Both the position numbers and the translations under genes were made by a program. Positions 1-64,000 of a stretch of 64,000 nucleotides of DNA are shown here, piece after piece. The notes below the pieces were generated by a model, which was given only the letters and a program-made list of their open reading frames with translations, was not told the DNA's origin and did no database searches. Every line of letters begins with the position of its first letter. Within the stretch, counting starts at the first letter, position 1. The stretch covers positions 283,052 through 347,051 of the forward strand of contig CAWDMZ010000002.1 of assembly GCA_963803555.1 (NCBI GenBank). The letters run 5' to 3'. The DNA comes from an uncultured Alphaproteobacteria bacterium. GTDB lineage: Bacteria; Pseudomonadota; Alphaproteobacteria; Micavibrionales; Micavibrionaceae.

Positions 1-303
1 GGTAATAGAAGAGGTAATCACTATTGCCCTCTTTAAATCTGAGGCAGTGAGCAGTCCACTTTGCATAGCTCTTGCAGGCCCTACCCTCCCAGCCATATCT
101 GTGCCTTTTACTCCATCACCATAATCATTTGCATAATTAGAAAGAACTTGAAACCCCAAAGTAGCGAGGATAGCCAGAATAAATACAAGAGGATCAAATG
201 TGCCCACACCACAAGCCATTGCCCCTCCTACTAAAATTCCAGAGATAGATAATGGTAATGTACGCGGTCTTGCTGCCTGTAGCCAGATCTTAAATGATGG
301 CAT
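1..303 (-). CDS. menA: 1,4-dihydroxy-2-naphthoate polyprenyltransferase (UbiA/MenA family), N-terminal 101 codons; the gene runs off the window start
   Basis: Not in the ORF track because it hits the window edge. The reverse complement of 1-303 starts at ATG (303-301) and reads MPSFKIWLQAARPRTLPLSISGILVGG...LSNYANDYGDGVKGTD..GRVGPARAMQSG with no stop. RPRTLP and the NDxxD prenyltransferase motif are typical of MenA. Confidence 0.6.
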   Translation of the reverse strand, partial: MPSFKIWLQAARPRTLPLSISGILVGGAMACGVGTFDPLVFILAILATLGFQVLSNYANDYGDGVKGTDMAGRVGPARAMQSGLLTASDLKRAIVITSSIT

Positions 304-406
304 AAACTTTTTTTGATTTGAGGCAAAAATAGGCTTTTCCTAATCGTCTTCACTAATGTTCTACATTTGGTGAGTATTTACTAGCTTCGTATTTCAACTT
401 TATATT

Positions 407-2077
407 ATGAAACCAACTATTTTTCTAGTATTCTTACTTTCTGCCATCCTCTTCTTTTCTTGTAAAGAAGAGCCAGCACAACCTGGAGTAATTGCTGCTG
501 CAGACGATCAGCCCTTCTTTTGGGAAGCCGCAAATATGTATTTTCTTCTCACAGATAGATTCAGTAATGGCAATCAAACTAATGATGTTAACTTTGACAG
601 GGATAAAGAAACTGCTATACTCAGAGGATTTATGGGTGGTGATTTAAAAGGCCTTGCAGAAAAAATAGAAGAAGGGTATTTTACAGACCTAGGGATTAAT
701 GCGATATGGTTTACACCAGTGGTAGAGCAAGTACACGGAGCTGTAGATGAAGGGACGGGTGTTACTTACGGATACCACGGTTATTGGACGAAGGATTGGA
801 CGGCCCTAGATCCAAATTTTGGTACCCCCGAGGAGCTTGAAGAAGTAATAGATGCGGCGCACGAGAAAGGTATTCGTATCGTGATGGACGTGGTGCTCAA
901 TCATACTGGACCCGTCACAGAGGAAGACCCTTTCTGGGGCTCAGAATGGGCACGTGAAAATCCCAATTGTGCATTTTCTACCTATGAGAATACTACCGAG
1001 TGTAGTCTAGTGGAAAACCTACCGGACATACGTACGGAATCCGATCAAGAAGTAGAACTTCCTGAAAATCTTGTGGCTAAATGGAAAGAAGAAAATCGCT
1101 ACGATGAAGAGATGGAAGAACTCAACGATTATTTCACCTCAAACAATCTCAAAAGGACCCCACGCAACTATATCATAAAATGGCTTACAGATTATATCAG
1201 GGATTATGGCGTAGATGCTTTTAGAGTAGATACCACAAAGCACGTAGATGAAGCGTCGTGGGTAGCCCTAAGAGCCGCAGCAGATACTGCATTTCAGGAT
1301 TTTAAAGAAAATAACCCTAACAACATTTTGGATAGTAATGAATTCTTTATGTTCGGTGAGGTTTATAACTACTCCGTTGATGGAGGGAGGGAGTATGATT
1401 TTGGAGATCATAAAGTAGATTATTTTGCAAATGGTTTTGATAATCTTATTAATTTTCAATTTAAGTACGACGCTCAAAAATCGTATGAAGAACTTTTCTC
1501 AAAATATTCTGCGATAAATGATTCTGTTTTTAGAGGAAAGAGTTTTGTCAACTACGCCACCTCTCACGATGATGGTCAACCTTTTGACAAAGAACGTTCA
1601 AGAGCTAAGGAAACGGCAACCAAACTTTTGCTTACTACCGGAATCTCCCAAGTTTATTATGGCGATGAGACTGCTCGGGATTTAACAATAGAAGGGGCTA
1701 ATGGCGACGCTACCCTTCGTAGTTTTATGAACTGGGAAGAGCTAGAAAATAAGGACACTGCAGAAATTCTTGAACACTGGCAGAAATTAGGTCGCTTCCG
1801 ACGTGATCATCCATCTGTGGGGGCTGGAATACATACCAAACTAAGTGACGCTCCCTACATTATTGAAAGAAGCTATACCAATGGAACATTTGAAGACAAG
1901 GTGATTATAGGCCTTGACCTACCTGCTGGTAAAAAAGAGATTGAAGTGGGCTACGCTTTCGCGAAAGCGGAAAAACTCACAGACGCATATTCAGGACAGC
2001 AGGTGTCCGTAATAGATGGAAAGGTTATCTTAGATACGCCCTTCGATATTGTGCTCCTAGAGCGTGTACACGACTAA
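407..2077 (+). CDS. GH13 alpha-amylase, lipoprotein
   Basis: All four GH13 conserved regions are present: DVVLNHTG, GVDAFRVDTTKHV, FGEVYN, FVNYATSHD. The N-terminus LFFSC is an SPase-II lipobox. Confidence 0.9.
   Translation: MKPTIFLVFLLSAILFFSCKEEPAQPGVIAAADDQPFFWEAANMYFLLTDRFSNGNQTNDVNFDRDKETAILRGFMGGDLKGLAEKIEEGYFTDLGINAIWFTPVVEQVHGAVDEGTGVTYGYHGYWTKDWTALDPNFGTPEELEEVIDAAHEKGIRIVMDVVLNHTGPVTEEDPFWGSEWARENPNCAFSTYENTTECSLVENLPDIRTESDQEVELPENLVAKWKEENRYDEEMEELNDYFTSNNLKRTPRNYIIKWLTDYIRDYGVDAFRVDTTKHVDEASWVALRAAADTAFQDFKENNPNNILDSNEFFMFGEVYNYSVDGGREYDFGDHKVDYFANGFDNLINFQFKYDAQKSYEELFSKYSAINDSVFRGKSFVNYATSHDDGQPFDKERSRAKETATKLLLTTGISQVYYGDETARDLTIEGANGDATLRSFMNWEELENKDTAEILEHWQKLGRFRRDHPSVGAGIHTKLSDAPYIIERSYTNGTFEDKVIIGLDLPAGKKEIEVGYAFAKAEKLTDAYSGQQVSVIDGKVILDTPFDIVLLERVHD
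1954..1969. repeat. TTTCGCGAAA-core palindromic element, perfect 16-mer CGCTTTCGCGAAAGCG
   Basis: Perfect 16-nt palindrome inside the amylase CDS, translated YAFAKAE. Confidence 0.85.
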
Positions 2078-2079
2078 AA

Positions 2080-2613
2080 TTAAGAATTCAATGTCTCTAA
2101 AAAAGTAGCCAATACTCCGTTTACACCCATAAGCAGCAGCTTATTATTTATGGTATTGGACTGTAAATCAAAGTTATCATAAAATGAAGGAAAGCTAAAG
2201 CTCTCCACCACAGTCGCACCAAAATGTGGTAAGGTACCTTTCATATATTCTAGAGCTCTAGAGCCACCTCGAGTTCCTGGGGATGTGCTCAAAAGCAACA
2301 CCTTCTTATCCGCTAGGTAGTTTCTATCTGCCCGGGAAAGCCAATCCAGAATATTCTTAAAATGCGCCGAGATACTTCCATTGTGTTCATTCACTGCTAT
2401 TACGAGACCTCTATACTTAGAAAGCTGTTGTGCTAGATCCATTATTTCTGATGGTATCCCAATCTTTTCTTCTAGATCAATAGAATACATAGGATACTCC
2501 ATAAAATTCAGATCTATATGAGGAATTTTATCGCCTATCAACAATGTAATTGAATCCAAAAGCCTTTTATTAATAGACTTAGAGCTATTACTTCCGCAGA
2601 GTGTTGCTATCAT
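2080..2613 (-). CDS. NADPH-dependent FMN reductase family protein
   Basis: MIATLCGSNSSKSINKRLL...LVIAVNEHNGSISAHFKNILDWLSR...LLLSTSPGTRGG matches the flavodoxin-like FMN reductase pattern. I prefer the start at Met-18 (2613). The track start at 2664 would overlap the terminator hairpin of the upstream gene. Confidence 0.65.
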   Translation of the reverse strand: MIATLCGSNSSKSINKRLLDSITLLIGDKIPHIDLNFMEYPMYSIDLEEKIGIPSEIMDLAQQLSKYRGLVIAVNEHNGSISAHFKNILDWLSRADRNYLADKKVLLLSTSPGTRGGSRALEYMKGTLPHFGATVVESFSFPSFYDNFDLQSNTINNKLLLMGVNGVLATFLETLNS

Positions 2614-2628
2614 ATCATGTAAAAGTAG

Positions 2629-2660
2629 TAAAAACAAAAAAACCGCCATTGCGGCGGTTT
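2629..2660 (-). terminator. Rho-independent terminator after the 2680-4200 gene
   Basis: On the minus strand, the stem AACCGCC/GGCGGTT is followed by a T-run (plus strand aaaaacaaaaaaaccgccattgcggcggtt). Confidence 0.6.
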
Positions 2661-2679
2661 TCAAATACTATTGAAGGCT

Positions 2680-4200
2680 CTATAAATTAAGACTAAGCGT
2701 TGCCACTATAGAACTATTATCGCCTTGTACATTTGCTCTACTGGTCAGGCCTGTAGTATATAATTGTTGATTTCTATCCTGTGAAAAAGTATCATAAGCT
2801 AGGTCTAACTTTACAGAACCAAAATTATATCCTAACCCTACGGAGTATCCAGTTAGATCACCTACAGTAGTTTTATTTACATACGGACTATCTTCATATC
2901 TATACCCAGCTCTAAGACTCCATTCTTCAAATCTATATTCGCCTCCTAGCTTATAGGATGATACCCCCCTAAGAATATCATCAATTTGATTGTTCTGTGC
3001 ATTAAAGAAGGGATCATTTTCTGGACCAAATGATAGATTAGTAAAATCTCGATAAGAATAATCAAAACTAATGAGACCCTGTACACCAAAAAGATAAGCT
3101 ACACTACCCGTATATTTACCCGGAGTCTTTAAATTATAGTCTTGAAAAATATTAGTAATTCTTGGATCTACATCTGTCGTAAAAGAGCCTATATCATCTA
3201 CTGCCGTAGTACGTATCCTTTGACTATTCTCATCAGAAATTGTAAACCACGTAGGAGAATCGTAAGTAAATCCTAATCTCACATTATCAGCTACTTTACC
3301 TATAGCGCCAAGTTGAAAAGAAAAACCATTACCTAAACTTCTAAGATTGTTTTCAAATCGCACTTGCTGCACAGAAATTTCTCCATCAGATAGTGCACTC
3401 GTAGACTCGTTCAATACGCTAGACTGATTATATTCAAAGAAATGAGAATTTAAATTAATTCCCATATACAGATTATCATTGTACTGCGCGCCAAGGTTAA
3501 AAGAAGCCTTGCCATTATAACCTTCCGATATAAAAGAATACTCTTGATTAAATGACTGCCCACCTATGTTTCCAAAGTATGTTGTGTTATCTAAATCATT
3601 TGTCGCAGGATCAATTATAAATGATTGAAATCCCAGAAGTGCCTGCTGTGCCCCATAACCTTCGTTTTCTCCCAGAAATAAGTAAAGGTCGGAAACAGTT
3701 TCTCCGTCTATTGTTTCTAACAGCTCTAAAGGAACACCTTGCGCAAAGTCAGTAAAATATGTAGAAATCGATGTGTTGCCTAAACCTTGGGCAATAAAGG
3801 AATTGTCCAAATTATTAGTTCTATCATAATTAAAGGCTAGGGTAATCTTTTTCCAATTACTATTAGGCGCTCCGTCAATTACAAAAACACCTCCAGCTTG
3901 GTTTATACTTAGATCTGTATCTGATACATTAGTATTTCCGCCAAAATACGATGTTCTATTATCATAGGTATCTCCAGCGAATGTTATAGATGCACTTCCA
4001 GAAGTAAAAACAGCACTGGCAGCAGGATTATCAGCAATGGCGCTCAGATCGCCTCCAAGGGCTCCAAAGGCACCTCCCATAGCTCTATATCGGGCTGTTC
4101 CAGTCATATTATTGGTTCCAAATCTCACGCCATCAGCGATACTTTGGGAAAAAACCGTACCTGTAGCTATGAAAGCTATTACGTAAAATAAATATTTCAT
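2680..4200 (-). CDS. Outer-membrane beta-barrel protein, FadL/TodX/PorV-like
   Basis: Signal peptide (VFSQS). The N-terminal motif ARYRAMGGAFGALGGDLSAIADNPAA is typical of FadL/PorV-like barrels. The sequence is Gly/Asn/aromatic-rich with alternating beta-strand character and a C-terminal aromatic-rich end. Confidence 0.55.
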   Translation of the reverse strand: MKYLFYVIAFIATGTVFSQSIADGVRFGTNNMTGTARYRAMGGAFGALGGDLSAIADNPAASAVFTSGSASITFAGDTYDNRTSYFGGNTNVSDTDLSINQAGGVFVIDGAPNSNWKKITLAFNYDRTNNLDNSFIAQGLGNTSISTYFTDFAQGVPLELLETIDGETVSDLYLFLGENEGYGAQQALLGFQSFIIDPATNDLDNTTYFGNIGGQSFNQEYSFISEGYNGKASFNLGAQYNDNLYMGINLNSHFFEYNQSSVLNESTSALSDGEISVQQVRFENNLRSLGNGFSFQLGAIGKVADNVRLGFTYDSPTWFTISDENSQRIRTTAVDDIGSFTTDVDPRITNIFQDYNLKTPGKYTGSVAYLFGVQGLISFDYSYRDFTNLSFGPENDPFFNAQNNQIDDILRGVSSYKLGGEYRFEEWSLRAGYRYEDSPYVNKTTVGDLTGYSVGLGYNFGSVKLDLAYDTFSQDRNQQLYTTGLTSRANVQGDNSSIVATLSLNL

Positions 4201-4221
4201 TTTGTTATATTAAAATTGGAT

Positions 4222-5400
4222 TTAACCTCTGCGTCCACCGCTTCTTGGGCTCACAGATCTTGATGAAGAACCAGAACTACCTCTAGATGAGCTTGAAGAA
4301 GATGGTCTAGAATAAGACCCGCTTCTCGAACTACTTGGTCTAGTGGCAGATGGACGAGAGCCATTAGGTCTTGATGACGGTCTACTCGTTGGTCTAGAAT
4401 TTCCACTAGGTCTCGTTCTCGAAGGTCTTGTAGCAGAGGTATTAGGTCTTCCACGTGACGCTCCATCTCTTGATATATTAGGACGACCTCTAGTTACTCC
4501 ATCTCTTGATACATTGGGACGACCTCTGCTCACTCCATCTCTTGAAGATGAAGCTGACGGACGACCTCTGTTCATTCCATTTCTGTAAGCGTTAGATCTT
4601 GAAGAGGGTCTTGCTGTACCTCTATTTCTAGAGTATGTAGAACGATTCCTTGAGGAAACTGCTCTCCCCCCATTATCCCTCAATCTAGATCGAGAGCTAG
4701 CAATTGCACTTCTAGCGTCGCCTCTTCTACCGTTAGAGTAGGCTATCCGCCCGTTATTACGACCCCCTCTTGTGTAAGCAAATCCATTATTTGCAATTCC
4801 ATAATTACAGAATGGACTATTATAGGGAAAGCCTAGACCGTAATATCCTGCAAAAGGGCTGTAAAATCCATTATATGCCCAAGGTGACCAAAGCACACCA
4901 TAGGGTCTGTAGCCCCAACCTCCATAGCCACCCCAGCCAAAATTATTAAAACCATAACCTCCCCAACCAAAGTTGTTAAAACCGAAACCTCCAAATCCAC
5001 CCCATCCTAAATAAGGCGAGTTATTATATATATTTACCTCTACAGTGGCATCATCACCCCAAGCCGCATATCCAGTAGAAGCTTCAAAATTTGTTCCTTC
5101 AACGTAGTATTCTTCAGCAGATTCCGAAGAATAGGAATCTACGTCCGTAAAAATTGCCCCATCATCAGAGATTTCTTCTAACTCAGAAGCTTTCTTTTCA
5201 AAATAATTTTTATAAATCTGATTATCGCTGTTTGTTGTTACTGACTCATCTACTACTTCTGAATAGTCACCACCATTACTATATATACCATCATTATCAT
5301 ATACTCGCTGCGATGAACTACAAGAAACTAAAAAAGCAACCGCTAGAGTAGCCGAAATGTAAGTCGTAATTGATCTTTTATGTGTAGAAGTATTTTCCAT
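4222..5400 (-). CDS. Low-complexity lipoprotein with a Gly/Trp/Tyr/Phe-rich block and an Arg/Ser-rich C-terminal tail
   Basis: Lipobox LVSCSS. Middle segment: GWGGFGGFGFNNFGWGGYGFNNFGWGGYGGWGYRPYG. About 190 aa of R/S/G/N/P-rich tail includes three SRDG(V/A)(S/T)RGRPN repeats. It ends 21 nt upstream of the barrel gene on the same strand. Confidence 0.6.
   Translation of the reverse strand: MENTSTHKRSITTYISATLAVAFLVSCSSSQRVYDNDGIYSNGGDYSEVVDESVTTNSDNQIYKNYFEKKASELEEISDDGAIFTDVDSYSSESAEEYYVEGTNFEASTGYAAWGDDATVEVNIYNNSPYLGWGGFGGFGFNNFGWGGYGFNNFGWGGYGGWGYRPYGVLWSPWAYNGFYSPFAGYYGLGFPYNSPFCNYGIANNGFAYTRGGRNNGRIAYSNGRRGDARSAIASSRSRLRDNGGRAVSSRNRSTYSRNRGTARPSSRSNAYRNGMNRGRPSASSSRDGVSRGRPNVSRDGVTRGRPNISRDGASRGRPNTSATRPSRTRPSGNSRPTSRPSSRPNGSRPSATRPSSSRSGSYSRPSSSSSSRGSSGSSSRSVSPRSGGRRG
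4439..4546. repeat. 36-bp tandem repeat, 3 units plus a degenerate fourth extending to about 4590
   Basis: The unit a(t/c)attaggacgacctct..t.actccatctcttgat repeats head to tail. It encodes SRDGxxRGRPNx in the minus-strand CDS. Confidence 0.75.
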
Positions 5401-5502
5401 ATCTGTAAAGTGTTTTATTGTTGTTCGTAGTAAAAATAGCTAGTTTTGCTTAATTATTTTCACGATAAAATAGACACAATATTTGTGCCAAAGTAAGTAA
5501 TT

Positions 5503-6981
5503 ATGGGCAAGAATTTAACAAAACGAAGCGAAGATTATTCCAAATGGTATAATGAACTGGTGGTTCAAGCTGATCTCGCAGAGAACTCCGCAGTACGAGG
5601 CTGTATGGTTATAAAACCGTATGGCTATGCTATTTGGGAAAAAATGCAAGCAGAGCTAGACCGAATGTTTAAGGAAACTGGTCATGAGAATGCTTACTTT
5701 CCATTATTTGTTCCAAAATCTCTTTTCGAAGCAGAAGAAAAAAATGCTGAAGGCTTCGCCAAAGAATGTGCCATCGTTACTCACTACAGGCTTAAATCAG
5801 ATCCAGATAATGAAGGCAAACTAATCGTTGACCCGAATGCCAAATTAGAAGAGGAGCTCATTGTGCGCCCTACAAGTGAAGCAATTATTTGGAATACTTA
5901 CAAGGGCTGGATTCAATCTTACCGGGACCTTCCATTACTCATTAATCAATGGGCCAATGTCGTACGATGGGAAATGCGTACTAGACTTTTTCTCAGGACA
6001 GCTGAATTTTTATGGCAAGAGGGTCATACAGCTCACGCAACTAAGCAAGAAGCTTTAGACGAAGCGCGACTCATGAATAATGTTTATGCCACATTTGCTG
6101 AGAAATTTTTAGCAATCCCCGTAATTCAGGGCACTAAAACTGAAAGTGAGCGATTTGCTGGTGCAGATGAGACTTTTTGCATTGAAGCCCTTATGCAAGA
6201 TGGCAAAGCGCTACAAGCCGGTACGTCACATTTTTTGGGTCAAAATTTTGCAAAAGCTTTCGATGTTAAGTTTACGTCAAATCAAGGAAAGCAAGAATAT
6301 GTATGGGCAACGTCTTGGGGAGTTTCTACTAGACTTATGGGCGCTCTAATAATGACCCATAGCGATGACCAAGGCCTAGTACTGCCTCCTAATCTGGCTC
6401 CATTTCAAGTGGTAATCGTCCCCATATACAAGGGGGAAGAACAGCTTGCGGCAATTTCGCAGGTTGCAAATGAAATAGCCGATGACTTGCGACTTCACGG
6501 TGTGTCTGTAAAGTATGACAATAGAGACACTCACAAGCCCGGTTGGAAGTTCAATGAGTATGAATTAAAAGGAGTTCCCCTAAGAATTTGTATTGGGCCA
6601 AAAGACCTAGAAAAGCGAACTGTTGAGCTTGCAAGAAGAGATACCCTTACTAAAGAGTTTATTTCTAAAGAAAATGTTGTTCAGGAAGTTGTTTCATTAC
6701 TTAAAGATATTCAAGAAAGTCTATATACAAAAGCAAAAAACTACCGCGACGCTCACATAACAGAAGTAAATAGCTTCGAAGAATTTGAAAGAGTATTAAA
6801 AAACAAAGGCGGATTTATTAGCGCACACTGGGACGAAACCCCTGAAACCGAAACAAAAATAAAAGATTTGACTAAAGCGACCATCCGTTGCATACCAATA
6901 AATAGCAATCCAGAAGACGGGAAATGTGTCTTTTCAGGCGCTCCATCGCCACGAAGAGTGCTGTTTGCAAAGGCTTATTAA
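5503..6981 (+). CDS. proS: Prolyl-tRNA synthetase (archaeal/eukaryote-like short form, 492 aa)
   Basis: Class II aaRS motifs. The start [20 protein letters not shown]...[14 protein letters not shown] and the C-terminal FAKAY end are typical of Bacteroidota ProRS. Confidence 0.93.
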
Positions 6982-7009
6982 AAAAGATTTAAAAAATTAC
7001 ATTTTTGAT

Positions 7010-7039
7010 TTGCGCGATGTCAAAATAATTGTATTTTTG
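7010..7039 (+). promoter_or_regulatory. Bacteroidota sigma-A type promoter for the tRNA-Glu pair
   Basis: TTG (7010-7012), 19 nt spacer, then TATTTTTG (7032-7039, TAnnTTTG consensus), lying 27 nt upstream of the first tRNA. Confidence 0.45.
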
Positions 7040-7065
7040 CATCCGCAATTTAAGCAATTGTTCTA

Positions 7066-7137
7066 GGCCCGTTCGTCTATCGGCTAGGACGCATGGTTTT
7101 CATCCATGTAAGAGGGGTTCGATTCCCCTACGGGCTA
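7066..7137 (+). tRNA. tRNA-Glu(UUC): tRNA-Glu, anticodon UUC
   Basis: Hand-folded cloverleaf: acceptor GGCCCGT/ACGGGCT, D stem GTCT/GGAC, anticodon stem CATGG/CCATG with loop TT-TTC-AT, T arm AGGGG-TTCGATT-CCCCT. No encoded CCA. Confidence 0.9.
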
Positions 7138-7140
7138 CAA

Positions 7141-7169
7141 AATATTAGAAATATTTTATTTCTAATATT
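7141..7169. other. Perfect AT-rich hairpin in the spacer between the tRNA copies
   Basis: AATATTAGAAATA-TTT-TATTTCTAATATT, with 13-bp arms and a 3-nt loop. Confidence 0.7.
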
Positions 7170-7183
7170 TTCATTTATTTCTA

Positions 7184-7255
7184 GGCCCGTTCGTCTATCG
7201 GCTAGGACGCATGGTTTTCATCCATGTAAGAGGGGTTCGATTCCCCTACGGGCTA
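7184..7255 (+). tRNA. tRNA-Glu(UUC): tRNA-Glu, anticodon UUC (identical second copy)
   Basis: The sequence is identical to 7066-7137; the tandem duplication has a 118-bp period. Confidence 0.9.
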
Positions 7256-7286
7256 CGATTATTTTATAATTATTTAAAAATATATA

Positions 7287-7538
7287 ATGGCAAATCATAA
7301 GTCATCATTAAAGAGGATTAGAAGCAACGAGACAAAGCGTCTTAGAAATCGTTATCAACACAGGACTACTCGTAATGCGATAAAAAAACTGCGTGATTTA
7401 ACTACTAAGAAAGAAGCTGAAGCTCTTTTCCCTGCTGTTATCTCTATGATTGATAAATTAGCGAAGCGTAATATTATTCACGATAATAAGGCCGCTAATT
7501 TAAAATCAAAGTTAGCGAAGCACGTAGCGACTCTTTAA
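7287..7538 (+). CDS. rpsT: 30S ribosomal protein S20
   Basis: [36 protein letters not shown] is the canonical S20 N-terminus. Length is 83 aa. Confidence 0.9.
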
Positions 7539-7721
7539 TCTAAAATTAACTACAATCGAAATTCCCTTTTATTGAGGGTTGGTTGTAAATTGTTATCCCT
7601 GAATCAATCAGCGATAATTTAGTGTAAATTTTCATTCATTTGAAATTTACTATCAAAGTGTGCTAACCTCTGACGAAATGCGTGAATGTTATCATAACTC
7701 AAAACTTTTAAATCCATAAAA

Positions 7722-8072
7722 ATGGAAGATTTAGTAAAATTTGTTCAGGACGAATTTATCCCGAAAAATGATTTCCCAAAATTCTCAGCTGGAGATACAA
7801 TTACTGTATACTATGAGATTAAGGAAGGGGAAAAAAGCAGAACTCAGTTTTTTAGAGGTGTTGTAATACAACTAAGAGGAACTGGAAGAACGCAAACGTT
7901 TACAATCCGTAAAATGTCTGGTACCGTAGGTGTGGAAAGAGTATTTCCAATTAACTTACCAGCCATTCAGAAAATTGAGATAAACAAAAAAGGTATTGTA
8001 CGTCGTGCACGTATTTACTACTTCAGAGGTCTTACTGGTAAGAAAGCCCGAATTAAAGAAAAAAGAGGGTAG
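7722..8072 (+). CDS. rplS: 50S ribosomal protein L19
   Basis: FSAGDTITVYYEIKEGEKSRTQFFRGVVIQLRG...FTIRKMSGTVGVERVFP is the canonical L19 core. Confidence 0.93.
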   Translation: MEDLVKFVQDEFIPKNDFPKFSAGDTITVYYEIKEGEKSRTQFFRGVVIQLRGTGRTQTFTIRKMSGTVGVERVFPINLPAIQKIEINKKGIVRRARIYYFRGLTGKKARIKEKRG

Positions 8073-8101
8073 TCCTTATCTTTAATTTAAAATTAATTGA
8101 A

Positions 8102-8132
8102 ATCCTCACCATACCTATGGTGGGGATTTTTT
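8102..8132 (+). terminator. Rho-independent terminator after rplS
   Basis: Stem CCTCACCAT/ATGGTGGGG with loop ACCT, followed by TTTTTT. Confidence 0.65.
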
Positions 8133-8452
8133 AGTTTATTCAAGAAGTTTCCAATCATATCTAGGTTTAAAAATCTGGTCTTTGATCTTTTTTTGCCTCA
8201 TTATTAAAGAACTTTACAATTGCCCGAAGACTTGATAATCCCATCGATTAGACTATCAATGAAGCACTACTCCTTTTTTTTATAAAAAAAAGTTACTTCT
8301 ACCCGGAGGAGTTAAAATAAAAATTATTAAATCCAAATCCATCTGCCCTGTTGCAAAATCACTACCACATTTTTTAAAATTTTATGATATTTTAAGAGAA
8401 TTAACTAGGGTTTCATCTGATAGTTACATTGCAAATATGCCTATGTATTGCC

Positions 8453-8460
8453 TATATTTG
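8453..8460 (+). promoter_or_regulatory. Candidate -7 box (TATATTTG) upstream of icd
   Basis: Matches TAnnTTTG, 52 nt upstream of the ATG at 8513. The nearest upstream TTG is 21 nt away, which is not the ideal 19. Confidence 0.3.
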
Positions 8461-8491
8461 CTAGGCTTTAACTTCTCGTAAAAGCTTTTGA

Positions 8492-10735
<2,244 letters not shown>

Positions 10736-10743
10736 GAATTATA

Positions 10744-10761
10744 GGCTTTCGCCAAAATTTT
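10744..10761. repeat. TTTCGCGAAA-core palindromic element, degenerate copy
   Basis: ggctttcgccaaaatttt, 9 nt after the icd stop. It is the reverse complement of the variant at 21700. Confidence 0.5.
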
Positions 10762-10828
10762 AATACTCCAAAATAAGTAGGATGATCTCACATTTTCACG
10801 AAAGTGATCTTCTACAAATTTTTAAAAG

Positions 10829-10855
10829 CCCCTTCAAAAGAAGGGGTTTTTATTT
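10829..10855 (+). terminator. Rho-independent terminator after icd
   Basis: Stem CCCCTTC/GAAGGGG with loop AAAA, followed by TTTTTATTT. Confidence 0.7.
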
Positions 10856-10906
10856 AACATTTATGTCTGCTATTTTGTAATTAGCTTTACGGTATAAAGA
10901 AATATA

Positions 10907-13298
10907 ATGAAAAGATCTATTTTATTGCTTTGCTTTTTCTGGGCAACGGCTCTTTTTTCTCAAGAAAAATTTACGCTAAGTGGCACGATAACAGACAGCA
11001 CTAGTAATGAAACCCTAATAGGAGTTAATATCCTTTTTCCTTCACTTTCTAATGGTGTTGTCACCAATTCTTACGGGTTCTACTCGATAACGCTTCCCGC
11101 TGGAACTTATGACGTGCAGTTGAGCTATCTGGGGTATGCAGACGTGACTCAAACCATTGATCTCTCGGAAAATATTAGGCGCAATTTCACACTGACACCC
11201 TCACTCGAAACTTTAGAAGAGGTAGTCATAGAAGAAAAAGTGGAACGGGTGAACATAAGAAAACCTCAAATGAGCGTTAACGCCCTTACGGCAGAATCGA
11301 TTAAGGACATTCCCGTGGTTTTAGGCGAAGCAGATGTTATTAAAGCAATCCTTCTTTTGCCCGGTGTAACAAGTGCAGGAGAGGGCGCTTCTGGTTTTAA
11401 TGTAAGGGGTGGTGCAGCAGATCAAAATTTGATCCTTCTCGATGAAGCGATTATTTTTAATAGCTCGCACCTTTTTGGATTTTTCTCGGTTTTTAATCCT
11501 GATGCGATAAAAGATCTAAAACTTTATAAAGGTGGGATTCCTGCAAGATACGGAGGTCGTGTTTCTTCTGTTCTGGATATCTATCAAAAAGAAGGGAATA
11601 GCAAGAGACTTAAAGTTACTGGAGGCATAGGCGCTGTATCGTCCAGGCTTCTTGTCGAAGGACCTATCATACAAGACAAAGCTGCTTTTTTAATAGGGGG
11701 TCGCGCATCTTATGCACATTTATTTTTACCATTGCTGGATATCGACAATATAGGCATATTTCTATGATCTGAATACAAAACTAAATTTCAAGCTCAACGA
11801 GAATAATAGTATTTACGTAAGTGGGTATTTTGGGAGGGATCTTTTTAGTATTCAGGATAGCTTCAAGAATATTTATGGCAACGCAGTAGGAAACCTCCGG
11901 TGGAACCACCTATTTTCTGACAAACTGTTTTCTAACGCATCCATAATTTATAGTGACTATTATTATGGGCTTGACCTTGACTTTGTAGGTTTTGAATGGA
12001 ATTCAGGTATCTCTAACCTGAATCTCAAGTATGACCTAACCTATTATCTTAATGATAAGATTAAAATTTATGGAGGTCTCAACAACCTTTCTTACGTCTT
12101 CAATCCAGGGAAGATACAGCCCAACGGTCCGGATTCGGGGATTGTAGAAGAGCAACTCACAAAGAAATATGCAAATGAGTTTGCCGCTTATATCGACATA
12201 GAGCATAAACTTACAGAAAACCTTGCTATTGAGTATGGGGTACGATATAGCAACTTTATACGCCAAGGGCAGGAAGAAATAAATGTTTATGGTAATAATG
12301 GAGAGAATTCCTTGCCGGTCTTTTTTGATCCCTTTCTTCTTATTTACAAAAGCTCTGATGTTTTTAATGTAGATACGTCAAGATCTTCCAGAAGTGATAA
12401 GCTCGCTACCTTTAATAATCTAGAGCCAAGAGTCTCTGCCTCTTACGCTTTTAATGACGATACCTCCATAAAAGGAAGCTATACCAGATTATCGCAATAC
12501 TTACATCTATTGTCTAATACCAGTTCGCCTACCCCTTTAGATATCTGGACCCCCAGTGGCCCTTTTGCAAAACCTCAATTACTGGATCAATATGCAATAG
12601 GCTATTTTAAAAACTTTAGAGCTGGAGAAAGGGAATATACTATAGAGACCGAGGCTTTTTATAAAGATATTGACGGTAGGATAGACTATATAGACGGGGC
12701 ACAACTTATTGCAAATGATGCTATAGAACAAGTAATACTTCAGGGAGAAGCTAGGGCATATGGCTTAGAATTTCTACTTCGTAAAAATGAAGGAAAGTTT
12801 AAAGGATTTCTAGCATATACCTTATCGAAGTCAGAACAACGTACACCTGGACGCAATGAGAATGAGCTGGGTATCAATAGAGGGCAATGGTACAATACCC
12901 CTTACGACAAAACCCACGATATCTCAATGAATGTAAGTTATGAATTGAGTGATAAATGGAAGTTTGGCAGTAATTTTTTATTCCAGACGGGACAACCCAC
13001 TAACTTTCCTGTAGGGCAATTTGAATTTCAAGGAATTACGATTCCTACGTATGGACCGAGAAATGAACAACGATTACCCTCCTATAATCGTCTGGACTTA
13101 AGTGCCACTCTTACACCAGAAGCAAATAAAACTCGTAAGTGGCAGTCTGAGTGGGTCTTTAGTATTTATAATGTTTACAATCGTCGTAATGCTGCCTCCA
13201 TCAACTTTAGGCAAAACGAAGAAACTGGAAATAATGAGGCTGTAAGGACGTCGATATTTGGAATTATCCCTTCTGTAACCTATAATTTTAAATTTTAA
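10907..13298 (+). pseudogene. TonB-dependent receptor (CarboxypepD_reg + plug + barrel) interrupted by one +1 frameshift near 11750-11756
   Basis: ORF 10907-11767 carries the signal peptide, carboxypeptidase-regulatory-like domain and plug, and ends ...LLDIDNIGIFL*. The next frame is open from 11754 (AYFYDLNTKLNF...) through 13298 and ends in the barrel terminus TYNFKF. Deleting one G of ataGGcat gives a continuous DIDNIAYFYDLN. Confidence 0.75.
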
Positions 13299-13300
13299 AA

Positions 13301-14167
13301 ATGCGTCATTTAAAAGTCATACTTCTTCTGTTTCTGTTCTCATCCTGCGAGGATGTTGTAGATGTAGATTTGCCAGAGACAGACGCAAAGCTAATAGTGG
13401 ATGCGGTGCTTAGGGTAAACGTAGAAAGTCCCAATGAAAACAGGATAAAAATTTCTAAGGCAACCTCATTTTTTGATCCTATAGAACCAAGCGGTGTTGA
13501 AGTTTTAGAGTATCGAGGAGCAGCTGGGACCATTTATTATGCACCAGATCCAGATATACCAGGTGATTGGATTCCTGGATCTGATAATGTTCCTATTCCT
13601 AGCCAACTTATTTTACCCACCATAGATGACGTTGAGTCTGATAATTATTTATACTTCTACTATCAGGATGAACTCTACCTCGCGCTTACAAAATATAAAA
13701 GGGTTGTCGCATTTGATGAAGTGATCCAGGGAGACGCTACCCTTTTTGATGAAGATGATATAGAAATAAAGATGACACTAACAGATCCCGCAGATGAAGA
13801 TAACTATTATATTATAGGATTTGGTAATGGAGAGTTTATTGCTATTGAGGATCAGTTTTTTGATGGACAACAATACACCTTTTCTTATTTTTCAAGTCAA
13901 AACTTGCAGGCTGGGGACGAAATGAACATTACCTTGTGGGGTGTAGGTAAAGATTTTTACAATTATTATGAAAAGTTACTGGAGCAGAGTGAGATGGGTG
14001 AAAATCCGTTATTTACCACACCTGTAAGCACTATTAGGGGAAATATTCTCAAAGTAGAAAGCATAGACAACATAGATATTTTTAATAATATAGGGCGACC
14101 ACAAGAGTTTGTATTAGGATACTTTGCTATCATACAAGAGCGCATTTATGACTTAACGATCAATTAA
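13301..14167 (+). CDS. DUF4249-like lipoprotein (TonB-receptor partner)
   Basis: Lipobox FSSCEDVVDVDLPETDAKLIVDAVLRV. It lies 2 nt after the receptor and is a paralogue of the next gene. Confidence 0.6.
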   Translation: MRHLKVILLLFLFSSCEDVVDVDLPETDAKLIVDAVLRVNVESPNENRIKISKATSFFDPIEPSGVEVLEYRGAAGTIYYAPDPDIPGDWIPGSDNVPIPSQLILPTIDDVESDNYLYFYYQDELYLALTKYKRVVAFDEVIQGDATLFDEDDIEIKMTLTDPADEDNYYIIGFGNGEFIAIEDQFFDGQQYTFSYFSSQNLQAGDEMNITLWGVGKDFYNYYEKLLEQSEMGENPLFTTPVSTIRGNILKVESIDNIDIFNNIGRPQEFVLGYFAIIQERIYDLTIN

Positions 14168-15070
14168 ATGATAAAGACTATAAAAGTAGACTCCAAAATA
14201 CTTCTATTACTGCTCTCCGTATTTTTAGTTTCCTGTGAAGACGTTGTAGAAGTAAATCTAGATGAAGAGCCACCTAGGCTTATAGTGGATGCTTTGATAA
14301 GAGTAGATATTGATGAAGATCTTACAGAGGCAAGCATCGAGATATCTGTATCTGATTCCTTCTTTGGAGAGATTCAACCTGCAATGGTAGATGAACTAAT
14401 TATTCAAGGGTTCCCTAATGGTCAAGTAGTCCCGTATGAGCCTGTGCCGGGTTCTCCTGGTTTATACAGACCATTTGCTACAACCATCTCCCCTGTGGTG
14501 GATAATAAGATTGTAACAAGCGCCCTTACAAATCCAGATACAGAGCTTATACTCTTTGTCACTTATGAAGACCAGCAGTATTTTGCTCGCACGAGCTTTG
14601 CTCCTACAGTCCCTTTTGATAATGTAGAGCAAGGCGATGGGGAGCTTTTTGACGAGGATGATACCGAAGTAGTACTAACGCTTACAGATGTTGCAGAACG
14701 TGAGGACTATTACGTATTCGATTTTGACTTTAATGAATTTATCACCTCAGAAGATCGTTTTTTTGAAGGTCAGCAATTTACTTTTTCGTACTTCTACGAT
14801 ACTGACTTAGAGCCTGGTGATGAAGTTGAGATAAGCATCTTAGGTGCAAATGAAGATTTCTTTAATTATATGAATGGTCTTCTCGAGCAGAGTCAGCAAG
14901 GTCAAAATGGGCCTTTTCAAACCCCGACGGCCACCGTAAGGGGTAACTTTCTCAACGTTACCGATATTGACAACGTAGATCTCTTTGACAATGTTAACAG
15001 ACCAGACTCGTTTATTTTAGGATATTTTTCAATTTCACAAGAATATAAAACTAGTCTAGTTATAGAATAA
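14168..15070 (+). CDS. DUF4249-like lipoprotein, tandem paralogue
   Basis: LVSCEDVVEVNLDEEPPRLIVDALIRV...QGDGELFDEDDTEVVLTLTD...FFEGQQFTFSYF is colinear with the upstream gene. Its start abuts the previous stop. Confidence 0.6.
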   Translation: MIKTIKVDSKILLLLLSVFLVSCEDVVEVNLDEEPPRLIVDALIRVDIDEDLTEASIEISVSDSFFGEIQPAMVDELIIQGFPNGQVVPYEPVPGSPGLYRPFATTISPVVDNKIVTSALTNPDTELILFVTYEDQQYFARTSFAPTVPFDNVEQGDGELFDEDDTEVVLTLTDVAEREDYYVFDFDFNEFITSEDRFFEGQQFTFSYFYDTDLEPGDEVEISILGANEDFFNYMNGLLEQSQQGQNGPFQTPTATVRGNFLNVTDIDNVDLFDNVNRPDSFILGYFSISQEYKTSLVIE

Positions 15071-15079
15071 ATTTTTTAT

Positions 15080-15123
15080 GCTTTCGCGAAAATTTTAAAT
15101 CATATCAAATTTTCGCGAAAGCG
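15080..15123. repeat. Two inverted TTTCGCGAAA-core elements forming a long hairpin
   Basis: gctttcgcgaaaatttt - 11 nt - aaattttcgcgaaagc. The arms are about 16 bp and begin 10 nt after the stop at 15070. Confidence 0.8.
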
Positions 15124-15326
15124 AAACGTATTCAATTGATTTTTGGTAGTTTAACTCTGATGAACTATTTTAGCAATCTTTAAATAATTAAAATACATCT
15201 ACGACCGGGGGGGAGTAATGAAACATTCATTAAAAAACAGTCGAAATTCTCAACACCTGACCTACATCAGGAAATTCACATTAACCATCTACATTTTTTA
15301 CTTATATAAACCCAAATCATTTTAAA

Positions 15327-16019
15327 ATGAAACAGTACTTATTTTTATTATTCTTATTTATTAGTTTTAAGGGCTTTGCCCAAACAATTGATCTCAGTAG
15401 CTATAATGACTTCCTAAAAGATCACGTATCGAAGGAAGGGGTTGTAGACTATGATAAAGTTTTAGAAAACATTGATGAACTCAATACTATTGCCAAGAAT
15501 TTTTCTAAAATTTCGCCCAACGGTGGCTGGACAAATAATGAACACAAAGCTTTCTGGATTAATTTTTATAATGTAAACATTATTAAACTTTTAGTAGAAA
15601 ACTATCCAATAAAGAGTATAAATTATATTAGAGAACCTTTTAAAAATGAAACTCTTGACTTTACTGGAAATAAGATCTCTTTGGATCTTATAGAACATAA
15701 AGTACTGAGGAATTTAGGTGATCCTAGAGTTCATTTTGCGCTTTATTCTACGGCAACTTCTTCACCTGTTTTGAAAAGAACTGCTTATACCGCAGAAACT
15801 TTAGACCTAGATCTCGATGTTGCCACTAGGACGTTTCTTGATGATGAAACTAAAAATAAAATAAACCTTAAAGGAAGTAGCTTGTCTAAAATATTTGAGT
15901 GGTACAAAGAAGATTTTGACCTAGTGCCTTTTGTAAGTAAATATTCTAGCAAAGGCAAAATCTCTACTGAAACTCCTATAACGTATATGGAGTACAATTG
16001 GCTATTACATCGTGAGTAA
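15327..16019 (+). CDS. DUF547 domain protein, secreted
   Basis: Signal peptide. HKAFWINFYNVNIIKLLVENYPIKSI and RVHFAL match the DUF547 pattern as I recall it. Confidence 0.65.
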   Translation: MKQYLFLLFLFISFKGFAQTIDLSSYNDFLKDHVSKEGVVDYDKVLENIDELNTIAKNFSKISPNGGWTNNEHKAFWINFYNVNIIKLLVENYPIKSINYIREPFKNETLDFTGNKISLDLIEHKVLRNLGDPRVHFALYSTATSSPVLKRTAYTAETLDLDLDVATRTFLDDETKNKINLKGSSLSKIFEWYKEDFDLVPFVSKYSSKGKISTETPITYMEYNWLLHRE

Positions 16020-16049
16020 GTGGATAGCACTTATCATGATGTAACTAAT

Positions 16050-16084
16050 GAGATTCTCTTACCTAGAGAATCTCATTTTTTTTT
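16050..16084 (+). terminator. Rho-independent terminator
   Basis: Stem GAGATTCTC/GAGAATCTC with a 7-nt loop, then A followed by T9. Confidence 0.75.
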
Positions 16085-16237
16085 GCATATCCTAAATTCG
16101 TTAACGGGTGGGTGTTTGATTGAATTTTCCATATTTAAAGGAAGATATGTCGCACAATCCAAGTAAAATTAAGTGCGCATCACAATATTATCCCCTTTCT
16201 TTCATTATCTCCTTCAATTACTTATTTTGTACTGAGT

Positions 16238-17941
16238 ATGAAACATTATTTTTTAGTTATTTGTGTCTTGCTCTCTTGGTCTGAGCTCGTGTTTGGTCAA
16301 GAAGATATCCCCAAAAACTATTTTACAGAGCCTCTAGATATTACTACCGTGCTCGCGGGAACCTTTGGAGAATTGCGCAGCAATCACTTCCATAGTGGTC
16401 TTGATATCAAAACTGAAAGAAGAGAAGGACTGCCTGTATATGCTACCGCAAGCGGGACTGTCACTCGAATAAAAATTGCTCATTACGGCTACGGGAAAGC
16501 ATTGTATATCACTCACCCTAATGGGTATACAACAGTTTACGCCCATCTTCAAAAGTTATGTCCAGAAATAGAAGATTATATCAAAGAAGCGCAGTATAAA
16601 AAAGAATCTTTTGAGATCGAGCTTTTTCCTAAAGACGGACAACTGGAGGTTGCTCAGGGAGAACTCATTGCCTATTCTGGAAATACGGGAAGTAGCGGAG
16701 GCCCGCACCTACACTATGAGATAAGGGATAAGAATTCCCGTCCTATGAATCCTTTTCTATTTGGTATGCAGGCCAAAGATACTCGTGAGCCACTTCTAGA
16801 AAAGCTCATTGCATATCCCTTAGACAAAGAGTCTTTTATAAATCAACGTGGTGAGCCACAAGAAATACGGGTATCAAGGAAAACAGATGGAACCTTTCAA
16901 GCAGAAAATATTGAAGCAATAGGCAACATAGGCTTTGGGATAGCTACTGTAGACCAGCTGGATTTAGCAAATAACAAAAATGGCATCTATAAGATAAACA
17001 GCAGTTTGAATGGGGAAGAATATTTTAATCTTACTATGGATAAATTTTCCTTTGCCGAAACTAGGTACCTCAACAGAATGATTGATTATGAGTACTATCA
17101 AGAAAAAAGAAAGAAAGTTCAGAAACTCTTTATCGAAAAAAACAACCCTTTGAGTATTTATGGAAAGGTGGTTAATAATGGTGTGATTAGAATAGATGAG
17201 GATCTCTCTTACCAATATCACGTAAATGTAAGTGATTATGCTGGTAACACTATACACCTTAACATACCAATTCAAGGAAAGAAAGACTCATTAACGACTC
17301 CTAAAAAGGAAAAAGTAACGGATCATTACGTGTATAGTGACCAAGCCTATAATTATGAATCAGGTAAATTTTCGATTTATATCCCGAAAGGCGCACTCTA
17401 TGAAGATAGTTTTTTAGATATAAAAGTAAATGGCGATAAGCTCACGTTACACGATGACGTATTACCTGTTCACAAAAACATATTAGTTTCATACGATATC
17501 TCCGAATACAAAGAAGAAGATCGTGATAAGCTCTATTTAGGTAGAATAAATTATAGGGGAGATGTTTATTATTCCAGTTCAAGAATTAAGGATAACAAAC
17601 TCACAATGGGAACCAGAACTTTAGGTGAATATACGATCGCAACAGATGTAACTCCACCTATCATAAAAGGAAAGAATGTAACAGATGGGAAATGGATGTC
17701 TAAGTATAGATACCTCTCTGTCGAGATAGATGACACAGAAAGTGGGATAAGCGGATATAGAGCTACGGTAAATGGAAACTTCATTTTAATGGAATATGAC
17801 CCTAAAACAAAGGCCCTAGTTTACGACTTTAATGACAAGGTTGTTAAGGATACCGAAAACAAGCTTAAACTGATTGTTACTGATAATGTAGGAAATAGTA
17901 CTACATTTGAAGCTACTTTCTTTAGAAAAGACATCCGTTGA
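16238..17941 (+). CDS. M23 family metallopeptidase (LytM-like), secreted
   Basis: HFHSGLDI (HxxxD) and GGPHLHYEI (HxH) motifs; signal peptide. Confidence 0.85.
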   Translation: MKHYFLVICVLLSWSELVFGQEDIPKNYFTEPLDITTVLAGTFGELRSNHFHSGLDIKTERREGLPVYATASGTVTRIKIAHYGYGKALYITHPNGYTTVYAHLQKLCPEIEDYIKEAQYKKESFEIELFPKDGQLEVAQGELIAYSGNTGSSGGPHLHYEIRDKNSRPMNPFLFGMQAKDTREPLLEKLIAYPLDKESFINQRGEPQEIRVSRKTDGTFQAENIEAIGNIGFGIATVDQLDLANNKNGIYKINSSLNGEEYFNLTMDKFSFAETRYLNRMIDYEYYQEKRKKVQKLFIEKNNPLSIYGKVVNNGVIRIDEDLSYQYHVNVSDYAGNTIHLNIPIQGKKDSLTTPKKEKVTDHYVYSDQAYNYESGKFSIYIPKGALYEDSFLDIKVNGDKLTLHDDVLPVHKNILVSYDISEYKEEDRDKLYLGRINYRGDVYYSSSRIKDNKLTMGTRTLGEYTIATDVTPPIIKGKNVTDGKWMSKYRYLSVEIDDTESGISGYRATVNGNFILMEYDPKTKALVYDFNDKVVKDTENKLKLIVTDNVGNSTTFEATFFRKDIR

Positions 17942-20406
17942 AAAAAACCTATCTATTATTTCTTATCTTTTTCTGTACAAGTCTCGTTGCCTTAAGCCAA
18001 AGTGCTAGCATCCGAGGCGTTGTGCTTGATGAGTCCAAAAATCCCATTCCAGGAGCTAGTATTTCCTATAATCTAGAAGGAAAAGTAACTAATAAAAATG
18101 GATTTTACGAGATAGAAATCCCGTCTGGAGAAGAAATAATTATAACGTTTTCTTATCTAGGTTTTAAAAAAATAGAGCAAAAATTTAATCTCTCTCCTAA
18201 CGCAGATGTAGAGTTCAATCCAGTACTTAAAGTTGATGTTGCCCAATTAGGATCTGTAGTGATCACCACTACGACAAGACAACGGGTAGAGGGAGTAACC
18301 ACACTTTCACCTGAAGCCATACGTAAAGTCCCTGGAGCTAATGCTGGCGTAGAGAATTTACTAAAATCACTTCCTAGCGTAAGTAGTAATAATGAATTGA
18401 GCACCCAGTATTCTGTAAGAGGAGGAAACTTTGATGAAAATCTAGTATATGTAAATGAAATTGAAGTGTACCGGCCTTTTTTAGTACGGTCTGGTCAACA
18501 GGAGGGGCTGAGTTTTGTGAACAGCGATCTCGTGAGTAATGTAGCGTTTAGCGCTGGAGGTTTCCAAGCGAAGTATGGTGACAAACTATCTTCTGTACTG
18601 GATATAACCTATAGAAGACCTGTAGGATTTGCAGCAAGTGTAGATGCAAGTTTATTGGGAGGAAGTATTTCTGGAGAAGCAATTTCTAAAAACGGACGGT
18701 TTACAGCTCTAGGTGGGATCCGTTATCGTGATAATAGTCTTCTGGTAGATGCTAAACAAACAGAGACTAATTTTAGACCCCGTTTTATTGATGCTCAATC
18801 CTTTTTAACCTACAAAGTGTCAAATAAACTTCAAGTAGATTTTCTAGGAAATGTAGCCATCAATAAGTATGATTATGAACCACTTACGAGACAAACTAAT
18901 TTTGGAACCATAAGTGAACCGCTGGCTCTTATTGTAAGATATCAAGGTCAGGAGCGTGACCAATATGAAACGTATTTTGGAGCTTTAAAAGCTACCTATG
19001 AATTAAATAGTAATCTTACCCTTAAATTCTTAGGCTCAGTTTATCATACCCAAGAGCAAGAATATTTTGACATTTTTGCAGATTACAGATTGGGAACTCC
19101 AAACACTAATATAGGTGATGAAAATCTTGGAGAAGTAGAATTTACACAAGGTATTGGGTCGCAACTCACACACGCTAGAAACGACCTTGATGGGTTATTT
19201 ATTAACGTACAACATAAAGGAACCTATCTAAAGGATGAATCTCAAATAGACTGGGGAATTAAATATACTAGAGAGGATATAAGGGATCGATTAGAGGAAT
19301 ATGAAATTATAGATTCTGCAGGATTTTCAATACGCCCTCCTATCGCAGATTTTATCAATGATCAACCCTATAATGCGTTTGCATCTCCCATCGAGCCATT
19401 TACCAATGTGCGCGCAAGAAATGATGTGCAGATAGATCGTGTTTCAGGTTATGGACAGTATAGCAAAAGAATGGAATGGGGAAGCAACGAGGTCTATTTA
19501 AATGCTGGCGTAAGAGCCCAGCAGTGGACGGTTTCTGGACAAGATATAACCTCTGTTACCCAATCCATAATTAGTCCTAGAGCTCAACTCAGCATTAAAC
19601 CAGATTGGAGAGATGATATGATTTTTCGCTTGGCAGGAGGTATTTACAATCAACCCCCACTGTACAGAGAACTAAGAGATTCTCTAGGAATCGTAAGACC
19701 TAGTGTAAAGGCCCAGAATAGTTACCATATTGTAGCGGGACACGACTGGAGTTTTTCTATGTGGGATAGACCTTTTAAGCTGGTCACCGAAGCATACTAT
19801 AAAGGACTTTCTGATGTAAATCCATATACACTAGAGAACGTTAGGATTAGATATAGGGCCCGTAACAATGCTGTAGCAAGAGCTTATGGTTTTGACACTA
19901 GGCTCAACGGCGAGTTTGTACCTGGCACGCAAAGTTGGATTAGCCTTGGATTTCTTAAAACAGAAGAAAATATTGACAATAGAGGTTATATTCCTAGACC
20001 TACCGACCAGAGACTTAAAGTTGCCTTCCTTTTTCAGGATTATGCACCAAGATTACCTAGCTTGAAGCTTTATCTTAATATGGTGTATCAGACCGGACTT
20101 CCAGGCGGTTCTCCGAGCTATGCAGACCCTTACATTTTTAATGAATTACCCAGATTACCTGACTATTTTAGGGCAGACGCTGGTTTTTCGTATGTGTTTA
20201 CTGACGATTCAAAGAGATATGAAGAGGGCCATTGGTTACATATCTTTAAAGAACTGACGGCTGGATTTGAAATTTACAACATCTTTGATAAGCAAAATTC
20301 TATCACAAATACTTTTGTTAGGGATGCCAGTACAAAGCAACAGTTTGCGATACCTAACTTTTTAACCCCTAGAGTTTTTAATGCTAGAATAAGCGCTAAG
20401 TTTTAA
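17938..20406 (+). CDS. TonB-dependent receptor (CarboxypepD_reg + plug + barrel)
   Basis: Signal peptide, SIRGVVLDESKNPIPGASI carboxypeptidase-regulatory-like domain, plug, and a barrel ending ARISAKF. The TTG start overlaps the M23 stop (TTGA). Confidence 0.8.
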   Translation: MKKTYLLFLIFFCTSLVALSQSASIRGVVLDESKNPIPGASISYNLEGKVTNKNGFYEIEIPSGEEIIITFSYLGFKKIEQKFNLSPNADVEFNPVLKVDVAQLGSVVITTTTRQRVEGVTTLSPEAIRKVPGANAGVENLLKSLPSVSSNNELSTQYSVRGGNFDENLVYVNEIEVYRPFLVRSGQQEGLSFVNSDLVSNVAFSAGGFQAKYGDKLSSVLDITYRRPVGFAASVDASLLGGSISGEAISKNGRFTALGGIRYRDNSLLVDAKQTETNFRPRFIDAQSFLTYKVSNKLQVDFLGNVAINKYDYEPLTRQTNFGTISEPLALIVRYQGQERDQYETYFGALKATYELNSNLTLKFLGSVYHTQEQEYFDIFADYRLGTPNTNIGDENLGEVEFTQGIGSQLTHARNDLDGLFINVQHKGTYLKDESQIDWGIKYTREDIRDRLEEYEIIDSAGFSIRPPIADFINDQPYNAFASPIEPFTNVRARNDVQIDRVSGYGQYSKRMEWGSNEVYLNAGVRAQQWTVSGQDITSVTQSIISPRAQLSIKPDWRDDMIFRLAGGIYNQPPLYRELRDSLGIVRPSVKAQNSYHIVAGHDWSFSMWDRPFKLVTEAYYKGLSDVNPYTLENVRIRYRARNNAVARAYGFDTRLNGEFVPGTQSWISLGFLKTEENIDNRGYIPRPTDQRLKVAFLFQDYAPRLPSLKLYLNMVYQTGLPGGSPSYADPYIFNELPRLPDYFRADAGFSYVFTDDSKRYEEGHWLHIFKELTAGFEIYNIFDKQNSITNTFVRDASTKQQFAIPNFLTPRVFNARISAKF

Positions 20407-21551
20407 GCTTCTAAAAATTCTTTTAGTATCTCCACCACATAATCTACCTCCTCCTTAGTGTTGTATTTGGAAAAAGAGAATCGCACGCTAGGTTTTTTTA
20501 AATCTTCTTCCTTCAAAATTTCCTGTAAAACGTGAGAGCCTTTATCACTACCGCTCTGACAGGCACTACCTTTTGAACAGGCAATACCTTTGAGATCCAA
20601 TTGAAACAAAAGCATAAGTGCCTTTTCGGATGGAATGGGCAAACAAACGTTGAGCAACGTATACGTACTTTTTTCTGCATCACTACAGTTACCATTGAGC
20701 TTTACAGATGGGATTTCCTCCACTACTCTTTCAGCAAAATAATCCTTAATACCTTGAATATATTCTTTCTCTTGTTCTAGATTGTTATACGCATACTCGA
20801 GTGCAGTGGCTAAACCTACGATATTATGTACCCCTTCTGTACCTGCTCTGAGTCCCCTCTCTTGAGAGCCACCGTAGATCAATGGTTTTAGTCCGCTATT
20901 TTTTCTTACAAAAGCAAAGCCCACCCCTTTAGGACCGTGAAATTTATGGGCAGCACCCGCCGCATAATCTACAAGGATCTCCTTAAAATCTAATCTGAAA
21001 TGGCCTATGCTCTGCACCATATCTGAGTGTACGAGTGCTCCATACCTTTTACACATCGCTGCAATAGATTTAATGTCTATCATGTTGCCTACCTCATTAT
21101 TCACGTGCATAAGACTTACCAAAGTCTTTACATCAGATACTTTGAGCATCTCTTCTAAAGCGACTTCGTCTGGTGTACCACATTCTTTAAGGGGTACAAA
21201 ATCTAACACAATATCATAGGATTTCGCTACCTCTTCTGCCGCGTGTAATACTGCGTGATGTTCTATACGGGACGTTATTATTCGTTTAACGCCTAGATCC
21301 CTCACAACACTATTTATCACAAGATTATCTGCTTCCGTTCCGCCAGAAGTAAAAACTATTTCGGCAGCTGTGACATTAAAATGGGTTGCTATACTTTTTC
21401 TCGCGTTCTCTATATGACTTTTTGCCGTACGCCCTACTGCGTGAGTAGAAGATGGATTGCCAGGGACCTCTCTCATAATATCAACCATCTTTAGAAGTAC
21501 TTCTTCTCTTATCTTTGTCGTGGCAGCATTATCAAAATAAACGGGGGTCAT
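20403..21551 (-). CDS. Cysteine desulfurase (class V aminotransferase, NifS/IscS-like)
   Basis: MTPVYFDNAATT start, PLP-lysine context AAHKFHGPKGVG, and active-site Cys in CSKGSACQSG. ATG at 21551 is preferred over the track start at 21584. Confidence 0.85.
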   Translation of the reverse strand: MTPVYFDNAATTKIREEVLLKMVDIMREVPGNPSSTHAVGRTAKSHIENARKSIATHFNVTAAEIVFTSGGTEADNLVINSVVRDLGVKRIITSRIEHHAVLHAAEEVAKSYDIVLDFVPLKECGTPDEVALEEMLKVSDVKTLVSLMHVNNEVGNMIDIKSIAAMCKRYGALVHSDMVQSIGHFRLDFKEILVDYAAGAAHKFHGPKGVGFAFVRKNSGLKPLIYGGSQERGLRAGTEGVHNIVGLATALEYAYNNLEQEKEYIQGIKDYFAERVVEEIPSVKLNGNCSDAEKSTYTLLNVCLPIPSEKALMLLFQLDLKGIACSKGSACQSGSDKGSHVLQEILKEEDLKKPSVRFSFSKYNTKEEVDYVVEILKEFLEA

Positions 21552-21699
21552 TTGTCTTATTCTTTTAGAGGATTCAGCTAGCAAAAATAGGTAAATTTCT
21601 AAAGCTACATCTCCGCCTCAAATGCTTAAGATAGGATTTCATTATACTCCTTTATAAAGAGCGATTACAATAAAACTACATTTTGTGAGGTTAATTACA

Positions 21700-21713
21700 T
21701 TTTGGCGAAAGCC
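21700..21713. repeat. TTTCGCGAAA-core palindromic element, degenerate copy
   Basis: ttttggcgaaagcc, intergenic, 44 nt upstream of the ATG at 21757. Confidence 0.45.
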
Positions 21714-21756
21714 TAATACAATCCTTTCCCTATTTTTGTCTCAAATAAAAGCTCAA

Positions 21757-22665
21757 ATGAAAAAGTTCTCCACCTTCGTATTACTATTAGCAAGCCTTTG
21801 TTCCTGTGATGATGGTGATATTATTACAACTTCTCTTGAATTTTCGGATTTACCATTAGCGTACTGTGAGAATTTTGAATATTTATTTTACAATGTAAAT
21901 CCTTCTAACAATCAGACCATAGCACTCACATTTGCAACGACTGAAAATATTCTTTCTGAGGAAGGAAACTATTCTGTCACTCTTGGATCTGGTAATCAAG
22001 CTATTTTTAGAAGATATGATGCGGAGGTGCCTGCTGATTTTTTCTGTAATCCCATCCCTCCTACGGAACCTATTGTTGTGGAGGAATATATTAGTAATGC
22101 GGGAATTTTAGAAATAAATACTGGGGGAGATTTAAGAGATGCTGATGGAATAGCCGCAGAAATCGAGGATCCTACAGGTTTAGTGGATACCGACGGCGAC
22201 GGTTTAGTAGATATTCTTGACTTTGATGATGATGGCGATAATGTTCCTACCGCTTCTGAAGGGGTTATTTTAAATGCAGACGGTACTATAAATCTAGAAC
22301 TCACGCTGGATACGGACGGTGATATGATCCCTAACTATCTGGATGATGATGATGATGGTGACGGTATTCTTACCCGGAACGAAGATGCAAATATGGACCT
22401 CGACCCCACAAATGATAATAATGACCCTACTAATCCCAACCTAGATGATTATCTAAATCCGCAAGTTGCCATCAACACTACTATAAATGCCTACCGAGAG
22501 CATTTTTACTTTCTCACAAATGTTGAAGTAATTATAAATCTTATAAATCCACAGTTTCTCAATAGTAATGGAGAAGAGGCGATAGGTTTTGACCAGACGG
22601 TCACCTTCGGAACTTATACTGGAGCAGAGGATGCTCTTATTTCTGTGTTTCCAGAATTTAATTAA
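21757..22665 (+). CDS. Lipoprotein with thrombospondin-type-3-like Ca-binding Asp repeats
   Basis: MKKFSTFVLLLASLCSCDDGD lipobox. DxDxDG-type loops are present: DTDGDGLVDILDFDDDGDNVP and DTDGDMIPNYLDDDDDGDGILT. The start is set at 21757; the track's upstream extension is non-coding. Confidence 0.6.
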   Translation: MKKFSTFVLLLASLCSCDDGDIITTSLEFSDLPLAYCENFEYLFYNVNPSNNQTIALTFATTENILSEEGNYSVTLGSGNQAIFRRYDAEVPADFFCNPIPPTEPIVVEEYISNAGILEINTGGDLRDADGIAAEIEDPTGLVDTDGDGLVDILDFDDDGDNVPTASEGVILNADGTINLELTLDTDGDMIPNYLDDDDDGDGILTRNEDANMDLDPTNDNNDPTNPNLDDYLNPQVAINTTINAYREHFYFLTNVEVIINLINPQFLNSNGEEAIGFDQTVTFGTYTGAEDALISVFPEFN

Positions 22666-23204
22666 GTATTCTGATATATGTAGACTTCCGTGGCACCTAC
22701 ACCATATTTTTTAAAATCGGCATCATAGTATTTTACATTATCAAATCTGCGCAGTAACGTGTAGAGTTCTTCCCTAAGGACTCCTTCTCCTACCCCGTGT
22801 ATGAACACAACTTTCTGAAGACGTTTTCTGATTGCAAATTCCAGCTGACCTCTAGCGGTATCGAGTTGAAGATTAAGAATCTCATAATTAGACATTCCAC
22901 CAGAACGGTCTACTAATTTATGGATGTGGAGGTCAACTTCTAATGGAGGCGCATTCCTTTCTTTAGGTTTGACCCGAGCACTCTTTTTTCTCTTAGTATG
23001 TTCTTTCTCCTTGAGGACATCATCCGGCACGTGAGATAGTTCTTTTTTAATGGAAACGTTTATTTGAGGAATGAGTTCGCTTTCGCGAAAATATAAGATA
23101 AACCCGTCATCGTCCTGCACTCCTATATCGTCACCTTTAATTTCTGAAACAATCCCCTTAAACTCCTCATCTATAGCTTCTACTGTGTCTCCTATTCTAA
23201 ACAT
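22662..23204 (-). CDS. Smr (MutS2-related small) domain protein
   Basis: C-terminal EVDLHIHKL...LEFAIRKRLQKVVFIHGVGEGVLREEL is the Smr signature. Confidence 0.75.
   Translation of the reverse strand: MFRIGDTVEAIDEEFKGIVSEIKGDDIGVQDDDGFILYFRESELIPQINVSIKKELSHVPDDVLKEKEHTKRKKSARVKPKERNAPPLEVDLHIHKLVDRSGGMSNYEILNLQLDTARGQLEFAIRKRLQKVVFIHGVGEGVLREELYTLLRRFDNVKYYDADFKKYGVGATEVYIYQNT
23076..23092. repeat. TTTCGCGAAA-core palindromic element
   Basis: ttcgctttcgcgaaaat inside the Smr CDS, read as YFRESEL. Confidence 0.7.
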
Positions 23205-23342
23205 TTTGTATATTTGTGCCGTTGAACGACAAAATTAACCAATCTATCGAAAATTGAGCTAAAAACTATTCTATTCTATTCTTCGTATATACCTTTGTGT
23301 TAGGTTTACCCCAAATCTAACTGAATTATAAAGTTTTAAATT

Positions 23343-25463
23343 ATGAAAAACCTACTATCCGTAGTTTTATTAACTCTAGGATTTACATTGACTGCAAGTG
23401 CACAACTTTTTGTGCAACCCACTCCAAACGCTACAGCAGATGATGATCCTACTTACATTTATGTAAATGATACCTTTCTTTACGTTAATGAGGACGTTGA
23501 GTTGGTAAAAAATCAAGCAACCACAGGCGGTGAATTATATCCTAGCATTGCGCTTAGGAATCAAGCACAATTACTTCAAAGAGATGATACCAGAGCTAAT
23601 TCTGGTACTGGTAATATTTCAGTTTACCAAGAGGGAACGACAGATAATTACGATTATAACTTCTGGGCTTCTCCAGTAGGTCTTGCCACCGACAATGAGA
23701 CCATTTCTCTCGGGGGGAGTGAACTAGTAAATGGACCAACGGCAGATGCAGGAGGTAACGGTAATTTTTCTCATCAAGATACAAAGAGAATTATAGAATC
23801 ACCTGCAACGGTATTAACGAGTAATGTGGTTCTTACCTCTGCTAGTTATAATGGAACTTCAAACAATGGTGCCTTAACAATTGCTCAGGCTTGGATATAT
23901 AGTTTTAAGTCTTCTGAGGAATACTCACAGTGGGAGTCTTTAAACCAGACTACACAACTTCCTGCTGGATGGGGCTTTACCATGAAAGGTGTAAGTGGAG
24001 ATGATACTACAGATGTGGGAGAAGCAACTGAAAATAATCCTGTAGGTTCTGATCAACAGCGATACGATTTTAGAGGTAGAGCAAATAATGGTACCATTAA
24101 TAATGTTTTAGTAGGTCCTAATAAAGTTTCCTTAGTAGGGAATCCTTACCCATCTGCGATGGACCTCTCTTATTTTCTTTTAGAAAATTCTCAATCGGGT
24201 TCTATCGTATACCAGAGTTCACTAAATGGTAATATCACAATACCAAACGCTAGAGAAGTTACCACTGGTATTGCTTATTTCTGGGAGAGTGACCCAGCTG
24301 TTGACTCACATAATATAGCTTCCTACGTAGGAGGCTACGGCACGTTCTCACCGATGAGTAGTCCTTTTACAGAAGGAATGTACGTAGAAGCTACTTACCA
24401 CACTTATAATGTCTTAGGTGAATCCACAGGTAACACAGGAGATAGTGCTGGAGATTCTCTCGAACGAAGATTTACTCCTATTGGACAAGGATTTTTTGTA
24501 GCTGGAGCAGATGTAGCAGATCAGGAACAAGAAGAAATTATTTTTTCCAACCGTCATAGAATTTATGTACAAGAAGGTAACAACTCAGACTTCCGCTCAA
24601 TGAATACGGATGTTGAGGAAGCCGTTGCTGGTATTGGTATTGATTCTTATTACGGTGATGTAAACAATATGGACACCTTTGGCCAACTGCGCATAGCAGT
24701 GGGCGTAAATGATACGTACACAAGACAGCTAGGTCTTGGTATTTTAGACTGGGCAACTGAAGGCTTTGATCCGTCGATGGATGCAGAAAATATTGGAATA
24801 TTACCCACAGATGCCTCATTTGATATAGAAGGAGCAATGGGAACAGCAGTAGATAATGGATTTGTTATAAACGGAATTCCCTATGACAAATATCAGTGGG
24901 TTCCTATGATGGTTAAAGCCGAAGGACCTACAGAATTTAAGTTTAAGGTTTTTGAAACAAAAGATTTCCCATACGAGAATGTATATCTATACGATAGACT
25001 TACAAATGAGTTTCACGACATCCTCAATGGTGAGGTTCTTTATACCTTGTTAGAAGGAGATTATAGAGAACGTTTTTATGTGAGATTTTCACAAGAGGCT
25101 GAAGAAGAAGATGAAGATGACACTGTGGACACTGATGAAGAAACTACAGAAGAGACCATAGACAATGAAGATCTTAGCGTAGACGAGCAAGCTCCTTTTG
25201 AAGGAGAGAGCATTCTTGAAAAATTTACTATTGTTCAAAATAATACTGCTGGACAATTAGAAATTTACAACCCAGAAAACAGAAATATTCAAGATGTGTC
25301 CCTTTTTGACCTAAGCGGAAAGCAAGTATTTAAAGAAATCAATATAGGGGATAAAAATGAGTTTATCTTTGGAACTCGTAATCTTGCAACTGGAATTTAC
25401 GTCGTACAATTCACACTTGAAAGCGGACTAAGAAAAGGGCGTAAAGTAAGTGTAAACAATTAA
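23343..25463 (+). CDS. Secreted protein with a T9SS C-terminal sorting domain (function unknown)
   Basis: Signal peptide, acidic linker EAEEEDEDDTVDTDEETTEE, and a C-terminal ~80 aa (LEIYNPENRNIQDVSLFDLSGKQVF...GIYVVQFTLESG...KVSVNN) typical of Por/T9SS type-A CTDs. Confidence 0.7.
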   Translation: MKNLLSVVLLTLGFTLTASAQLFVQPTPNATADDDPTYIYVNDTFLYVNEDVELVKNQATTGGELYPSIALRNQAQLLQRDDTRANSGTGNISVYQEGTTDNYDYNFWASPVGLATDNETISLGGSELVNGPTADAGGNGNFSHQDTKRIIESPATVLTSNVVLTSASYNGTSNNGALTIAQAWIYSFKSSEEYSQWESLNQTTQLPAGWGFTMKGVSGDDTTDVGEATENNPVGSDQQRYDFRGRANNGTINNVLVGPNKVSLVGNPYPSAMDLSYFLLENSQSGSIVYQSSLNGNITIPNAREVTTGIAYFWESDPAVDSHNIASYVGGYGTFSPMSSPFTEGMYVEATYHTYNVLGESTGNTGDSAGDSLERRFTPIGQGFFVAGADVADQEQEEIIFSNRHRIYVQEGNNSDFRSMNTDVEEAVAGIGIDSYYGDVNNMDTFGQLRIAVGVNDTYTRQLGLGILDWATEGFDPSMDAENIGILPTDASFDIEGAMGTAVDNGFVINGIPYDKYQWVPMMVKAEGPTEFKFKVFETKDFPYENVYLYDRLTNEFHDILNGEVLYTLLEGDYRERFYVRFSQEAEEEDEDDTVDTDEETTEETIDNEDLSVDEQAPFEGESILEKFTIVQNNTAGQLEIYNPENRNIQDVSLFDLSGKQVFKEINIGDKNEFIFGTRNLATGIYVVQFTLESGLRKGRKVSVNN

Positions 25464-25479
25464 AAAATTCTCTTTCCGT

Positions 25480-25755
25480 ATGGAAGAATTTATGCTCCCT
25501 TGCCTTAATAAGAAATATATGGGCTTTGAGTGTATGGGATGCGGAATACAGAGAAGTATCGCGCTTCTTCTAAAAGGAGAATTTACAGAAGCATTTTATA
25601 TGTACCCAGCAATCTATCCTCTGATAGGGTTGCTGGGTATGTTAGTTTTAAATCAATTTATTTCTTTTAAATACGCTAATAAGGGTATTATAATTTTATC
25701 TATATTGACGGTCGCTACCATAATAGGTAGTTTTATTATTAAAATAATCAACTAA
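25480..25755 (+). CDS. DUF2752-like small membrane protein
   Basis: CLNKKYMGFECMGCGIQRS Cys pairs followed by two TM helices. Confidence 0.5.
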   Translation: MEEFMLPCLNKKYMGFECMGCGIQRSIALLLKGEFTEAFYMYPAIYPLIGLLGMLVLNQFISFKYANKGIIILSILTVATIIGSFIIKIIN

Positions 25756-25782
25756 CTACTAATTACTATTAAACCAATCAAA

Positions 25783-26109
25783 ATGGAACAACAAAAATTA
25801 CCTAATGTAACAATTTCTCTCGTACTAGGGATAATCTCGTTTATAGCTTGCTGCGTATCTTCAGGTTTTGGGGGTTTAGTACTTTCTGGAATTGCACTAT
25901 TTCTAGCAAATAAGGATAAGAAAACTTATTTGGAAAATCCAGAATTATACGAGAATTATAGTCAATTAAAAACGGCTCGTACTATAGCAATCATTGGTTT
26001 AGTTCTAGCTGCACTTACCGTTATTCTTTTCATTGGTGCACTGGTATTCTTTGGCGGATATGCTGGTTACCAAGAGTGGGCTAATGAGCAAATGTCACAA
26101 TATCAGTAG
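25783..26109 (+). CDS. Small membrane protein (DUF4190 / CCC-motif-like)
   Basis: Two TM helices flank ANKDKKTYLENPELYENY. The family assignment is from memory only. Confidence 0.4.
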   Translation: MEQQKLPNVTISLVLGIISFIACCVSSGFGGLVLSGIALFLANKDKKTYLENPELYENYSQLKTARTIAIIGLVLAALTVILFIGALVFFGGYAGYQEWANEQMSQYQ

Positions 26110-26126
26110 TACTAAAAACTGCAGAT

Positions 26127-26162
26127 TAAAAAAGGGTTGGACTTACGTCCAACCCTTTTTAG
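26127..26162. terminator. Bidirectional terminator between convergent genes
   Basis: Stem GGGTTGGAC/GTCCAACCC with loop TTAC, flanked by an A-run upstream and a T-run downstream. Confidence 0.8.
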
Positions 26163-26185
26163 TTTTCTAGCTGTCAGTTCTAAGA

Positions 26186-27469
26186 TCACTTCTCAAATTG
26201 CTTAAGCGTCTTTATGATGATCGCTATACACTCGTGCAATTGTTCCTCGGTCATTACTAATGGTGGCGCAAAACGTATGATGTTTCCGTGAGTAGGCTTC
26301 GCTAGGAGACCATTATCACGTAGCGCCATACAGATATCCCAAGCAGTAGAACTATCTTCTGTATCATTTATAACTACTGCATTTAGAAGACCACGGCCTC
26401 TTACTAGAGTGGCGATAGAGCTGGTCTCTATGAACGTTGCTAGTTCTGATCTAAAAATATCTCCAAGCTTGCGTGCATTTTGTGCAAGGTGCTCATCACG
26501 CACTACTTCTAAGGCCTCAGTTGCAACTGCCCCAGCAACAGGGTTTCCCCCAAAGGTACTTCCGTGCTGCCCTGGTTTGATCACATTCATTATATGATCA
26601 TCTGCAAGAACCGCAGATACGGGATAGGCTCCTCCAGAAAGTGCTTTCCCTAAAATAAGGATATCTGGCTGCGCATAGGTATCTTCCTGTTTTGTACAAT
26701 GTCCTTCACAAGAACATTTACCACAAACAGCAAGTAGTGCGCCAGTACGCGCAATACCCGTTTGAATCTCATCAGCAATAAAAAGAACGTTATGCTCATT
26801 ACAGAGTCGCTGTGCTTCTCTCATATAATCATCTGCTGGAGTATACACTCCCGCTTCTCCTTGAATAGGCTCCACTAAAAATCCTGCAATATTATTGTGC
26901 GACTTGAGCGCGTCTTCGAGAGCAGAAATATCATCGTAAGCTACTTTAATAAATCCGGGGGTATAAGGTCCAAAGTTCTTGCGGGCACCTTCATCATTTG
27001 AAAAAGAAATAATGGTGGTCGTTCTCCCGTGAAAGTTATTCTCACAAACTATGATCTGCGCTTCGTGCTCTTCAACGCCTTTTTTTTCATATGCCCATTT
27101 ACGAGCAATTTTTATGGCCGTTTCGACAGCTTCTGCCCCAGTATTCATAGGAAGAAGTTTATCAAAACCAAAATACGCTGTAGCATATTTCTCATACGGC
27201 CCTAACGTATCGTTATAAAATGCCCTGGAGGTAAGGGTCAGTTTTTTTGCTTGCTCCGTCATTGCATTTACAATACGTGGGTGGCAGTGACCTTGATTTA
27301 CCGCGCTATATGCAGATAAAAAGTCAAAATATTTCTTGCCCTCTGCATCCCAGACATATACTCCTTCCCCTCTATTTAAAACCACAGGAAGTGGGTGGTA
27401 ATTGTGTGCTCCGTGTTTATCTTCTAATTCTATTGCCTGTTTTGAAGTGAGTTGATGGACAGTCGCCAT
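26186..27469 (-). CDS. rocD: Ornithine--oxo-acid aminotransferase
   Basis: [40 protein letters not shown] and HGSTFGGNP are class-III aminotransferase/OAT motifs. It carries an extra Cys-rich loop (see findings). Confidence 0.88.
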
Positions 27470-27625
27470 AATGTGTAATTTTTAAAATAAGTAATCTTGT
27501 GATTCCTACTTTTCCAGAAACGGAAATCAGGGAGAGAAATCATCCCATTTTTGATTATAAAAATACATAATATAATGCGCATCCTAAACCTCGTGGATAA
27601 TTCATAATTGTTCTATTTTTGTCCT

Positions 27626-29038
27626 ATGGGCAGAAGAAAACAGAACCGCGTAATTTTTGAAAACGTAGAAGTAACAGATGCTGGTGCAAAAGGCAAGGCG
27701 ATAGGCCACGCGCCAGACGGAAAAGTAATTTTCATTAACAATGCTGTTCCTGGCGATGTAGTAACGGTACAGACCACAAAAAAACGCAAGGCGTACTACG
27801 AAGCAACGGCGGTAGAGGTAAGCACGCTTTCGCGAAAGCGCACAAAACCACAATGCATCCATTTTGAAAACTGTGGAGGTTGCAAGTGGCAGCATATGGA
27901 TTATAAATACCAACTTGAATACAAACAACAGGAGGTTGTCAATAACCTTACACGATTAGGGAAAATAGAACTCCCTGAGATTACTCCTATTGCAGCAAGC
28001 GCAAATGAATTTTGGTACCGGAACAAAATGGAATTTGGGTTCTCAGATAGCAAATGGCTTACCCTTGAGCAAATCAAAAGCGATGAAGTTATAGAAGACC
28101 GTAACGCCCTAGGTTTTCATATCGCAGGAATGTGGGATAAAATTCTGGACATAGAGAAATGTCATTTACAAAAGGACCCTAGTAATGCCATAAGAAACGC
28201 GATTAGGAACTTTGCTTCTGACAATGATATGGCGTTTTATAATGCCCGGAATCAAGAAGGTTTTCTACGCACACTAATGATTAGAACTTCTACTACAGGA
28301 GATCTGATGGTTCTCGTTCAATTTTATAAAGAAGATGTTAAGAAAAGAGAACTACTTCTCAACTATATAACGGAAAGCTTTCCTGAAATTAGTTCCTTAC
28401 TTTACGTCATTAATACAAAAGGTAATGACACCATCTATGATCAAGAAGTGGTCTGCTATCACGGAGAGGATCATATCTTTGAAGAAATGGAAGGTTTACG
28501 ATTTAAGATAAATGCAAAATCATTCTATCAGACCAATTCTGAGCAAGCATACGAGCTTTATAAAATTACGCGTGATTTTGCAGGGCTCAAAGGTGATGAT
28601 ATTGTGTATGATCTATATACAGGAACTGGTACTATTGCTCAGTTTGTGGCAAAACAGGCAGGTAAGGTTATTGGAGTGGAAGCAGTGCCGGATGCAATCG
28701 TCGCTGCAAAGGAGAATGCAAAGCTCAATAATATTGAAAATGCACATTTCTTTGTAGGCGATATGAAAAAAGTCTTTAATGACGAATTTATAAATGCACA
28801 CGGACACCCTGATGTTATTATTACAGATCCTCCAAGAGATGGTATGCACGCAGATGTAGTGCAACAGATTTTAACTATAGCACCAGAAAAAGTAGTGTAC
28901 GTGAGTTGTAACAGTGCAACACAGGCAAGGGATCTTGCGTTAATGGATGGTATGTATAAAGTAACTCGTATTCAACCCGTAGATATGTTTCCTCAAACGC
29001 ATCACGTAGAGAACGTGGTTTTACTCGAAAAAAAATAA
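27626..29038 (+). CDS. rlmD: 23S rRNA (uracil-5-)-methyltransferase RlmD/RumA
   Basis: TRAM-like N-terminus, Fe-S cysteines CIHFENCGGCKWQH, SAM motif DLYTGTGTI, then DPPRDG and VSCN. ATG at 27626 is preferred. Confidence 0.85.
   Translation: MGRRKQNRVIFENVEVTDAGAKGKAIGHAPDGKVIFINNAVPGDVVTVQTTKKRKAYYEATAVEVSTLSRKRTKPQCIHFENCGGCKWQHMDYKYQLEYKQQEVVNNLTRLGKIELPEITPIAASANEFWYRNKMEFGFSDSKWLTLEQIKSDEVIEDRNALGFHIAGMWDKILDIEKCHLQKDPSNAIRNAIRNFASDNDMAFYNARNQEGFLRTLMIRTSTTGDLMVLVQFYKEDVKKRELLLNYITESFPEISSLLYVINTKGNDTIYDQEVVCYHGEDHIFEEMEGLRFKINAKSFYQTNSEQAYELYKITRDFAGLKGDDIVYDLYTGTGTIAQFVAKQAGKVIGVEAVPDAIVAAKENAKLNNIENAHFFVGDMKKVFNDEFINAHGHPDVIITDPPRDGMHADVVQQILTIAPEKVVYVSCNSATQARDLALMDGMYKVTRIQPVDMFPQTHHVENVVLLEKK
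27825..27840. repeat. TTTCGCGAAA-core palindromic element, perfect 16-mer
   Basis: CGCTTTCGCGAAAGCG inside rlmD, read as TLSRKR. Confidence 0.85.
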
Positions 29039-29043
29039 TTAGG

Positions 29044-29553
29044 GTGCAAAAGATTTACGCTGTTTTCATAATAACCATCCTACTCGTATTAAGCACGGCA
29101 TCTTGCGAGCGCGATGATATCTGTGCGGAAAGCACTCCTACTACGCCACTTCTCATTATCGATTTTTTTGATGCTGAGAACCCTGCTGAACCTAAAGCGG
29201 TAAACAATCTCGCCTTGGTAGTAAGTGACGATCCTGAAAGAGCTAGGTTGTTTCCAGCAGCCACAACTATAGAAATCCCGCTCCAAACAGGAGAAGGTAT
29301 AAATGCCACGTCTTTCAATTTTATTCTGAATGCTGGAGAAGATGATATTGCTGAACCAAATATAGATACCGTTGTCTTCTCATATATTCAAGTAGAAGAA
29401 TACGTGAGCAAAGCGTGTGGTTTCAGAGTGATATACACCACTTTAGATTCCCAGATTAATCCTCAGGATGACGGCTTTTGGATAGACGAATTACAGATTA
29501 TTAATCCTACTATAGAAGATGAAACTACAGCTCACGTACGTATTTTTCACTAG
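29044..29553 (+). CDS. Hypothetical lipoprotein
   Basis: GTG start and lipobox LSTASCERDD. Only positional and coding-potential support. Confidence 0.45.
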   Translation: MQKIYAVFIITILLVLSTASCERDDICAESTPTTPLLIIDFFDAENPAEPKAVNNLALVVSDDPERARLFPAATTIEIPLQTGEGINATSFNFILNAGEDDIAEPNIDTVVFSYIQVEEYVSKACGFRVIYTTLDSQINPQDDGFWIDELQIINPTIEDETTAHVRIFH

Positions 29554-30232
29554 TCTTTTTATTTTCTTTGGCGGGAGTATACTCTGCGCTCAAGAAAATG
29601 AGGTCAAAAAAGATTCTACTATCAATGCACAACCCCAATATTATGGTCTAAGAGTAGGTGTAGATCTCTCTAAACCGATACGAAGTCTTATCGACGAAGA
29701 TTACATTGGTCTTGAGATTGTAGGAGATTTTAGAATCAAAAAAGACTACTACCTAGCCGCAGAACTGGGTAATGAGACTCGCACTACTGATCTTCCTAAC
29801 ATCACTAATACCTCAAAAGGAAGCTATATTAAAGCTGGGTTGAACTATAATGCGTATGAAAATTGGTACGGGATGAACAATCTGGTTTATGCGGGACTTA
29901 GAGCAGGTTTCTCTACGTTCAGTCAGGAACTGGATAGTTATACAATATATACCACCGATCCTTTCTTTGGAGATGACACACGACTTGACAGTAGAGAGTT
30001 TACTGGTTTAAATGCTACTTGGCTAGAACTTAAAGCAGGAATTGAAGTAGAACTTTTTGCAAATATCTACTTAGGATTTAACGTACAACTCAAAAGAATT
30101 GTTACGGTTGCAGAACCAGAGGGGTATGCAAACCTTTTTATTCCTGGTTTTGGAAATGTAACTGAAGAAAGAAGTGTGGGTGTAGGATACGGCTATACGA
30201 TCTCCTATCTTATTCCTATTTTTAAAAAATAG
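29519..30232 (+). CDS. Hypothetical outer-membrane beta-barrel protein
   Basis: Signal peptide (ILCAQENE), alternating Gly/aromatic strands, and C-terminal YLIPIFKK. It overlaps the upstream lipoprotein gene by 35 nt. Confidence 0.45.
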   Translation: MKLQLTYVFFTSLFIFFGGSILCAQENEVKKDSTINAQPQYYGLRVGVDLSKPIRSLIDEDYIGLEIVGDFRIKKDYYLAAELGNETRTTDLPNITNTSKGSYIKAGLNYNAYENWYGMNNLVYAGLRAGFSTFSQELDSYTIYTTDPFFGDDTRLDSREFTGLNATWLELKAGIEVELFANIYLGFNVQLKRIVTVAEPEGYANLFIPGFGNVTEERSVGVGYGYTISYLIPIFKK

Positions 30233-30238
30233 AAGAAC

Positions 30239-30254
30239 ATTTTCGCGTAAGCGG
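30239..30254. repeat. TTTCGCGAAA-core palindromic element, degenerate copy
   Basis: attttcgcgtaagcgg, between convergent genes and 7 nt after the stop at 30232. Confidence 0.45.
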
Positions 30255-30261
30255 TAACAAG

Positions 30262-31440
30262 TTACTCCTCTTCGTCCTTTATATACTTTCCTTTTTTACT
30301 GCCCTCGTACATCTCATATTTAACAAGCCTACTTTCTAAACTTCCATTAAACAGTTTTATTTTTCTACTCGGTCGTAGGCCCACGTGTTTAATAGATTCC
30401 ATATTAGAGGTAATGAACCAGGCGTGAGATCCAGGGTAACCAGCCTTGAGAGTATCTCCCAGTTCCTTATAAAAAACCTCCATCTCTATAGGAAGTCGTT
30501 CTCCGTATGGAGGATTAAAAATAAGCTGCAAGAAGTCTGTACCTTCTTTTTCTGTGTCAAAAAAGTTTTGCTCTTTTATGGTGATAAAATCAGAAAGTTG
30601 GGCATTCTTTATATTTTCACGGGCTTTTTCTATGACTGAAGGCGCTTTATCGTATCCAGTAATTTTGTATTTAAAGTCTTTGACCCTACTAAGTGCTCCA
30701 GCTTCTATGGTATCGTATAAATCTGGATCCCAGTCACTCCATTTTTCAAAAGCAAATTCTTTTCTATTGAGATTTGCAGGCACGTTGCAGGCAATCATTG
30801 CCGCTTCTATAAGCAAGGTGCCAGAACCACACATAGGATCTAGTAAATCACTCTGACCGTGCCAACCGCTCATAAGCACAAGTCCAGCAGCCAGTGCTTC
30901 ATTGATAGGTGCAATATTTGTGGCAGTTCTATACCCTCTATGGTGAAGGGATGCGCCACTACTATCAAGGGATATTGTACACCAGTTATCCTGTATATGC
31001 ACGTTAAAGCGTACATCTGGATGTTTTGTATCTACGTTAGGTCTTGTGTTTTCTTCCTTTCTAAATTTATCTACGATCGCATCCTTAGTTTTAAAAGATA
31101 CGTATTGAGAATGTGTAAAAGTAGGACCACTTACCGTGGCATTTATGGCAAAAGTGGTATTCACATCCATATACTTACGCCAGTTAATGCGCTGCGCACG
31201 GCGGTAAAGATCATCTTCTCCCATGACTCGAAACTCTGCAATAGGCTTCAGGATTTTAATCGCCACGCGACAGCATAGATTTGCCTTATACATAAAACCT
31301 TTATCTCCCTCAAAGGATACGTTACGCACACCCATCTCCACATTACTTGCTCCCAAATTGCGTAACTCTTCCGCAAGAATGCTCTCAAAGCCAAAAAACG
31401 TTTTGGCTACCATTTTAAAGTTTTTATTCTGCTCGCTCAT
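30262..31440 (-). CDS. THUMP-domain class I SAM-dependent RNA methyltransferase (RlmL/UPF0020-like)
   Basis: DPMCGSGTLLIEAA (SAM motif I) and FNPPYGERL (NPPY catalytic motif). ATG at 31440 is preferred. Confidence 0.8.
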   Translation of the reverse strand: MSEQNKNFKMVAKTFFGFESILAEELRNLGASNVEMGVRNVSFEGDKGFMYKANLCCRVAIKILKPIAEFRVMGEDDLYRRAQRINWRKYMDVNTTFAINATVSGPTFTHSQYVSFKTKDAIVDKFRKEENTRPNVDTKHPDVRFNVHIQDNWCTISLDSSGASLHHRGYRTATNIAPINEALAAGLVLMSGWHGQSDLLDPMCGSGTLLIEAAMIACNVPANLNRKEFAFEKWSDWDPDLYDTIEAGALSRVKDFKYKITGYDKAPSVIEKARENIKNAQLSDFITIKEQNFFDTEKEGTDFLQLIFNPPYGERLPIEMEVFYKELGDTLKAGYPGSHAWFITSNMESIKHVGLRPSRKIKLFNGSLESRLVKYEMYEGSKKGKYIKDEEE

Positions 31441-31493
31441 ATGCCGCAAAAATACATTAATTTTAACCTTTTAACACCCAACCCACCCATCCA

Positions 31494-32162
31494 TTGATAG
31501 CAATAATACTTCCTATAATTGCAGTAGCCCTAGGCACCATAGCCGCAGTCATATTTAAACCTTCTATCACCCACGGTGTGAAACTTCTACTTTCCTTTAG
31601 TGGAGCTTTCCTATTATCTATCGTAATTTTTGAATTGTTACCAGAAGTTTATGGAGGTTCTGAAGAAAATATAGGCCTTTTTGTTATTGCTGGTTTAATG
31701 GTTCAGATTTTTCTTGAGTTTGGCTCTAAAGGTGCAGAGCACGGTCACGTACATCATAAGGATAATGCAAAATTCCCGTACCTACTTTTTATAAGCTTGT
31801 GTATTCACGCTTTTATAGAAGGATTTCCTATAGGCGAGAAAAGTAGTTTGCTCTATGGAGTGGTTGTTCATAAAATTCCTATTGCCGTCATTATTGCCAC
31901 TTTCTTGCTCACTTCAAAATTGAGTAAGGTGGGAGCAGCGATTTTCTTGATTACCTTTGCATTAATGACACCACTAGGTGCCTTTGTACAAGCTACGTTC
32001 CCCATTTTACAGGAATATAGCACCTATGTAAATGCTTTCGTAATAGGTGTCCTTCTACACGTTTCTACAACTATTCTCTTTGAATCTTCCAGAAACCATC
32101 AATTTAACGCCTCTAAACTTGCGATGATTTTACTCGGTATTTTAATTGCATATTTTATCTGA
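31494..32162 (+). CDS. ZIP family metal transporter
   Basis: Multi-TM protein with a His-rich loop GAEHGHVHHKDN, plus HAFIEGFPIG and HKIPIAV motifs. TTG start. Confidence 0.75.
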   Translation: MIAIILPIIAVALGTIAAVIFKPSITHGVKLLLSFSGAFLLSIVIFELLPEVYGGSEENIGLFVIAGLMVQIFLEFGSKGAEHGHVHHKDNAKFPYLLFISLCIHAFIEGFPIGEKSSLLYGVVVHKIPIAVIIATFLLTSKLSKVGAAIFLITFALMTPLGAFVQATFPILQEYSTYVNAFVIGVLLHVSTTILFESSRNHQFNASKLAMILLGILIAYFI

Positions 32163-32590
32163 TGTTTTCAAGAGAAGAGTCAAAACAGATACGTCAGGAC
32201 TTCTGGATCTTTTTTGGAAAGAGATACGATCGCAAGTGGCTACGCTACAATACCGGTATAAAGGATGTCTCACTTAAATTTGATTTCACTACAAAACGTG
32301 CTCTCGTTGTATTAGATTTCGAGCATAGTGACGATTTTACCAGAGCTTACTATTGGGATAAAATTTTAAGTCTCAAAAACCTTCTAAAAAGTGAAGTACA
32401 CCCAGACCTCCTTTTTGATGAAAATTATGTGCTTGACAATGGTAAAAGCATAAGCCGTTGCTATCTCATACTGCAGGATGTAAGTATCCATAATAAAAAA
32501 GACTGGCCAGAAGTCTTTGAATTCTTTTATGAGACTATGTCCAAACTCGAACTCTTTTACTTAGAATATCAAGATTTTATTAAGGAATAA
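32162..32590 (+). CDS. Hypothetical protein (DUF4268-like)
   Basis: 142-aa soluble ORF whose start overlaps the ZIP stop. The family call is from memory of the pattern EESKQIRQDFWIFFGK. Confidence 0.4.
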   Translation: MFSREESKQIRQDFWIFFGKRYDRKWLRYNTGIKDVSLKFDFTTKRALVVLDFEHSDDFTRAYYWDKILSLKNLLKSEVHPDLLFDENYVLDNGKSISRCYLILQDVSIHNKKDWPEVFEFFYETMSKLELFYLEYQDFIKE

Positions 32591-32618
32591 TTTTTCTGCT
32601 CTCAAGCCGGCGTCTATT

Positions 32619-32636
32619 GCTTATCGCGAAAATTTT
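32619..32636. repeat. TTTCGCGAAA-core palindromic element, degenerate copy
   Basis: gcttatcgcgaaaatttt, 29 nt after the stop. It shares the flank cgcgaaaattttaaat with 15080. Confidence 0.5.
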
Positions 32637-32778
32637 AAATGAATGAAGAGCTTTAGGTTGAAAAACAATATTAAAACCATTATAACTAAAAACTTTTTTT
32701 ACAAATAGTTTAAGAATTGCTACCGGTAAACTGTTGAAAAAGAATACCTAGATTTGCTCATTACAAATAATATAAACT

Positions 32779-33552
32779 ATGATCGCTGCAGTATCGCTCT
32801 TTCTTATTGTAACACTATCTGTTTTGATCACAAAAGTTGCGACCATTGCCCTTGTACATACGGGACTATCTAAGGAAAGCGCAAAATTTCAATCCAGATC
32901 TGCATATACGGGTGCAGGTTTAAGTACTTCAGAAACTGAAAATATAATGAATCACCCGGTACGCCGTAAAATTATTTACAATCTGATGCTTATAGGAAAT
33001 GCTGGTATCGTAACAGCGATGTCTTCGCTCATACTTACCTTTGTTTTACCAGAATCAAATGCTTCCAGGCTTTATGGCTTACTTATCATTGTCGCGGGAC
33101 TTCTCTTACTTTGGCTAGCTATACGCAGCGCTTGGGTAGATAGGGGTCTTTCAAGACTAATTAATAAGATGCTCAAGAAATATACGGACCTTGACATACA
33201 CGACTATGCCGCTGTACTCCATCTTAAAGACGATTTTAAAGTAGTAGAAGCAAATGTAGACAGTGATGGATGGATGTGCAATCGCACTTTACAAGAACTC
33301 AATTTACGTGAGGAAGGGATTACCATTCTAGGTGTACACAGGAAAAATTCTGGATACTTTGGTTCCCCATCTGGAACTTTTAAAGTTTTACCTCACGATG
33401 TGGTTACCCTTTACGGTAAAGCTGAAGGTATTCAAAGCTTATATAATAGAAAGAAGGATTTCTATGCAGAGGTAGAACACGAGAAGTATGTGGATATTGA
33501 AGAGGAACGTCTTGTAAATGATGAAGAAAAGATCAAGGCAAATGAAAACTAA
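32779..33552 (+). CDS. Membrane protein with a C-terminal TrkA-C (RCK_C) domain
   Basis: Three TM helices, then FKVVEANVDSDGWMCNRTLQELNLREEGITILGVHR...VVTLYGKAEGI, which is the RCK_C pattern. Confidence 0.6.
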   Translation: MIAAVSLFLIVTLSVLITKVATIALVHTGLSKESAKFQSRSAYTGAGLSTSETENIMNHPVRRKIIYNLMLIGNAGIVTAMSSLILTFVLPESNASRLYGLLIIVAGLLLLWLAIRSAWVDRGLSRLINKMLKKYTDLDIHDYAAVLHLKDDFKVVEANVDSDGWMCNRTLQELNLREEGITILGVHRKNSGYFGSPSGTFKVLPHDVVTLYGKAEGIQSLYNRKKDFYAEVEHEKYVDIEEERLVNDEEKIKANEN

Positions 33553-33579
33553 TCAATCTCTTTTGAAAAGAAACACATA

Positions 33580-33620
33580 AAAAATCGGCTTAAGGAATAT
33601 CCTCAAGCCGATTTATTTTA
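33580..33620. terminator. Bidirectional terminator between convergent genes
   Basis: Stem ATCGGCTT/AAGCCGAT with an internal GGA/TCC extension, flanked by an A-run and a T-rich run. Confidence 0.7.
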
Positions 33621-33641
33621 ATCAATAGTGCGTTCAATCTC

Positions 33642-34823
33642 TTAATTTCCTGCCTCAATTATTGTTTCAGCCAGCGTTGGGAAATGCCATGTAAGATTGG
33701 CTCTGTTCAGGATTCTAAAGTTTCCTCCGTCATCCCATACTACAGGTAGCAGACCACGCTCTAAACTCTTTTCTACATAAAACTGAAAATAATCTTCTCT
33801 TACAGGTACATTATTTCGATCTCTAGCTCCCCATTCTCCTAAAATAACTGGACGCTGTTCTTGCACTACCCATTTATTATATACTCTGTCCAACTCTGCT
33901 TCTAACGCTGTTCTTTCTTGAGCGGATCCCCAAGTAGCGACTCCTCCATCTTGTCCTGTAAACTGCCAAGGAAAATACGTATGTAAAGAGATGATCACTC
34001 TCTCGTCATCATTAGGTATCACTAAATCGTTCATAGCTACAGGGACAGTACTTGCAGCATAGGTACTAATCATAATATGTCTTCCTGCATTATTACCACC
34101 CGTTGCTCTAATAGCATCTAAAGAGGTTTTATGATATTCATTTAAAACAGCACGACCTTCAGCCGTACCTCCAGACCATTCTTCGGGAGAGTTTAATAAT
34201 CGATTTTCATTGAGGGTTTCGAAAATTAATTGATCACCATAAGGCTCAAAAAGTGTTGCTACTTGCGTCCATAAACTTCCTAAACGCTCCTTTACCGCTG
34301 GTGCATCTGCATTAGTAGGTCGGATCCAAGAATTGTCGTGGTGCACATCGATAATAACGTGCATTCCCTTACTTATACCATAATTGACTGTTTCTTGAAC
34401 CGTTCTTAAATATCCAGTTTGGATCGTATAAGGCGCTGAAGATAGTTGGTTATAGCTCCAAGTAATTGGAACTCTCAGGGTACGGAATCCCATATCGTAC
34501 ACCTTGTTTATTATAGCCTGAGATGGAAGAGGATTACCCCAAGCAGTTTTATCTGCACTTTCGACATCTAAGCTATTACCTAGATTCCAACCTACTCCCA
34601 TTTCTGCAACAAGCTCGGCAGAAGTAATGTCCCTAATGGTACCAGGAATTGCAATGCTTTGATCGCCTCCTCCGTCTCCGTCACCACCGTCAGGTGTCAT
34701 ACCTTCTGTAGGATTCTCACCTTGAGTGTCTGATCCAGGGTTTTCATCTTCTGCGCAACTTATGCAAGCGAATGCTAAACAAATGATGAAAAAATATTTA
34801 AAAATTGAATTGGAAATTTGCAT
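33642..34823 (-). CDS. GH5 glycoside hydrolase (endoglucanase-like), lipoprotein
   Basis: GWNLGNSLD, VIIDVHHD, FETLNEN (acid/base), HTYFPWQF and LGEWGA (nucleophile). Lipobox ISCAED followed by a Gly/Asp linker. Confidence 0.85.
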   Translation of the reverse strand: MQISNSIFKYFFIICLAFACISCAEDENPGSDTQGENPTEGMTPDGGDGDGGGDQSIAIPGTIRDITSAELVAEMGVGWNLGNSLDVESADKTAWGNPLPSQAIINKVYDMGFRTLRVPITWSYNQLSSAPYTIQTGYLRTVQETVNYGISKGMHVIIDVHHDNSWIRPTNADAPAVKERLGSLWTQVATLFEPYGDQLIFETLNENRLLNSPEEWSGGTAEGRAVLNEYHKTSLDAIRATGGNNAGRHIMISTYAASTVPVAMNDLVIPNDDERVIISLHTYFPWQFTGQDGGVATWGSAQERTALEAELDRVYNKWVVQEQRPVILGEWGARDRNNVPVREDYFQFYVEKSLERGLLPVVWDDGGNFRILNRANLTWHFPTLAETIIEAGN

Positions 34824-34957
34824 AGGATTTATAGTAATTAGATGAATTTTATTATTGACTGCTTATATATGAGCCTAAAAATAAACAATTTATATAAAAT
34901 AGCACTTTCCTAATTATTATTGAGGACAGAATTAGTAAAATAAAATTAATTTCTATT

Positions 34958-36364
34958 TTACAAGCCCGCTGCATTATACAAATTTGCTTTAGCAGTCAAT
35001 TCTTTAATTATTAAAGTATTTGCTTTGAGTTGAGAGTCTATGAGTTTTTGCTCCCTAGAATTGATAAGAAATAACGAACTCTCCCCTAAGAAAAACTTAC
35101 GCTCTTCTGCCTGCACCATTGTTTGATAATCTAGAACAATATCAACAATTAATTGGTTTTGCACGGCAAGGGAACTTATCTCTGCTTCTGTCGCTTCCAG
35201 TTTGTTTTTGATGGCGAGCGTAGTCGCTGTGCGTTCATATTCGGCGTCTTGCACTTTGATTTTAGCCAATTTTAAATCACCTCGCTCCTTGCGCAGAAAT
35301 AAGGGAAAACTTACGTCTAAAAATGCCTTGTAATTTGCCGTATTAAATGTGCTGAGCTGATCTCCGTCAGGAGTAAGAAAGTTGTACTGTAAATCAACTT
35401 TAGGCAATAACTTATTTTTCTTGAGGAAACGATCTACTTCAAGCCCATCTATTTTGGCATCAAGGCTATTGAGCTTAGGGTGATTGTTTAGTAGTACTGC
35501 GGTATCTGTAATACCCACTAGTAATAAGGATACATCTAAAACGGAAAGATCTGGTTTTTCTGGATTTATATTCTCCTGAATTTCTAAAGGAATCCCATCT
35601 AACCATAAAAAGTTGCTTACTGCAAGTCTCGCTTTTTGAGCTTTCAGAAGCGCTGCTTCCAGACCAAGTTTTCTGGTTTGAGCGGTGATACGTGCTTCTG
35701 TAATGTCAATGGCAGCTTTATCCCCTTCTTCTACACTGCGTCGCACAGCTTCTAATCGTGTTGATGCATTTTCTAAAAACGTCTCGTAGATGATCCTTTC
35801 GTTTTGAGCTTCCAGCCAGTCAAAATAGGCTAGACTTGCGTCATAAATTAAGTTGTTTACTAGCAAGTCCCTATCTGCTTTGGTCTGACGTTCAAAAAAT
35901 TTCGCTTTTTTGAGCGTTGCCATTCGCTCGTTAATCAATAATCCTTGAGCTAATGCAAATGAAACTCCTGCGCTATATAATCCGTCCTCAGGGACTGTGA
36001 GGCTAGGGTCTAAAAACTCCCCTGTGTTTTCTTCAAAATTACCTTTGAGTTCTATACCGTACCACGTAGGTATTTTAAAGGTAGTATTGAGCTGATCGTA
36101 ATATTCGGTTCCTTTAAACTTCTTTCGGTCGTAGTCTACCTCTACTTTTGGGTCAAAGCCACCACGGGCCTTGAGTAGATTTGCCTCCCCCGTACTCAAA
36201 ACGAGCTCTGCCTGTTTAATGAGCGGATGGTGCTGCTTAACGTACCCCAAATATTCTTCAAAAGAAAGAACAAAAGGGTCGGTCTCTAGATTGGTTTGAG
36301 CCAGTGACATTTTCGCGAAGGCGAACAAAAGCACCATACCTATATATACAGTCTTTAATTTCAT
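34958..36364 (-). CDS. TolC family outer-membrane efflux protein
   Basis: Signal peptide and two coiled-coil/barrel repeats typical of the OEP family. It overlaps the HlyD stop by 4 nt. Confidence 0.8.
   Translation of the reverse strand: MKLKTVYIGMVLLFAFAKMSLAQTNLETDPFVLSFEEYLGYVKQHHPLIKQAELVLSTGEANLLKARGGFDPKVEVDYDRKKFKGTEYYDQLNTTFKIPTWYGIELKGNFEENTGEFLDPSLTVPEDGLYSAGVSFALAQGLLINERMATLKKAKFFERQTKADRDLLVNNLIYDASLAYFDWLEAQNERIIYETFLENASTRLEAVRRSVEEGDKAAIDITEARITAQTRKLGLEAALLKAQKARLAVSNFLWLDGIPLEIQENINPEKPDLSVLDVSLLLVGITDTAVLLNNHPKLNSLDAKIDGLEVDRFLKKNKLLPKVDLQYNFLTPDGDQLSTFNTANYKAFLDVSFPLFLRKERGDLKLAKIKVQDAEYERTATTLAIKNKLEATEAEISSLAVQNQLIVDIVLDYQTMVQAEERKFFLGESSLFLINSREQKLIDSQLKANTLIIKELTAKANLYNAAGL
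36309..36325. repeat. TTTCGCGAAA-core palindromic element, 1-mismatch copy
   Basis: attttcgcgaaggcgaa inside the TolC signal peptide, read as FAFAKM. Confidence 0.55.
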
Positions 36365-37716
36365 TTCTTCTCTTTTAATGTCGTATCCGTACCGTTAGGT
36401 AAATAGTAATCAGGTGGGAAACCATTGAGTTTACGCCACAGTTCGTACCAGATTGGCACGTCTTTGAGCAAAGCGATCGTTTTAGCCCCAGAACCTACCC
36501 TTACATTCTTAGGCCAGTTCTCTGCATTGGGATCTGGTGCAATAAGCACCCTAAACTTTCCATTAGGACTAATAAAAGTTTCGACAGCAACCACTACTCC
36601 CGCATAGGTACCAAACGATGCGTCTGGCCAACCGCTAAAAACAATCGCAGGCCACCCGTCAAACCAGACCCGCACCGTTTCTCCCGTGTGTATGAGAGGT
36701 AAGTCTATAGGCTCTACAAAAGTCTCTACGGCAAGGTCATAGTCTGCTGGCATTATGCCCACAAGTTGCTCCCCTTCTTTAAAAGTCTCCCCTATACCAG
36801 ATTTAATTGCTTTATTTATAAATCCGTTTTGAGGGGCGAGCACAAATTGTAGCGTGCTTCTTATCTCATAATTAGTAGATGCGTTTTCTAATTTACTGAC
36901 TTGGGCCTCTGTGTCGTACTGATTAGATGATGCCGTAAATTTATCACTCTGCGACTTGCTTATTTTCTCTGCATACTCAGCATTGATGCGGGAAATTTCT
37001 AAAGATGCATTAAGTACCTCGTTCTGACTCCCGAGGTATTTATTTTCTTGGGAAATAAGTTTTGCCTCAGTTTCCTGTAATTTGAGTCTTTTATCTTCTA
37101 CATCTGCAGTACTTTTTAACCCTTCTGCTTGCAAGGTAGCGGTACGATCATACTGCTTCTGGGCGATATTTTTATTAGTACTCGCTGCAACGAGATCTAT
37201 ACTATCGCTCTGTACCTTGAATCTGGACTGTTTAAGTTTATTTTCTGCTTGTTGCAGTTTTAGGCCCCGCTCCCTTTCTAGCGCGCCTAGCTGATTTTCT
37301 AGTGCTTGTACTTTTGACTTATAAGATCCTACCGCATTACTCTTTGCGTCTCGTTGCTGGCGCGTGCGTTCGGCAAGGAGTGGATCTTGATATTCATTCT
37401 TTATTTCTGAAATCCGTAATATCGTATCTCCTTTTTTTACGTAATCCCCTTCTCTAACGTACCACTCCTCTACTCTTCCTGGTATTTGGGATTGTATGGT
37501 TTGCGGTCTTTGATCTGGAGTGAGGGTCGTTACATATCCATTACCAGTGACATTTTGGGTCCAAGGCAAGAAAAGAATGATCACTCCTATGAGCGCGAAT
37601 GCTAGAAGGAAACGGTTAAAATATTTGAAGTGACGGGTTTTGTGCGCTTTCGCGAAAGCGGAGTACCCATCTACATTCACCTTTTTATTAAGTTGATTAT
37701 GAGAAATATTAAGCAT
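36361..37716 (-). CDS. HlyD family secretion (membrane fusion) protein
   Basis: N-terminal TM, lipoyl-like GDTILRISE, a long coiled coil, and a beta-barrel domain. Confidence 0.8.
   Translation of the reverse strand: MLNISHNQLNKKVNVDGYSAFAKAHKTRHFKYFNRFLLAFALIGVIILFLPWTQNVTGNGYVTTLTPDQRPQTIQSQIPGRVEEWYVREGDYVKKGDTILRISEIKNEYQDPLLAERTRQQRDAKSNAVGSYKSKVQALENQLGALERERGLKLQQAENKLKQSRFKVQSDSIDLVAASTNKNIAQKQYDRTATLQAEGLKSTADVEDKRLKLQETEAKLISQENKYLGSQNEVLNASLEISRINAEYAEKISKSQSDKFTASSNQYDTEAQVSKLENASTNYEIRSTLQFVLAPQNGFINKAIKSGIGETFKEGEQLVGIMPADYDLAVETFVEPIDLPLIHTGETVRVWFDGWPAIVFSGWPDASFGTYAGVVVAVETFISPNGKFRVLIAPDPNAENWPKNVRVGSGAKTIALLKDVPIWYELWRKLNGFPPDYYLPNGTDTTLKEKK
37645..37660. repeat. TTTCGCGAAA-core palindromic element, perfect 16-mer
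   Basis: Inside the HlyD CDS, read as SAFAKAH. Confidence 0.85.
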
Positions 37717-37723
37717 CGCTTAG

Positions 37724-39382
37724 TTAATTTTTTGAGAGGATTAATCCGTTTTCTAATTGTATGTTACTCGTACATACGTTTCTCCAGTCCTTGTTGTTAC
37801 TAGATACTATAAGCGCCCACGGTCTATCTGGACTGGCCAAATATTCCATTATTTCCCGCGCCTCCTGAGCTTCAAAATGCTCTAACGCATCTTTGAGTAA
37901 GAGCACCTTAGGCTCGTGTACGATGGCTCTCGCTAAAAGAAGTCGCTTAGAAATAGTGTGTGGTATTTGCTGTCCTTCCGGAAATATCAATGTTTTAATA
38001 CCATTATTCTTCTTTCTCACAAATTTCTCCAAACCTACTATTTTGAGTACTTCATTTACACGGTCCATAGTAATATCTGAATTTCCAAAGGCAATGTTTT
38101 CAAGTATCGTCCCTTCAAAAGGAGTTTGCTCTGGAAGAACCTGTCCTATTTGAGAGCGGTAAGAATTAGGTCTCATCCCTATAAACGAAAAGTCATTTAT
38201 ATAAATAACCCCTGACGTAGGTTCTACTATTCCAGAAAGAAGCTTGAGAAGCGTGGTCTTACCAGAGCCTGAACGGCCTTCTATAAGAATACGGTCCTGC
38301 TTTTTAATAGAGAGTGATATTTCCTTTAGAACCGTCCCGCTATCCAGTGAATCGTACCCCACTTTTTCTAGTTGAATGGAGACTTCATCGTGATTCTCAA
38401 AAGGATCTATTCCTTCCTGTGGTTCCATTTTTTTATCTACTACTTGACCTATTTTTTCTAAGGAAGTCAGCACGTCATAAAAGCTCTCAAGGCCCGTGAT
38501 CAACTTTTCGACAGAACTAATTACAAGGAGTATAATAATTTCGGCAGCGACAAACTGACCTATATTCATTTGCTGGTTCAGCACGAGTAGTCCTCCTATA
38601 AGAAGGAGGCCTGCGGTAACAAGCACCTTAAAACCAATCATTTGTACAAGCTGTAATACCAAAACCTTGAAATGACTCTCACGAGCATCTAGATACTCCT
38701 CGGTAAGCTTATTATTGCGTTGCATCGCAAGAGATGTTCTTCCAGATAATTTAAAACTTACTAATGATCGCGCTATTTCCTGTAACCAGTGGGCCACACG
38801 GTATTTACTTTTAGACTCCTTAAGACTTGTTTCCAATCCTTTTCTTGCCGTAAACTTAAACACGAGATAGACCAAAATAACTAGTAAAAGACCATAAATA
38901 ATAAAAAATGGATGGTAAAAGGAAAGCAGGATCAAGCCAAACGTAATCTGTAAAATGGCTGCCGGAAAGTCTAACAATATTTTAGAAAGTCCTTTTTGAA
39001 CTGTGAGTGTGTCAAAAAATCTGTTTGCCAGTTCTGGCGGATAATAATTATCTAGCTCACTCATTTTGAGTTTGGGAAATCTATAGGCAAACTCAAATGA
39101 AGAGCGTGTAAAAATCTTCTGCTGGATGTTTTCTAGGATACGCACTTGCATAAGTTGTAAGATCCCTTGGAATGCGACCCCTAAGGTTACCAAGACTACG
39201 AGGACTATCCAAGAGGTAGATACCTGTGCCCCCTGTATTAAGTTTATAATAGCCTGGATTCCGAGTGGCAGCGTTAAGGCCACTATACCTGCAAAAATTG
39301 CATAAAAAAGGATTTGCTTGATGTCTCGCTTATCTAGCTCTAACATATTTACAAACCGTTGCCAAGGTGTCATTTCTTTCAT
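37724..39382 (-). CDS. ABC exporter (fused TMD-NBD, no peptidase domain) with an atypical NBD
   Basis: Six-TM exporter domain plus Walker A GRSGSGKTT. The signature, Walker B and H-loop positions look non-canonical (see findings). Confidence 0.8.
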   Translation of the reverse strand: MKEMTPWQRFVNMLELDKRDIKQILFYAIFAGIVALTLPLGIQAIINLIQGAQVSTSWIVLVVLVTLGVAFQGILQLMQVRILENIQQKIFTRSSFEFAYRFPKLKMSELDNYYPPELANRFFDTLTVQKGLSKILLDFPAAILQITFGLILLSFYHPFFIIYGLLLVILVYLVFKFTARKGLETSLKESKSKYRVAHWLQEIARSLVSFKLSGRTSLAMQRNNKLTEEYLDARESHFKVLVLQLVQMIGFKVLVTAGLLLIGGLLVLNQQMNIGQFVAAEIIILLVISSVEKLITGLESFYDVLTSLEKIGQVVDKKMEPQEGIDPFENHDEVSIQLEKVGYDSLDSGTVLKEISLSIKKQDRILIEGRSGSGKTTLLKLLSGIVEPTSGVIYINDFSFIGMRPNSYRSQIGQVLPEQTPFEGTILENIAFGNSDITMDRVNEVLKIVGLEKFVRKKNNGIKTLIFPEGQQIPHTISKRLLLARAIVHEPKVLLLKDALEHFEAQEAREIMEYLASPDRPWALIVSSNNKDWRNVCTSNIQLENGLILSKN

Positions 39383-39395
39383 TAAGTGAATTTTT

Positions 39396-39415
39396 AAAAT
39401 TTTCGCGAAAGCGAA
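39396..39415. repeat. TTTCGCGAAA-core palindromic element
   Basis: aaaattttcgcgaaagcgaa, in the 42-nt gap between the ABC start and the TetR stop. Confidence 0.75.
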
Positions 39416-39424
39416 AACCTATTG

Positions 39425-40093
39425 CTATTTAATCGCTCTAAAGACTAAATCACTATAAAATTTTACAATATTATTCTCGCCGTCTATCACGTTTGTGAGC
39501 GAGGGCAAGTGTTCTGAAAAGTATCGCTGGTGATGTGCTCCTTCTATAACCGTACTTATAAGCATATGAGGAAATTTATAGGAACTATTGATTTCTAAAA
39601 CAATATCACTTATTCTTTGAACGACCCTCTTATACGTCTTGTAATATCCCTTTGCGTTTTCCTTACCAATGTCTTTAGTATGGTAGGCTTTAGAAGATTC
39701 TGTGATGATGATTTTATGGAGAATAATCTCATTTACAAAAGACACCGTGCTGTCCTGAATCACATCTTCTGTAATAAGAAGCAGCGCAGCACGCAACCGC
39801 ACCATTGGGTCTGAGACATTAGTGGTGGCAAACACGAGCTTATATTCTATCCAGCTCCAGTACCAGCTTATTAAATAAACCAATAGGGCGTGCTTACTTT
39901 CAAAATATCGATATATAGAGCTCTCATTAGATCCTATGCGCTGGCCAAGCTTTTTAAAAGTAAAACTTTCAAAGCCCAGCTCATCTATCATTTCTATACT
40001 CGTACTAACTATATTACGCCCCAGATCTGTAGTCTCAGGATTTCGCGTATACAGAGCAGCGTCTATGGTTATATGAACTTGTAATTCTTCCAT
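39425..40093 (-). CDS. TetR family transcriptional regulator
   Basis: N-terminal HTH FTFKKLGQRIGSNESSIYRYFESKHALL. It heads the exporter operon. Confidence 0.8.
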   Translation of the reverse strand: MEELQVHITIDAALYTRNPETTDLGRNIVSTSIEMIDELGFESFTFKKLGQRIGSNESSIYRYFESKHALLVYLISWYWSWIEYKLVFATTNVSDPMVRLRAALLLITEDVIQDSTVSFVNEIILHKIIITESSKAYHTKDIGKENAKGYYKTYKRVVQRISDIVLEINSSYKFPHMLISTVIEGAHHQRYFSEHLPSLTNVIDGENNIVKFYSDLVFRAIK

Positions 40094-40200
40094 AGCTCAA
40101 AGATATGATAGCAATACTATTACAAAATTAAGTTTAACTATTTTTTATGAAAGTATCTCAGGATAAGTTTTGATATTTACTAAATCAAAACTGCAAGATT

Positions 40201-40518
40201 ATGATGACGCTCCAAATTGTATCGCACGATAAAGATCTCCTTAACACTATTGCAGATGATCTTCTTAAAGAAAAACTGATAGCTAATGCGTTTCTTACCG
40301 AAGAGGTAACTACAAAAACAATTGATAAGGATGATAAGGTGATTACCTCAACACAATATAGTCTTAAAGGAATATCTAAATCCCTTCTTTTTAATCGAAT
40401 CAACCAGAGATTAAGAGCGCAGTATGGCAAAGAGATGCCACTACTCTATTCGGAGCCTATCATAATGATCGATCCAGAACAAACCGAGGAAATCTTATCC
40501 AATGTAATCTCTATTTAA
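40201..40518 (+). CDS. Hypothetical protein, weakly CutA1-like
   Basis: 105 aa. The patterns IADDLLKEKLIANA...K...PLLYSEPI run parallel to CutA (LAEKLAACA...P), but the similarity is weak. Confidence 0.3.
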   Translation: MMTLQIVSHDKDLLNTIADDLLKEKLIANAFLTEEVTTKTIDKDDKVITSTQYSLKGISKSLLFNRINQRLRAQYGKEMPLLYSEPIIMIDPEQTEEILSNVISI

Positions 40519-40538
40519 CACTACAAATGGCCGCGACG

Positions 40539-40791
40539 TTTTATAAAATGCTCGGTAGTTCATTAAGATAGATCTCTAATGATGAAGCCTTAAATTTTGA
40601 ATAAATGATTTTAGAGGCCAAAAGACAACTTCTCTACTCAGATAAAAATACCGAAGAAGTTGCTTAGGAAATTGGCTTTACAAATTCCGCGCACTTCTCA
40701 AAATTCTTTAAACGACACACAACCCTACCTCCTGCCTCCTGCCTCCTGCCTCCTGCCTCCGTCCTTTAAGAAAACAATAAGTACTTTTTAA
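40539..40791 (+). pseudogene. Remnant of an AraC-family regulator (C-terminal HTH only) with three in-frame stops and a frameshifting microsatellite
   Basis: One frame reads FYKMLGSSLR*ISNDEALNFE*MILEAKRQLLYSDKNTEEVA*EIGFTNSAHFSKFFKRHTTLPP... This matches the AraC second HTH (EAK.LL....I.EIA.E.GF...S.FS..FKK..G..P..FRK). No N-terminal domain lies upstream. Confidence 0.6.
40728..40762. repeat. Heptanucleotide microsatellite CCTCCTG x4 plus degenerate CCTCCGT
   Basis: Read directly: cctcctg cctcctg cctcctg cctcctg cctccgt. Confidence 0.9.
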
Positions 40792-40918
40792 AGTCCATCC
40801 ATTTGATTTTTATTTATAAATACACTGTTGTCATAAGGCGAAGCGGTTGTAATACGTTCTTTAAGGACCACTTACCATTGAATAAGAATGACTATCTTAG
40901 AAACAAAATGGTAGCATA

Positions 40919-41803
40919 ATGAAAAAGCTCAGAAAAGAAGAAGTTAAGCAAGAAGTATTTGATCTGTATGACGATTATGCACACGATAAAATGCCCAGAA
41001 GGGAATTTATTGAAAAGCTATCTCTATATGCCATAGGTGGGATCACCGTCGCTTCCCTTATGAGCTTTTTGATGCCAGATTACGAGTCTACAAGAATCGT
41101 TGACACTCAGGAACCGAAGCTCCTCTCAGAGTACATCACCTATGAGTCCCCAGAGGGTGGTGGGACTATTAAAGGACTTTTATCAAAACCTAAAAGTCAC
41201 GACGGTAGAATGGGTGGGATTGTGGTGGTACACGAAAATAGAGGCCTGAATCCTTATATAGAAGATACTGCTAGACTTGCTGCGCTAGAAGGATTTATCA
41301 CCCTCGCCCCAGACGCACTTACTCCTTTAGGTGGATACCCAGGTAATGACGATGATGGCCGCACTATGCAAAAGGAGCGGGACAGGGATGAAATGCTGGA
41401 AGACTTTATAGCAGCCTATAGGTACCTTTTAAATCATCCAGATTGTAATGGAAAAATAGGGGTTGTAGGTTTTTGCTTTGGCGGATGGGTTTCTAATATG
41501 ATGGCAGTAAAACTTCCCAACTTAGCAGCAGCTGTACCATTTTATGGTAGCCAACCTAAAGATAATATAGAAGCTATAAACGCACCGCTTATGTTGCAAT
41601 TTGCAGGACTAGATAAGAGGGTAAATTCTGGATGGCCAGATTATGAGCAAGCTCTTAAGGAAAACAATAAAACCTATGAAGCATTTATATATCCAGAGGT
41701 AAATCACGGCTTCCACAATACCTCAACACCACGATATGACCAGCCCGCAGCAACACTTGCTTGGGAAAGAACTATCTCTTTTTTCAAAGAGCATTTGAGT
41801 TAG
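40919..41803 (+). CDS. Dienelactone hydrolase family protein
   Basis: VVVHENRGLNPYIEDTARLAALEGFITLAPD, nucleophile elbow GVVGFCFGG, and C-terminal HGF. An N-terminal PRREFIEK Tat-like segment is followed by a hydrophobic helix. Confidence 0.8.
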   Translation: MKKLRKEEVKQEVFDLYDDYAHDKMPRREFIEKLSLYAIGGITVASLMSFLMPDYESTRIVDTQEPKLLSEYITYESPEGGGTIKGLLSKPKSHDGRMGGIVVVHENRGLNPYIEDTARLAALEGFITLAPDALTPLGGYPGNDDDGRTMQKERDRDEMLEDFIAAYRYLLNHPDCNGKIGVVGFCFGGWVSNMMAVKLPNLAAAVPFYGSQPKDNIEAINAPLMLQFAGLDKRVNSGWPDYEQALKENNKTYEAFIYPEVNHGFHNTSTPRYDQPAATLAWERTISFFKEHLS

Positions 41804-41864
41804 TGGTATCTCAATGTATTTGCCTCAAAATGATAGTATCTTTAAAAAACGCTCGCTTTTATCT

Positions 41865-42722
41865 ATGAATGAAATATCCGCAAAAAACACTCAAGTCTTT
41901 ACAGAGCTTTCAGAACAGGAGCTCATCACATTGCGTGAAGCTAAAAAAAATCTTACAGAAGTTCCATTTGCAATGAAAGCGCTCAATGCGTTGGGAACTC
42001 CTATAGATAAGGGAATAGCCTTGGTGCCTGAAAAATATCAAAGTAAGATTACCGAAACCGTGAAGAAAGCGCTTGAGATAAGTGTGAAGGCTAACCTTAA
42101 AACGTTCAAGGACCGTAAAAGTAATATCAAAGCTTCTAATGGTATGTACAAAGTGGTAACCACAGGAACAGGATTTGTGGGTGGATTTTTTGGATTGGCT
42201 GGTTTCACAGCAGATATCCTCTTAAGTACCAAATTTTTAATGCGTTCTATTATGGACATTGCTCGTAGTCAGGGCGAGGATATTACAGATCCAGAAGTGC
42301 AGCTGCAATGTTTACAGGTCTTTGCTTTAGGCGGAGGTTCTCCAGATGATGACGCGCTAGATAGTAGTTATTATGGTATTCGGATCGCTCTTGACCAGGC
42401 CCTTTCTCAAATAGCCTCTAGTGTGGCAAAACAAGGAGCCAAAAAATTTTTGCAGGCCATTGCGGCAAATGCTCCAGGAGCAGCGGGAGGTTTTCTCAGT
42501 AAAATTATCTCGAGATATAGTGTTCAAGTATTAGACAAGTTTGCCGCTCAGGCTATTCCAATCGTGGGAGCCGCGACAGGCGCTGGTCTCAATCTGGTTT
42601 TTCTAACACACTTTCAAAAAGTTGCTACTGCTCATTTTACCATCAAGAGGTTAGAAAGACAGTACGGTAAAGAGGTCATAATGGAAATGTATCACACTAT
42701 TGATGTCCCATCAACAGAGTAA
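41865..42722 (+). CDS. EcsC family protein
   Basis: The pattern ALNALGTPIDKGIALVPEKYQSKITETVKKALE plus a Gly/Ala-rich hydrophobic core resembles EcsC (recalled from memory). ATG at 41865 is preferred. Confidence 0.5.
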   Translation: MNEISAKNTQVFTELSEQELITLREAKKNLTEVPFAMKALNALGTPIDKGIALVPEKYQSKITETVKKALEISVKANLKTFKDRKSNIKASNGMYKVVTTGTGFVGGFFGLAGFTADILLSTKFLMRSIMDIARSQGEDITDPEVQLQCLQVFALGGGSPDDDALDSSYYGIRIALDQALSQIASSVAKQGAKKFLQAIAANAPGAAGGFLSKIISRYSVQVLDKFAAQAIPIVGAATGAGLNLVFLTHFQKVATAHFTIKRLERQYGKEVIMEMYHTIDVPSTE

Positions 42723-42864
42723 TCGCCCAGTTCTTTACAAACCATTAATTAAGTAGATAACAACAAAAGATCGCTGCAGAACCAGTTCTTAGGAGTAGTA
42801 AGCCCTATAAAGTTTCTGTTTACTGTTGAATCAATTCTCTATGCGATTGAGATGTAGGTTTTAA

Positions 42865-42881
42865 GCTTGCGCGAAAGCGAA
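42865..42881. repeat. TTTCGCGAAA-core palindromic element, degenerate copy
   Basis: gcttgcgcgaaagcgaa, intergenic, 34 nt beyond the response-regulator stop. Confidence 0.5.
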
Positions 42882-42914
42882 CTGAAATATGCCGCGGGAC
42901 ATCTTTCTTCTATC

Positions 42915-43640
42915 CTATAAAATTAATTCCTTAATCCTATCTGCATAACTCCTGCTTACTTTAAGTTTTTCATTATTCTTGAGTATTAAAATATAGCTTT
43001 TTCCATACCGGGCAACTTCTTTTACAGCAGGGAGACTTACGATCGTACTGCGGTGAATACGCATAAACTGCTTAGGATTGAGTTTTTCCTCGAGTGATGA
43101 GATCCCTCTATTACTGAGGTATGCCTCTTTATCATCATAAATTTTAGAATAATCACCATACGCCTCAACATAGAAAATATCTTGAGTGGCTAGGGTGACA
43201 TATTTTGAGCCCTTCTCTGCAATAATCCGATCTGGGAAATCGGCTTTTTTCATAATGTGTTGATCTGCAAGTGGGGCAATCTGTCGTGGGGCATTATCCT
43301 TTATTTTCGAAATGGCTTTATCAAAACGATCGCGTGTATATGGTTTTAAGAGATAGTCTACCGCGTGCACTTCAAATGCCTTCAGCGCATATTTATCGTA
43401 AGCGGTACTAAAAATAATAGTAGGTAATTCTTCCAGATGTTCTAATACATCAAAACCCGTGAGTCCGGGCATCTGGATATCCATAAATACCAGATCTGGT
43501 TTAAACTCATTGATGATCTTAATGGCATCTACACCATTGTTTGCCTCACCTACGAGAATAAGATCCTTATAATTCTCTAGGTATTCTTTGATAAGCAGTC
43601 TTCCCGACTTCTCATCATCTACAATTACCACCTTCTTCAT
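42915..43640 (-). CDS. LytTR/AlgR family response regulator
   Basis: Receiver domain (DLVFMDIQMPGLTG) plus a C-terminal LytTR DNA-binding domain (FMRIHRSTIVSL). Confidence 0.9.
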   Translation of the reverse strand: MKKVVIVDDEKSGRLLIKEYLENYKDLILVGEANNGVDAIKIINEFKPDLVFMDIQMPGLTGFDVLEHLEELPTIIFSTAYDKYALKAFEVHAVDYLLKPYTRDRFDKAISKIKDNAPRQIAPLADQHIMKKADFPDRIIAEKGSKYVTLATQDIFYVEAYGDYSKIYDDKEAYLSNRGISSLEEKLNPKQFMRIHRSTIVSLPAVKEVARYGKSYILILKNNEKLKVSRSYADRIKELIL

Positions 43641-44692
43641 AACTCGAACTGTACTTTGAGTCCGCTAGGAAAGTTGTCTGATACCTTGAGAGAAGATTGA
43701 TACATTTTTTGCAAGCGTTTTTGTGTATTGCTTAATCCTACACCAAGATTGAAGATAGCTTCCTTATCGGCTACTCCTACTCCAGTATCGTTAATTTCGA
43801 AGATAAGTTTGTTATGCTCTTCGGTAATGATGATATCAATTTTTCCACCTTTTACTAAAGGTGAAATCCCATGTTTAATCGAGTTTTCTACCAGTGGCTG
43901 CAGGATCATAGGAGGAATTTCTCGCGAAAGCAACCTACTGGCCACCTGCATATTAATTTCCAACCGATCCTCAAACCGCTTCTGCTCAAGTTTAAGATAC
44001 TTATTTACAAATTCCAGCTCTTCTTCTAATGTTACAAGATCCTCCCTACTTGCTTTTAGTTGGTATCTAAAAAGATCTGAGAGCTCTGCAATCATCTCCC
44101 GTGTTTCTTCCATTTCCTTTGGAACGCTTGCATTAATGGTATTAAAAACATTGTATAAAAAATGCGGATTGAGCTGTGCTTTAATAGCACTCAACTCGCT
44201 TTTGAGCGCTGTATTCTTAAGCTCAATCTCGTATTGCAACTTGCGCTGATTGATGACATAGTGCTCATACGCGTGTATGAGCGCAAACTGTATCAAATAG
44301 ATAAGCGTGGGGATATAGATATCCCATACTTGAAAGGCTCCGCTCAAGTGGCCTAACGCTAGCAAATCACTAATTAAGTAATACACACGCCACGAAAAAA
44401 GCACAAACAAAGGAAGACCAATGATATGAAGTGCTAGTCGCTTTCCTAAAGACCACTGACTAAAAATCCGAAATATAAAAACCCAGATAATCCCAGTTCC
44501 AACAAGCATAATCCCATATTGCAGACCTGAATCATCAAACCAATTAGATGGAGTAAAGAGAACATCTTCCTCTCTCGTAAAACCTAAACGATTTATATAG
44601 AGGGTGATATGATAAATAAGGGACAGTATTAGGTATGTACCCAACAAAGCCCCTAATTCATACATCTTAATTCCGAAAATCTCTTTTTTCAT
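43637..44692 (-). CDS. LytS/YehU-type sensor histidine kinase (His_kinase + HATPase_c)
   Basis: Four or five TM helices, the H-box LNPHFLYNVFNTI, and N/G boxes (LVENSIKHG, DTGVG). It overlaps the RR start by 4 nt. Confidence 0.85.
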   Translation of the reverse strand: MKKEIFGIKMYELGALLGTYLILSLIYHITLYINRLGFTREEDVLFTPSNWFDDSGLQYGIMLVGTGIIWVFIFRIFSQWSLGKRLALHIIGLPLFVLFSWRVYYLISDLLALGHLSGAFQVWDIYIPTLIYLIQFALIHAYEHYVINQRKLQYEIELKNTALKSELSAIKAQLNPHFLYNVFNTINASVPKEMEETREMIAELSDLFRYQLKASREDLVTLEEELEFVNKYLKLEQKRFEDRLEINMQVASRLLSREIPPMILQPLVENSIKHGISPLVKGGKIDIIITEEHNKLIFEINDTGVGVADKEAIFNLGVGLSNTQKRLQKMYQSSLKVSDNFPSGLKVQFEL

Positions 44693-45382
44693 TTAGTTGT
44701 TCTTTTCAAAGACATACCAGATTTCTTTATTTTGAGGATTATAGCTCAATTTAATGATTCCTAAATTAGTGTAAATAAGGTATTTTCCTTCCATTTTTAA
44801 AGATTTACCATATTGCCAAGCTTCTGCTTTGCCATCTCTATAGTAGAAAACAACGTCATTATTGAACTCGATACTGGTGTCATATCCAGTTTTATTGTCA
44901 TAGTCAAAGAAGCGTGTTTGAGTCATCACAAGTCCATTACTCGTTCCTTTCCAAGCTCCAGAAGTCTTTCCTTTTTTAGAAGTTACATAGTCTTCATCTT
45001 TATTTGAGCGAATGGAATTTTGACCTTTTTTAAAACGTCCAAAATCATACGGATTACTACCATCATATTCATAGTCAGATTCCTCCATCACTAGTGTTCC
45101 ACTTGACAGTTCATAAGTGTCAGGCTCATCACTCCAAGCGGTAAATACCCAGAGTGTTATAGGTTCTGTTATTGTATATTCTTTTAATTCTTCAAGTTGA
45201 CTGGGCGATAGTACCGCATTTCCACTGGCATCCTCGGCTACAAATCCTGTTCCCGGTGGATAGCTTATTTCCTGATGGTTGTCAAGTTTAATTTTTAGAT
45301 AAGTGTGCTTTTCTGTGGTTTCGGCTGTTACGATCGTAATAGTACACAGAAGGCTTATCAAAAGTGAAATTATCGTTTTCAT
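44693..45382 (-). CDS. Secreted hypothetical protein, first gene of the LytTR two-component operon
   Basis: Signal peptide (TIVTAETTE). Its stop abuts the kinase start. I recognise no motif. Confidence 0.5.
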   Translation of the reverse strand: MKTIISLLISLLCTITIVTAETTEKHTYLKIKLDNHQEISYPPGTGFVAEDASGNAVLSPSQLEELKEYTITEPITLWVFTAWSDEPDTYELSSGTLVMEESDYEYDGSNPYDFGRFKKGQNSIRSNKDEDYVTSKKGKTSGAWKGTSNGLVMTQTRFFDYDNKTGYDTSIEFNNDVVFYYRDGKAEAWQYGKSLKMEGKYLIYTNLGIIKLSYNPQNKEIWYVFEKNN

Positions 45383-45568
45383 AGTTCATACGTTTTTAGT
45401 TCAGTTTAAAAGTACAGGCATTATACTAGTAAATCTAGATCCTTTCGACGAAGCGCCCTATGCGTCGTCCAGTTGCCATAAGCCCGCCCGTCGAGGTATA
45501 AGACCACTGGTCGGTTTGATCTTAAGTTATAGAAGATCTCTGTAGAGTTTTGCTTTAAATAATGGACT

Positions 45569-47960
45569 ATGAAATCTACCTATAAGCTTATCACAATTTT
45601 TATTCTTTTTTCCGCTTTCGCGAAAGCGCAAACACTTAAAGGCACCGTTCTAGATCAGAGCAAGGCGCCATTACCATTTGTAAACGTCATCTTGAATACT
45701 CCAAAAGGGGACCTTGTAAAAGCGACCACCACAAATGAAAAAGGAGCTTTTACAATCACAGAAATCAAGAATGGAACTTTCAATTTAAAAATCTCCTACG
45801 TGGGTTTTGAAACTGAAACACGAGAAATAATCATCGATAAAAGTCTTACAATTCAACCCGCTATCGTTCTCAAGCTGGCTACAGAATCTCTGGACGCCGT
45901 GACCATCGTTGCCGAAAAACCTATGATACAAGTAGAACCGGATAAAACTATTTTTAACGTGGCTGGTACCGTGAGCAGTGCAGGGCTTAATGGCTTAGAA
46001 TTATTACGTAAAGCTCCAGGTGTGCGCTTAGATAACAATAACAGTGTCATTGTTGAAGGTAAAACGGGCGTTCTTATTTATATAGATGGAAGACAGAGTT
46101 TTTTACAAGGAGATGATCTTACCGCATTTTTACAGTCCTTGCAAGCAGATACGATTGAGAGTATTGAAATTATCACACAACCCTCTTCTAAATACGATGC
46201 GGCGGGAAATGCAGGGATTATCAATATTAAACTTAAAAGAGAAAAAGGACTCGGAACTCGAGGTAGCGTATCTAGTACAGTAACCGTAGGTAATTTTGCT
46301 CGAACCAATAACGCTATCAATCTCACTAGCCGACTCAAAAATTGGAATATCTACGGCACTTATTCTAATTATCTAGGCCGCTCTACGGGATTTCTAGATC
46401 TCTACAGAATACAAGGAGATAAGATTTTTGATGCTCAAAACGATGCTGAGTACGATGGTTTTTCTAATAACTTTAGAACAGGTACAGATTACTACCTTTC
46501 TAAAAAAAGTACCCTAGGCGCGGTTGTTACCCTCAACCTCAACGATTCAGAATCGCGATCAACTAATAGAACATCCATCATCGACAGACAGACCAGCACG
46601 ATTGATAGTATCCTCCGTGCGCCCAATAGATCTAATACACATACCGTAAACTTCAATACAAATATAAATTACCGCTACCAAGACACCATTGGCACAAGTC
46701 TAAGTGCAGATCTGGATTATGGCCGTTACACTAGAGATCGCTTTAATAATCAGCCTAACTTGTATGTATCTCCAGAAGGCGAAATACTCAACGCAATCAT
46801 CACCTATCAAGAAACACCGATACTCATTGACATCTTTGCAACCAAAATAGATTATGAGCAAAAACTAGGTAAAGGAACTTTGGAAACAGGAGCTAAAGTA
46901 TCTCAAGTAATCACCGACAATAGCTTTAATTTTTTCGATGTTATAAATGATGTAAATCTGCTCAATACAAACCGCAGCAATCAATTTGAGTACCATGAGA
47001 ATATTTATGCGGGGTATCTTAAGTACCATACGAGTTTTGGTAAGTGGAAAATTCAAGGTGGATTCCGTGTAGAAAGTACCGATTCACAGGGCGATCTTAC
47101 CGCTACAGAAGAGGGTGAAAATGAGTCTGTAAGTCGTCTGTACACAAATCTATTTCCCTCCGCTGGGGTTGACATATCAGGCTGATCAAAAAAACTCACT
47201 CGCGCTTTCGTATAGCAGACGCATCCAGCGACCTAGTTATCAAGACCTCAACCCTTTCGAATATCAGCTTGATGAGTTGAGTTTCAGTAGAGGCAATCCG
47301 TTTTTACAACCTCAGTATACAGACAATTTTAAAATCTCTCATACCTATAAATACACCCTCACATCCAGTTTAAGTTACTCTTACGTTTCAGACTTTTTTG
47401 CGCGAGTTACGGAGGCTGTTGGTGAAAATAGAAATTTTTTAAGTACCCGTAATGTGGCAGATCAAGAAGTGTTTAATATGAGCATTTCATATCCCTTCAA
47501 GGTAAACGACTGGTGGCGTGCATATGCAAATATGTATGGATCCTTAACAACCTATATTGCTACAGATCCAGCATTTATATCCACCGCACAAGAGACCTTT
47601 GGCTTTTATGCTCAGAACACGTTTAGCCTACCTAAAAATTTTAAAGTGGAAATAAGCGGGTGGTACAGCAGCCCCTCCATTTGGGGTGGAACATATCAAA
47701 CCGAGAGCCTAGGCTCTCTGAACCTCGCCGTTCAAAAAACGTGGAAAAATTGGACGGGGAAAGTGACACTCAACGATGCATTGTATACTATTCCTTGGCG
47801 TGGTACAACTCAGTTTGGAGATCTATTTATAGACGGTCGAGGTGGAGGCGATAGTCGCAATATCAATTTTTACGTACAATACACCTTTGGAAATAAAGAA
47901 GTAAAAGATGCTGCCAAACGTAATGGAAGTCTTGAAGATGAAAAAGGGCGAATTGATTAA
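45569..47960 (+). pseudogene. TonB-dependent-receptor-like outer-membrane barrel (CarboxypepD_reg + plug + barrel) broken by an extra G in a G4 run
   Basis: ORF 45569-47185 ends ...LFPSAGVDISG*. ORF 47169-47960 begins (L)TYQADQKNSLALSYSRRIQRPSYQDLNPFEY. Deleting one G of GGGG (47165-47168) gives a continuous LFPSAGLTYQADQKNS. Confidence 0.75.
45613..45628. repeat. TTTCGCGAAA-core palindromic element, perfect 16-mer
   Basis: Inside the receptor signal peptide, read as SAFAKAQ (an AxA cleavage region). Confidence 0.85.
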
Positions 47961-47973
47961 AAAAAGAACTTTT

Positions 47974-47991
47974 ACGCTTTCGCGAAAATGC
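47974..47991. repeat. TTTCGCGAAA-core palindromic element
   Basis: acgctttcgcgaaaatgc, 14 nt after the stop at 47960. The 20-mer tacgctttcgcgaaaatgct is identical to the copy at 52838-52857. Confidence 0.75.
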
Positions 47992-48087
47992 TACTTAGAT
48001 TTTGGCAAAAGCGTAAAATATAAGCCTCTTACATACTGCTTGTTAACCTTTTATAAAAAATTCTCACTAAAGGTAAAACAAACTATT

Positions 48088-49548
48088 ATGAGCACACCTA
48101 TAAACTACCGTGTAAAAGAGTTTCTACCTTCTAAGCACGCATTTAAATTTAAAAACAGTTTTAAATTTTCTAACCTCGTTCCAGATCTTGGTATCAACTT
48201 AGATAGTAAAGTAGGCGATAGCGCCTACGGTCTGTGTGGCGGAATTGTACATTGCGCCCACGAGTTGTTCTTACATAAAGAACCTATCCCCAATATAACG
48301 AATGAGCCAGGACTTTCAGATCCTATTTATTATTACATCACAGAAGGACTTCTTGATACCTTTGGCACTAGGCTGAGTAATATGCGCAAGATGATAGACT
48401 ATCACGGGATGAAGGATGGAAAAGAACGTCTGCCAAAAATAAGCTTGGTACAACTAGCCTTCTTAAAGCTTATGATTAAACAAAATAGACTTGCCCAGAT
48501 GATGATTGTTTATCACACCCAAGGAGAAGACAAAGTGTGGAACAATCATCAAGTACTCGCCTACGGCATTGAAGAAAAAGACGAAAAAGGGAAGATTTAC
48601 ATTTATGATCCAAATGTGATTGATGCATCCCTTATTGATAAAGAATTTATTAGCTATGAGATAAAAGACAAGAAAGTTCTAATGGAACAACCTACAAGAT
48701 TAAAAATGAAAAATATTACAGATGATACGGTACACGGCTTTTTCTTAGTTAACCCACCACTACGCGACCCACACCAGAGTATCGCTTACCTAGCATCTTT
48801 GGGGGCCTTTGAAATGATACGCCGCATGCGCACAGAGTTACGTAAAGGAATTCTAGAAATCACAAGAGCGCTTAAGAAGTACTTTAAAATGGCGGATGAA
48901 AAAATCATTGAACTTCTCATCAGAATGCGTTACAAAGTTCAGGACATCGCAGTTATAATGCGCAAATATTATGGTATGGCACCATCAGCTTTTTTTAAAG
49001 CGATGCGCGATGCTCAGGCTAAAATAGAAGACATTGTCAATGCAATACGTCGTGTATACAAAACGGCGATGACTACAGTCTATCAATGGCTTAAGTCTGC
49101 ACGGATAAAAATAGATCAAATCGCTCAAATGTTGAGAACTGCTTACTCTCAAACGGTACAACAAATGGTCAATTTCCTAAAACGAATGAGAATTACAATG
49201 TTAGAGATCGCTGAAATCTTAAGAGAGACTTTTAGAATTACAAAATGGCGCGAATTAGGTGGGATTCTTAAAAATGCTAAATATGCAATCGCAGAAATTG
49301 CAAAATATATGCGTAGCATCGCAAAGGTGGGTGCTGGTTACTTTGCTAAATGGTTACGTAATGCCTTTCGATATTCGGCAAAAACGATTACCCGATTATT
49401 AAATTCAATTTATAGGTCTTCACTAAAAGATATTGTAGAAATACTATATAGCTGGGTAAAATTTGGTGTAACAACTGTGATAAACGCCGTTAAAAGCGAA
49501 TTAGGCATTGGTAAAGTTAAAGTAATGCGTATCATTGCTGGTATTTAA
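48088..49548 (+). CDS. Orphan protein: N-terminal papain-like (Cys-His-Asp) domain plus eight basic 29-30-aa helical repeats
   Basis: ATG at 48088 (MSTPINY) is preferred, because the track's upstream 60 codons cover the intergenic palindromic element. Candidate triad: C in YGLCGGIVHCA (48235), H in NHQVLAYG (48547), D in IYIYDPN (48607). The repeats occupy 48808-49545. Confidence 0.6.
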   Translation: MSTPINYRVKEFLPSKHAFKFKNSFKFSNLVPDLGINLDSKVGDSAYGLCGGIVHCAHELFLHKEPIPNITNEPGLSDPIYYYITEGLLDTFGTRLSNMRKMIDYHGMKDGKERLPKISLVQLAFLKLMIKQNRLAQMMIVYHTQGEDKVWNNHQVLAYGIEEKDEKGKIYIYDPNVIDASLIDKEFISYEIKDKKVLMEQPTRLKMKNITDDTVHGFFLVNPPLRDPHQSIAYLASLGAFEMIRRMRTELRKGILEITRALKKYFKMADEKIIELLIRMRYKVQDIAVIMRKYYGMAPSAFFKAMRDAQAKIEDIVNAIRRVYKTAMTTVYQWLKSARIKIDQIAQMLRTAYSQTVQQMVNFLKRMRITMLEIAEILRETFRITKWRELGGILKNAKYAIAEIAKYMRSIAKVGAGYFAKWLRNAFRYSAKTITRLLNSIYRSSLKDIVEILYSWVKFGVTTVINAVKSELGIGKVKVMRIIAGI

Positions 49549-49573
49549 GTATCGAACCTCGTAATTTACAGTA

Positions 49574-49604
49574 AAATAGCCGTCCAAAAGATGGCTATTT
49601 TTAG
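49574..49604. terminator. Bidirectional terminator between convergent genes
   Basis: Stem AAATAGCCGTC/GATGGCTATTT with loop CAAAA, followed by a T-run. Confidence 0.7.
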
Positions 49605-49609
49605 TATTT

Positions 49610-51365
49610 CTAATAATTTGTAAACCTAGGTTCAAACCACAAAAAGCCCATTGCCAAAACGAAAGCGATCAAAAACCAAACTCGTGGTATTGGTATATTG
49701 ACGCCCTGATTACTAAATGTTTGGGCCCTGTCTCTGTTAAAATATTCCTCATTGGCTAACTGCTTTTCGTACGTACTTTTGGCTTTAAAAACAGCGCTAT
49801 CAGTAACAAAAAAAGAATAGTTATGCAATGAGTCCTGTTTTACCGATAGGGTATTCCACCCTTTTTCTTTAGGGTACACTGTAACTTCCCAAAGGTCATC
49901 TTGATGCAGATCATTTTTTATAGCGATGCGGATACTGTCGTTTAAATAAACATCAGGGGTTGGAATTTGAGTTTGAAAAATGATCGTAAATGGCTCATCC
50001 ACACGGGAGCGTTGCTGCGGTTCTTCCCAATCTACGAGTTGCTCGTCCCTTTTTGCAATCCCACTCAAAATTTCAGACCATATTGATTTGTAGAGTTGGT
50101 CCTGACCATCAAGCAACCATTGGTAGGTATTTTGAAAAAGAGCCGTTGCAATTTTACCATTATTTCTGATTGTTGCGGCGGCAAGAACATCATCATTTGT
50201 GGTTACTAATGGAACCAAAAGCGCATCTTCCTGGAAACGATAATCAAAGGTAGTGACCACCGCACGGGGCCAATTCACTAAAGAAATAGCATTATTATTT
50301 CTTGTAAACTCAAAATATGATTGCTTTCGCGAAAGCGTAAAAAATCCTCCGTCGGGCTGTATAAATACACCTAATCCTTGTTGCTCTACGCTCGATAGTA
50401 AAGCTGATCTAGACGTGCCTGTGAGACTGGAAAAAGAAGGAGTGTCTAAAATGACGATATCAAAAATCATCTAGATTCTGCTCTGTAAAGCCATAAATCG
50501 CACCTTGCGATCGATTAAAATTTTCAAACTTGTAGGTGTTGCTAGTTATTTGAGAACGCACTAAAACTTCAAAACCTTGCGCTGCTAGAAAGTTCTTAAG
50601 ATACTTGGTCTCAAAGGTTGGGAAATTATTTACGATCAATACACTTATGGGTTGCTTCTTTGAAACCTTTATAGGAATAGGATCGGCAGTGAGGATCCTA
50701 TCAAGAGTATCTGTAGTCACTAAGGTGTAGATAAAATTCCCAACAACATTTACCTCAGTTTTTAAGCTGGATACATGCTCTCCTTTAGCATCCATAATTA
50801 GTGAATCTCTCTTATTTCCGCCTGCGTCTTCCAGAAAAATCTTCGTCCCAACTTTTGCTTTTTTATAGAGACTTTTAACGATAAGAGAGTCGCCAGTGTT
50901 AAGGTTCTTTTCATACTGTAGCTTCACTATTCCTGATGGTAGCTGCGATGGGAGATACACTGTTTTCACTTCTTGAAACTGCCAGAGATCATAAGGCTCA
51001 ACACCATTCCCTAAAATGGTCAGTTCATTTATAGAATCTAAAACTGGTTGCAAATAGTGATTATGAACGTAAGGTATTTCCTTTAGATTCCTAGAGCGCT
51101 CTCTCAAACTATCCAGTTGTTCAGAATTATAATCTGATGTGATCAACACGCCTTTTCTACTCTTTATTTCTCCCTGTTGCGCCGGTCGCAGCACCATCAT
51201 CGCTAGTGTAAACACGGCAATAGCTGCAACTATTGATTTAAAAATGAACCGCTTCCAACCGCTCTGAGTGTACTCTTTCCATAAAAAAATGAGCCAAACA
51301 ACCACCGCTACCGTAGCAACGAGTGCGAGCCATTCACTATGTATGAAAGTCATATTATCGCTCAC
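49610..51365 (-). pseudogene. Membrane protein, last gene of the MoxR cluster, split by an extra T in a T5 run (coding strand)
   Basis: ORF 50460-51365 ends ...FTEQNLDDF*. ORF 49610-50470 starts MIFDIVILDTPSF. Removing one base of the A5 run at 50462-50466 gives a continuous QNLDDFDIVILDTPSF, about 586 aa, with TM helices at both ends. Confidence 0.65.
50322..50339. repeat. TTTCGCGAAA-core palindromic element (14-nt perfect palindrome)
   Basis: tgctttcgcgaaagcgta inside a CDS, read as TLSRKQ. Confidence 0.8.
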
Positions 51366-53598
51366 GCTGTTCTAATTCTTTGGTGAGTAGTTGCTTTAAT
51401 CTGCTTTCGTAAGATGATGCTTTTGAAGGGCTTTCAGCTTTAGCCGGCAGCGCTCTAAACAAACCGCTTTGCACAGACTTTAGGACTTCAAGTGCCTGCG
51501 CTTTTTCTTCAGTCAAGGTTTTTAAATTTTGTAAAGTTAGCAGATGCTTGCTGGGTTCATCTATGGCGATTTGTGCGAGCTCTTTTCCTGCTTTTACCAA
51601 TACGTCTTTATCCTCAGTATCTAATGCGCTATTATTTTGGATACGCTTCTCGAGTATCTCAATACTTAAACGCATATAACGGGCAGTATCTTCATGTTCT
51701 AAATCTGCTGTTTTATAAAAATTGTCAACCTCTTTAATATCACCAGTTAATCGCGTTTCTTCCTTAATGGGTGGAGGATCAAAACCGATACGGTGCACAT
51801 AAATACGGGAACTATTTTTAATCTCTTGGATCAATTTTAACGCGCTATACTGGTAGGGAAGGGAAGTTTTAGGATCACCAAGTCGCAAGTGTAGCTCACT
51901 ATCCCACATTTCCGCCATTGCCTGCTGCAACTTGTTTTTAAGTGATTCTGTAAAAAGGGTAGACTCCTCAGGATCATCGTGATTATGCATATATTCTTCA
52001 AAGGGAGATTTTTCCTCTTCCTCCCCTACTTCTTCCTCGTGAGCGTGATCTACGATGTTATGCTCATTCTCGTCATCGTGATCGTGACGAAAACCTGCCG
52101 TAGGATCCTCTGCATCAAAGTCTTCTGCCTCGGGAACCGAGACATTTATAGCGATCCCAGAATCATCCTCATCACCCATAAACTGCCCGTATTTTAAGCG
52201 TAAGGCCTTCTGGTCGAAGCCTAGATCATTGCTCTGAGACTTAAATTCCTTAACAGATAACTTTGAGCGCTCTTTAATGAGTTTCTCCGTGTCTATTATC
52301 AATTGTCGCTGGCTTCTAAAATAATCTGGCATCAAGTCTGCGCCCAGTGTTCCTTCTACCCCGAAGCCATTTGAAACAGTATCTTTTATTACCGCAAAGT
52401 ACGTCTCACTTCTGGCCACATTGGGATTAGGGTTTTTAAGATCAGAAGCCTCTACATAAAAATAGAGCTCATCACCAGCTTCCATTTGAAGCTGATCCAA
52501 ATTTATTTTTTTAGAAAGATTGACAGACAAGTCCCCCTGTCTAAAACTGGTATCAAAAGGAAGTCGCTCTTCTCTAAACTTCACAGACTCTCCAGAACCT
52601 TTGCTCACGGTAGCGATTATCTGTGCCGAAGCAATCCCAAAATCATCTGTGATCTGAGTATTGAACGACAGGTTTTTATCTTCGTCAACATCAAAAGAAG
52701 CAAACTGCGCTACGTCCTTCATCACAATCTCAGGATCCTGATCTTCAATTACTTCAATTGCATATAGGTCAGAAACATATGAGTAGTTTAAACTATCTGT
52801 AAATCTAAAATTATAATAGGCTGATGATTTTGGTGAATACGCTTTCGCGAAAATGCTCTTAGATTTCTCATCTAAAGCATTTTTAGAAACCTCCATAGCA
52901 AGCTCTTTATCCATCCCTTCTATACGTACTGAGTTTACCAATCCTTCAAATTCTAATTGCCACGATATACGAGACCCCTCCACCACCTTAACATTCATCG
53001 TAGCGCTCGTAAGAGTGCCTTTCCCTGTATAAGAAGGATATGTAATACGTAATGACTGATTTTTAAGTACCGGCGGATCATAAGCTGCGGTGACAGAATC
53101 TGCTGCTGTAAACCTGACCATTTCGGTAGCACCATTGCCAGGCTGTAAACCGTGAGCAATAGGTAAAACACCCATTTTAGAAAGTAGAAAACCAAAAAAA
53201 ACAAAGAGCATCGCAAGTACTACTGCCTTTTTGATCCCTGTCTGGGGTTGTAGAGATTTGGTCTGTTCTGAAAGCAACGTAGTCACCTTATCATATTGCA
53301 ACTGTGCTAATCCCGTAAGTTTATCTTGAGAGGCTAATGTGAGGCTTGAACTATATTCGGCAGCTGGTAAATGTTTATCAATATATGCTGCTGCGCGCGT
53401 TATCTGTATAGCCCAAGGTCTTAGAAGAAGAATCGCTACTATAAAAACGATTATAGAGACACTTAACGCAATTAAATAACTCTCCATCACAAACCAGCTC
53501 AATACTCCTAATCCTAAAGCATACAGTAACGCCTCCACTACCAGCATTAATTGCCAGCGCGTTTTAAATTGTTTTATAAAGTGCTTCCCTTCTTTCAT
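51355..53598 (-). CDS. Large membrane protein of the MoxR cluster (possibly DUF4175-like) with a His/Asp/Glu-rich segment
   Basis: ATG at 53598 (MKEGKHF) overlaps the upstream stop as TAATG. There are three or four N-terminal TM helices. An acidic segment reads HDHDDENEHNIVDHAHEEEVGEEEE..HNHDDPEE. The family name is from memory and uncertain. Confidence 0.55.
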   Translation of the reverse strand: MKEGKHFIKQFKTRWQLMLVVEALLYALGLGVLSWFVMESYLIALSVSIIVFIVAILLLRPWAIQITRAAAYIDKHLPAAEYSSSLTLASQDKLTGLAQLQYDKVTTLLSEQTKSLQPQTGIKKAVVLAMLFVFFGFLLSKMGVLPIAHGLQPGNGATEMVRFTAADSVTAAYDPPVLKNQSLRITYPSYTGKGTLTSATMNVKVVEGSRISWQLEFEGLVNSVRIEGMDKELAMEVSKNALDEKSKSIFAKAYSPKSSAYYNFRFTDSLNYSYVSDLYAIEVIEDQDPEIVMKDVAQFASFDVDEDKNLSFNTQITDDFGIASAQIIATVSKGSGESVKFREERLPFDTSFRQGDLSVNLSKKINLDQLQMEAGDELYFYVEASDLKNPNPNVARSETYFAVIKDTVSNGFGVEGTLGADLMPDYFRSQRQLIIDTEKLIKERSKLSVKEFKSQSNDLGFDQKALRLKYGQFMGDEDDSGIAINVSVPEAEDFDAEDPTAGFRHDHDDENEHNIVDHAHEEEVGEEEEKSPFEEYMHNHDDPEESTLFTESLKNKLQQAMAEMWDSELHLRLGDPKTSLPYQYSALKLIQEIKNSSRIYVHRIGFDPPPIKEETRLTGDIKEVDNFYKTADLEHEDTARYMRLSIEILEKRIQNNSALDTEDKDVLVKAGKELAQIAIDEPSKHLLTLQNLKTLTEEKAQALEVLKSVQSGLFRALPAKAESPSKASSYESRLKQLLTKELEQRER
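52839..52856. repeat. TTTCGCGAAA-core palindromic element
   Basis: acgctttcgcgaaaatgc inside a CDS, read as SIFAKAY. Confidence 0.75.
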
Positions 53599-54893
53599 TA
53601 TTGTTTTCTCAAACGCGCGATAAAGCGCTCGCCTATTAGTAAAATCACGAGCAGTATCCATAACCAGTGGTCAAAACTCACCTGCTCAGATTGTTGTATC
53701 TTTTTTTTTCCTAAAGTTACGTTTGGTTCCAGCTGTGCAATGTCCATTGACCGTTGGTCATAAATCATTGCGTCTCTTTTTACCTGTTTATCAAAGTCGA
53801 GCCATTGCAATAACTCTGAAGTAAAATCACCTTCAGTTATCGACTTTGATGTCAATACCTTTGTTAAGGAGCTCGTAGTTGCCTCAGGGAGGGAAACGAT
53901 ACTCTTTACGCTCAACTCATCTACAGCTCTAATGAGTGTTTTAGCCTTTGATTGAGGTACTTCTGAGTCACTCAGCCAGACCAGATAATCAGCATTTTTT
54001 GTATGATCATAGTTGTCTGGGGTAGCTCTAGTAATCTCAATTTTTTTATTAGTATACTCGGCGATGGCTCGTAAACTCGCTTCTATAAATACGCGTTGGG
54101 AATCATAAGCCTCCTCATAGATGAGCTGGGCTTTATATATTTCCTGTTCTTCTAAAGCTATCCACTTTTCCCTGTTATTGCTTTGTACTTTAATACTGTC
54201 ACCAGTGGTATTAATTTGAGCTTGTAGGTTTGATTTATTTTTATACGCTTTCGCAAAAGCGGACTCAAAACCATTACTTCTCAAGATAGTAAATTGCACA
54301 GTATCACCCATATCTACCGCTTGAACAATTTCTTCAAGTTCACTTTCTGATGGAATAACAACCCAATTTACATGGGTCTGAACATCTGGACGTTTGCCCT
54401 TAATTCCTGATTGTAACGCTTTTGTAAAGACTACTATACTATCACTTTGTAAGGTACTTAATTGCTGTGCAAGCTGCCAGTAATGTGAGATTTCAGTGGG
54501 TGGAGGGATTTCTTCGCTTTCTTCCCAAAGGGGAAAGCCTGCTGTAAATAATCTCCTCTTACCTTCAGGGATGTTGCTAAAACGGGCTATGGCGTCTTCG
54601 TCGGAAAGTAGGGAAGGTTCAAAAAGATACGTAATAGTTTCTCGCGAGCGACTTTTATCGAAGCGGGGCTGCGCTAGGATACATACTAATAAGCCAATTA
54701 ATAAACAACGCGTCACAAGCAACAGCCATTCATTTATCGCAATATTGTTTTGTTGCTGAGATTTGGTATCACTAATAAACTGTATGCTTCCTACCTTGAT
54801 AGTTTGTACCTTTTTCTTACTCCATAGATGAATGGCAATAGGAATGGCTAATGCCAGCAAGCCCAAAAGATATGATGGATTTAGAAAGCTCAT
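53598..54893 (-). CDS. BatA-N-terminal (aerotolerance-type double-TM) domain protein
   Basis: MSFLNPSYLLGLLALAIPIAIHLW...LLLVTRCLLIGLLVCILAQPRF matches the N-terminal double-transmembrane domain seen in BatA-like proteins. A C-terminal TM is present. I saw no vWA motif. Confidence 0.6.
   Translation of the reverse strand: MSFLNPSYLLGLLALAIPIAIHLWSKKKVQTIKVGSIQFISDTKSQQQNNIAINEWLLLVTRCLLIGLLVCILAQPRFDKSRSRETITYLFEPSLLSDEDAIARFSNIPEGKRRLFTAGFPLWEESEEIPPPTEISHYWQLAQQLSTLQSDSIVVFTKALQSGIKGKRPDVQTHVNWVVIPSESELEEIVQAVDMGDTVQFTILRSNGFESAFAKAYKNKSNLQAQINTTGDSIKVQSNNREKWIALEEQEIYKAQLIYEEAYDSQRVFIEASLRAIAEYTNKKIEITRATPDNYDHTKNADYLVWLSDSEVPQSKAKTLIRAVDELSVKSIVSLPEATTSSLTKVLTSKSITEGDFTSELLQWLDFDKQVKRDAMIYDQRSMDIAQLEPNVTLGKKKIQQSEQVSFDHWLWILLVILLIGERFIARLRKQ
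54244..54262. repeat. TTTCGCGAAA-core palindromic element, 1-mismatch copy
   Basis: tacgctttcgcaaaagcgg inside a CDS, read as SAFAKAY. Confidence 0.55.
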
Positions 54894-54894
54894 A

Positions 54895-55788
54895 CTATAG
54901 CAGCTTTGCCCGTTTTTTTAGAAAAACTTGCAGTGCCTCACCTAGGTGCACATCTAGTTGAAAGCGCTCATAACTAATTCCCTTAGAAAAGAGCCTATTC
55001 TTGATTGTCTCCATCGCCTTATCAAAGGAGGTAAGATATAGTTCTCTAGCTTCGGCAGCGTTTACTTTACGTTTTTCACCTGTCTCAAGATCTTCAAAAA
55101 TGACCTGTCCTTTGTACTCAAAATGAAGTTCGCTTTTCCCAACAAGATGTAATACAACAACCTCATTTCGTGCTGTTTTTAGTTGGCTGATCATCGCAGT
55201 AAGTTCTGATTCCTGCTCATAGAGGTCTGTAATAAAAAATAGTAATTCTCGATCCGCCCTATTGTGTAATCGCTCACTAGCAATATCTTGAGGCCACTTA
55301 CCTATATTTTGAATCGTGCTCAAACTATATAAGAACCTCTTAAAATGTTGCTTGCTCACTTGGGGTTGTAATTCCTCTATTCTTGATTCATTAATAGCCG
55401 CCAGACCAACAGCGTCACCCTGACCGTGGGAAAGATGAGCTAGGGCTGCTGTGAGCACTTTTGCAATGTCCATTTTAGAAAGTCCATCTTCTTGATGTAG
55501 CATTGATGCGCTTGCGTCTATAACAAACTTTACACGTATATGAGTATCAATATCAGCTTGTTTTATGTAATACCTACCCGAACGCGCCAGCATTTTCCAA
55601 TCGAGTAATCGTAGATCGTCTCCAGGTTCATACCCCCGATATTGACTAAACTCTAAACCCGCGCCTACTCTTCTACTGTTATTGAGACCTGAGAGATATC
55701 CATCAACAATGACACGAGAAATGAGCGCAAGACCAGATACGCTATTTATTATCTCGGGTTTTAGTAATGCTCGATAATCTTCTCTCAC
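54895..55788 (-). CDS. DUF58 domain protein (MoxR partner)
   Basis: FSQYRGYEPGDDLRLLDWK and FVIDASASM are classic DUF58 motifs. Confidence 0.85.
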   Translation of the reverse strand: MREDYRALLKPEIINSVSGLALISRVIVDGYLSGLNNSRRVGAGLEFSQYRGYEPGDDLRLLDWKMLARSGRYYIKQADIDTHIRVKFVIDASASMLHQEDGLSKMDIAKVLTAALAHLSHGQGDAVGLAAINESRIEELQPQVSKQHFKRFLYSLSTIQNIGKWPQDIASERLHNRADRELLFFITDLYEQESELTAMISQLKTARNEVVVLHLVGKSELHFEYKGQVIFEDLETGEKRKVNAAEARELYLTSFDKAMETIKNRLFSKGISYERFQLDVHLGEALQVFLKKRAKLL

Positions 55789-55794
55789 GGATAT

Positions 55795-56799
55795 TTATTT
55801 TAAAGTGAGATGTATATTTTGCAATAAGTGCTGAGTCACTTCATCTGAGGTAATTCCTTCTGCTTCGGCTTTGAAGTTCACAATAATACGATGGCGTAAT
55901 ACAGGAAGCGCTACATTTTTCAGATCTTCTAAGGTTACAGCCATTCTTCCTTGCTGCAGTGCTCTTGCTTTTGCAGTTAATATCATTGCCTGACCTGCCC
56001 GGGGTCCTGCGCCCCAACCTACCCATTGTTTTACATACTCATTTGTAGTGGTGTCAGGTCGTGTTGCTCTTACTATAGTACTTGCAAAAGTAATGAGGTC
56101 ATCGCTTATAGGAACCTCCCGTACAAGTTCTTGAAGTCTCAATATATCTACTCCTGTGAGTACGGGTACTACTTTTTCTTTTTTGCCACCAGTGGTACTT
56201 TTGAGAATATCTGTCTCTTCAGAAGCCGTGGGATACCCTATTTTGATATAAAATAAAAAGCGATCCTGCTGGGCTTCTGGTAAAGGGAATGTACCTGATT
56301 GCTCAATAGGGTTTTGTGTTGCAAGAATAAAGAAAGGTCGGTCTAGCTCATAGGTTGTGCCAGAATACGTCACCTCAAATTCTTGCATTGCTTCTAGTAG
56401 GGCTGCCTGCGTTTTAGGCGGTGTTCTATTAATCTCATCAGCAAGGACGATATTAGCAAAGATAGGTCCCTTTTTAAATTCGAAAAATTTCCTACCCGTA
56501 GCGTGATCCTCCTCCAGAATCTCCGTACCCACAATATCTGATGGCATAAGATCTGGTGTAAATTGAATACGCTTAAAGTCCAAATCTATGGCCTGTGAAA
56601 GTGTACGGATCATCAATGTTTTTGCAAGACCAGGAACCCCTTCTAACAATGCGTGTCCCCCTGCTAGAAATGTGATCAATAACTGATCTATCGTATCCTC
56701 TTGACCAATAATGACTTTTGCTATCTCTTTTTTGAGCGCTGTAAGTTTAGTCGTTAAGGTCGTTAACTCTTGCTGTAATTCTTTTAAATTTTCAGTCAT
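55795..56799 (-). CDS. MoxR family AAA+ ATPase
   Basis: Walker A GVPGLAKT, Walker B LADEINR, and FILATQNP; 334 aa. Confidence 0.9.
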   Translation of the reverse strand: MTENLKELQQELTTLTTKLTALKKEIAKVIIGQEDTIDQLLITFLAGGHALLEGVPGLAKTLMIRTLSQAIDLDFKRIQFTPDLMPSDIVGTEILEEDHATGRKFFEFKKGPIFANIVLADEINRTPPKTQAALLEAMQEFEVTYSGTTYELDRPFFILATQNPIEQSGTFPLPEAQQDRFLFYIKIGYPTASEETDILKSTTGGKKEKVVPVLTGVDILRLQELVREVPISDDLITFASTIVRATRPDTTTNEYVKQWVGWGAGPRAGQAMILTAKARALQQGRMAVTLEDLKNVALPVLRHRIIVNFKAEAEGITSDEVTQHLLQNIHLTLK

Positions 56800-56960
56800 A
56801 TCACTACGTTAAAATATCCCTTTCCTACCTTGCTGGGAAGCGCAAGTTTAACGAGGGGAATCGTCTTATCGGTCTTTATTATTTCTTTCAAAATTGATTA
56901 AAAAATCACTCTAGTACCCTAGATTATTTATTTAATTTCGGAAGCTTACGGTACTTTTTT

Positions 56961-56974
56961 CGCTTTTGCGAAAA
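56961..56974. repeat. TTTCGCGAAA-core palindromic element, degenerate copy
   Basis: cgcttttgcgaaaa, intergenic between the DUF4159 and MoxR genes. Confidence 0.4.
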
Positions 56975-57056
56975 TCACTCAACCACCTTGGCTAGTTCTT
57001 TTATAAGAGATTAAACTCATCGCTACCAGATCAGCACGCTGAACTCCTCACTACTA

Positions 57057-57677
57057 CTAACTCGTAAGCGCATACATCACGATATTTACCCCAAATCGTG
57101 TATTATCTATTTTATACCAGCGCTTATTTCTAAAATCATAATCCCACTCACAGCCATAATCTTTGTTACTGTAGAGCACACCTATTCTGCCATTAATTTC
57201 TATTGCTTTAAGATACTCGTGTACGAGGTCATCACCCCAGCCATTGAGCTCTTGGGAGGTTGTGGGAGGACCATCTTCAAACTCAAAAAAAACCTTATAA
57301 ATCTCGTGATCGTTTGGGATTTTTTTAAGTGCATCTGCCCCAAAGATCTCTGCCATCTGACGCTCAAAAGATTTGGCAAATAAGCCGTCGATATCGTGGT
57401 TGCAATCATCTGCAAAAACAAAACCTCCGTTCTCTATATACTTCTTAAAGTTCTCTTGTTCCTTTTTTGTAAACTGCACTAACTTATGACCTGAGATATA
57501 GCAAAACGGACACTTAAAAATGTCATCACTGGCTAGGGGGATGATATTCTCTTTAGTGTCTACGGGCAGGGTTGTATACTCAACCAAAGAATTTAACAGA
57601 TTAGACGGCATCCGCTGATCTACGTCCCAGTCTCCTGATTCGTATTGTAGGCGTGTGAAGAAGAATTTGTTGGGCAT
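57057..57677 (-). CDS. DUF4159 domain protein
   Basis: FFFTRLQYESGDWDVDQRMPSNLL...PFCYISGH...GGFVFADDC is the DUF4159 pattern as I recall it. Confidence 0.7.
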   Translation of the reverse strand: MPNKFFFTRLQYESGDWDVDQRMPSNLLNSLVEYTTLPVDTKENIIPLASDDIFKCPFCYISGHKLVQFTKKEQENFKKYIENGGFVFADDCNHDIDGLFAKSFERQMAEIFGADALKKIPNDHEIYKVFFEFEDGPPTTSQELNGWGDDLVHEYLKAIEINGRIGVLYSNKDYGCEWDYDFRNKRWYKIDNTRFGVNIVMYALTS

Positions 57678-57880
57678 TTGTTTAATTAGCGAGTTAGAGG
57701 AATGAGATAATTAGTTTATTTATTTGTTTCAATCTGCCTGTCATACGAGAGAATCTTAGTCTAAGCACTCAAGTTGCCTTTTTTATCGAAATTACTAGCT
57801 ATTTCGTTATCTCTTTCTCCTTTAATAGCCTTTTTTGAGGTTAGCACTTTATTTTCTTTTCATAACATGATACACAGATT

Positions 57881-58183
57881 TTAAGCTACGTTCTTATTCT
57901 TAAAATGTCGTATTTCACTCAATTCTTTTTCTTTAAATTCTTTCTCTTCCTCAATATCAAAATCATCTTGGAGTCCTAACCAGAATTTGGCCGAATTTCC
58001 AAAATACTTACTCAATCGCAAAGCAGTATCTGCTGTAATCCTACGGTTTCCTTTTATAATTTTGGAAATACGCGTTTGTGGAATGTTTAAATCTTTAGAT
58101 AAACGATAGGCCGTTATTTCTAGTGGTTCAAGAAATTCTTGATGTAGAATTTCTCCAGGGTGTATGTTTGCTAATTTCTCCAT
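57881..58183 (-). CDS. higA: HigA family antitoxin (XRE-type HTH)
   Basis: IHPGEILHQEFLEPLEITAYRLSKDLNIPQTRISKIIKGNRRITADTALRLSKYFGNSAKFWLGLQ is canonical HigA. Confidence 0.85.
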   Translation of the reverse strand: MEKLANIHPGEILHQEFLEPLEITAYRLSKDLNIPQTRISKIIKGNRRITADTALRLSKYFGNSAKFWLGLQDDFDIEEEKEFKEKELSEIRHFKNKNVA

Positions 58184-58193
58184 TACTCAATTT

Positions 58194-58526
58194 TTAATGA
58201 TAGTCTATGATTTCAACTTTGCTTGCATTTCCATTATTCCAGATAAACATAATTCTCCATTGTTTATTAATTCGAATGCTATAAAATTCACTCAACGTAC
58301 CCCCAAGCTTTTCTAGTCTATTGGAAGGAGGTACTTTATCGTCATTAAAGCCGTACTTCAAGCCACAAGAACAAACTTCATAAGAAAGATAACCAAATTC
58401 ATCATAAGGCCTCCAACCACTATCTAATGACTCTTCACCACAAACAGGACACAAGCGATTTCCATTTGCACTAAAAAGAAGTTCTATGATTGAGCCATTC
58501 CAGCACTCAATAATCTCTTTACGCAA
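58194..58526 (-). CDS. Chimeric ORF: Cys-rich zinc-ribbon-like N-terminus fused to the C-terminal ~45 aa of a HigB (RelE-fold) toxin; probably non-functional as a toxin
   Basis: PPSNRLEKLGGTLSEFYSIRINKQWRIMFIWNNGNASKVEIIDYH matches the HigB C-terminus. The first ~64 aa (CPVCGEE...EVCSCGLKYGFNDD) do not match HigB. The only start is TTG. Confidence 0.5.
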   Translation of the reverse strand: MRKEIIECWNGSIIELLFSANGNRLCPVCGEESLDSGWRPYDEFGYLSYEVCSCGLKYGFNDDKVPPSNRLEKLGGTLSEFYSIRINKQWRIMFIWNNGNASKVEIIDYH

Positions 58527-58546
58527 ACGATGATTATATAAAAATC

Positions 58547-58564
58547 ATTTTCTGCGAAAGCGAA
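58547..58564. repeat. TTTCGCGAAA-core palindromic element, degenerate copy
   Basis: attttctgcgaaagcgaa, intergenic between the pmbA-like stop and the chimeric ORF. Confidence 0.45.
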
Positions 58565-58624
58565 CCAAAAATAAAAACTGGCTACCACTATCGCGATAAC
58601 CAGTTTTATACGTTAATCTAACTT

Positions 58625-59941
58625 CTATACCGCATCTGAAAGGCTCGTAAACGTAAAGTCACGTACTTTCATATAGGGAATCAAGCTACCGTCTACACGT
58701 TCTTGTTTTCCGAGTGTTTCTAGGTTATTCAACATAATAATAGGACTCTCGTTAAAGCGGAAATTCTTTACGGGATGTTTGATTTTTCCGTCCTCGATAT
58801 AAAAGGTTCCATCTCTGGTTAGCCCTGTGTAGAGCAAGGTTTGAGGGTCTACAGAACGGATATACCAAAGTCTCGTTACTAAAATTCCTTTTTTAGTAGA
58901 CTTGATAAGATCTTCTAGTGTTGCGTCACCACCTCCCATTATAAAATTACTTGGAAAAGGTACTGGCTCAACGCCTTTTTGCTTTGCCCAGAACCGATCA
59001 TACGCAAGATTTTTTACGACTCCATTTTCTATCCAGGTAGTTTTCTTGAGCGGTTGTCCTTCACCGTTCCAAGTTCCTGAGGGTACTTGAATATCTAAAG
59101 GGTCTGACCATAAGTTTACGCGTTCATCTACGATTTTCATTCCCATTTTAGTACCGCCACCTTCTTTAGACATAAAGCTTCTACCTTCATCTGCAGAACG
59201 GGCATTGATAGAACGTCCCAATCCTTGTAACAATCCTAAACCAGCTGATGGTTCTAAAATTACAGTGTACTTTCCTGGCTCAATAGCCTTTGCCTCTCGA
59301 GATTGTACCGCCTTGTCTATAGCAATTTTTGAAGCTTCGGCCGCGTCAAATTTTGTCACATCATTAAAGTCTCTCGTCACCCATCCGGATCCTGTACCGT
59401 CATTAGAGCGCATTGTCACGGTAAATTCGACATTGGTCGCCTTGTTATAAGCAAATAATCCATTGGAATTCATAAGGGCACTAAATCCTGCACCGCCGTC
59501 TAGAAATCCTGCTGCGGTAACATCATTTGCTTTGGCAGGTTGAATGCTGCTTTCTGCTACTTGTGCACGATATTCTGGAGTCATAGTTGCTGTAGCTTCT
59601 ACATATGTTTTTGACTCTTCATACGTTTGTGGTCCCAGCGGATCCATAAACTCTGGATTTTCGGGAGCTAGTTTTGCGAGCTCTTCTGCACGTTTTACAA
59701 CTTTCTCAAGTGACGCATCGTCAAACTCGTCTATAGTTGCTGTTCCTGACTGCTTCCCAAAACTAGCGGTAACCGCCATACTCTGGTTAGACTGGTGACC
59801 TGAAGTAGATACCGAGTTGCGTGCATAACGTATGTTACCACTCTCACTACCTCCTAGGTTAATAACGCAGGCGTCTGATGTAGAAAAGCTCATCGCTTTC
59901 TCCATTATCTTTTTAGCCTCTTCTTTTGAAAATATTCCCAT
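58625..59941 (-). CDS. pmbA: PmbA/TldE-like metalloprotease subunit (TldD/PmbA family)
   Basis: 438 aa of family-typical Gly-rich beta-sheet sequence. No HExxxH motif and no signal peptide. Confidence 0.8.
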   Translation of the reverse strand: MGIFSKEEAKKIMEKAMSFSTSDACVINLGGSESGNIRYARNSVSTSGHQSNQSMAVTASFGKQSGTATIDEFDDASLEKVVKRAEELAKLAPENPEFMDPLGPQTYEESKTYVEATATMTPEYRAQVAESSIQPAKANDVTAAGFLDGGAGFSALMNSNGLFAYNKATNVEFTVTMRSNDGTGSGWVTRDFNDVTKFDAAEASKIAIDKAVQSREAKAIEPGKYTVILEPSAGLGLLQGLGRSINARSADEGRSFMSKEGGGTKMGMKIVDERVNLWSDPLDIQVPSGTWNGEGQPLKKTTWIENGVVKNLAYDRFWAKQKGVEPVPFPSNFIMGGGDATLEDLIKSTKKGILVTRLWYIRSVDPQTLLYTGLTRDGTFYIEDGKIKHPVKNFRFNESPIIMLNNLETLGKQERVDGSLIPYMKVRDFTFTSLSDAV

Positions 59942-59968
59942 TGTGTTTCTTCTTTAAAAATTGACTAA

Positions 59969-61603
59969 TTAAACGTTACGACCTGTATTGATCACATTGA
60001 TATCATTAAATCGTGTCGTGGAGCTCCCGTGTGATACTGCGCTCACTTGTGAAGGCTGTCCTTTCCCGTCGAAGAATGATCCGAACAAACGATAATCGTC
60101 CTTATCACATATTTTAGCACAAGAATTCCAGAATTCTTGCGTATTAGATTGGTAGGCTACGTCATTGAGCATTCCTACAATCTTTCCGTCTTTTATTTCA
60201 TAAAACATCGTACCGCCAAACTGGAAATTATAACGCTGCTGATCGATAGAGTACGACCCGCGACCTGCAATGTAAATTCCTTTCTCAACGTCTTTGATCA
60301 TATCCTTTACAGCATATGGTTCTTTCCCAGCTTCTAGCGAGATATTAGGCATACGTTGAAACTGTACATCATTCCAGCTCTGCGCATAACAACAACCGTG
60401 TGATTCGTTCTGGTCAATCATTTTTACTTGGTCACGTATCGCTTGATAATTTACAAGTACACCATCACGTATAATATCCCATTGCTTCGTTTTAACTCCT
60501 TCATCATCCCAGCCCACATTTCCTAAGGAACCTTCTTGCGTTTTATCTGCGACAATATTCACAATATCGCTACCGTATTTGAAGTCTCCAGACTTCCACT
60601 TATCTATAGTGGCAAAACTGGTTCCTGCATAATTTGCTTCATATCCTAAAACTCGGTCGAGCTCGGTAGGGTGGCCTACAGACTCGTGTATAGTGAGACC
60701 CAAGTGATTGGGCTCAAGCACAAGATCGTATTTACCAGCATCTACAGACTTTGCCGTAAGCATTTCTTTAGCTTGCTTAGCCGCCATTGTTGCATCTTCT
60801 ATGATGTCGTAACTCTTTCTGTATAGTCTTAATCCTTCTGGTCCTTCTAGTTTTTCTGATTCTAGACCATCTAGATATTCATACCCCATTCCCATAGGAG
60901 CGCTCATCGCATCCCTGGTTTTGAACTTTCCATCTGCAATGGCAGTGACACCAAACGTAGGCCAGATACGGTGCACATCTTGATCAATGTATGATCCTTC
61001 GGTGGAAGCAAAATACTTTTGCTCGTTTACCATAAAGAGCGCAGAATTTACAAAGTTTGCGCCGTTTGCTTGCGCTGCAGCATTTGCAGACAATAGTAAT
61101 TCTACTTTCTCTGAGACGGGTACTTCTTTAAAATCTTTTTTGATTGGCGTTTTCCAACTTACTTCGCCGTAGGAATCTACGGGAGCGAGCACCACTGGAT
61201 TCGTTTGGAATTTTGAATTCGCCTTTGCAATTGCAACCGCTTGTTCGGTTGCTTTCTTAATTCCGTCTGGAGTTACATCGTTTGTAGAGGCAAATCCCCA
61301 CGTACCATTTGCAATTACACGTACACCGATTCCAAATGACTCCGTATTCACTACGCCTTGTACTTTATCTTCTCTAGTGCGTACAAATTGGTTCAAATAT
61401 CTACCAATACGTGCATCAGCATAGGTGGCACCTAAGCTTTTTGCGGTATTGAGGGCAACATCTGCCATTTGTTTTTTCATAAGCACGTCCATTCCTGGCT
61501 CAAGGAGTGCCTCTGTCGGAATGTTATTTCCTAGCATCATCCCAGGCACCATAAGTGCTCCAGCTCCCAGACCTGCTAGTTGGACAAAATTTCTTCTTTT
61601 CAT
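59969..61603 (-). CDS. tldD: TldD-like metalloprotease with a twin-arginine signal peptide
   Basis: MKRRNFVQLAGLGAGALMVPG is a Tat motif. IHESVGHPTELDR is the TldD HExxxH metal site. Confidence 0.85.
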   Translation of the reverse strand: MKRRNFVQLAGLGAGALMVPGMMLGNNIPTEALLEPGMDVLMKKQMADVALNTAKSLGATYADARIGRYLNQFVRTREDKVQGVVNTESFGIGVRVIANGTWGFASTNDVTPDGIKKATEQAVAIAKANSKFQTNPVVLAPVDSYGEVSWKTPIKKDFKEVPVSEKVELLLSANAAAQANGANFVNSALFMVNEQKYFASTEGSYIDQDVHRIWPTFGVTAIADGKFKTRDAMSAPMGMGYEYLDGLESEKLEGPEGLRLYRKSYDIIEDATMAAKQAKEMLTAKSVDAGKYDLVLEPNHLGLTIHESVGHPTELDRVLGYEANYAGTSFATIDKWKSGDFKYGSDIVNIVADKTQEGSLGNVGWDDEGVKTKQWDIIRDGVLVNYQAIRDQVKMIDQNESHGCCYAQSWNDVQFQRMPNISLEAGKEPYAVKDMIKDVEKGIYIAGRGSYSIDQQRYNFQFGGTMFYEIKDGKIVGMLNDVAYQSNTQEFWNSCAKICDKDDYRLFGSFFDGKGQPSQVSAVSHGSSTTRFNDINVINTGRNV

Positions 61604-61710
61604 TGGTTTCGGTATTTGATTGACTGTTCTACAATTTACTGAAAAGAAACTATAAGGTTTTGTTAAAAAGATGTTAAGGATTAGAAGGGCCCTTTTTTAA
61701 AAATAATTCG

Positions 61711-61728
61711 TTCGCTTAACGCGAAAAT
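61711..61728. repeat. TTTCGCGAAA-core palindromic element, degenerate copy
   Basis: ttcgcttaacgcgaaaat, intergenic. Confidence 0.4.
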
Positions 61729-61900
61729 AGAAGCCAAATAGAGATCTCCCCAGACGATAAAGGAATTTAAATGTAAGCCCAGAGTGAGTTCTATTGAAGT
61801 TTACTAAATAGAAGTTTTTTCTAAAATTGAGGTGAAGTCACTTGTTTCATTCGAAAAATAAATTACCTAGAGATGACTACCTCTCTGAAATGCCAAATAC

Positions 61901-61917
61901 ATTTTCGCGAAAGCGTA
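61901..61917. repeat. TTTCGCGAAA-core palindromic element
   Basis: attttcgcgaaagcgta, intergenic, about 105 nt upstream of the ABC ATPase gene. Confidence 0.75.
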
Positions 61918-62022
61918 AAAAAGTTAAATCTTCTCAGCATCAGCAATTTATAAAGTACTTCTCACAAGCTTTGTAACAATCTCCCATCTTCACACTCTAA
62001 CAGAATAACTAAAATAAATTTT

Positions 62023-62916
62023 ATGATACTCAGTTTAAAAAATGTCTCAAAAACATATAGTAATGGCGTTAAGGCCTTAGATGATGTAACTATTGATATC
62101 CATGCAGGAATGTTTGGGCTCCTTGGACCTAATGGTGCGGGAAAATCGTCACTTATGCGTACCATTGCCACCCTACAAGCTCCAGATACTGGACATATAG
62201 ATTTTAATGGGCTGGACATTTTAAATAATAAAATTGAGTTTAGAAAGCAGTTGGGATATTTACCGCAGGAATTTGGCGTATATCCTAAAATGAGTGCGAG
62301 TGACTTGCTTCATTATTTTGCAAATCTCAAAGGGATCACTACTAAAAGTGATCGCAATGCTATCGTAGACAAAGCGCTGGAAGTAACCAACCTAAGTGAT
62401 GTGCGCGATAAGCACGTGGCTGGCTATTCTGGCGGTATGAAACAACGTTTTGGCATCGCTCAATTACTTCTTAACAATCCAAAACTAATCATCGTAGATG
62501 AGCCTACCGCTGGTCTTGACCCCGCTGAGCGCCACCGTTTTCTCAACGTATTACGGGAGATAGGAACCAATCACATTGTAATCTTTTCTACACACATTGT
62601 AGACGATGTGAAAGAACTCTGTACCGATATGGCGATTCTTAATGGGGGGACCATTCTTGCGCAGAGTACTCCTAAGCAACTTGTCGCAAGTTTACAGGGA
62701 AAAATCTGGAAGACGGCAGCGACAAGAGAACAAATGGAAGCACTGCAAACTCAGCACAATGTGATCTCTTCTAGTTTCAATGACAGTAATGACCTAGATG
62801 TACGTGTCTATAGTGACGCCTCGCCAGGCGCTGGCTTTGACAGTGCTACTGCCACATTAGAGGACGTGTACTTTACGACGCTCAACCAGAATTCTAACGC
62901 TGAGATAATCGCCTAA
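62023..62916 (+). CDS. ABC transporter ATP-binding protein (ABC-2/DrrA-like)
   Basis: Walker A GPNGAGKSS, signature YSGGMKQR, Walker B LIIVDEPTAGLD, and an H-loop STHIV. Confidence 0.9.
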   Translation: MILSLKNVSKTYSNGVKALDDVTIDIHAGMFGLLGPNGAGKSSLMRTIATLQAPDTGHIDFNGLDILNNKIEFRKQLGYLPQEFGVYPKMSASDLLHYFANLKGITTKSDRNAIVDKALEVTNLSDVRDKHVAGYSGGMKQRFGIAQLLLNNPKLIIVDEPTAGLDPAERHRFLNVLREIGTNHIVIFSTHIVDDVKELCTDMAILNGGTILAQSTPKQLVASLQGKIWKTAATREQMEALQTQHNVISSSFNDSNDLDVRVYSDASPGAGFDSATATLEDVYFTTLNQNSNAEIIA

Positions 62917-62918
62917 TT

Positions 62919-64000
62919 ATGTTTAGTACTATCTATCTACACGAGATAAGAACGTGGTTTAAGAAACCACTTTTTTATATATTTTCTGCGATTATGTTTT
63001 TGCTAGCACTGCTTTTGATGGCAGTGGCGCTAGGTGTCTTTAGCAGTGACAATGTTACGGTGACGAGTAATGCTTATTTAAATAGTCCCCTAGCGATTAC
63101 GGGTATTTTATCACAGCTGGCACTCTTAGCATATCTTTTGATTCCTTCTATCACGGGAGGAACCATACACCGGGATTTTAAGAATAGTATGCACAATGTG
63201 CTCTATTCTTACCCACTTACTAAGTTTAATTACTTACTGGCAAAATTTACAGCAGCGGTAACGATTAATCTGATCATTATGTTTGCGATGGTCATAGGAT
63301 TACTCATTGGCTCAGTCTTACCTGGTGCAAATGAATCCTTACTAGGACCTTTCGCTTTATGGAATTACATACAGCCCTTTGCCTTTATCATATTTCCAAA
63401 TGTGGTTTTTTACAGTGCGATTGTATTTGCGATCGTAGTCTTTACGCGCAATATGAATATAGGGTTTATGACTGTGCTTACCCTTATCATCATACAATTA
63501 ATAGCCACAAGTATGGCAGATAATGCTGATGATACGTTTTACTTTTCGCTCTTTGACCCATTAGCAAATGTTGCCTTAGCTGATGCTACTGAATACTGGA
63601 CACCCGTTGAGCAAAATGAACGCTCGTTACCTATGACTGGGAATCTTCTTTATAACCGGATTACTGTGGGGAACTTTCTCATTACTTGTTTTATTTGGGA
63701 TTATCGCCAAATTTAATTTTGCGCAAAGTGCATCATCATTGCGACTATTTAAAAGAAAGGAAACGAAGTCTGTAAAGAAAAACTCGAGTAAAATAGAGCG
63801 CATTGCAATGCCCGAAGCAACTTCTGATTTCTCTTTTGGAGGAAAGCTCAAGACCCTCTGGCACCTTGTGAAGAGCGACACTAAATATATAATTACAGGC
63901 TGGCCCTTTATTATTATTTCATTTTTAGCAGTGGTGCTCACGTTTGTAATGATGAACTTCTCACAGCTCATTTACAACACGGCTATCTTACCTAAAACAT
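62919..64000 (+). pseudogene. ABC-2-type permease (large membrane protein, continues past the window end) with a +1 frameshift at 63657-63660
   Basis: ORF 62919-63716 ends ...GNLLYNRITVGNFLITCFIWDYRQI*. The +1 frame is open from 63637 to the window end (LLWGTFSLLVLFGIIAKFNFAQSAS...WPFIIISFLAVVLTFVMM). Deleting one G of ccGGa gives LLYNRLLWGTFSLLVL. Confidence 0.65.

Follow-up and report, generated by a model that had tools for sequence, protein, structure and literature searches.

A palindromic DNA word repeated throughout the genomes and phages of the Dokdonia clade of marine Flavobacteriaceae

What kind of element is the palindrome TTTCGCGAAA, which recurs in the spacers and inside the intact genes of a 64,000-nucleotide stretch of DNA (the whole stretch analysed, hereafter the window)? 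We found 12 perfect copies, at 1957, 15082, 15111, 23081, 27828, 37648, 39401, 45616, 47978, 50325, 52843, and 61903, exactly where an earlier sequence-only reading had placed them, and four of them extend to the perfect 16-mer CGCTTTCGCGAAAGCG (1954, 27825, 37645, and 45613), as it had also reported. Its estimate of well under one chance copy holds, with an expectation of 0.11 in dinucleotide shuffles and 0.06-0.17 under Markov models of orders 1-4; the counts far exceed every background model. The 16-mer occurs 10 times in the window with at most two mismatches (0.01-0.02 expected) and 15 times with at most three (0.11 expected), and the commonest 10-mer and the commonest 12-mers of the window all derive from the palindrome word. 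The 11 imperfect copies proposed earlier are all present, within 0-6 nt of where they had been put; at the 10-mer level, nine carry one mismatch and two (58547 and 61711) carry two. With an additional copy at 10794, absent from the earlier list, the one-mismatch 10-mers number 10 beyond the 12 perfect ones. The asymmetric intergenic variant CGCTTTCGCGAAAAT(T/G) is likewise real and was seen repeatedly. The sites in the window are as follows.

1954..1969: perfect 16-mer in the alpha-amylase gene (407..2077, + strand), reads AFAKA
10744..10759: near copy in intergenic DNA, 9 nt past the isocitrate dehydrogenase stop; its core TTTCGCCAAA has 1 mismatch
10791-10806: second weak copy beside the 10744 copy
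15079..15123: inverted pair of asymmetric copies, TGCTTTCGCGAAAATT ... AATTTTCGCGAAAGCG, 8 nt past the stop at 15070
21698..21713: decayed copy CATTTTGGCGAAAGCC in the divergent region past an aminotransferase gene, probably intergenic; orthologous copies in Dokdonia PRO95 (L130:2593) and at L131:2069
23078..23093: CGCTTTCGCGAAAATA in the Smr-domain gene (22662..23204, - strand), reads FRES; orthologous copies at L130:3988 and L131:3475
27825..27840: perfect 16-mer in rlmD, in the linker following the TRAM domain, reads LSRK
30238..30253: CATTTTCGCGTAAGCG in a convergent spacer, with the two stops 5 nt and 8 nt away; orthologous copy at L130:12611
32619..32634: near copy 29 nt past the stop of a DUF4268 gene, with the core TATCGCGAAA; a copy follows the same gene at L131:16088
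36308..36323: CATTTTCGCGAAGGCG in the TolC-like OEP gene (34958..36364, - strand), within its signal-peptide region, reads FAFAKM
37645..37660: perfect 16-mer in the HlyD-family gene (36361..37716, - strand), close to its 5' end, reads AFAKA
39398..39413: AATTTTCGCGAAAGCG between the TetR stop (11 nt) and the start of an ABC-transporter gene (15 nt)
42864..42879: AGCTTGCGCGAAAGCG in the spacer where the EcsC and LytTR response-regulator genes converge
43917..43932: near copy within the histidine kinase gene (43637..44692, - strand), with the core TCTCGCGAAA, reads LSRE
45613..45628: perfect 16-mer in the gene of the CarboxypepD_reg/OMP beta-barrel receptor (45569..47185, + strand), within its signal peptide, reads SAFAKAQ
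47975..47990: CGCTTTCGCGAAAATG, 15 nt past the stop at 47960, most likely intergenic; the downstream gene probably starts near 48088
50322..50337: TGCTTTCGCGAAAGCG in gene 49610..50470 (- strand), reads LSRK; residues unrelated in relatives
52840..52855: CGCTTTCGCGAAAATG in the 768-aa Bat-cluster gene (51355..53661, - strand), reads IFAKA; near-identical position and similar peptide context in L002 and L011, less exact in L008, L014, and L022
54246..54261: CGCTTTCGCAAAAGCG in BatA (53598..54893, - strand), reads AFAKA; same alignment column, without indel, in L002, L004, L005, L013, L018, L019, and L020
56961..56976: decayed copy CGCTTTTGCGAAAATC in the DUF4159-MoxR spacer; a perfect or slightly decayed copy in this spacer in nine examined relatives
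61900..61915: CATTTTCGCGAAAGCG in the spacer that separates the divergent genes for TldD (59969..61603, - strand) and an ABC ATPase (62023, + strand)

The reading frames assigned earlier are correct for the AFAKA-type copies (the amylase, HlyD, the TolC-like gene, the 45569 receptor, BatA, and the 768-aa Bat-cluster protein), for LSRK (rlmD and the 49610 gene), and for FRES (Smr) and LSRE (the histidine kinase). About 60% of the copies are genic, and intergenic copies are several-fold enriched, many of them 4-30 nt past stop codons. The genic copies occupy weakly constrained protein segments in any frame, mostly as AFAKA, and are absent from the conserved genes MoxR, DUF58, TldD, and PmbA, and likewise from IDH and ProRS.

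AFAKA occurs 37 times in the proteins of the clade, each time encoded by the word or a 1-nt variant; 394,000 aa of other genera contain none. The FAK codons are TTCGCGAAA in 41 of 81 cases, compared with 1.7% expected from codon usage. In the orthologue alignments, there are no indels, and genera without the word carry unrelated residues at its sites; relatives lacking the word do not conserve the peptides. At the rlmD site, TLSRKRT in the clade is replaced by LSDKRT, LSEKRT, or YSPKRT in other genera. One copy, in L051, sits in an 8-aa insertion. The alignments indicate that the copies were built in place through point substitutions, not inserted. All 18 BatA orthologues contain at least one copy, spread over three to four alignment columns, and four of the five sites in a 13-kb syntenic block are common to Dokdonia PRO95, where four-fold site identity is 0.376. 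Copies persist at orthologous sites long after synonymous saturation. The codon test, the orthologue alignments, and this retention despite saturated synonymous divergence together show that the word is maintained as DNA and not as peptide, which bears out the central proposal of the sequence-only reading.

The word is a lineage trait of the Dokdonia clade of marine Flavobacteriaceae and no local oddity. Copies number 2-5 per 10 kb in each Dokdonia-clade locus examined. We counted 66 in the 250 kb of the 14 positive genome loci and 6 in another region, of 21 kb, from the genome of the isolate Dokdonia sp. PRO95, but none in 66 loci (1.30 Mb) from other Flavobacteriaceae genera. In a scan of marine metagenomes, the matches listed include at least 190 copies in at least 104 low-GC loci; among the same listed matches, high-GC loci show single copies only. 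The process extends to phages of these hosts: in two unrelated phage types, structural genes contain the word at a host-like density, and a related Winogradskyella phage has no copy. The density is about 1 copy per 3-5 kb, and the extrapolated number is 700-1000 copies per genome. Through point mutation, the word is iterated hundreds of times in Dokdonia-group genomes, and also in their phages, even where proteins change, and is the first "genome signature word" of the uptake-sequence or HIP1 kind seen in this phylum.

The full consensus is TA-CGC-TTTCGCGAAA-GCG-TA, with an almost invariant 10-bp core and softer outer arms; the outer six positions account for 105 of 123 mismatches, and compensatory arm changes are absent. 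The word lies in a two-fold symmetric context of ~50 bp, in which the 16-18 nt 5' of it on each strand are G/T-rich and C-poor. The flanks contain 6-10% C compared with 19%, for copies in all frames and in non-coding DNA, and the depletion is significant within the window itself (p = 1e-7). The same depletion is seen in the HK97-type siphoviruses, one of the two phage groups, whereas it is non-significant in the Mu-like phage (C 17%, p = 0.37). The clade-wide spread, the phage copies, and this symmetric flank skew had escaped the earlier reader. Outside the word, TCGCGA and CGCG show no avoidance in the window, which argues against active restriction.

We tentatively favor the explanation that the word is a tag of "self-DNA", read by a dimeric protein in DNA uptake or recombination, by analogy with the systems compared below. 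A two-fold symmetric, sequence-specific protein would read the duplex word, possibly through methylation of the inner TCGCGA/CGCG, and the word would mark DNA as "own" in DNA exchange, helping conspecific or broken DNA to be taken up and/or to recombine homologously. USS/DUS are established examples of such a role, and one has lately been suggested for cyanobacterial HIP1. The G/T-rich 5' tract on either strand would have the geometry of a RecA-loading zone, a Chi-like signal in both directions. Such a bias, combining molecular drive and selection, would create, improve, and preserve near-matches in the chromosome and in long-resident mobile DNA. HIP1 increases natural transformation in a Chi-like way that depends on methylation (bioRxiv 10.1101/2024.09.10.611283), and a role as an uptake sequence has been proposed for it (bioRxiv 10.64898/2026.06.24.733823); within the Flavobacteriales, Riemerella columbina shows natural competence with a preference for its own DNA (PMC7965970); and uptake sequences build up in mobile elements that co-evolve with their host (PMC7371117). 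Against the tag, the 64-kb window contains no reader protein, DNA methyltransferase, or competence gene, the copies in the window are spaced no more regularly than random, and the phage copies would fit a purely intracellular process equally well. We know of no competence, biased uptake, or methylation in Dokdonia, nor of any precedent for a 16-20 bp palindrome among uptake sequences or Chi sites, which are asymmetric and shorter than the word. In addition, the density of the word is below that of USS, DUS, or HIP1.

Elhai's model for HIP1 offers a less probable account, in which the word would be a functionless by-product of biased repair. An orphan methyltransferase on TCGCGA or CGCG, with coupled very-short-patch-type repair, would convert near-matches, so that the word would accumulate in all resident DNA. 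The palindromic word with its restriction-type core, the clustering of mismatches at the outer positions, as for HIP1 (PMC4390886), the gain of the word by temperate phages at host density, and the unavoided TCGCGA and CGCG beyond it are consistent with such a process. However, the conserved unit comprises 10-16 bp plus ~16 nt of skewed flank per side, and a C-to-T correction predicts no such skew because G is enriched too. Every BatA orthologue keeps at least one copy despite site turnover, which resembles selection for presence, and a methyltransferase was not found within the window. To our knowledge, no methyltransferase or Vsr target approaches that unit length.

Just as unlikely, in our estimate, is an array of binding or cleavage sites for an abundant two-fold symmetric chromosome protein with a role in folding or supercoiling and not in DNA exchange, such as a nucleoid-associated protein, a condensin-loading factor, or a type II topoisomerase with strong sites. 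A perfect palindrome of 16-20 bp with an invariant core is typical for the sites of dimeric proteins, the ~50 bp symmetric context suggests a larger footprint, the copies are preserved site by site, and phages replicating in the host might require the same sites. However, known architectural sites (parS, Noc, SlmA, and MatP) number tens per genome and are not known to rewrite proteins, whereas the extrapolated copy number is far higher and protein sequences are rewritten; the spacing in the window is irregular, and we know of no architectural site with a strand-specific keto flank skew.

A structure-based element, either a terminator or RNA-stability hairpin or an inserting miniature mobile element (REP/REPIN, MITE, or RPE-like), is very improbable. 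The intergenic enrichment, often just past stops, would suit it, as would the L051 insertion, the asymmetric intergenic variant, whose intact CGC arm mostly faces the upstream gene, and the inverted pair at 15079..15123, which forms a strong 47-nt hairpin directly past a gene (-17 kcal/mol as DNA, -21 as RNA, z about -5.3). The sequence-only reading had likened the word to REP elements and to the in-frame Rickettsia palindromic elements, and neither likeness survives the substitution origin without indels, the largely genic location, and the unrepeated flanks, whose complementarity (4.42 of 12) barely exceeds that of a composition-matched control (4.11). The DNA or RNA hairpin that it had also considered is disfavored, since the arms decay without compensation and the hairpins predicted for single copies are weak (-4 to -7 kcal/mol). 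Ordinary terminators in the window are long-stemmed and T-tailed, a lax terminator scan passes one copy only, and no copy has an Rfam match. As identities of the word, a MITE or REP element, a terminator, an RNA family, and a peptide motif were each rejected. Selection for the peptides AFAKA, LSRK, and FRES, or a k-mer composition artefact, is refuted by the Markov and shuffle expectations, the codon test with its rare codons, the orthologue alignments, and the presence of the word in three frames and in non-coding DNA, even though AFA suits the A-x-A signal-peptidase motif, several copies lie within signal peptides, and the L, S, K, and R residues of RlmD are conserved beyond the clade.

The closest analogues of the word are cyanobacterial HIP1 and the USS/DUS uptake sequences. 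HIP1 (GCGATCGC) is likewise a GC-rich, lineage-specific palindrome that is hyper-abundant although the genome is ordinary in other respects, occurs in all frames and between genes, arises by substitution, and contains a restriction/methylation-type inner site. It is also conserved beyond codon and amino-acid constraints (PMC5861425), with deviations concentrated at its outer positions (PMC4390886). Compared with HIP1, the word differs in sequence and phylum, has a longer conserved unit, with skewed flanks around a 16-20 bp palindrome whose core spans 10 bp, and has a narrower range, roughly a genus instead of a phylum. The analogy with USS (Pasteurellaceae) and DUS (Neisseriaceae), drawn already in the sequence-only reading, fits well: like the word, both are clade-specific, number hundreds of copies or more, arise through substitutions where coding sequence is weakly constrained, with some frames preferred, are enriched between genes, sometimes as inverted pairs past genes, share orthologous sites between species, and are gained by long-resident mobile elements (PMC7371117); USS, like the word, also has an extended compositional context. 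However, USS and DUS are asymmetric 9-12-mers with a pilus-associated receptor and are defined by biased uptake, whereas the word is a perfect palindrome. We know of no type IV pilus system of the USS/DUS-reading kind in Flavobacteriaceae. REP/REPIN, MITEs, and Rickettsia palindromic elements are also short palindromic repeats scattered over genomes, the last of these also within intact genes, but they spread by insertion, measure 20-150 bp, and are conserved over their full length; REP is strictly extragenic, whereas the word is mostly genic, without indels or repeated flanks. Similar to the word, Chi is over-represented, taxon-specific, found inside genes and in the phages of its host, and accompanied by G/T-rich sequence on its 5' side, where RecA would be loaded; the density of Chi in E. 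coli, about 1 per 4-5 kb, is of the same order. In contrast, Chi is an asymmetric signal of 5-8 nt, read as single-stranded DNA and co-oriented with replication, whereas the word, a palindrome of 10-16 bp, would work from both sides.

The 10-bp palindrome TTTCGCGAAA, hereafter the word, occurs in 12 exact copies in the window, against a mean of 0.11 in dinucleotide-preserving shuffles, none of which came close, and 0.06-0.17 copies expected under Markov models of orders 1-4. The 16-mer CGCTTTCGCGAAAGCG, which adds CGC and GCG arms, is present in four perfect copies, and 15 sites match it with at most three mismatches, compared with 0.11 in Markov-2 simulations. The top 10-mer and the top 12-mers of the window all come from the word. 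These shuffle, Markov, and simulation expectations rule out chance or k-mer background as its source. The sequence-only reading had already placed the 12 exact copies and judged them above background; the recount found each at the same position, together with all of the near-copies of that reading, an extra one at 10794, and the same reading frames for the copies inside genes.

The window has a G+C content of ~39%, and the genes it carries serve common housekeeping and envelope functions. Neither a DNA methyltransferase nor a competence gene lies within it, which excludes local genes as the cause of the word.

Features of the window mentioned in the text
7066-7256 and 7664-7691: two tandem tRNA-Glu(TTC) genes, 46 nt apart, then rpsT, an L19-Flavobacteria ribosomal leader (Rfam RF03130), and rplS
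10907..11767 (plug) and 12312..13298 (barrel): TonB-dependent receptor, split
27608..29038: rlmD ORF, with a TTG start
40724-40760: intergenic heptamer tandem repeat, CCTGCCT x 5.3, 96% matches
45569..47185 and 47169..47960: OMP_b-brl_3 receptor, split (profile positions 4-165 and 166-408)
50460..51365 and 49610..50470: two ORFs, corresponding to one ~583-aa gene in relatives
57881-58526: HigB-like toxin and HTH antitoxin pair, between DUF4159 and PmbA

Three genes appear split in the window, either as real pseudogenes or through assembly frameshift errors. The HigB-like/HTH pair is missing from the same spacer of the relatives examined (e.g., the fetched locus L002) and therefore looks like a small inserted module. 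The CCTGCCT repeat could be a slippage-prone tract.

The distribution of the word was surveyed in 80 loci around BatA homologues, taken from species-representative genomes, with ORFs called by a simple procedure of our own. All 14 Dokdonia-labelled or closely related loci carry it, with 66 copies in 250 kb, although many of the fetched loci are mutually orthologous and the counts are thus non-independent, which the metagenome sample remedies in part. The density is 2-5 copies per 10 kb in all of these clade loci, where the word is usually the commonest 10-mer, and three metagenomic relatives show an equal density. In the isolate Dokdonia sp. PRO95, whose RlmD shares 84% identity with the window's, a second region of the genome contains six copies in 21 kb. 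In contrast, the word is absent from the other 66 loci (1.30 Mb), which come from Aquimarina, Maribacter, Flagellimonas/Muricauda, Gillisia, Leeuwenhoekiella, Saonia, Salegentibacter, and others. Among the metagenome matches to the 16-mer that were listed, at least 104 low-G+C marine loci hold 190 copies, in a sample in which each locus was selected for one perfect copy, and at least 16 high-G+C loci hold a single copy each, as chance predicts. The word is a lineage trait of the Dokdonia clade, and by extrapolation a ~3.3-Mb genome would hold roughly 700-1000 copies. No clear analogous palindrome was found in the 66 negative loci. Three loci (L048, L060, and L075, from a Flavobacteriales MAG, Antarcticibacterium, and Gillisia) contain the palindrome AAGATCTT 6-8 times per ~21 kb, and this may be another over-represented palindrome of a different lineage.

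Across 105 sites, 105 of the 123 mismatches fall in the outer three positions of either arm, and the 10-bp core is near-invariant. TA is preferred immediately beyond the arms, giving the 20-mer TACGCTTTCGCGAAAGCGTA. Beyond the TA, the flanks are not repeated between copies, so the word is not part of a longer element. The flanks are nevertheless skewed in composition: in the 16-18 nt 5' of the word on each strand, C accounts for 6-10% compared with 19% at random positions, and G and T are enriched. This skew is seen in all three reading frames and in non-coding copies, lies on both sides relative to the sense strand of the gene, and is present at the window's own sites (p = 1e-7). The unit is therefore ~50 bp long and two-fold symmetric, consisting of a G/T-rich tract, the palindrome, and an A/C-rich tract. 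Complementarity between the left and right flanks hardly exceeds that of a composition-matched control (4.42 vs 4.11 of 12), which rules out a longer hidden hairpin and indicates that the skew encodes no longer stem. An inverted pair at 15079-15123, situated 8 nt past a stop codon, folds into a hairpin of -17 to -21 kcal/mol. Paired uptake sequences occur after genes in Neisseria and Haemophilus, and the inverted pair resembles them. Hairpins of other kinds were also observed in the relatives. Two Dokdonia isolates (L008:7297-7900 and L009:7050-7970) contain 4-5 tandem copies of a different REP-like hairpin, ...aaaagttCCCCTCTTCGAAGAGGGGttagggga..., spaced ~150-230 bp apart and all within one intergenic region, and L002 has two copies of a related hairpin, CCCTTCGAAGGG.

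Genic copies of the word were created in place by substitution and not by insertion, as the orthologue alignments of BatA and RlmD demonstrate; none changes the length of the protein except in L051. The word spells AFAKA, LSRK, or RFRES according to frame, with a ranking of AFAKA > RFRES ≈ LSRK. At the position of the window's AFAKA site in BatA, several relatives have AFAKA or AFAK-x and word-negative genera have unrelated residues. Many relatives share a second site, x-AFAKA-x-KGKRP, that the window lacks, and in two distant clade members an LSRK copy sits at another place in the protein. All 18 BatA orthologues carry at least one copy, distributed over 3-4 different alignment columns. Similarly, RlmD reads TLSRKRT in the clade versus LSDKRT, LSEKRT, or YSPKRT in other genera. 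One BatA homologue (L051:10725) has its LSRK copy within an 8-aa insertion, GGSTLSRK, lacking in all other BatA orthologues; this is the sole copy seen in an indel.

The word is maintained at the DNA level. In 106,000 aa of clade proteins there are 37 instances of AFAKA, every one of them spelled by the word or by a variant one base away; the 394,000 aa from other genera contain none. The codons of FAK are TTCGCGAAA in 41 of 81 clade cases, versus 1.7% expected from codon usage, and in 0 of 77 cases outside the clade. We regard this codon test as decisive in ruling out peptide selection; together with the unrelated residues in word-negative genera, it bears out the proposal of the sequence-only reading that the word is kept as DNA rather than as peptide. 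A peptide or chance explanation has next to no probability. The proteins carrying copies are fast-evolving, or the copies occupy linkers and signal peptides; the highly conserved MoxR, DUF58, TldD, and PmbA genes have none, nor do IDH and ProRS of the window. About 40% of copies lie outside long ORFs, in a fraction that makes up only 10-19% of the DNA. Between the window and PRO95, four-fold degenerate sites are saturated (37.6% identity), and in a 13-kb syntenic block four of the five sites, two of them intergenic, are at the orthologous place, albeit in a small sample. The word is thus retained while the flanking codons diverge, which requires continuing DNA-level selection or drive. As judged from these alignments, it is conserved between genomes beyond what codon usage and amino-acid constraint would give.

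Several known classes of element are ruled out. REP/REPIN elements and MITEs are extragenic, spread by insertion, and conserve their full-length sequence, and Rickettsia palindromic elements are in-frame insertions of 100-150 bp. A MITE, REP, or mobile miniature element is excluded by the indel-free orthologue alignments, the unrelated flanks, and the ~60% of copies that are genic, and the Rickettsia type by substitution without length change, bar the 8 aa in L051; both analogies, which the sequence-only reading had raised, were hence abandoned. The word is not an intrinsic terminator, since a lax scan accepts just one copy and the folding energies of single copies are no stronger than -4 to -7 kcal/mol; the real terminators of the window are other hairpins, with ordinary long stems and T-tails. 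Rfam has no match at any copy, which excludes a known RNA family. A restriction target under avoidance is likewise excluded: as noted early on, the word is enriched despite its CGCG/TCGCGA core, and TCGCGA and CGCG outside it are at background in the window.

Phages of these hosts also carry the word. The 16-mer is rare among 2.9 million viral contigs: it is found in only 42 stretches, concentrated in a few contigs. A Mu-like myovirus, recognizable by its portal, terminase, protease, capsid, sheath, and baseplate genes, has seven copies in 28 kb, some of them within the portal and terminase genes, whereas its nearest isolated relative, Winogradskyella phage Peternella_1, has zero copies in 39.6 kb. 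The copy in the terminase gene arose by substitution (HIAFAKAV vs HLKAAKQT in Peternella_1). A group of HK97-type siphoviruses has 3-4 copies per 12-20 kb, with the flank skew, which is not significant in the Mu-like phage. The force thus acts on resident mobile DNA too. The phage copies use the three reading frames more evenly than host genes do. Multi-copy IMG/VR contigs (among L093-L128) include UViG_3300040781_000495, 3300036669_000050, 3300038696_000259, and 3300039191_000376, and their several copies could assign these uncultured phages to Dokdonia-clade hosts.

The perfect palindrome and invariant core point to a dimeric protein that reads duplex DNA. By analogy, we tentatively favor a "self-DNA" tag in DNA uptake and/or recombination, a reading that is quite possible if short of probable; it is favored by the genome-wide pattern, the reports on HIP1 transformation, and competence in Flavobacteriales. 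The pattern would match that of uptake sequences and HIP1 in its clade specificity, its weakly constrained coding segments with preferred frames, its intergenic enrichment, its sharing between species, and its acquisition by resident mobile elements. RecA prefers G/T-rich DNA, and if a helicase-nuclease were halted at the word from either direction, RecA would load on the 5' G/T-rich tract. More doubtfully, the ~50-bp unit may be a two-fold symmetric, bidirectional DNA-exchange signal, a palindromic hybrid of uptake sequence and Chi. A dimeric reader, possibly methylation-dependent, would recognize the duplex palindrome, and the strand with its 3' end at the site would offer the G/T-rich tract for RecA/DprA loading. 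Such a signal, if true, would be the first in Bacteroidota, strong enough to rewrite proteins and copied by the clade's phages.

A methylation-linked repair drive, in which the word would be functionless, is unlikely; phage carriage alone cannot separate the models, because prophages and ICEs gather uptake sequences while co-evolving with their host (PMC7371117). An array of architectural or topoisomerase sites is improbable to the same degree; regular spacing of the copies in the window is not significant (CV of inter-copy distances 0.66-1.16), the sole nominal p value of 0.04 arising only when likely chance matches were counted in. A structure-based element is very improbable, and the fixed core sequence, together with uncompensated decay of the arms, makes a hairpin-only requirement unlikely. 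What probability remains belongs to an explanation of a kind so far unconceived.

Very few groups, namely Pasteurellaceae, Neisseriaceae, and cyanobacteria, are known to have lineage-specific hyper-abundant DNA words. Our literature search found no paper with the word in this context, nor with an iterated palindrome or uptake sequence in Flavobacteriaceae. Dokdonia, a culturable marine member of this family, offers a sharply bounded and tractable new system for the function of such words, and the on/off boundary between sister genera permits phyletic profiling for a putative reader protein. Should the word promote uptake or recombination, constructs that carry it could render these genetically difficult, ecologically important bacteria transformable, a gain just reported for HIP1. 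The word also exemplifies proteomes shaped by a DNA-level force, as AFAKA is present in clade proteins solely through it, and is a simple marker for contig binning and for assigning uncultured phages to hosts of the clade.

HIP1 is, to our knowledge, the sole other palindromic case among such words. Like this HIP-type palindrome, the Dokdonia word is far above k-mer expectation in the window, clade loci, and metagenome contigs, is coding (in all frames) as well as non-coding, and is made by substitution, but HIP1 proper is GCGATCGC and belongs to cyanobacteria, and thus differs in sequence and phylum. Cognate orphan DNA methyltransferases that modify the inner sequence are a further mark of the HIP type, and the window holds no DNA methyltransferase. 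HIP1 (background in PMC4390886 and PMC5861425) was recently reported to raise natural transformation in a methylation-dependent, Chi-like manner (bioRxiv 10.1101/2024.09.10.611283), and a role as an uptake sequence is proposed for it (bioRxiv 10.64898/2026.06.24.733823). In the Flavobacteriales, Riemerella columbina is naturally competent and prefers its own DNA (PMC7965970). The USS and DUS, which mark DNA for preferential uptake by competent cells, share with the Dokdonia word clade-specific hyper-abundance, weakly constrained in-gene segments, and preferred frames, and the early analogy to them agrees with clade specificity, placement, and frames, uptake itself being suggested by analogy; however, their cores are asymmetric and 9-12 nt long, whereas the Dokdonia core is a perfect palindrome. 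Chi, which stimulates RecBCD/AddAB-dependent recombination, is short, asymmetric, and replication-oriented, while the Dokdonia word is palindromic and 10-16 bp long, so that orientation bias is inapplicable. The parS/Noc sites are 16-bp palindromes with ~10-70 copies per genome in a chromosome-scale pattern; the Dokdonia word is similar in palindrome length but differs in sequence, half-site spacing, and density (~1 per 3-5 kb). The kind of word is therefore already known from HIP1, USS, DUS, and Chi, and what is new is the phylum, the longer palindromic word, the symmetric skewed context, and the documented carriage by phages.

Follow-up and report, generated by a model that had tools for sequence, protein, structure and literature searches.

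What is the function of a protein that joins a papain-like domain to an array of short helical repeats? Such a protein is encoded in the window, by which we mean the whole 64,000-nt stretch of Micavibrionaceae DNA analyzed here, by a gene at 48088..49548 on the forward strand (as are all the coordinates given within the gene), with an ATG at 48088, a TAA at 49546–49548 and a product of 486 aa. The start Met is the same as in homologues and the N-terminus (MSTPINYRVKEF...) is without a hydrophobic signal-like stretch, so that the reading frame and the lack of a signal peptide proposed in the first-pass annotation both hold. A protein identical to the window protein is encoded on an independent public contig (P0001), the dN/dS against an orthologue with 82% identity is ~0.06–0.09 with dS saturated, and purifying selection acts on both modules, the N-terminal domain and the array. 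On the strength of this selection, the identical independent copy and confident folding, we rejected a spurious open reading frame; the window gene is a real, conserved gene. Recent horizontal transfer as judged from composition was likewise rejected, the GC content of the gene being 0.373 and that of its neighbors 0.40 ± 0.02. Every annotated member that we encountered in RefSeq (PGAP) and other sources carries the name ‘hypothetical protein’.

The N-terminal domain (N-domain; residues 1–230, 48088..48777) had been described as a papain-like Cys-His-Asp domain, and the conservation and predicted placement of its key residues agree with that description. The candidate nucleophile Cys50 (48235..48237) sits in a YGLCGG motif and opens helix 50–62 of the AlphaFold model, the candidate general base His154 (48547..48549) sits in an NHQVLAYG motif and opens strand 154–164, and the candidate third triad member lies in a YDPN motif just after strand 167–173 (Asp174-Pro175-Asn176, 48607..48615, with the Asp174 codon at 48607–48609). 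Cys50 and His154 show no variation in alignments of 12, 64 and 89 sequences, even though the mean column identity of the 89-sequence alignment is 14%; Asp174 and Asn176 are conserved at least 90% in the 89 relatives, and Asn23 (48154..48156), within an F-x-F-x-N-x-F motif, is invariant like the Cys and the His. The domain model is confident (pLDDT 90.9, pTM 0.89) and puts Cys50, His154 and Asp174 where the topology of a papain fold would have its triad. Enzymes of clan CA are recognized by a Cys at the N-terminus of an α-helix and a downstream strand His followed by an Asp or Asn, and in the model Cys50 occupies the first of these positions while His154 and Asp174/Asn176 supply the second. When the model was compared with the PDB by Foldseek, ~30 of the 50 top matches were papain-fold enzymes, including IdeS, staphopains, cathepsin B and the amidase domains of glutathionylspermidine and trypanothione synthetases, and the C-terminal domain of a Bacteroides T6SS effector was also among the top matches (probability 0.94), as were CHAP-type amidase domains among the structural matches; individually these matches are insignificant, the best having E = 0.03. 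Searching the PDB by sequence with the N-domain, either as a single sequence or as a profile, gave no match.

The earlier guess that the domain is C39-like also stands up in comparisons with profiles. Peptidase_C39_2 and BtrH_N each match 11 of the 89 relatives, with best E values of 6e-6 and 4e-4, respectively, and where a score was shown it was sub-threshold, as for P0213, which scored 20.4 against a gathering cut-off of 24; the window protein itself matches nothing in Pfam even at E ≤ 10, these two families included. Together with the model, this supports assigning the N-domain to a papain-fold, C39-like Cys-His-Asp type, and its family is a distant and so far unannotated relative of Peptidase_C39_2/BtrH_N. 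The family is sizeable, with ~1,500 clusters (50% identity) at E ≤ 1e-10 and members in 278 species representatives from Bacteria and Archaea (at least one archaeon), and since the repeat too belongs to a sizeable family, the ‘orphan’ label first given to this protein is wrong at the level of its modules. Most often an N-domain relative stands alone or is joined to a lectin-type module, the partners comprising B_lectin, Tectonin, DUF346, LysM, Fascin, beta/gamma-crystallin, TTR-like and pentapeptide modules, and by a crude test ~80% of family members are without a signal peptide. Fusion of the N-domain with the array is rare and its distribution is very patchy: the full two-module architecture occurs in only 1 of 185,579 species representatives. 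Three further proteins, P0013, P0014 and P0200, combine the N-domain with the array and carry a signal peptide. Phage GenBank entries gave no match, relatives were present in only 4 of the 2.9 million viral contigs, and a BFVD structure search returned nothing significant.

Following the N-domain, a linker and cap helix (residues 231–238, SIAYLASL, 48778..48801; cap helix at residues 232–237) is conserved in array-bearing proteins only, and leads into an α-solenoid array at residues 239–486 (48802..49545). The array consists of eight helix-turn-helix hairpins of 29–30 residues starting at residues 239, 268, 297, 326, 355, 385, 414 and 444 (48802, 48889, 48976, 49063, 49150, 49240, 49327 and 49417) and a terminal half unit of 14 residues from residue 473 (49504–49545). 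BLOSUM self-similarity over residues 231–486 has its maximum at an offset of 29 (z = 6.5) and a lesser one at 15 (z = 4.8), and AlphaFold predicts 18 helices, that is 9 hairpins, with pLDDT >90 over residues 230–400. The first-pass annotation had placed eight tandem repeats with a 29–30-residue period at 48808–49545, which is right give or take the cap helix, and had called them very Lys/Arg-rich and outside the known repeat classes, both of which we can confirm: Lys and Arg make up 19% of the array, its net charge is ~+30 and its pI 10.4, and no family in Pfam, NCBIfam or the PDB matched the repeat. Among the classical solenoids, TPR, HEAT, Sel1, ANK and mTERF profiles gave no match at threshold to the window protein or to array-rich relatives with up to 40 units, the sole mTERF match being to P0014 at E = 0.004 with no significant stretch. 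A PDB search with the array found only designed or coiled helical proteins, and Foldseek with the full-length model found mainly generic solenoids.

Secreted proteins with lipase and Ig domains carry the same repeat at their C-termini, in up to 40 copies. A profile built from the arrays of the window clade alone scored 126–298 bits on the arrays of unrelated large proteins and at most 2 bits on shuffled sequences. These large proteins carry Lipase_3, Big_6, PKD, Calx-beta, DUF11, signal peptides or lipoboxes, and the array within them is always C-terminal, which points to a portable C-terminal module whose family extends beyond this clade. Their arrays are neutral or acidic (net charge −11 to +6), whereas the basic charge is kept within the clade of the window protein (+26 to +40). 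In Hymenobacter, the gene for a giant array-bearing protein adjoins a GH108 lysozyme gene. A homologue search with the array alignment recovered the known clade alone, its word index probably being saturated by low-complexity candidates, and a metagenome scan recovered only the already known orthologue contig. The literature offered nothing usable on a 29-residue repeat or on the BtaeB effector.

Taking the two modules together, we tentatively favor, with a confidence that stops a little short of even, a two-module hydrolase in which a papain-fold catalytic domain is joined to an array that acts as its docking module. Within residues 1–230, Cys50 would serve as the nucleophile at the N-terminus of its helix and His154 as the base on the adjacent sheet, oriented by Asp174 (or Asn176), while Asn23 may contribute to the oxyanion hole, and the domain would act on a peptide or amide bond, by cleavage or by transfer. 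Residues 239–486 would form a rigid α-solenoid of 8.5 short hairpins with no catalytic features, in the slot that lectin or other binding modules hold in relatives; because of this position we read the array as a docking or targeting module, one that keeps the enzyme on its substrate and probably directs it to its target. Since the array is polycationic in the window clade, the most probable ligand is a polymer or surface of polyanionic character, and we would guess at a component of the cell envelope (LPS, phospholipid, acidic polysaccharide or cell wall) before a specific nucleic-acid sequence. What the analysis shows are the limits of the domains, their conserved residues, the class of fold, the layout of the repeats and the homology of either module to other proteins; that the protein is catalytic, that the array binds, what it binds and whether the biological role is antagonistic (toxin- or lysin-like) we infer. 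As the window protein is without a signal peptide, it would need a further release route to reach a target in the envelope or outside the cell, and the lack of signal peptides in ~80% of the family would fit a cytoplasmic role equally well.

Between the open reading frame and the porin-like gene upstream of it there is an inverted repeat with 20-nt arms that are 90% complementary (47970..48018), and a terminator-like hairpin with a 12-bp stem, a 5-nt loop and a T-run (49573..49601) lies between the window gene and the convergent downstream gene. Both flanking elements are thus present as first described, but the palindrome is not specific to this gene: it is one copy of a dispersed genome-wide palindrome, GCTTTCGCGAAAGC, and in L001 the 82% orthologue has a related palindrome upstream. 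The proposed ‘decayed receptor’ upstream is split by a one-base indel in a G-run, which may be a sequencing error; apparent frameshifts at about 47166–47169 and 50462–50466 may be either real or homopolymer errors. The gene is monocistronic, as first suggested, and its contexts are variable: the flanks differ in every full-length homologue, the long-contig contexts of four family members are mutually unrelated, and clustering across 84 loci found no conserved neighbor family. A link to the nearby OEP/HlyD/ABC exporter was rejected, its 14.5-kb segment being absent from the locus of the orthologue, and export by a T9SS was rejected for lack of a signal peptide. No conserved immunity, secretion or lysis partner was found, nor was a phage or lysis-cassette context found at the locus, and PADLOC defence-system models did not match the window protein, P0010, P0016 or P0055. 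Polymorphic toxins and T6SS or contact-dependent effectors are a poor fit, as the catalytic domain starts from residue 1 and there is no immunity neighbor. Of the original proposal of an effector, toxin or defence-type protease with a targeting array, the targeting array is the part that we also favor; for the rest, neither a defence-system match nor an adjacent immunity-like partner was found.

An intracellular protease or amidase whose solenoid is a protein–protein scaffold of the TPR/HEAT kind, working as a housekeeping or regulatory accessory enzyme with no antagonistic role, is the strongest rival, and we regard it as unlikely. Alpha-solenoids most often bind proteins, and the absence of a signal peptide here and in most family members, the purifying selection on both modules, the GC content near that of neighboring genes and the Bat/MoxR-type cluster adjacency, which is kept in the 82% orthologue, are all what such an enzyme might display. 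A housekeeping role sits badly, however, with the very patchy distribution of the full architecture and with a context that changes from homologue to homologue, the lectin, LysM and lipoprotein fusions of relatives point outside the cytoplasm, and so strong a positive charge is unusual for protein-binding scaffolds.

That same charge raises the question of nucleic acids, as a net charge of +30 would also be expected of a nucleic-acid binder. On this account the basic array would be a nucleic-acid-binding, possibly sequence-reading solenoid that recruits or activates a cysteine protease on intracellular DNA or RNA, for instance as a defence or regulatory effector, which we consider very unlikely. 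The pI, the near-equal abundance of Arg and Lys, the conservation of basicity in the clade and the missing signal peptide are in keeping with it; the unit also resembles a helix-turn-helix hairpin and weakly matches small helical domains that bind DNA (Integrase_Zn, RepB_primase_C, Sul7s and IS66 TnpA), and an array of eight repeats recalls PUF. As PPR and PUF units are degenerate as well, a low identity among units is no bar to this account. These weak matches, however, are summed low scores with no individually significant stretch, and PUF, PPR and TALE arrays are defined by a 33–36-residue unit and a profile match, where here the period is 29–30 with no match in Pfam or NCBIfam. The array units are on average only 17% identical to one another, and conservation across five orthologues is fairly uniform (0.45–0.95) and highest at hydrophobic core positions 9, 10, 20 and 24, with no distinct specificity columns evident among these five, so the modular nucleic-acid-reading array suggested in the first-pass annotation finds no support. 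The occurrence of the same repeat family, neutral or acidic, in exported, lipoprotein and Ig-domain proteins also argues against it, as do the lack of a PADLOC match and of nucleic-acid-related neighbors.

The catalytic half could instead be read as an acyl- or aminoacyl-transferase or a deamidase of the BtrH or transglutaminase type that uses the same Cys-His-Asp chemistry to modify its target, not to cleave it, while the array still binds, an option we find highly improbable. Clan CA papain-fold enzymes include transferases and deamidases, and BtrH_N, which is an acyltransferase's N-terminal domain, is matched as often as Peptidase_C39_2 among the relatives, but the closest structural neighbors of the domain are peptidases and amidases and the gene has no ACP or biosynthetic-cluster neighbors; sequence data cannot tell these chemistries apart. 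The notion that the window clade has recruited the 29-residue hairpin repeat as a new class of polycationic solenoid, each unit of which would read part of a linear polyanion such as DNA, RNA or another polymer and so position or switch on the attached C39-like cysteine protease inside the cell, is a long shot, though if true it would amount to a new ligand-guided protease from two undescribed domain families.

Returning to the two-module hydrolase, its analysis brought to the surface two domain families that are both missing from current annotation resources. Thousands of proteins would gain a name and testable hypotheses if the papain-fold family and the 29-residue helical-hairpin repeat, the latter carried as C-terminal arrays on exported giants with lipase and Ig domains, were defined. 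Should the array turn out to be programmable or to bind a specific polymer, protein engineering could use it as a new scaffold, because the structures that match it best are those of designed helical repeat proteins. For the window gene alone, the pay-off is modest until activity and ligand are measured.

Among known systems, Peptidase_C39_2 (PF13529) and BtrH_N (PF14399) of clan Peptidase_CA share with the N-domain the residue order Cys, His, Asp, a Cys in a small-residue motif at the start of a helix, and the motifs H-x-V-L and D-P. Unlike them, the N-domain family is marked by invariant F-x-F-x-N-x-F and YGLCGG motifs of its own, has no Gln just upstream of Cys50, and is not joined to an ABC exporter or placed in a biosynthetic cluster, its fusion partners being lectin-type modules. 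IdeS (C66), staphopains (C47) and cathepsin B (C1), the top-ranked structural neighbors, have the same two-lobed layout, with the Cys helix followed by an antiparallel sheet bearing His and Asp, but at Foldseek E values of 0.03 or worse, TM-scores of ~0.25–0.35 and no detectable sequence similarity, and they lack the helical insert at residues 79–131 that is particular to the N-domain family. On the side of the array, PUF, PPR, TALE, mTERF, TPR, HEAT/PBS-HEAT and designed helical repeats are likewise α-solenoids of stacked two-helix hairpins, with mTERF having a similar period of ~30 residues and the designed proteins giving the best structure and sequence-profile matches, yet the window array matches none of them at threshold and its relatives are exported proteins. 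Autolysins and endolysins of the CHAP or NlpC/P60 type resemble the window protein in having a papain-fold catalytic domain followed by a tandem-repeat binding domain, and some N-domain relatives carry LysM, but there is no profile match to these hydrolases and the helical repeat is unlike choline-binding, SH3b, LysM and SLH modules. In the Marasmius oreades agglutinin (MOA) and other chimerolectins, a binding module is fused to an unusual papain-like cysteine protease (PMC4764322, PMC8244254). The window protein shares this logic, and its N-domain relatives are fused to true lectin modules, but the likeness is one of analogy, as MOA is absent from the structural matches, the domain order differs and a helical array stands in place of a lectin. 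MOA, like the window protein, is not known to carry a signal peptide. Across the papain-fold family as a whole, the fusions to lectin, LysM and crystallin modules suggest a targeted hydrolase, in the manner of fungal chimerolectin toxins or cell-wall hydrolases.

The gene under study runs on the forward strand from an ATG at 48088 to a TAA at 49548 and encodes a protein of 486 aa. Translation probably does not start at an in-frame upstream ATG at 47908, because its use would create an overlap with the preceding gene and a palindrome, the resulting extension is not signal-like, and all homologues begin with MS(T/N/S) as their first residues. An inverted repeat (47970–48018) lies in the 5′ flank and a terminator-like hairpin (49573–49601) in the 3′ flank, as the first-pass annotation had described. 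An independent public contig encodes an identical protein, the GC content is near that of neighbouring genes, and dN/dS against an 82%-identical orthologue is ~0.06–0.09, with dS saturated; the ORF is a real gene under constraint. The palindrome GCTTTCGCGAAAGC is strongly over-represented across the window, with 14 sites at ≤2 mismatches vs ~0.2 expected, and 31 matches on both strands to a 15-mer version vs 1.8 expected. Examples lie at 1955, 15080/15109, 27826, 37646, 39399, 42865, 45614, 47976, 50323, 52841, 54247 and 61901. Some sites fall just after stop codons, others within ORFs; inside an ORF the motif can be translated as AFAKA, as in the signal peptide FSAFAKAQ of an outer-membrane barrel gene. 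The palindrome also occurs in the orthologue's contig (L001) and in L094; it may act as terminator, REP-like element or regulator site.

With the cut-off relaxed to E ≤ 10, the window protein still matched no Pfam or NCBIfam entry, and a search for sequence relatives of its N-terminal domain (residues 1–230) in the PDB found none. When 1.84 billion cluster representatives were searched with a profile, 2,613 proteins passed E ≤ 1e-3 and 1,507 of these E ≤ 1e-10, with residues ~10–230 aligned in nearly all of the 150 listed matches; among species sampled by a single genome each, 278 have a relative, in phyla that include Chloroflexota, Actinomycetota, Planctomycetota, Cyanobacteria, Acidobacteriota, Bacillota, Bacteroidota and Pseudomonadota. 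The domain thus belongs to a large family, and the initial description of the protein as an orphan has to be dropped. In an alignment of 89 sequences with a mean column identity of 14%, Asn23, Cys50, Gly51, Gly52 and His154 are invariant, and Gln155, Asp174, Pro175 and Asn176 are at least 90% conserved. Peptidase_C39_2 and BtrH_N, both in Pfam's papain clan, each matched 11 of the 89 relatives in a permissive scan (best E = 6e-6 and 4e-4, respectively); the window protein itself falls outside both.

In an AlphaFold model of the N-terminal domain alone (pLDDT 90.9, pTM 0.89; net charge of the domain +1), Cys50 opens a helix, His154 opens a strand, and Asp174 and Asn176 lie just past the next strand, with a helical lobe (residues 79–131) and a six-stranded sheet in between, a predicted topology that is that of the papain fold. 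Topology and conserved residues fit membership of this fold, for which the best structural match in a Foldseek search of the PDB reached only E = 0.03, with no significant match. About 30 of the top 50 matches are papain-fold enzymes, including IdeS, staphopains, cathepsin B and the amidase domains of glutathionylspermidine and trypanothione synthetases; the C-terminal domain of a Bacteroides T6SS effector also ranks among the top matches (probability 0.94). From conservation and model together, we take the domain to be a new papain-fold enzyme family distantly related to C39, and the papain-like Cys-His-Asp reading proposed at first pass gains support from the conserved Cys50, His154 and Asp174 in the predicted topology.

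Among 231 family members, 138 are standalone, 73 are extended at the N-terminus and 20 at the C-terminus (16 there alone, 4 at both ends). A signal-peptide-like N-terminus was scored in ~20% by a crude hydrophobicity test, and some members have lipoboxes. The extensions comprise TTR-52 or CarboxypepD_reg-like sandwiches, B_lectin, Tectonin, DUF346, LysM, Fascin/DUF7910, beta/gamma-crystallin and pentapeptide repeats; most of these modules are carbohydrate- or surface-binding in nature, and the N-terminal domain is therefore read as the enzyme part of proteins that pair it with a binder. The papain-fold domain is C-terminal in three large proteins, namely a 981-aa haloarchaeal protein on a Haloferax larsenii megaplasmid (L099 3766–6711) and the homologues P0068 and P0055; one of the three has 1,030 aa and repeated modules weakly resembling H-type lectin, and one has 1,328 aa and an N-terminal part with many hydrophobic stretches, transmembrane-like on visual inspection.

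The C-terminal half is, as noted at first pass, a very basic array of eight tandem ~29-residue repeats. Self-comparison of residues 231–486 (net charge +30, pI 10.4) peaks at offsets of 29 (z = 6.5) and 15 (z = 4.8, the half-hairpin), and units start at residues 239, 268, 297, 326, 355, 385, 414 and 444, followed by a 14-residue half unit at 473. Each unit consists of helix A (~10 aa), a turn, helix B (10–12 aa) and a turn, giving 18 helices in the AlphaFold model. Mean identity between units is only 17%, with recurring hydrophobic (9, 10, 17, 20, 24, 28), basic (11, 14, 25) and acidic (19) positions. In a comparison of five orthologues, mean conservation is 0.69 for the array vs 0.76 for the N-terminal domain, so the array changes somewhat faster; its most conserved positions are core hydrophobics, and no specificity columns are evident.

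No Pfam or NCBIfam repeat family matched the array, even in relatives with 40 units; summed weak hits to small helical domains, among them UBA, RepB_primase_C and Integrase_Zn, were all that appeared, and a PDB profile search and Foldseek returned for the most part generic solenoids and designed helical-repeat or coiled proteins. The repeat therefore lies outside known helical repeat families, as first suspected. Residues ~255–481 align by profile search to C-terminal arrays of 900–2,400-aa proteins, whose unit consensus is AAALLKGAGYAATDIAGALKSVY plus ~six variable residues, and a profile from only six members of the clade (close relatives carrying both modules) scores those arrays at 126–298 bits, vs ≤2 bits for shuffled versions. 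By profile similarity the 29-residue repeat is thus a family of its own. Its carriers (those in RefSeq and GenBank all bear the annotation 'hypothetical protein') include exported multidomain proteins with Lipase_3, Big_6, PKD, Calx-beta or DUF11, Deinococcus lipoproteins, a 255-aa protein that is array alone, and giants of 1,400–2,400 aa in Hymenobacter and Herpetosiphon, as well as P0016 and P0017; the array is C-terminal in every carrier whose sequence was inspected. In those other carriers it is neutral or acidic; a strongly basic array is confined to the close relatives of the window protein (+26 to +40) and P0014 (+30), which shares the two-module architecture and has a signal peptide. 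Signal peptides occur in three proteins with both modules (P0013, P0014 and P0200).

The giants on a Hymenobacter tibetensis plasmid (L101 3278–7861) and in Herpetosiphon (Haur_5003, L103 2437–6777), together with P0016 and P0017, lack a signal peptide, end in the 29-residue array and have a similar N-terminal opening of ~50 residues, the stretch that was compared; the Hymenobacter giant also has a Pro/Gly-rich MPYG-repeat spacer, and its gene adjoins those of a GH108 lysozyme-family protein and a DUF4231 protein. Three Deinococcus plasmid proteins are array-only or array-dominated (L102 6672–8813, L104 4852–6735, L105 5953–6720). They include a lipoprotein with ~17 units; two have a Cys-rich C-terminal tail (CGIFGC, LCFFFC), and in two of the plasmids integrase or transposase genes adjoin the array genes.

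The full fusion is rare, with ~ten clusters in 5.8 billion proteins and one species representative, a Nonlabens MAG at 34% identity. The 82% orthologue is flanked by a TrkA_C gene on one side and on the other by the Bat-type gene also found downstream in the window; the window's TrkA_C orthologue (32779–33552) is 14.5 kb further upstream, so the window carries an extra segment. This segment (33553–48030, ~14.5 kb) is absent between the TrkA_C and target genes in L001, where homology restarts ~60 bp upstream of the ATG. It holds a GH5 cellulase-family gene, an OEP, HlyD and ABC exporter with a TetR regulator, a dienelactone hydrolase, an EcsC protein, a LytTR/His_kinase two-component pair, a 229-aa ORF without Pfam match and a split outer-membrane barrel gene. 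Neither an integrase nor a transposase was seen in the segment. Genomic contexts of the other homologues are unrelated, also among long contigs, and no neighbour gene is conserved across 84 loci. The gene behaves as a single-gene accessory element without visible mobility genes, in line with the accessory position first assigned to it. PADLOC gave no defence-system match, and viral occurrences of relatives are negligible; polymorphic toxins or T6SS effectors, defence systems and phage lysins were each considered and set aside as assignments.

The upstream receptor, initially called decayed, is split: a single-base indel in a G4 run (~47166–47169) divides an OMP_b-brl_3 receptor into 45569–47185 and 47169–47960. 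A second, in a T5 run (~50462–50466), divides a downstream gene into 49610–50470 and 50460–51365, which form one ORF in the 82% relative, with T4 there. Instead of gene decay, both indels may reflect sequencing errors. At 2–10 kb upstream of the orthologue, L001 1–8186 holds three very large opposite-strand genes (829 aa, 1,211 aa and >915 aa, the last with an AHH nuclease toxin domain), a polymorphic-toxin-like locus missing from the corresponding position in the window.

We tentatively propose, at somewhat under an even chance for the whole, that the N-terminal domain would be an active thiol hydrolase, either peptidase or amidase, and the solenoid a non-catalytic docking module, since it fills the lectin-type slot of relatives and is a portable C-terminal module on exported enzymes. 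The ligand of the clade's array would be polyanionic, with an envelope polymer as the preferred guess because relatives point to the cell exterior; the main weakness of this guess is that the protein has no signal peptide and no release partner was found. An intracellular role of the array as a protein-binding scaffold seems unlikely. Nucleic-acid binding by the basic array, the reading floated at first pass, is more doubtful still. Least probable of these is a non-hydrolytic chemistry, such as that of an acyltransferase, in the N-terminal domain.

The solenoid is confidently predicted, and each module is, by sequence and model, homologous to a broader family; two unannotated domain families meet here in a rare fusion. 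The two families are of use in annotating thousands of proteins now called hypothetical, and the array could be a natural scaffold of short hairpins; function is predicted here from sequence and models, and no long-standing question is touched. The window protein lies outside every curated family; under the docking-hydrolase reading it would work like known proteins that join a binding module to a papain-fold enzyme. The closest functional analogies to the N-terminal domain fusions are modular cell-wall hydrolases and, likewise combining binder and enzyme, fungal chimerolectins such as MOA, in which a lectin is joined to an unusual papain-like protease (PMC4764322, PMC8244254).
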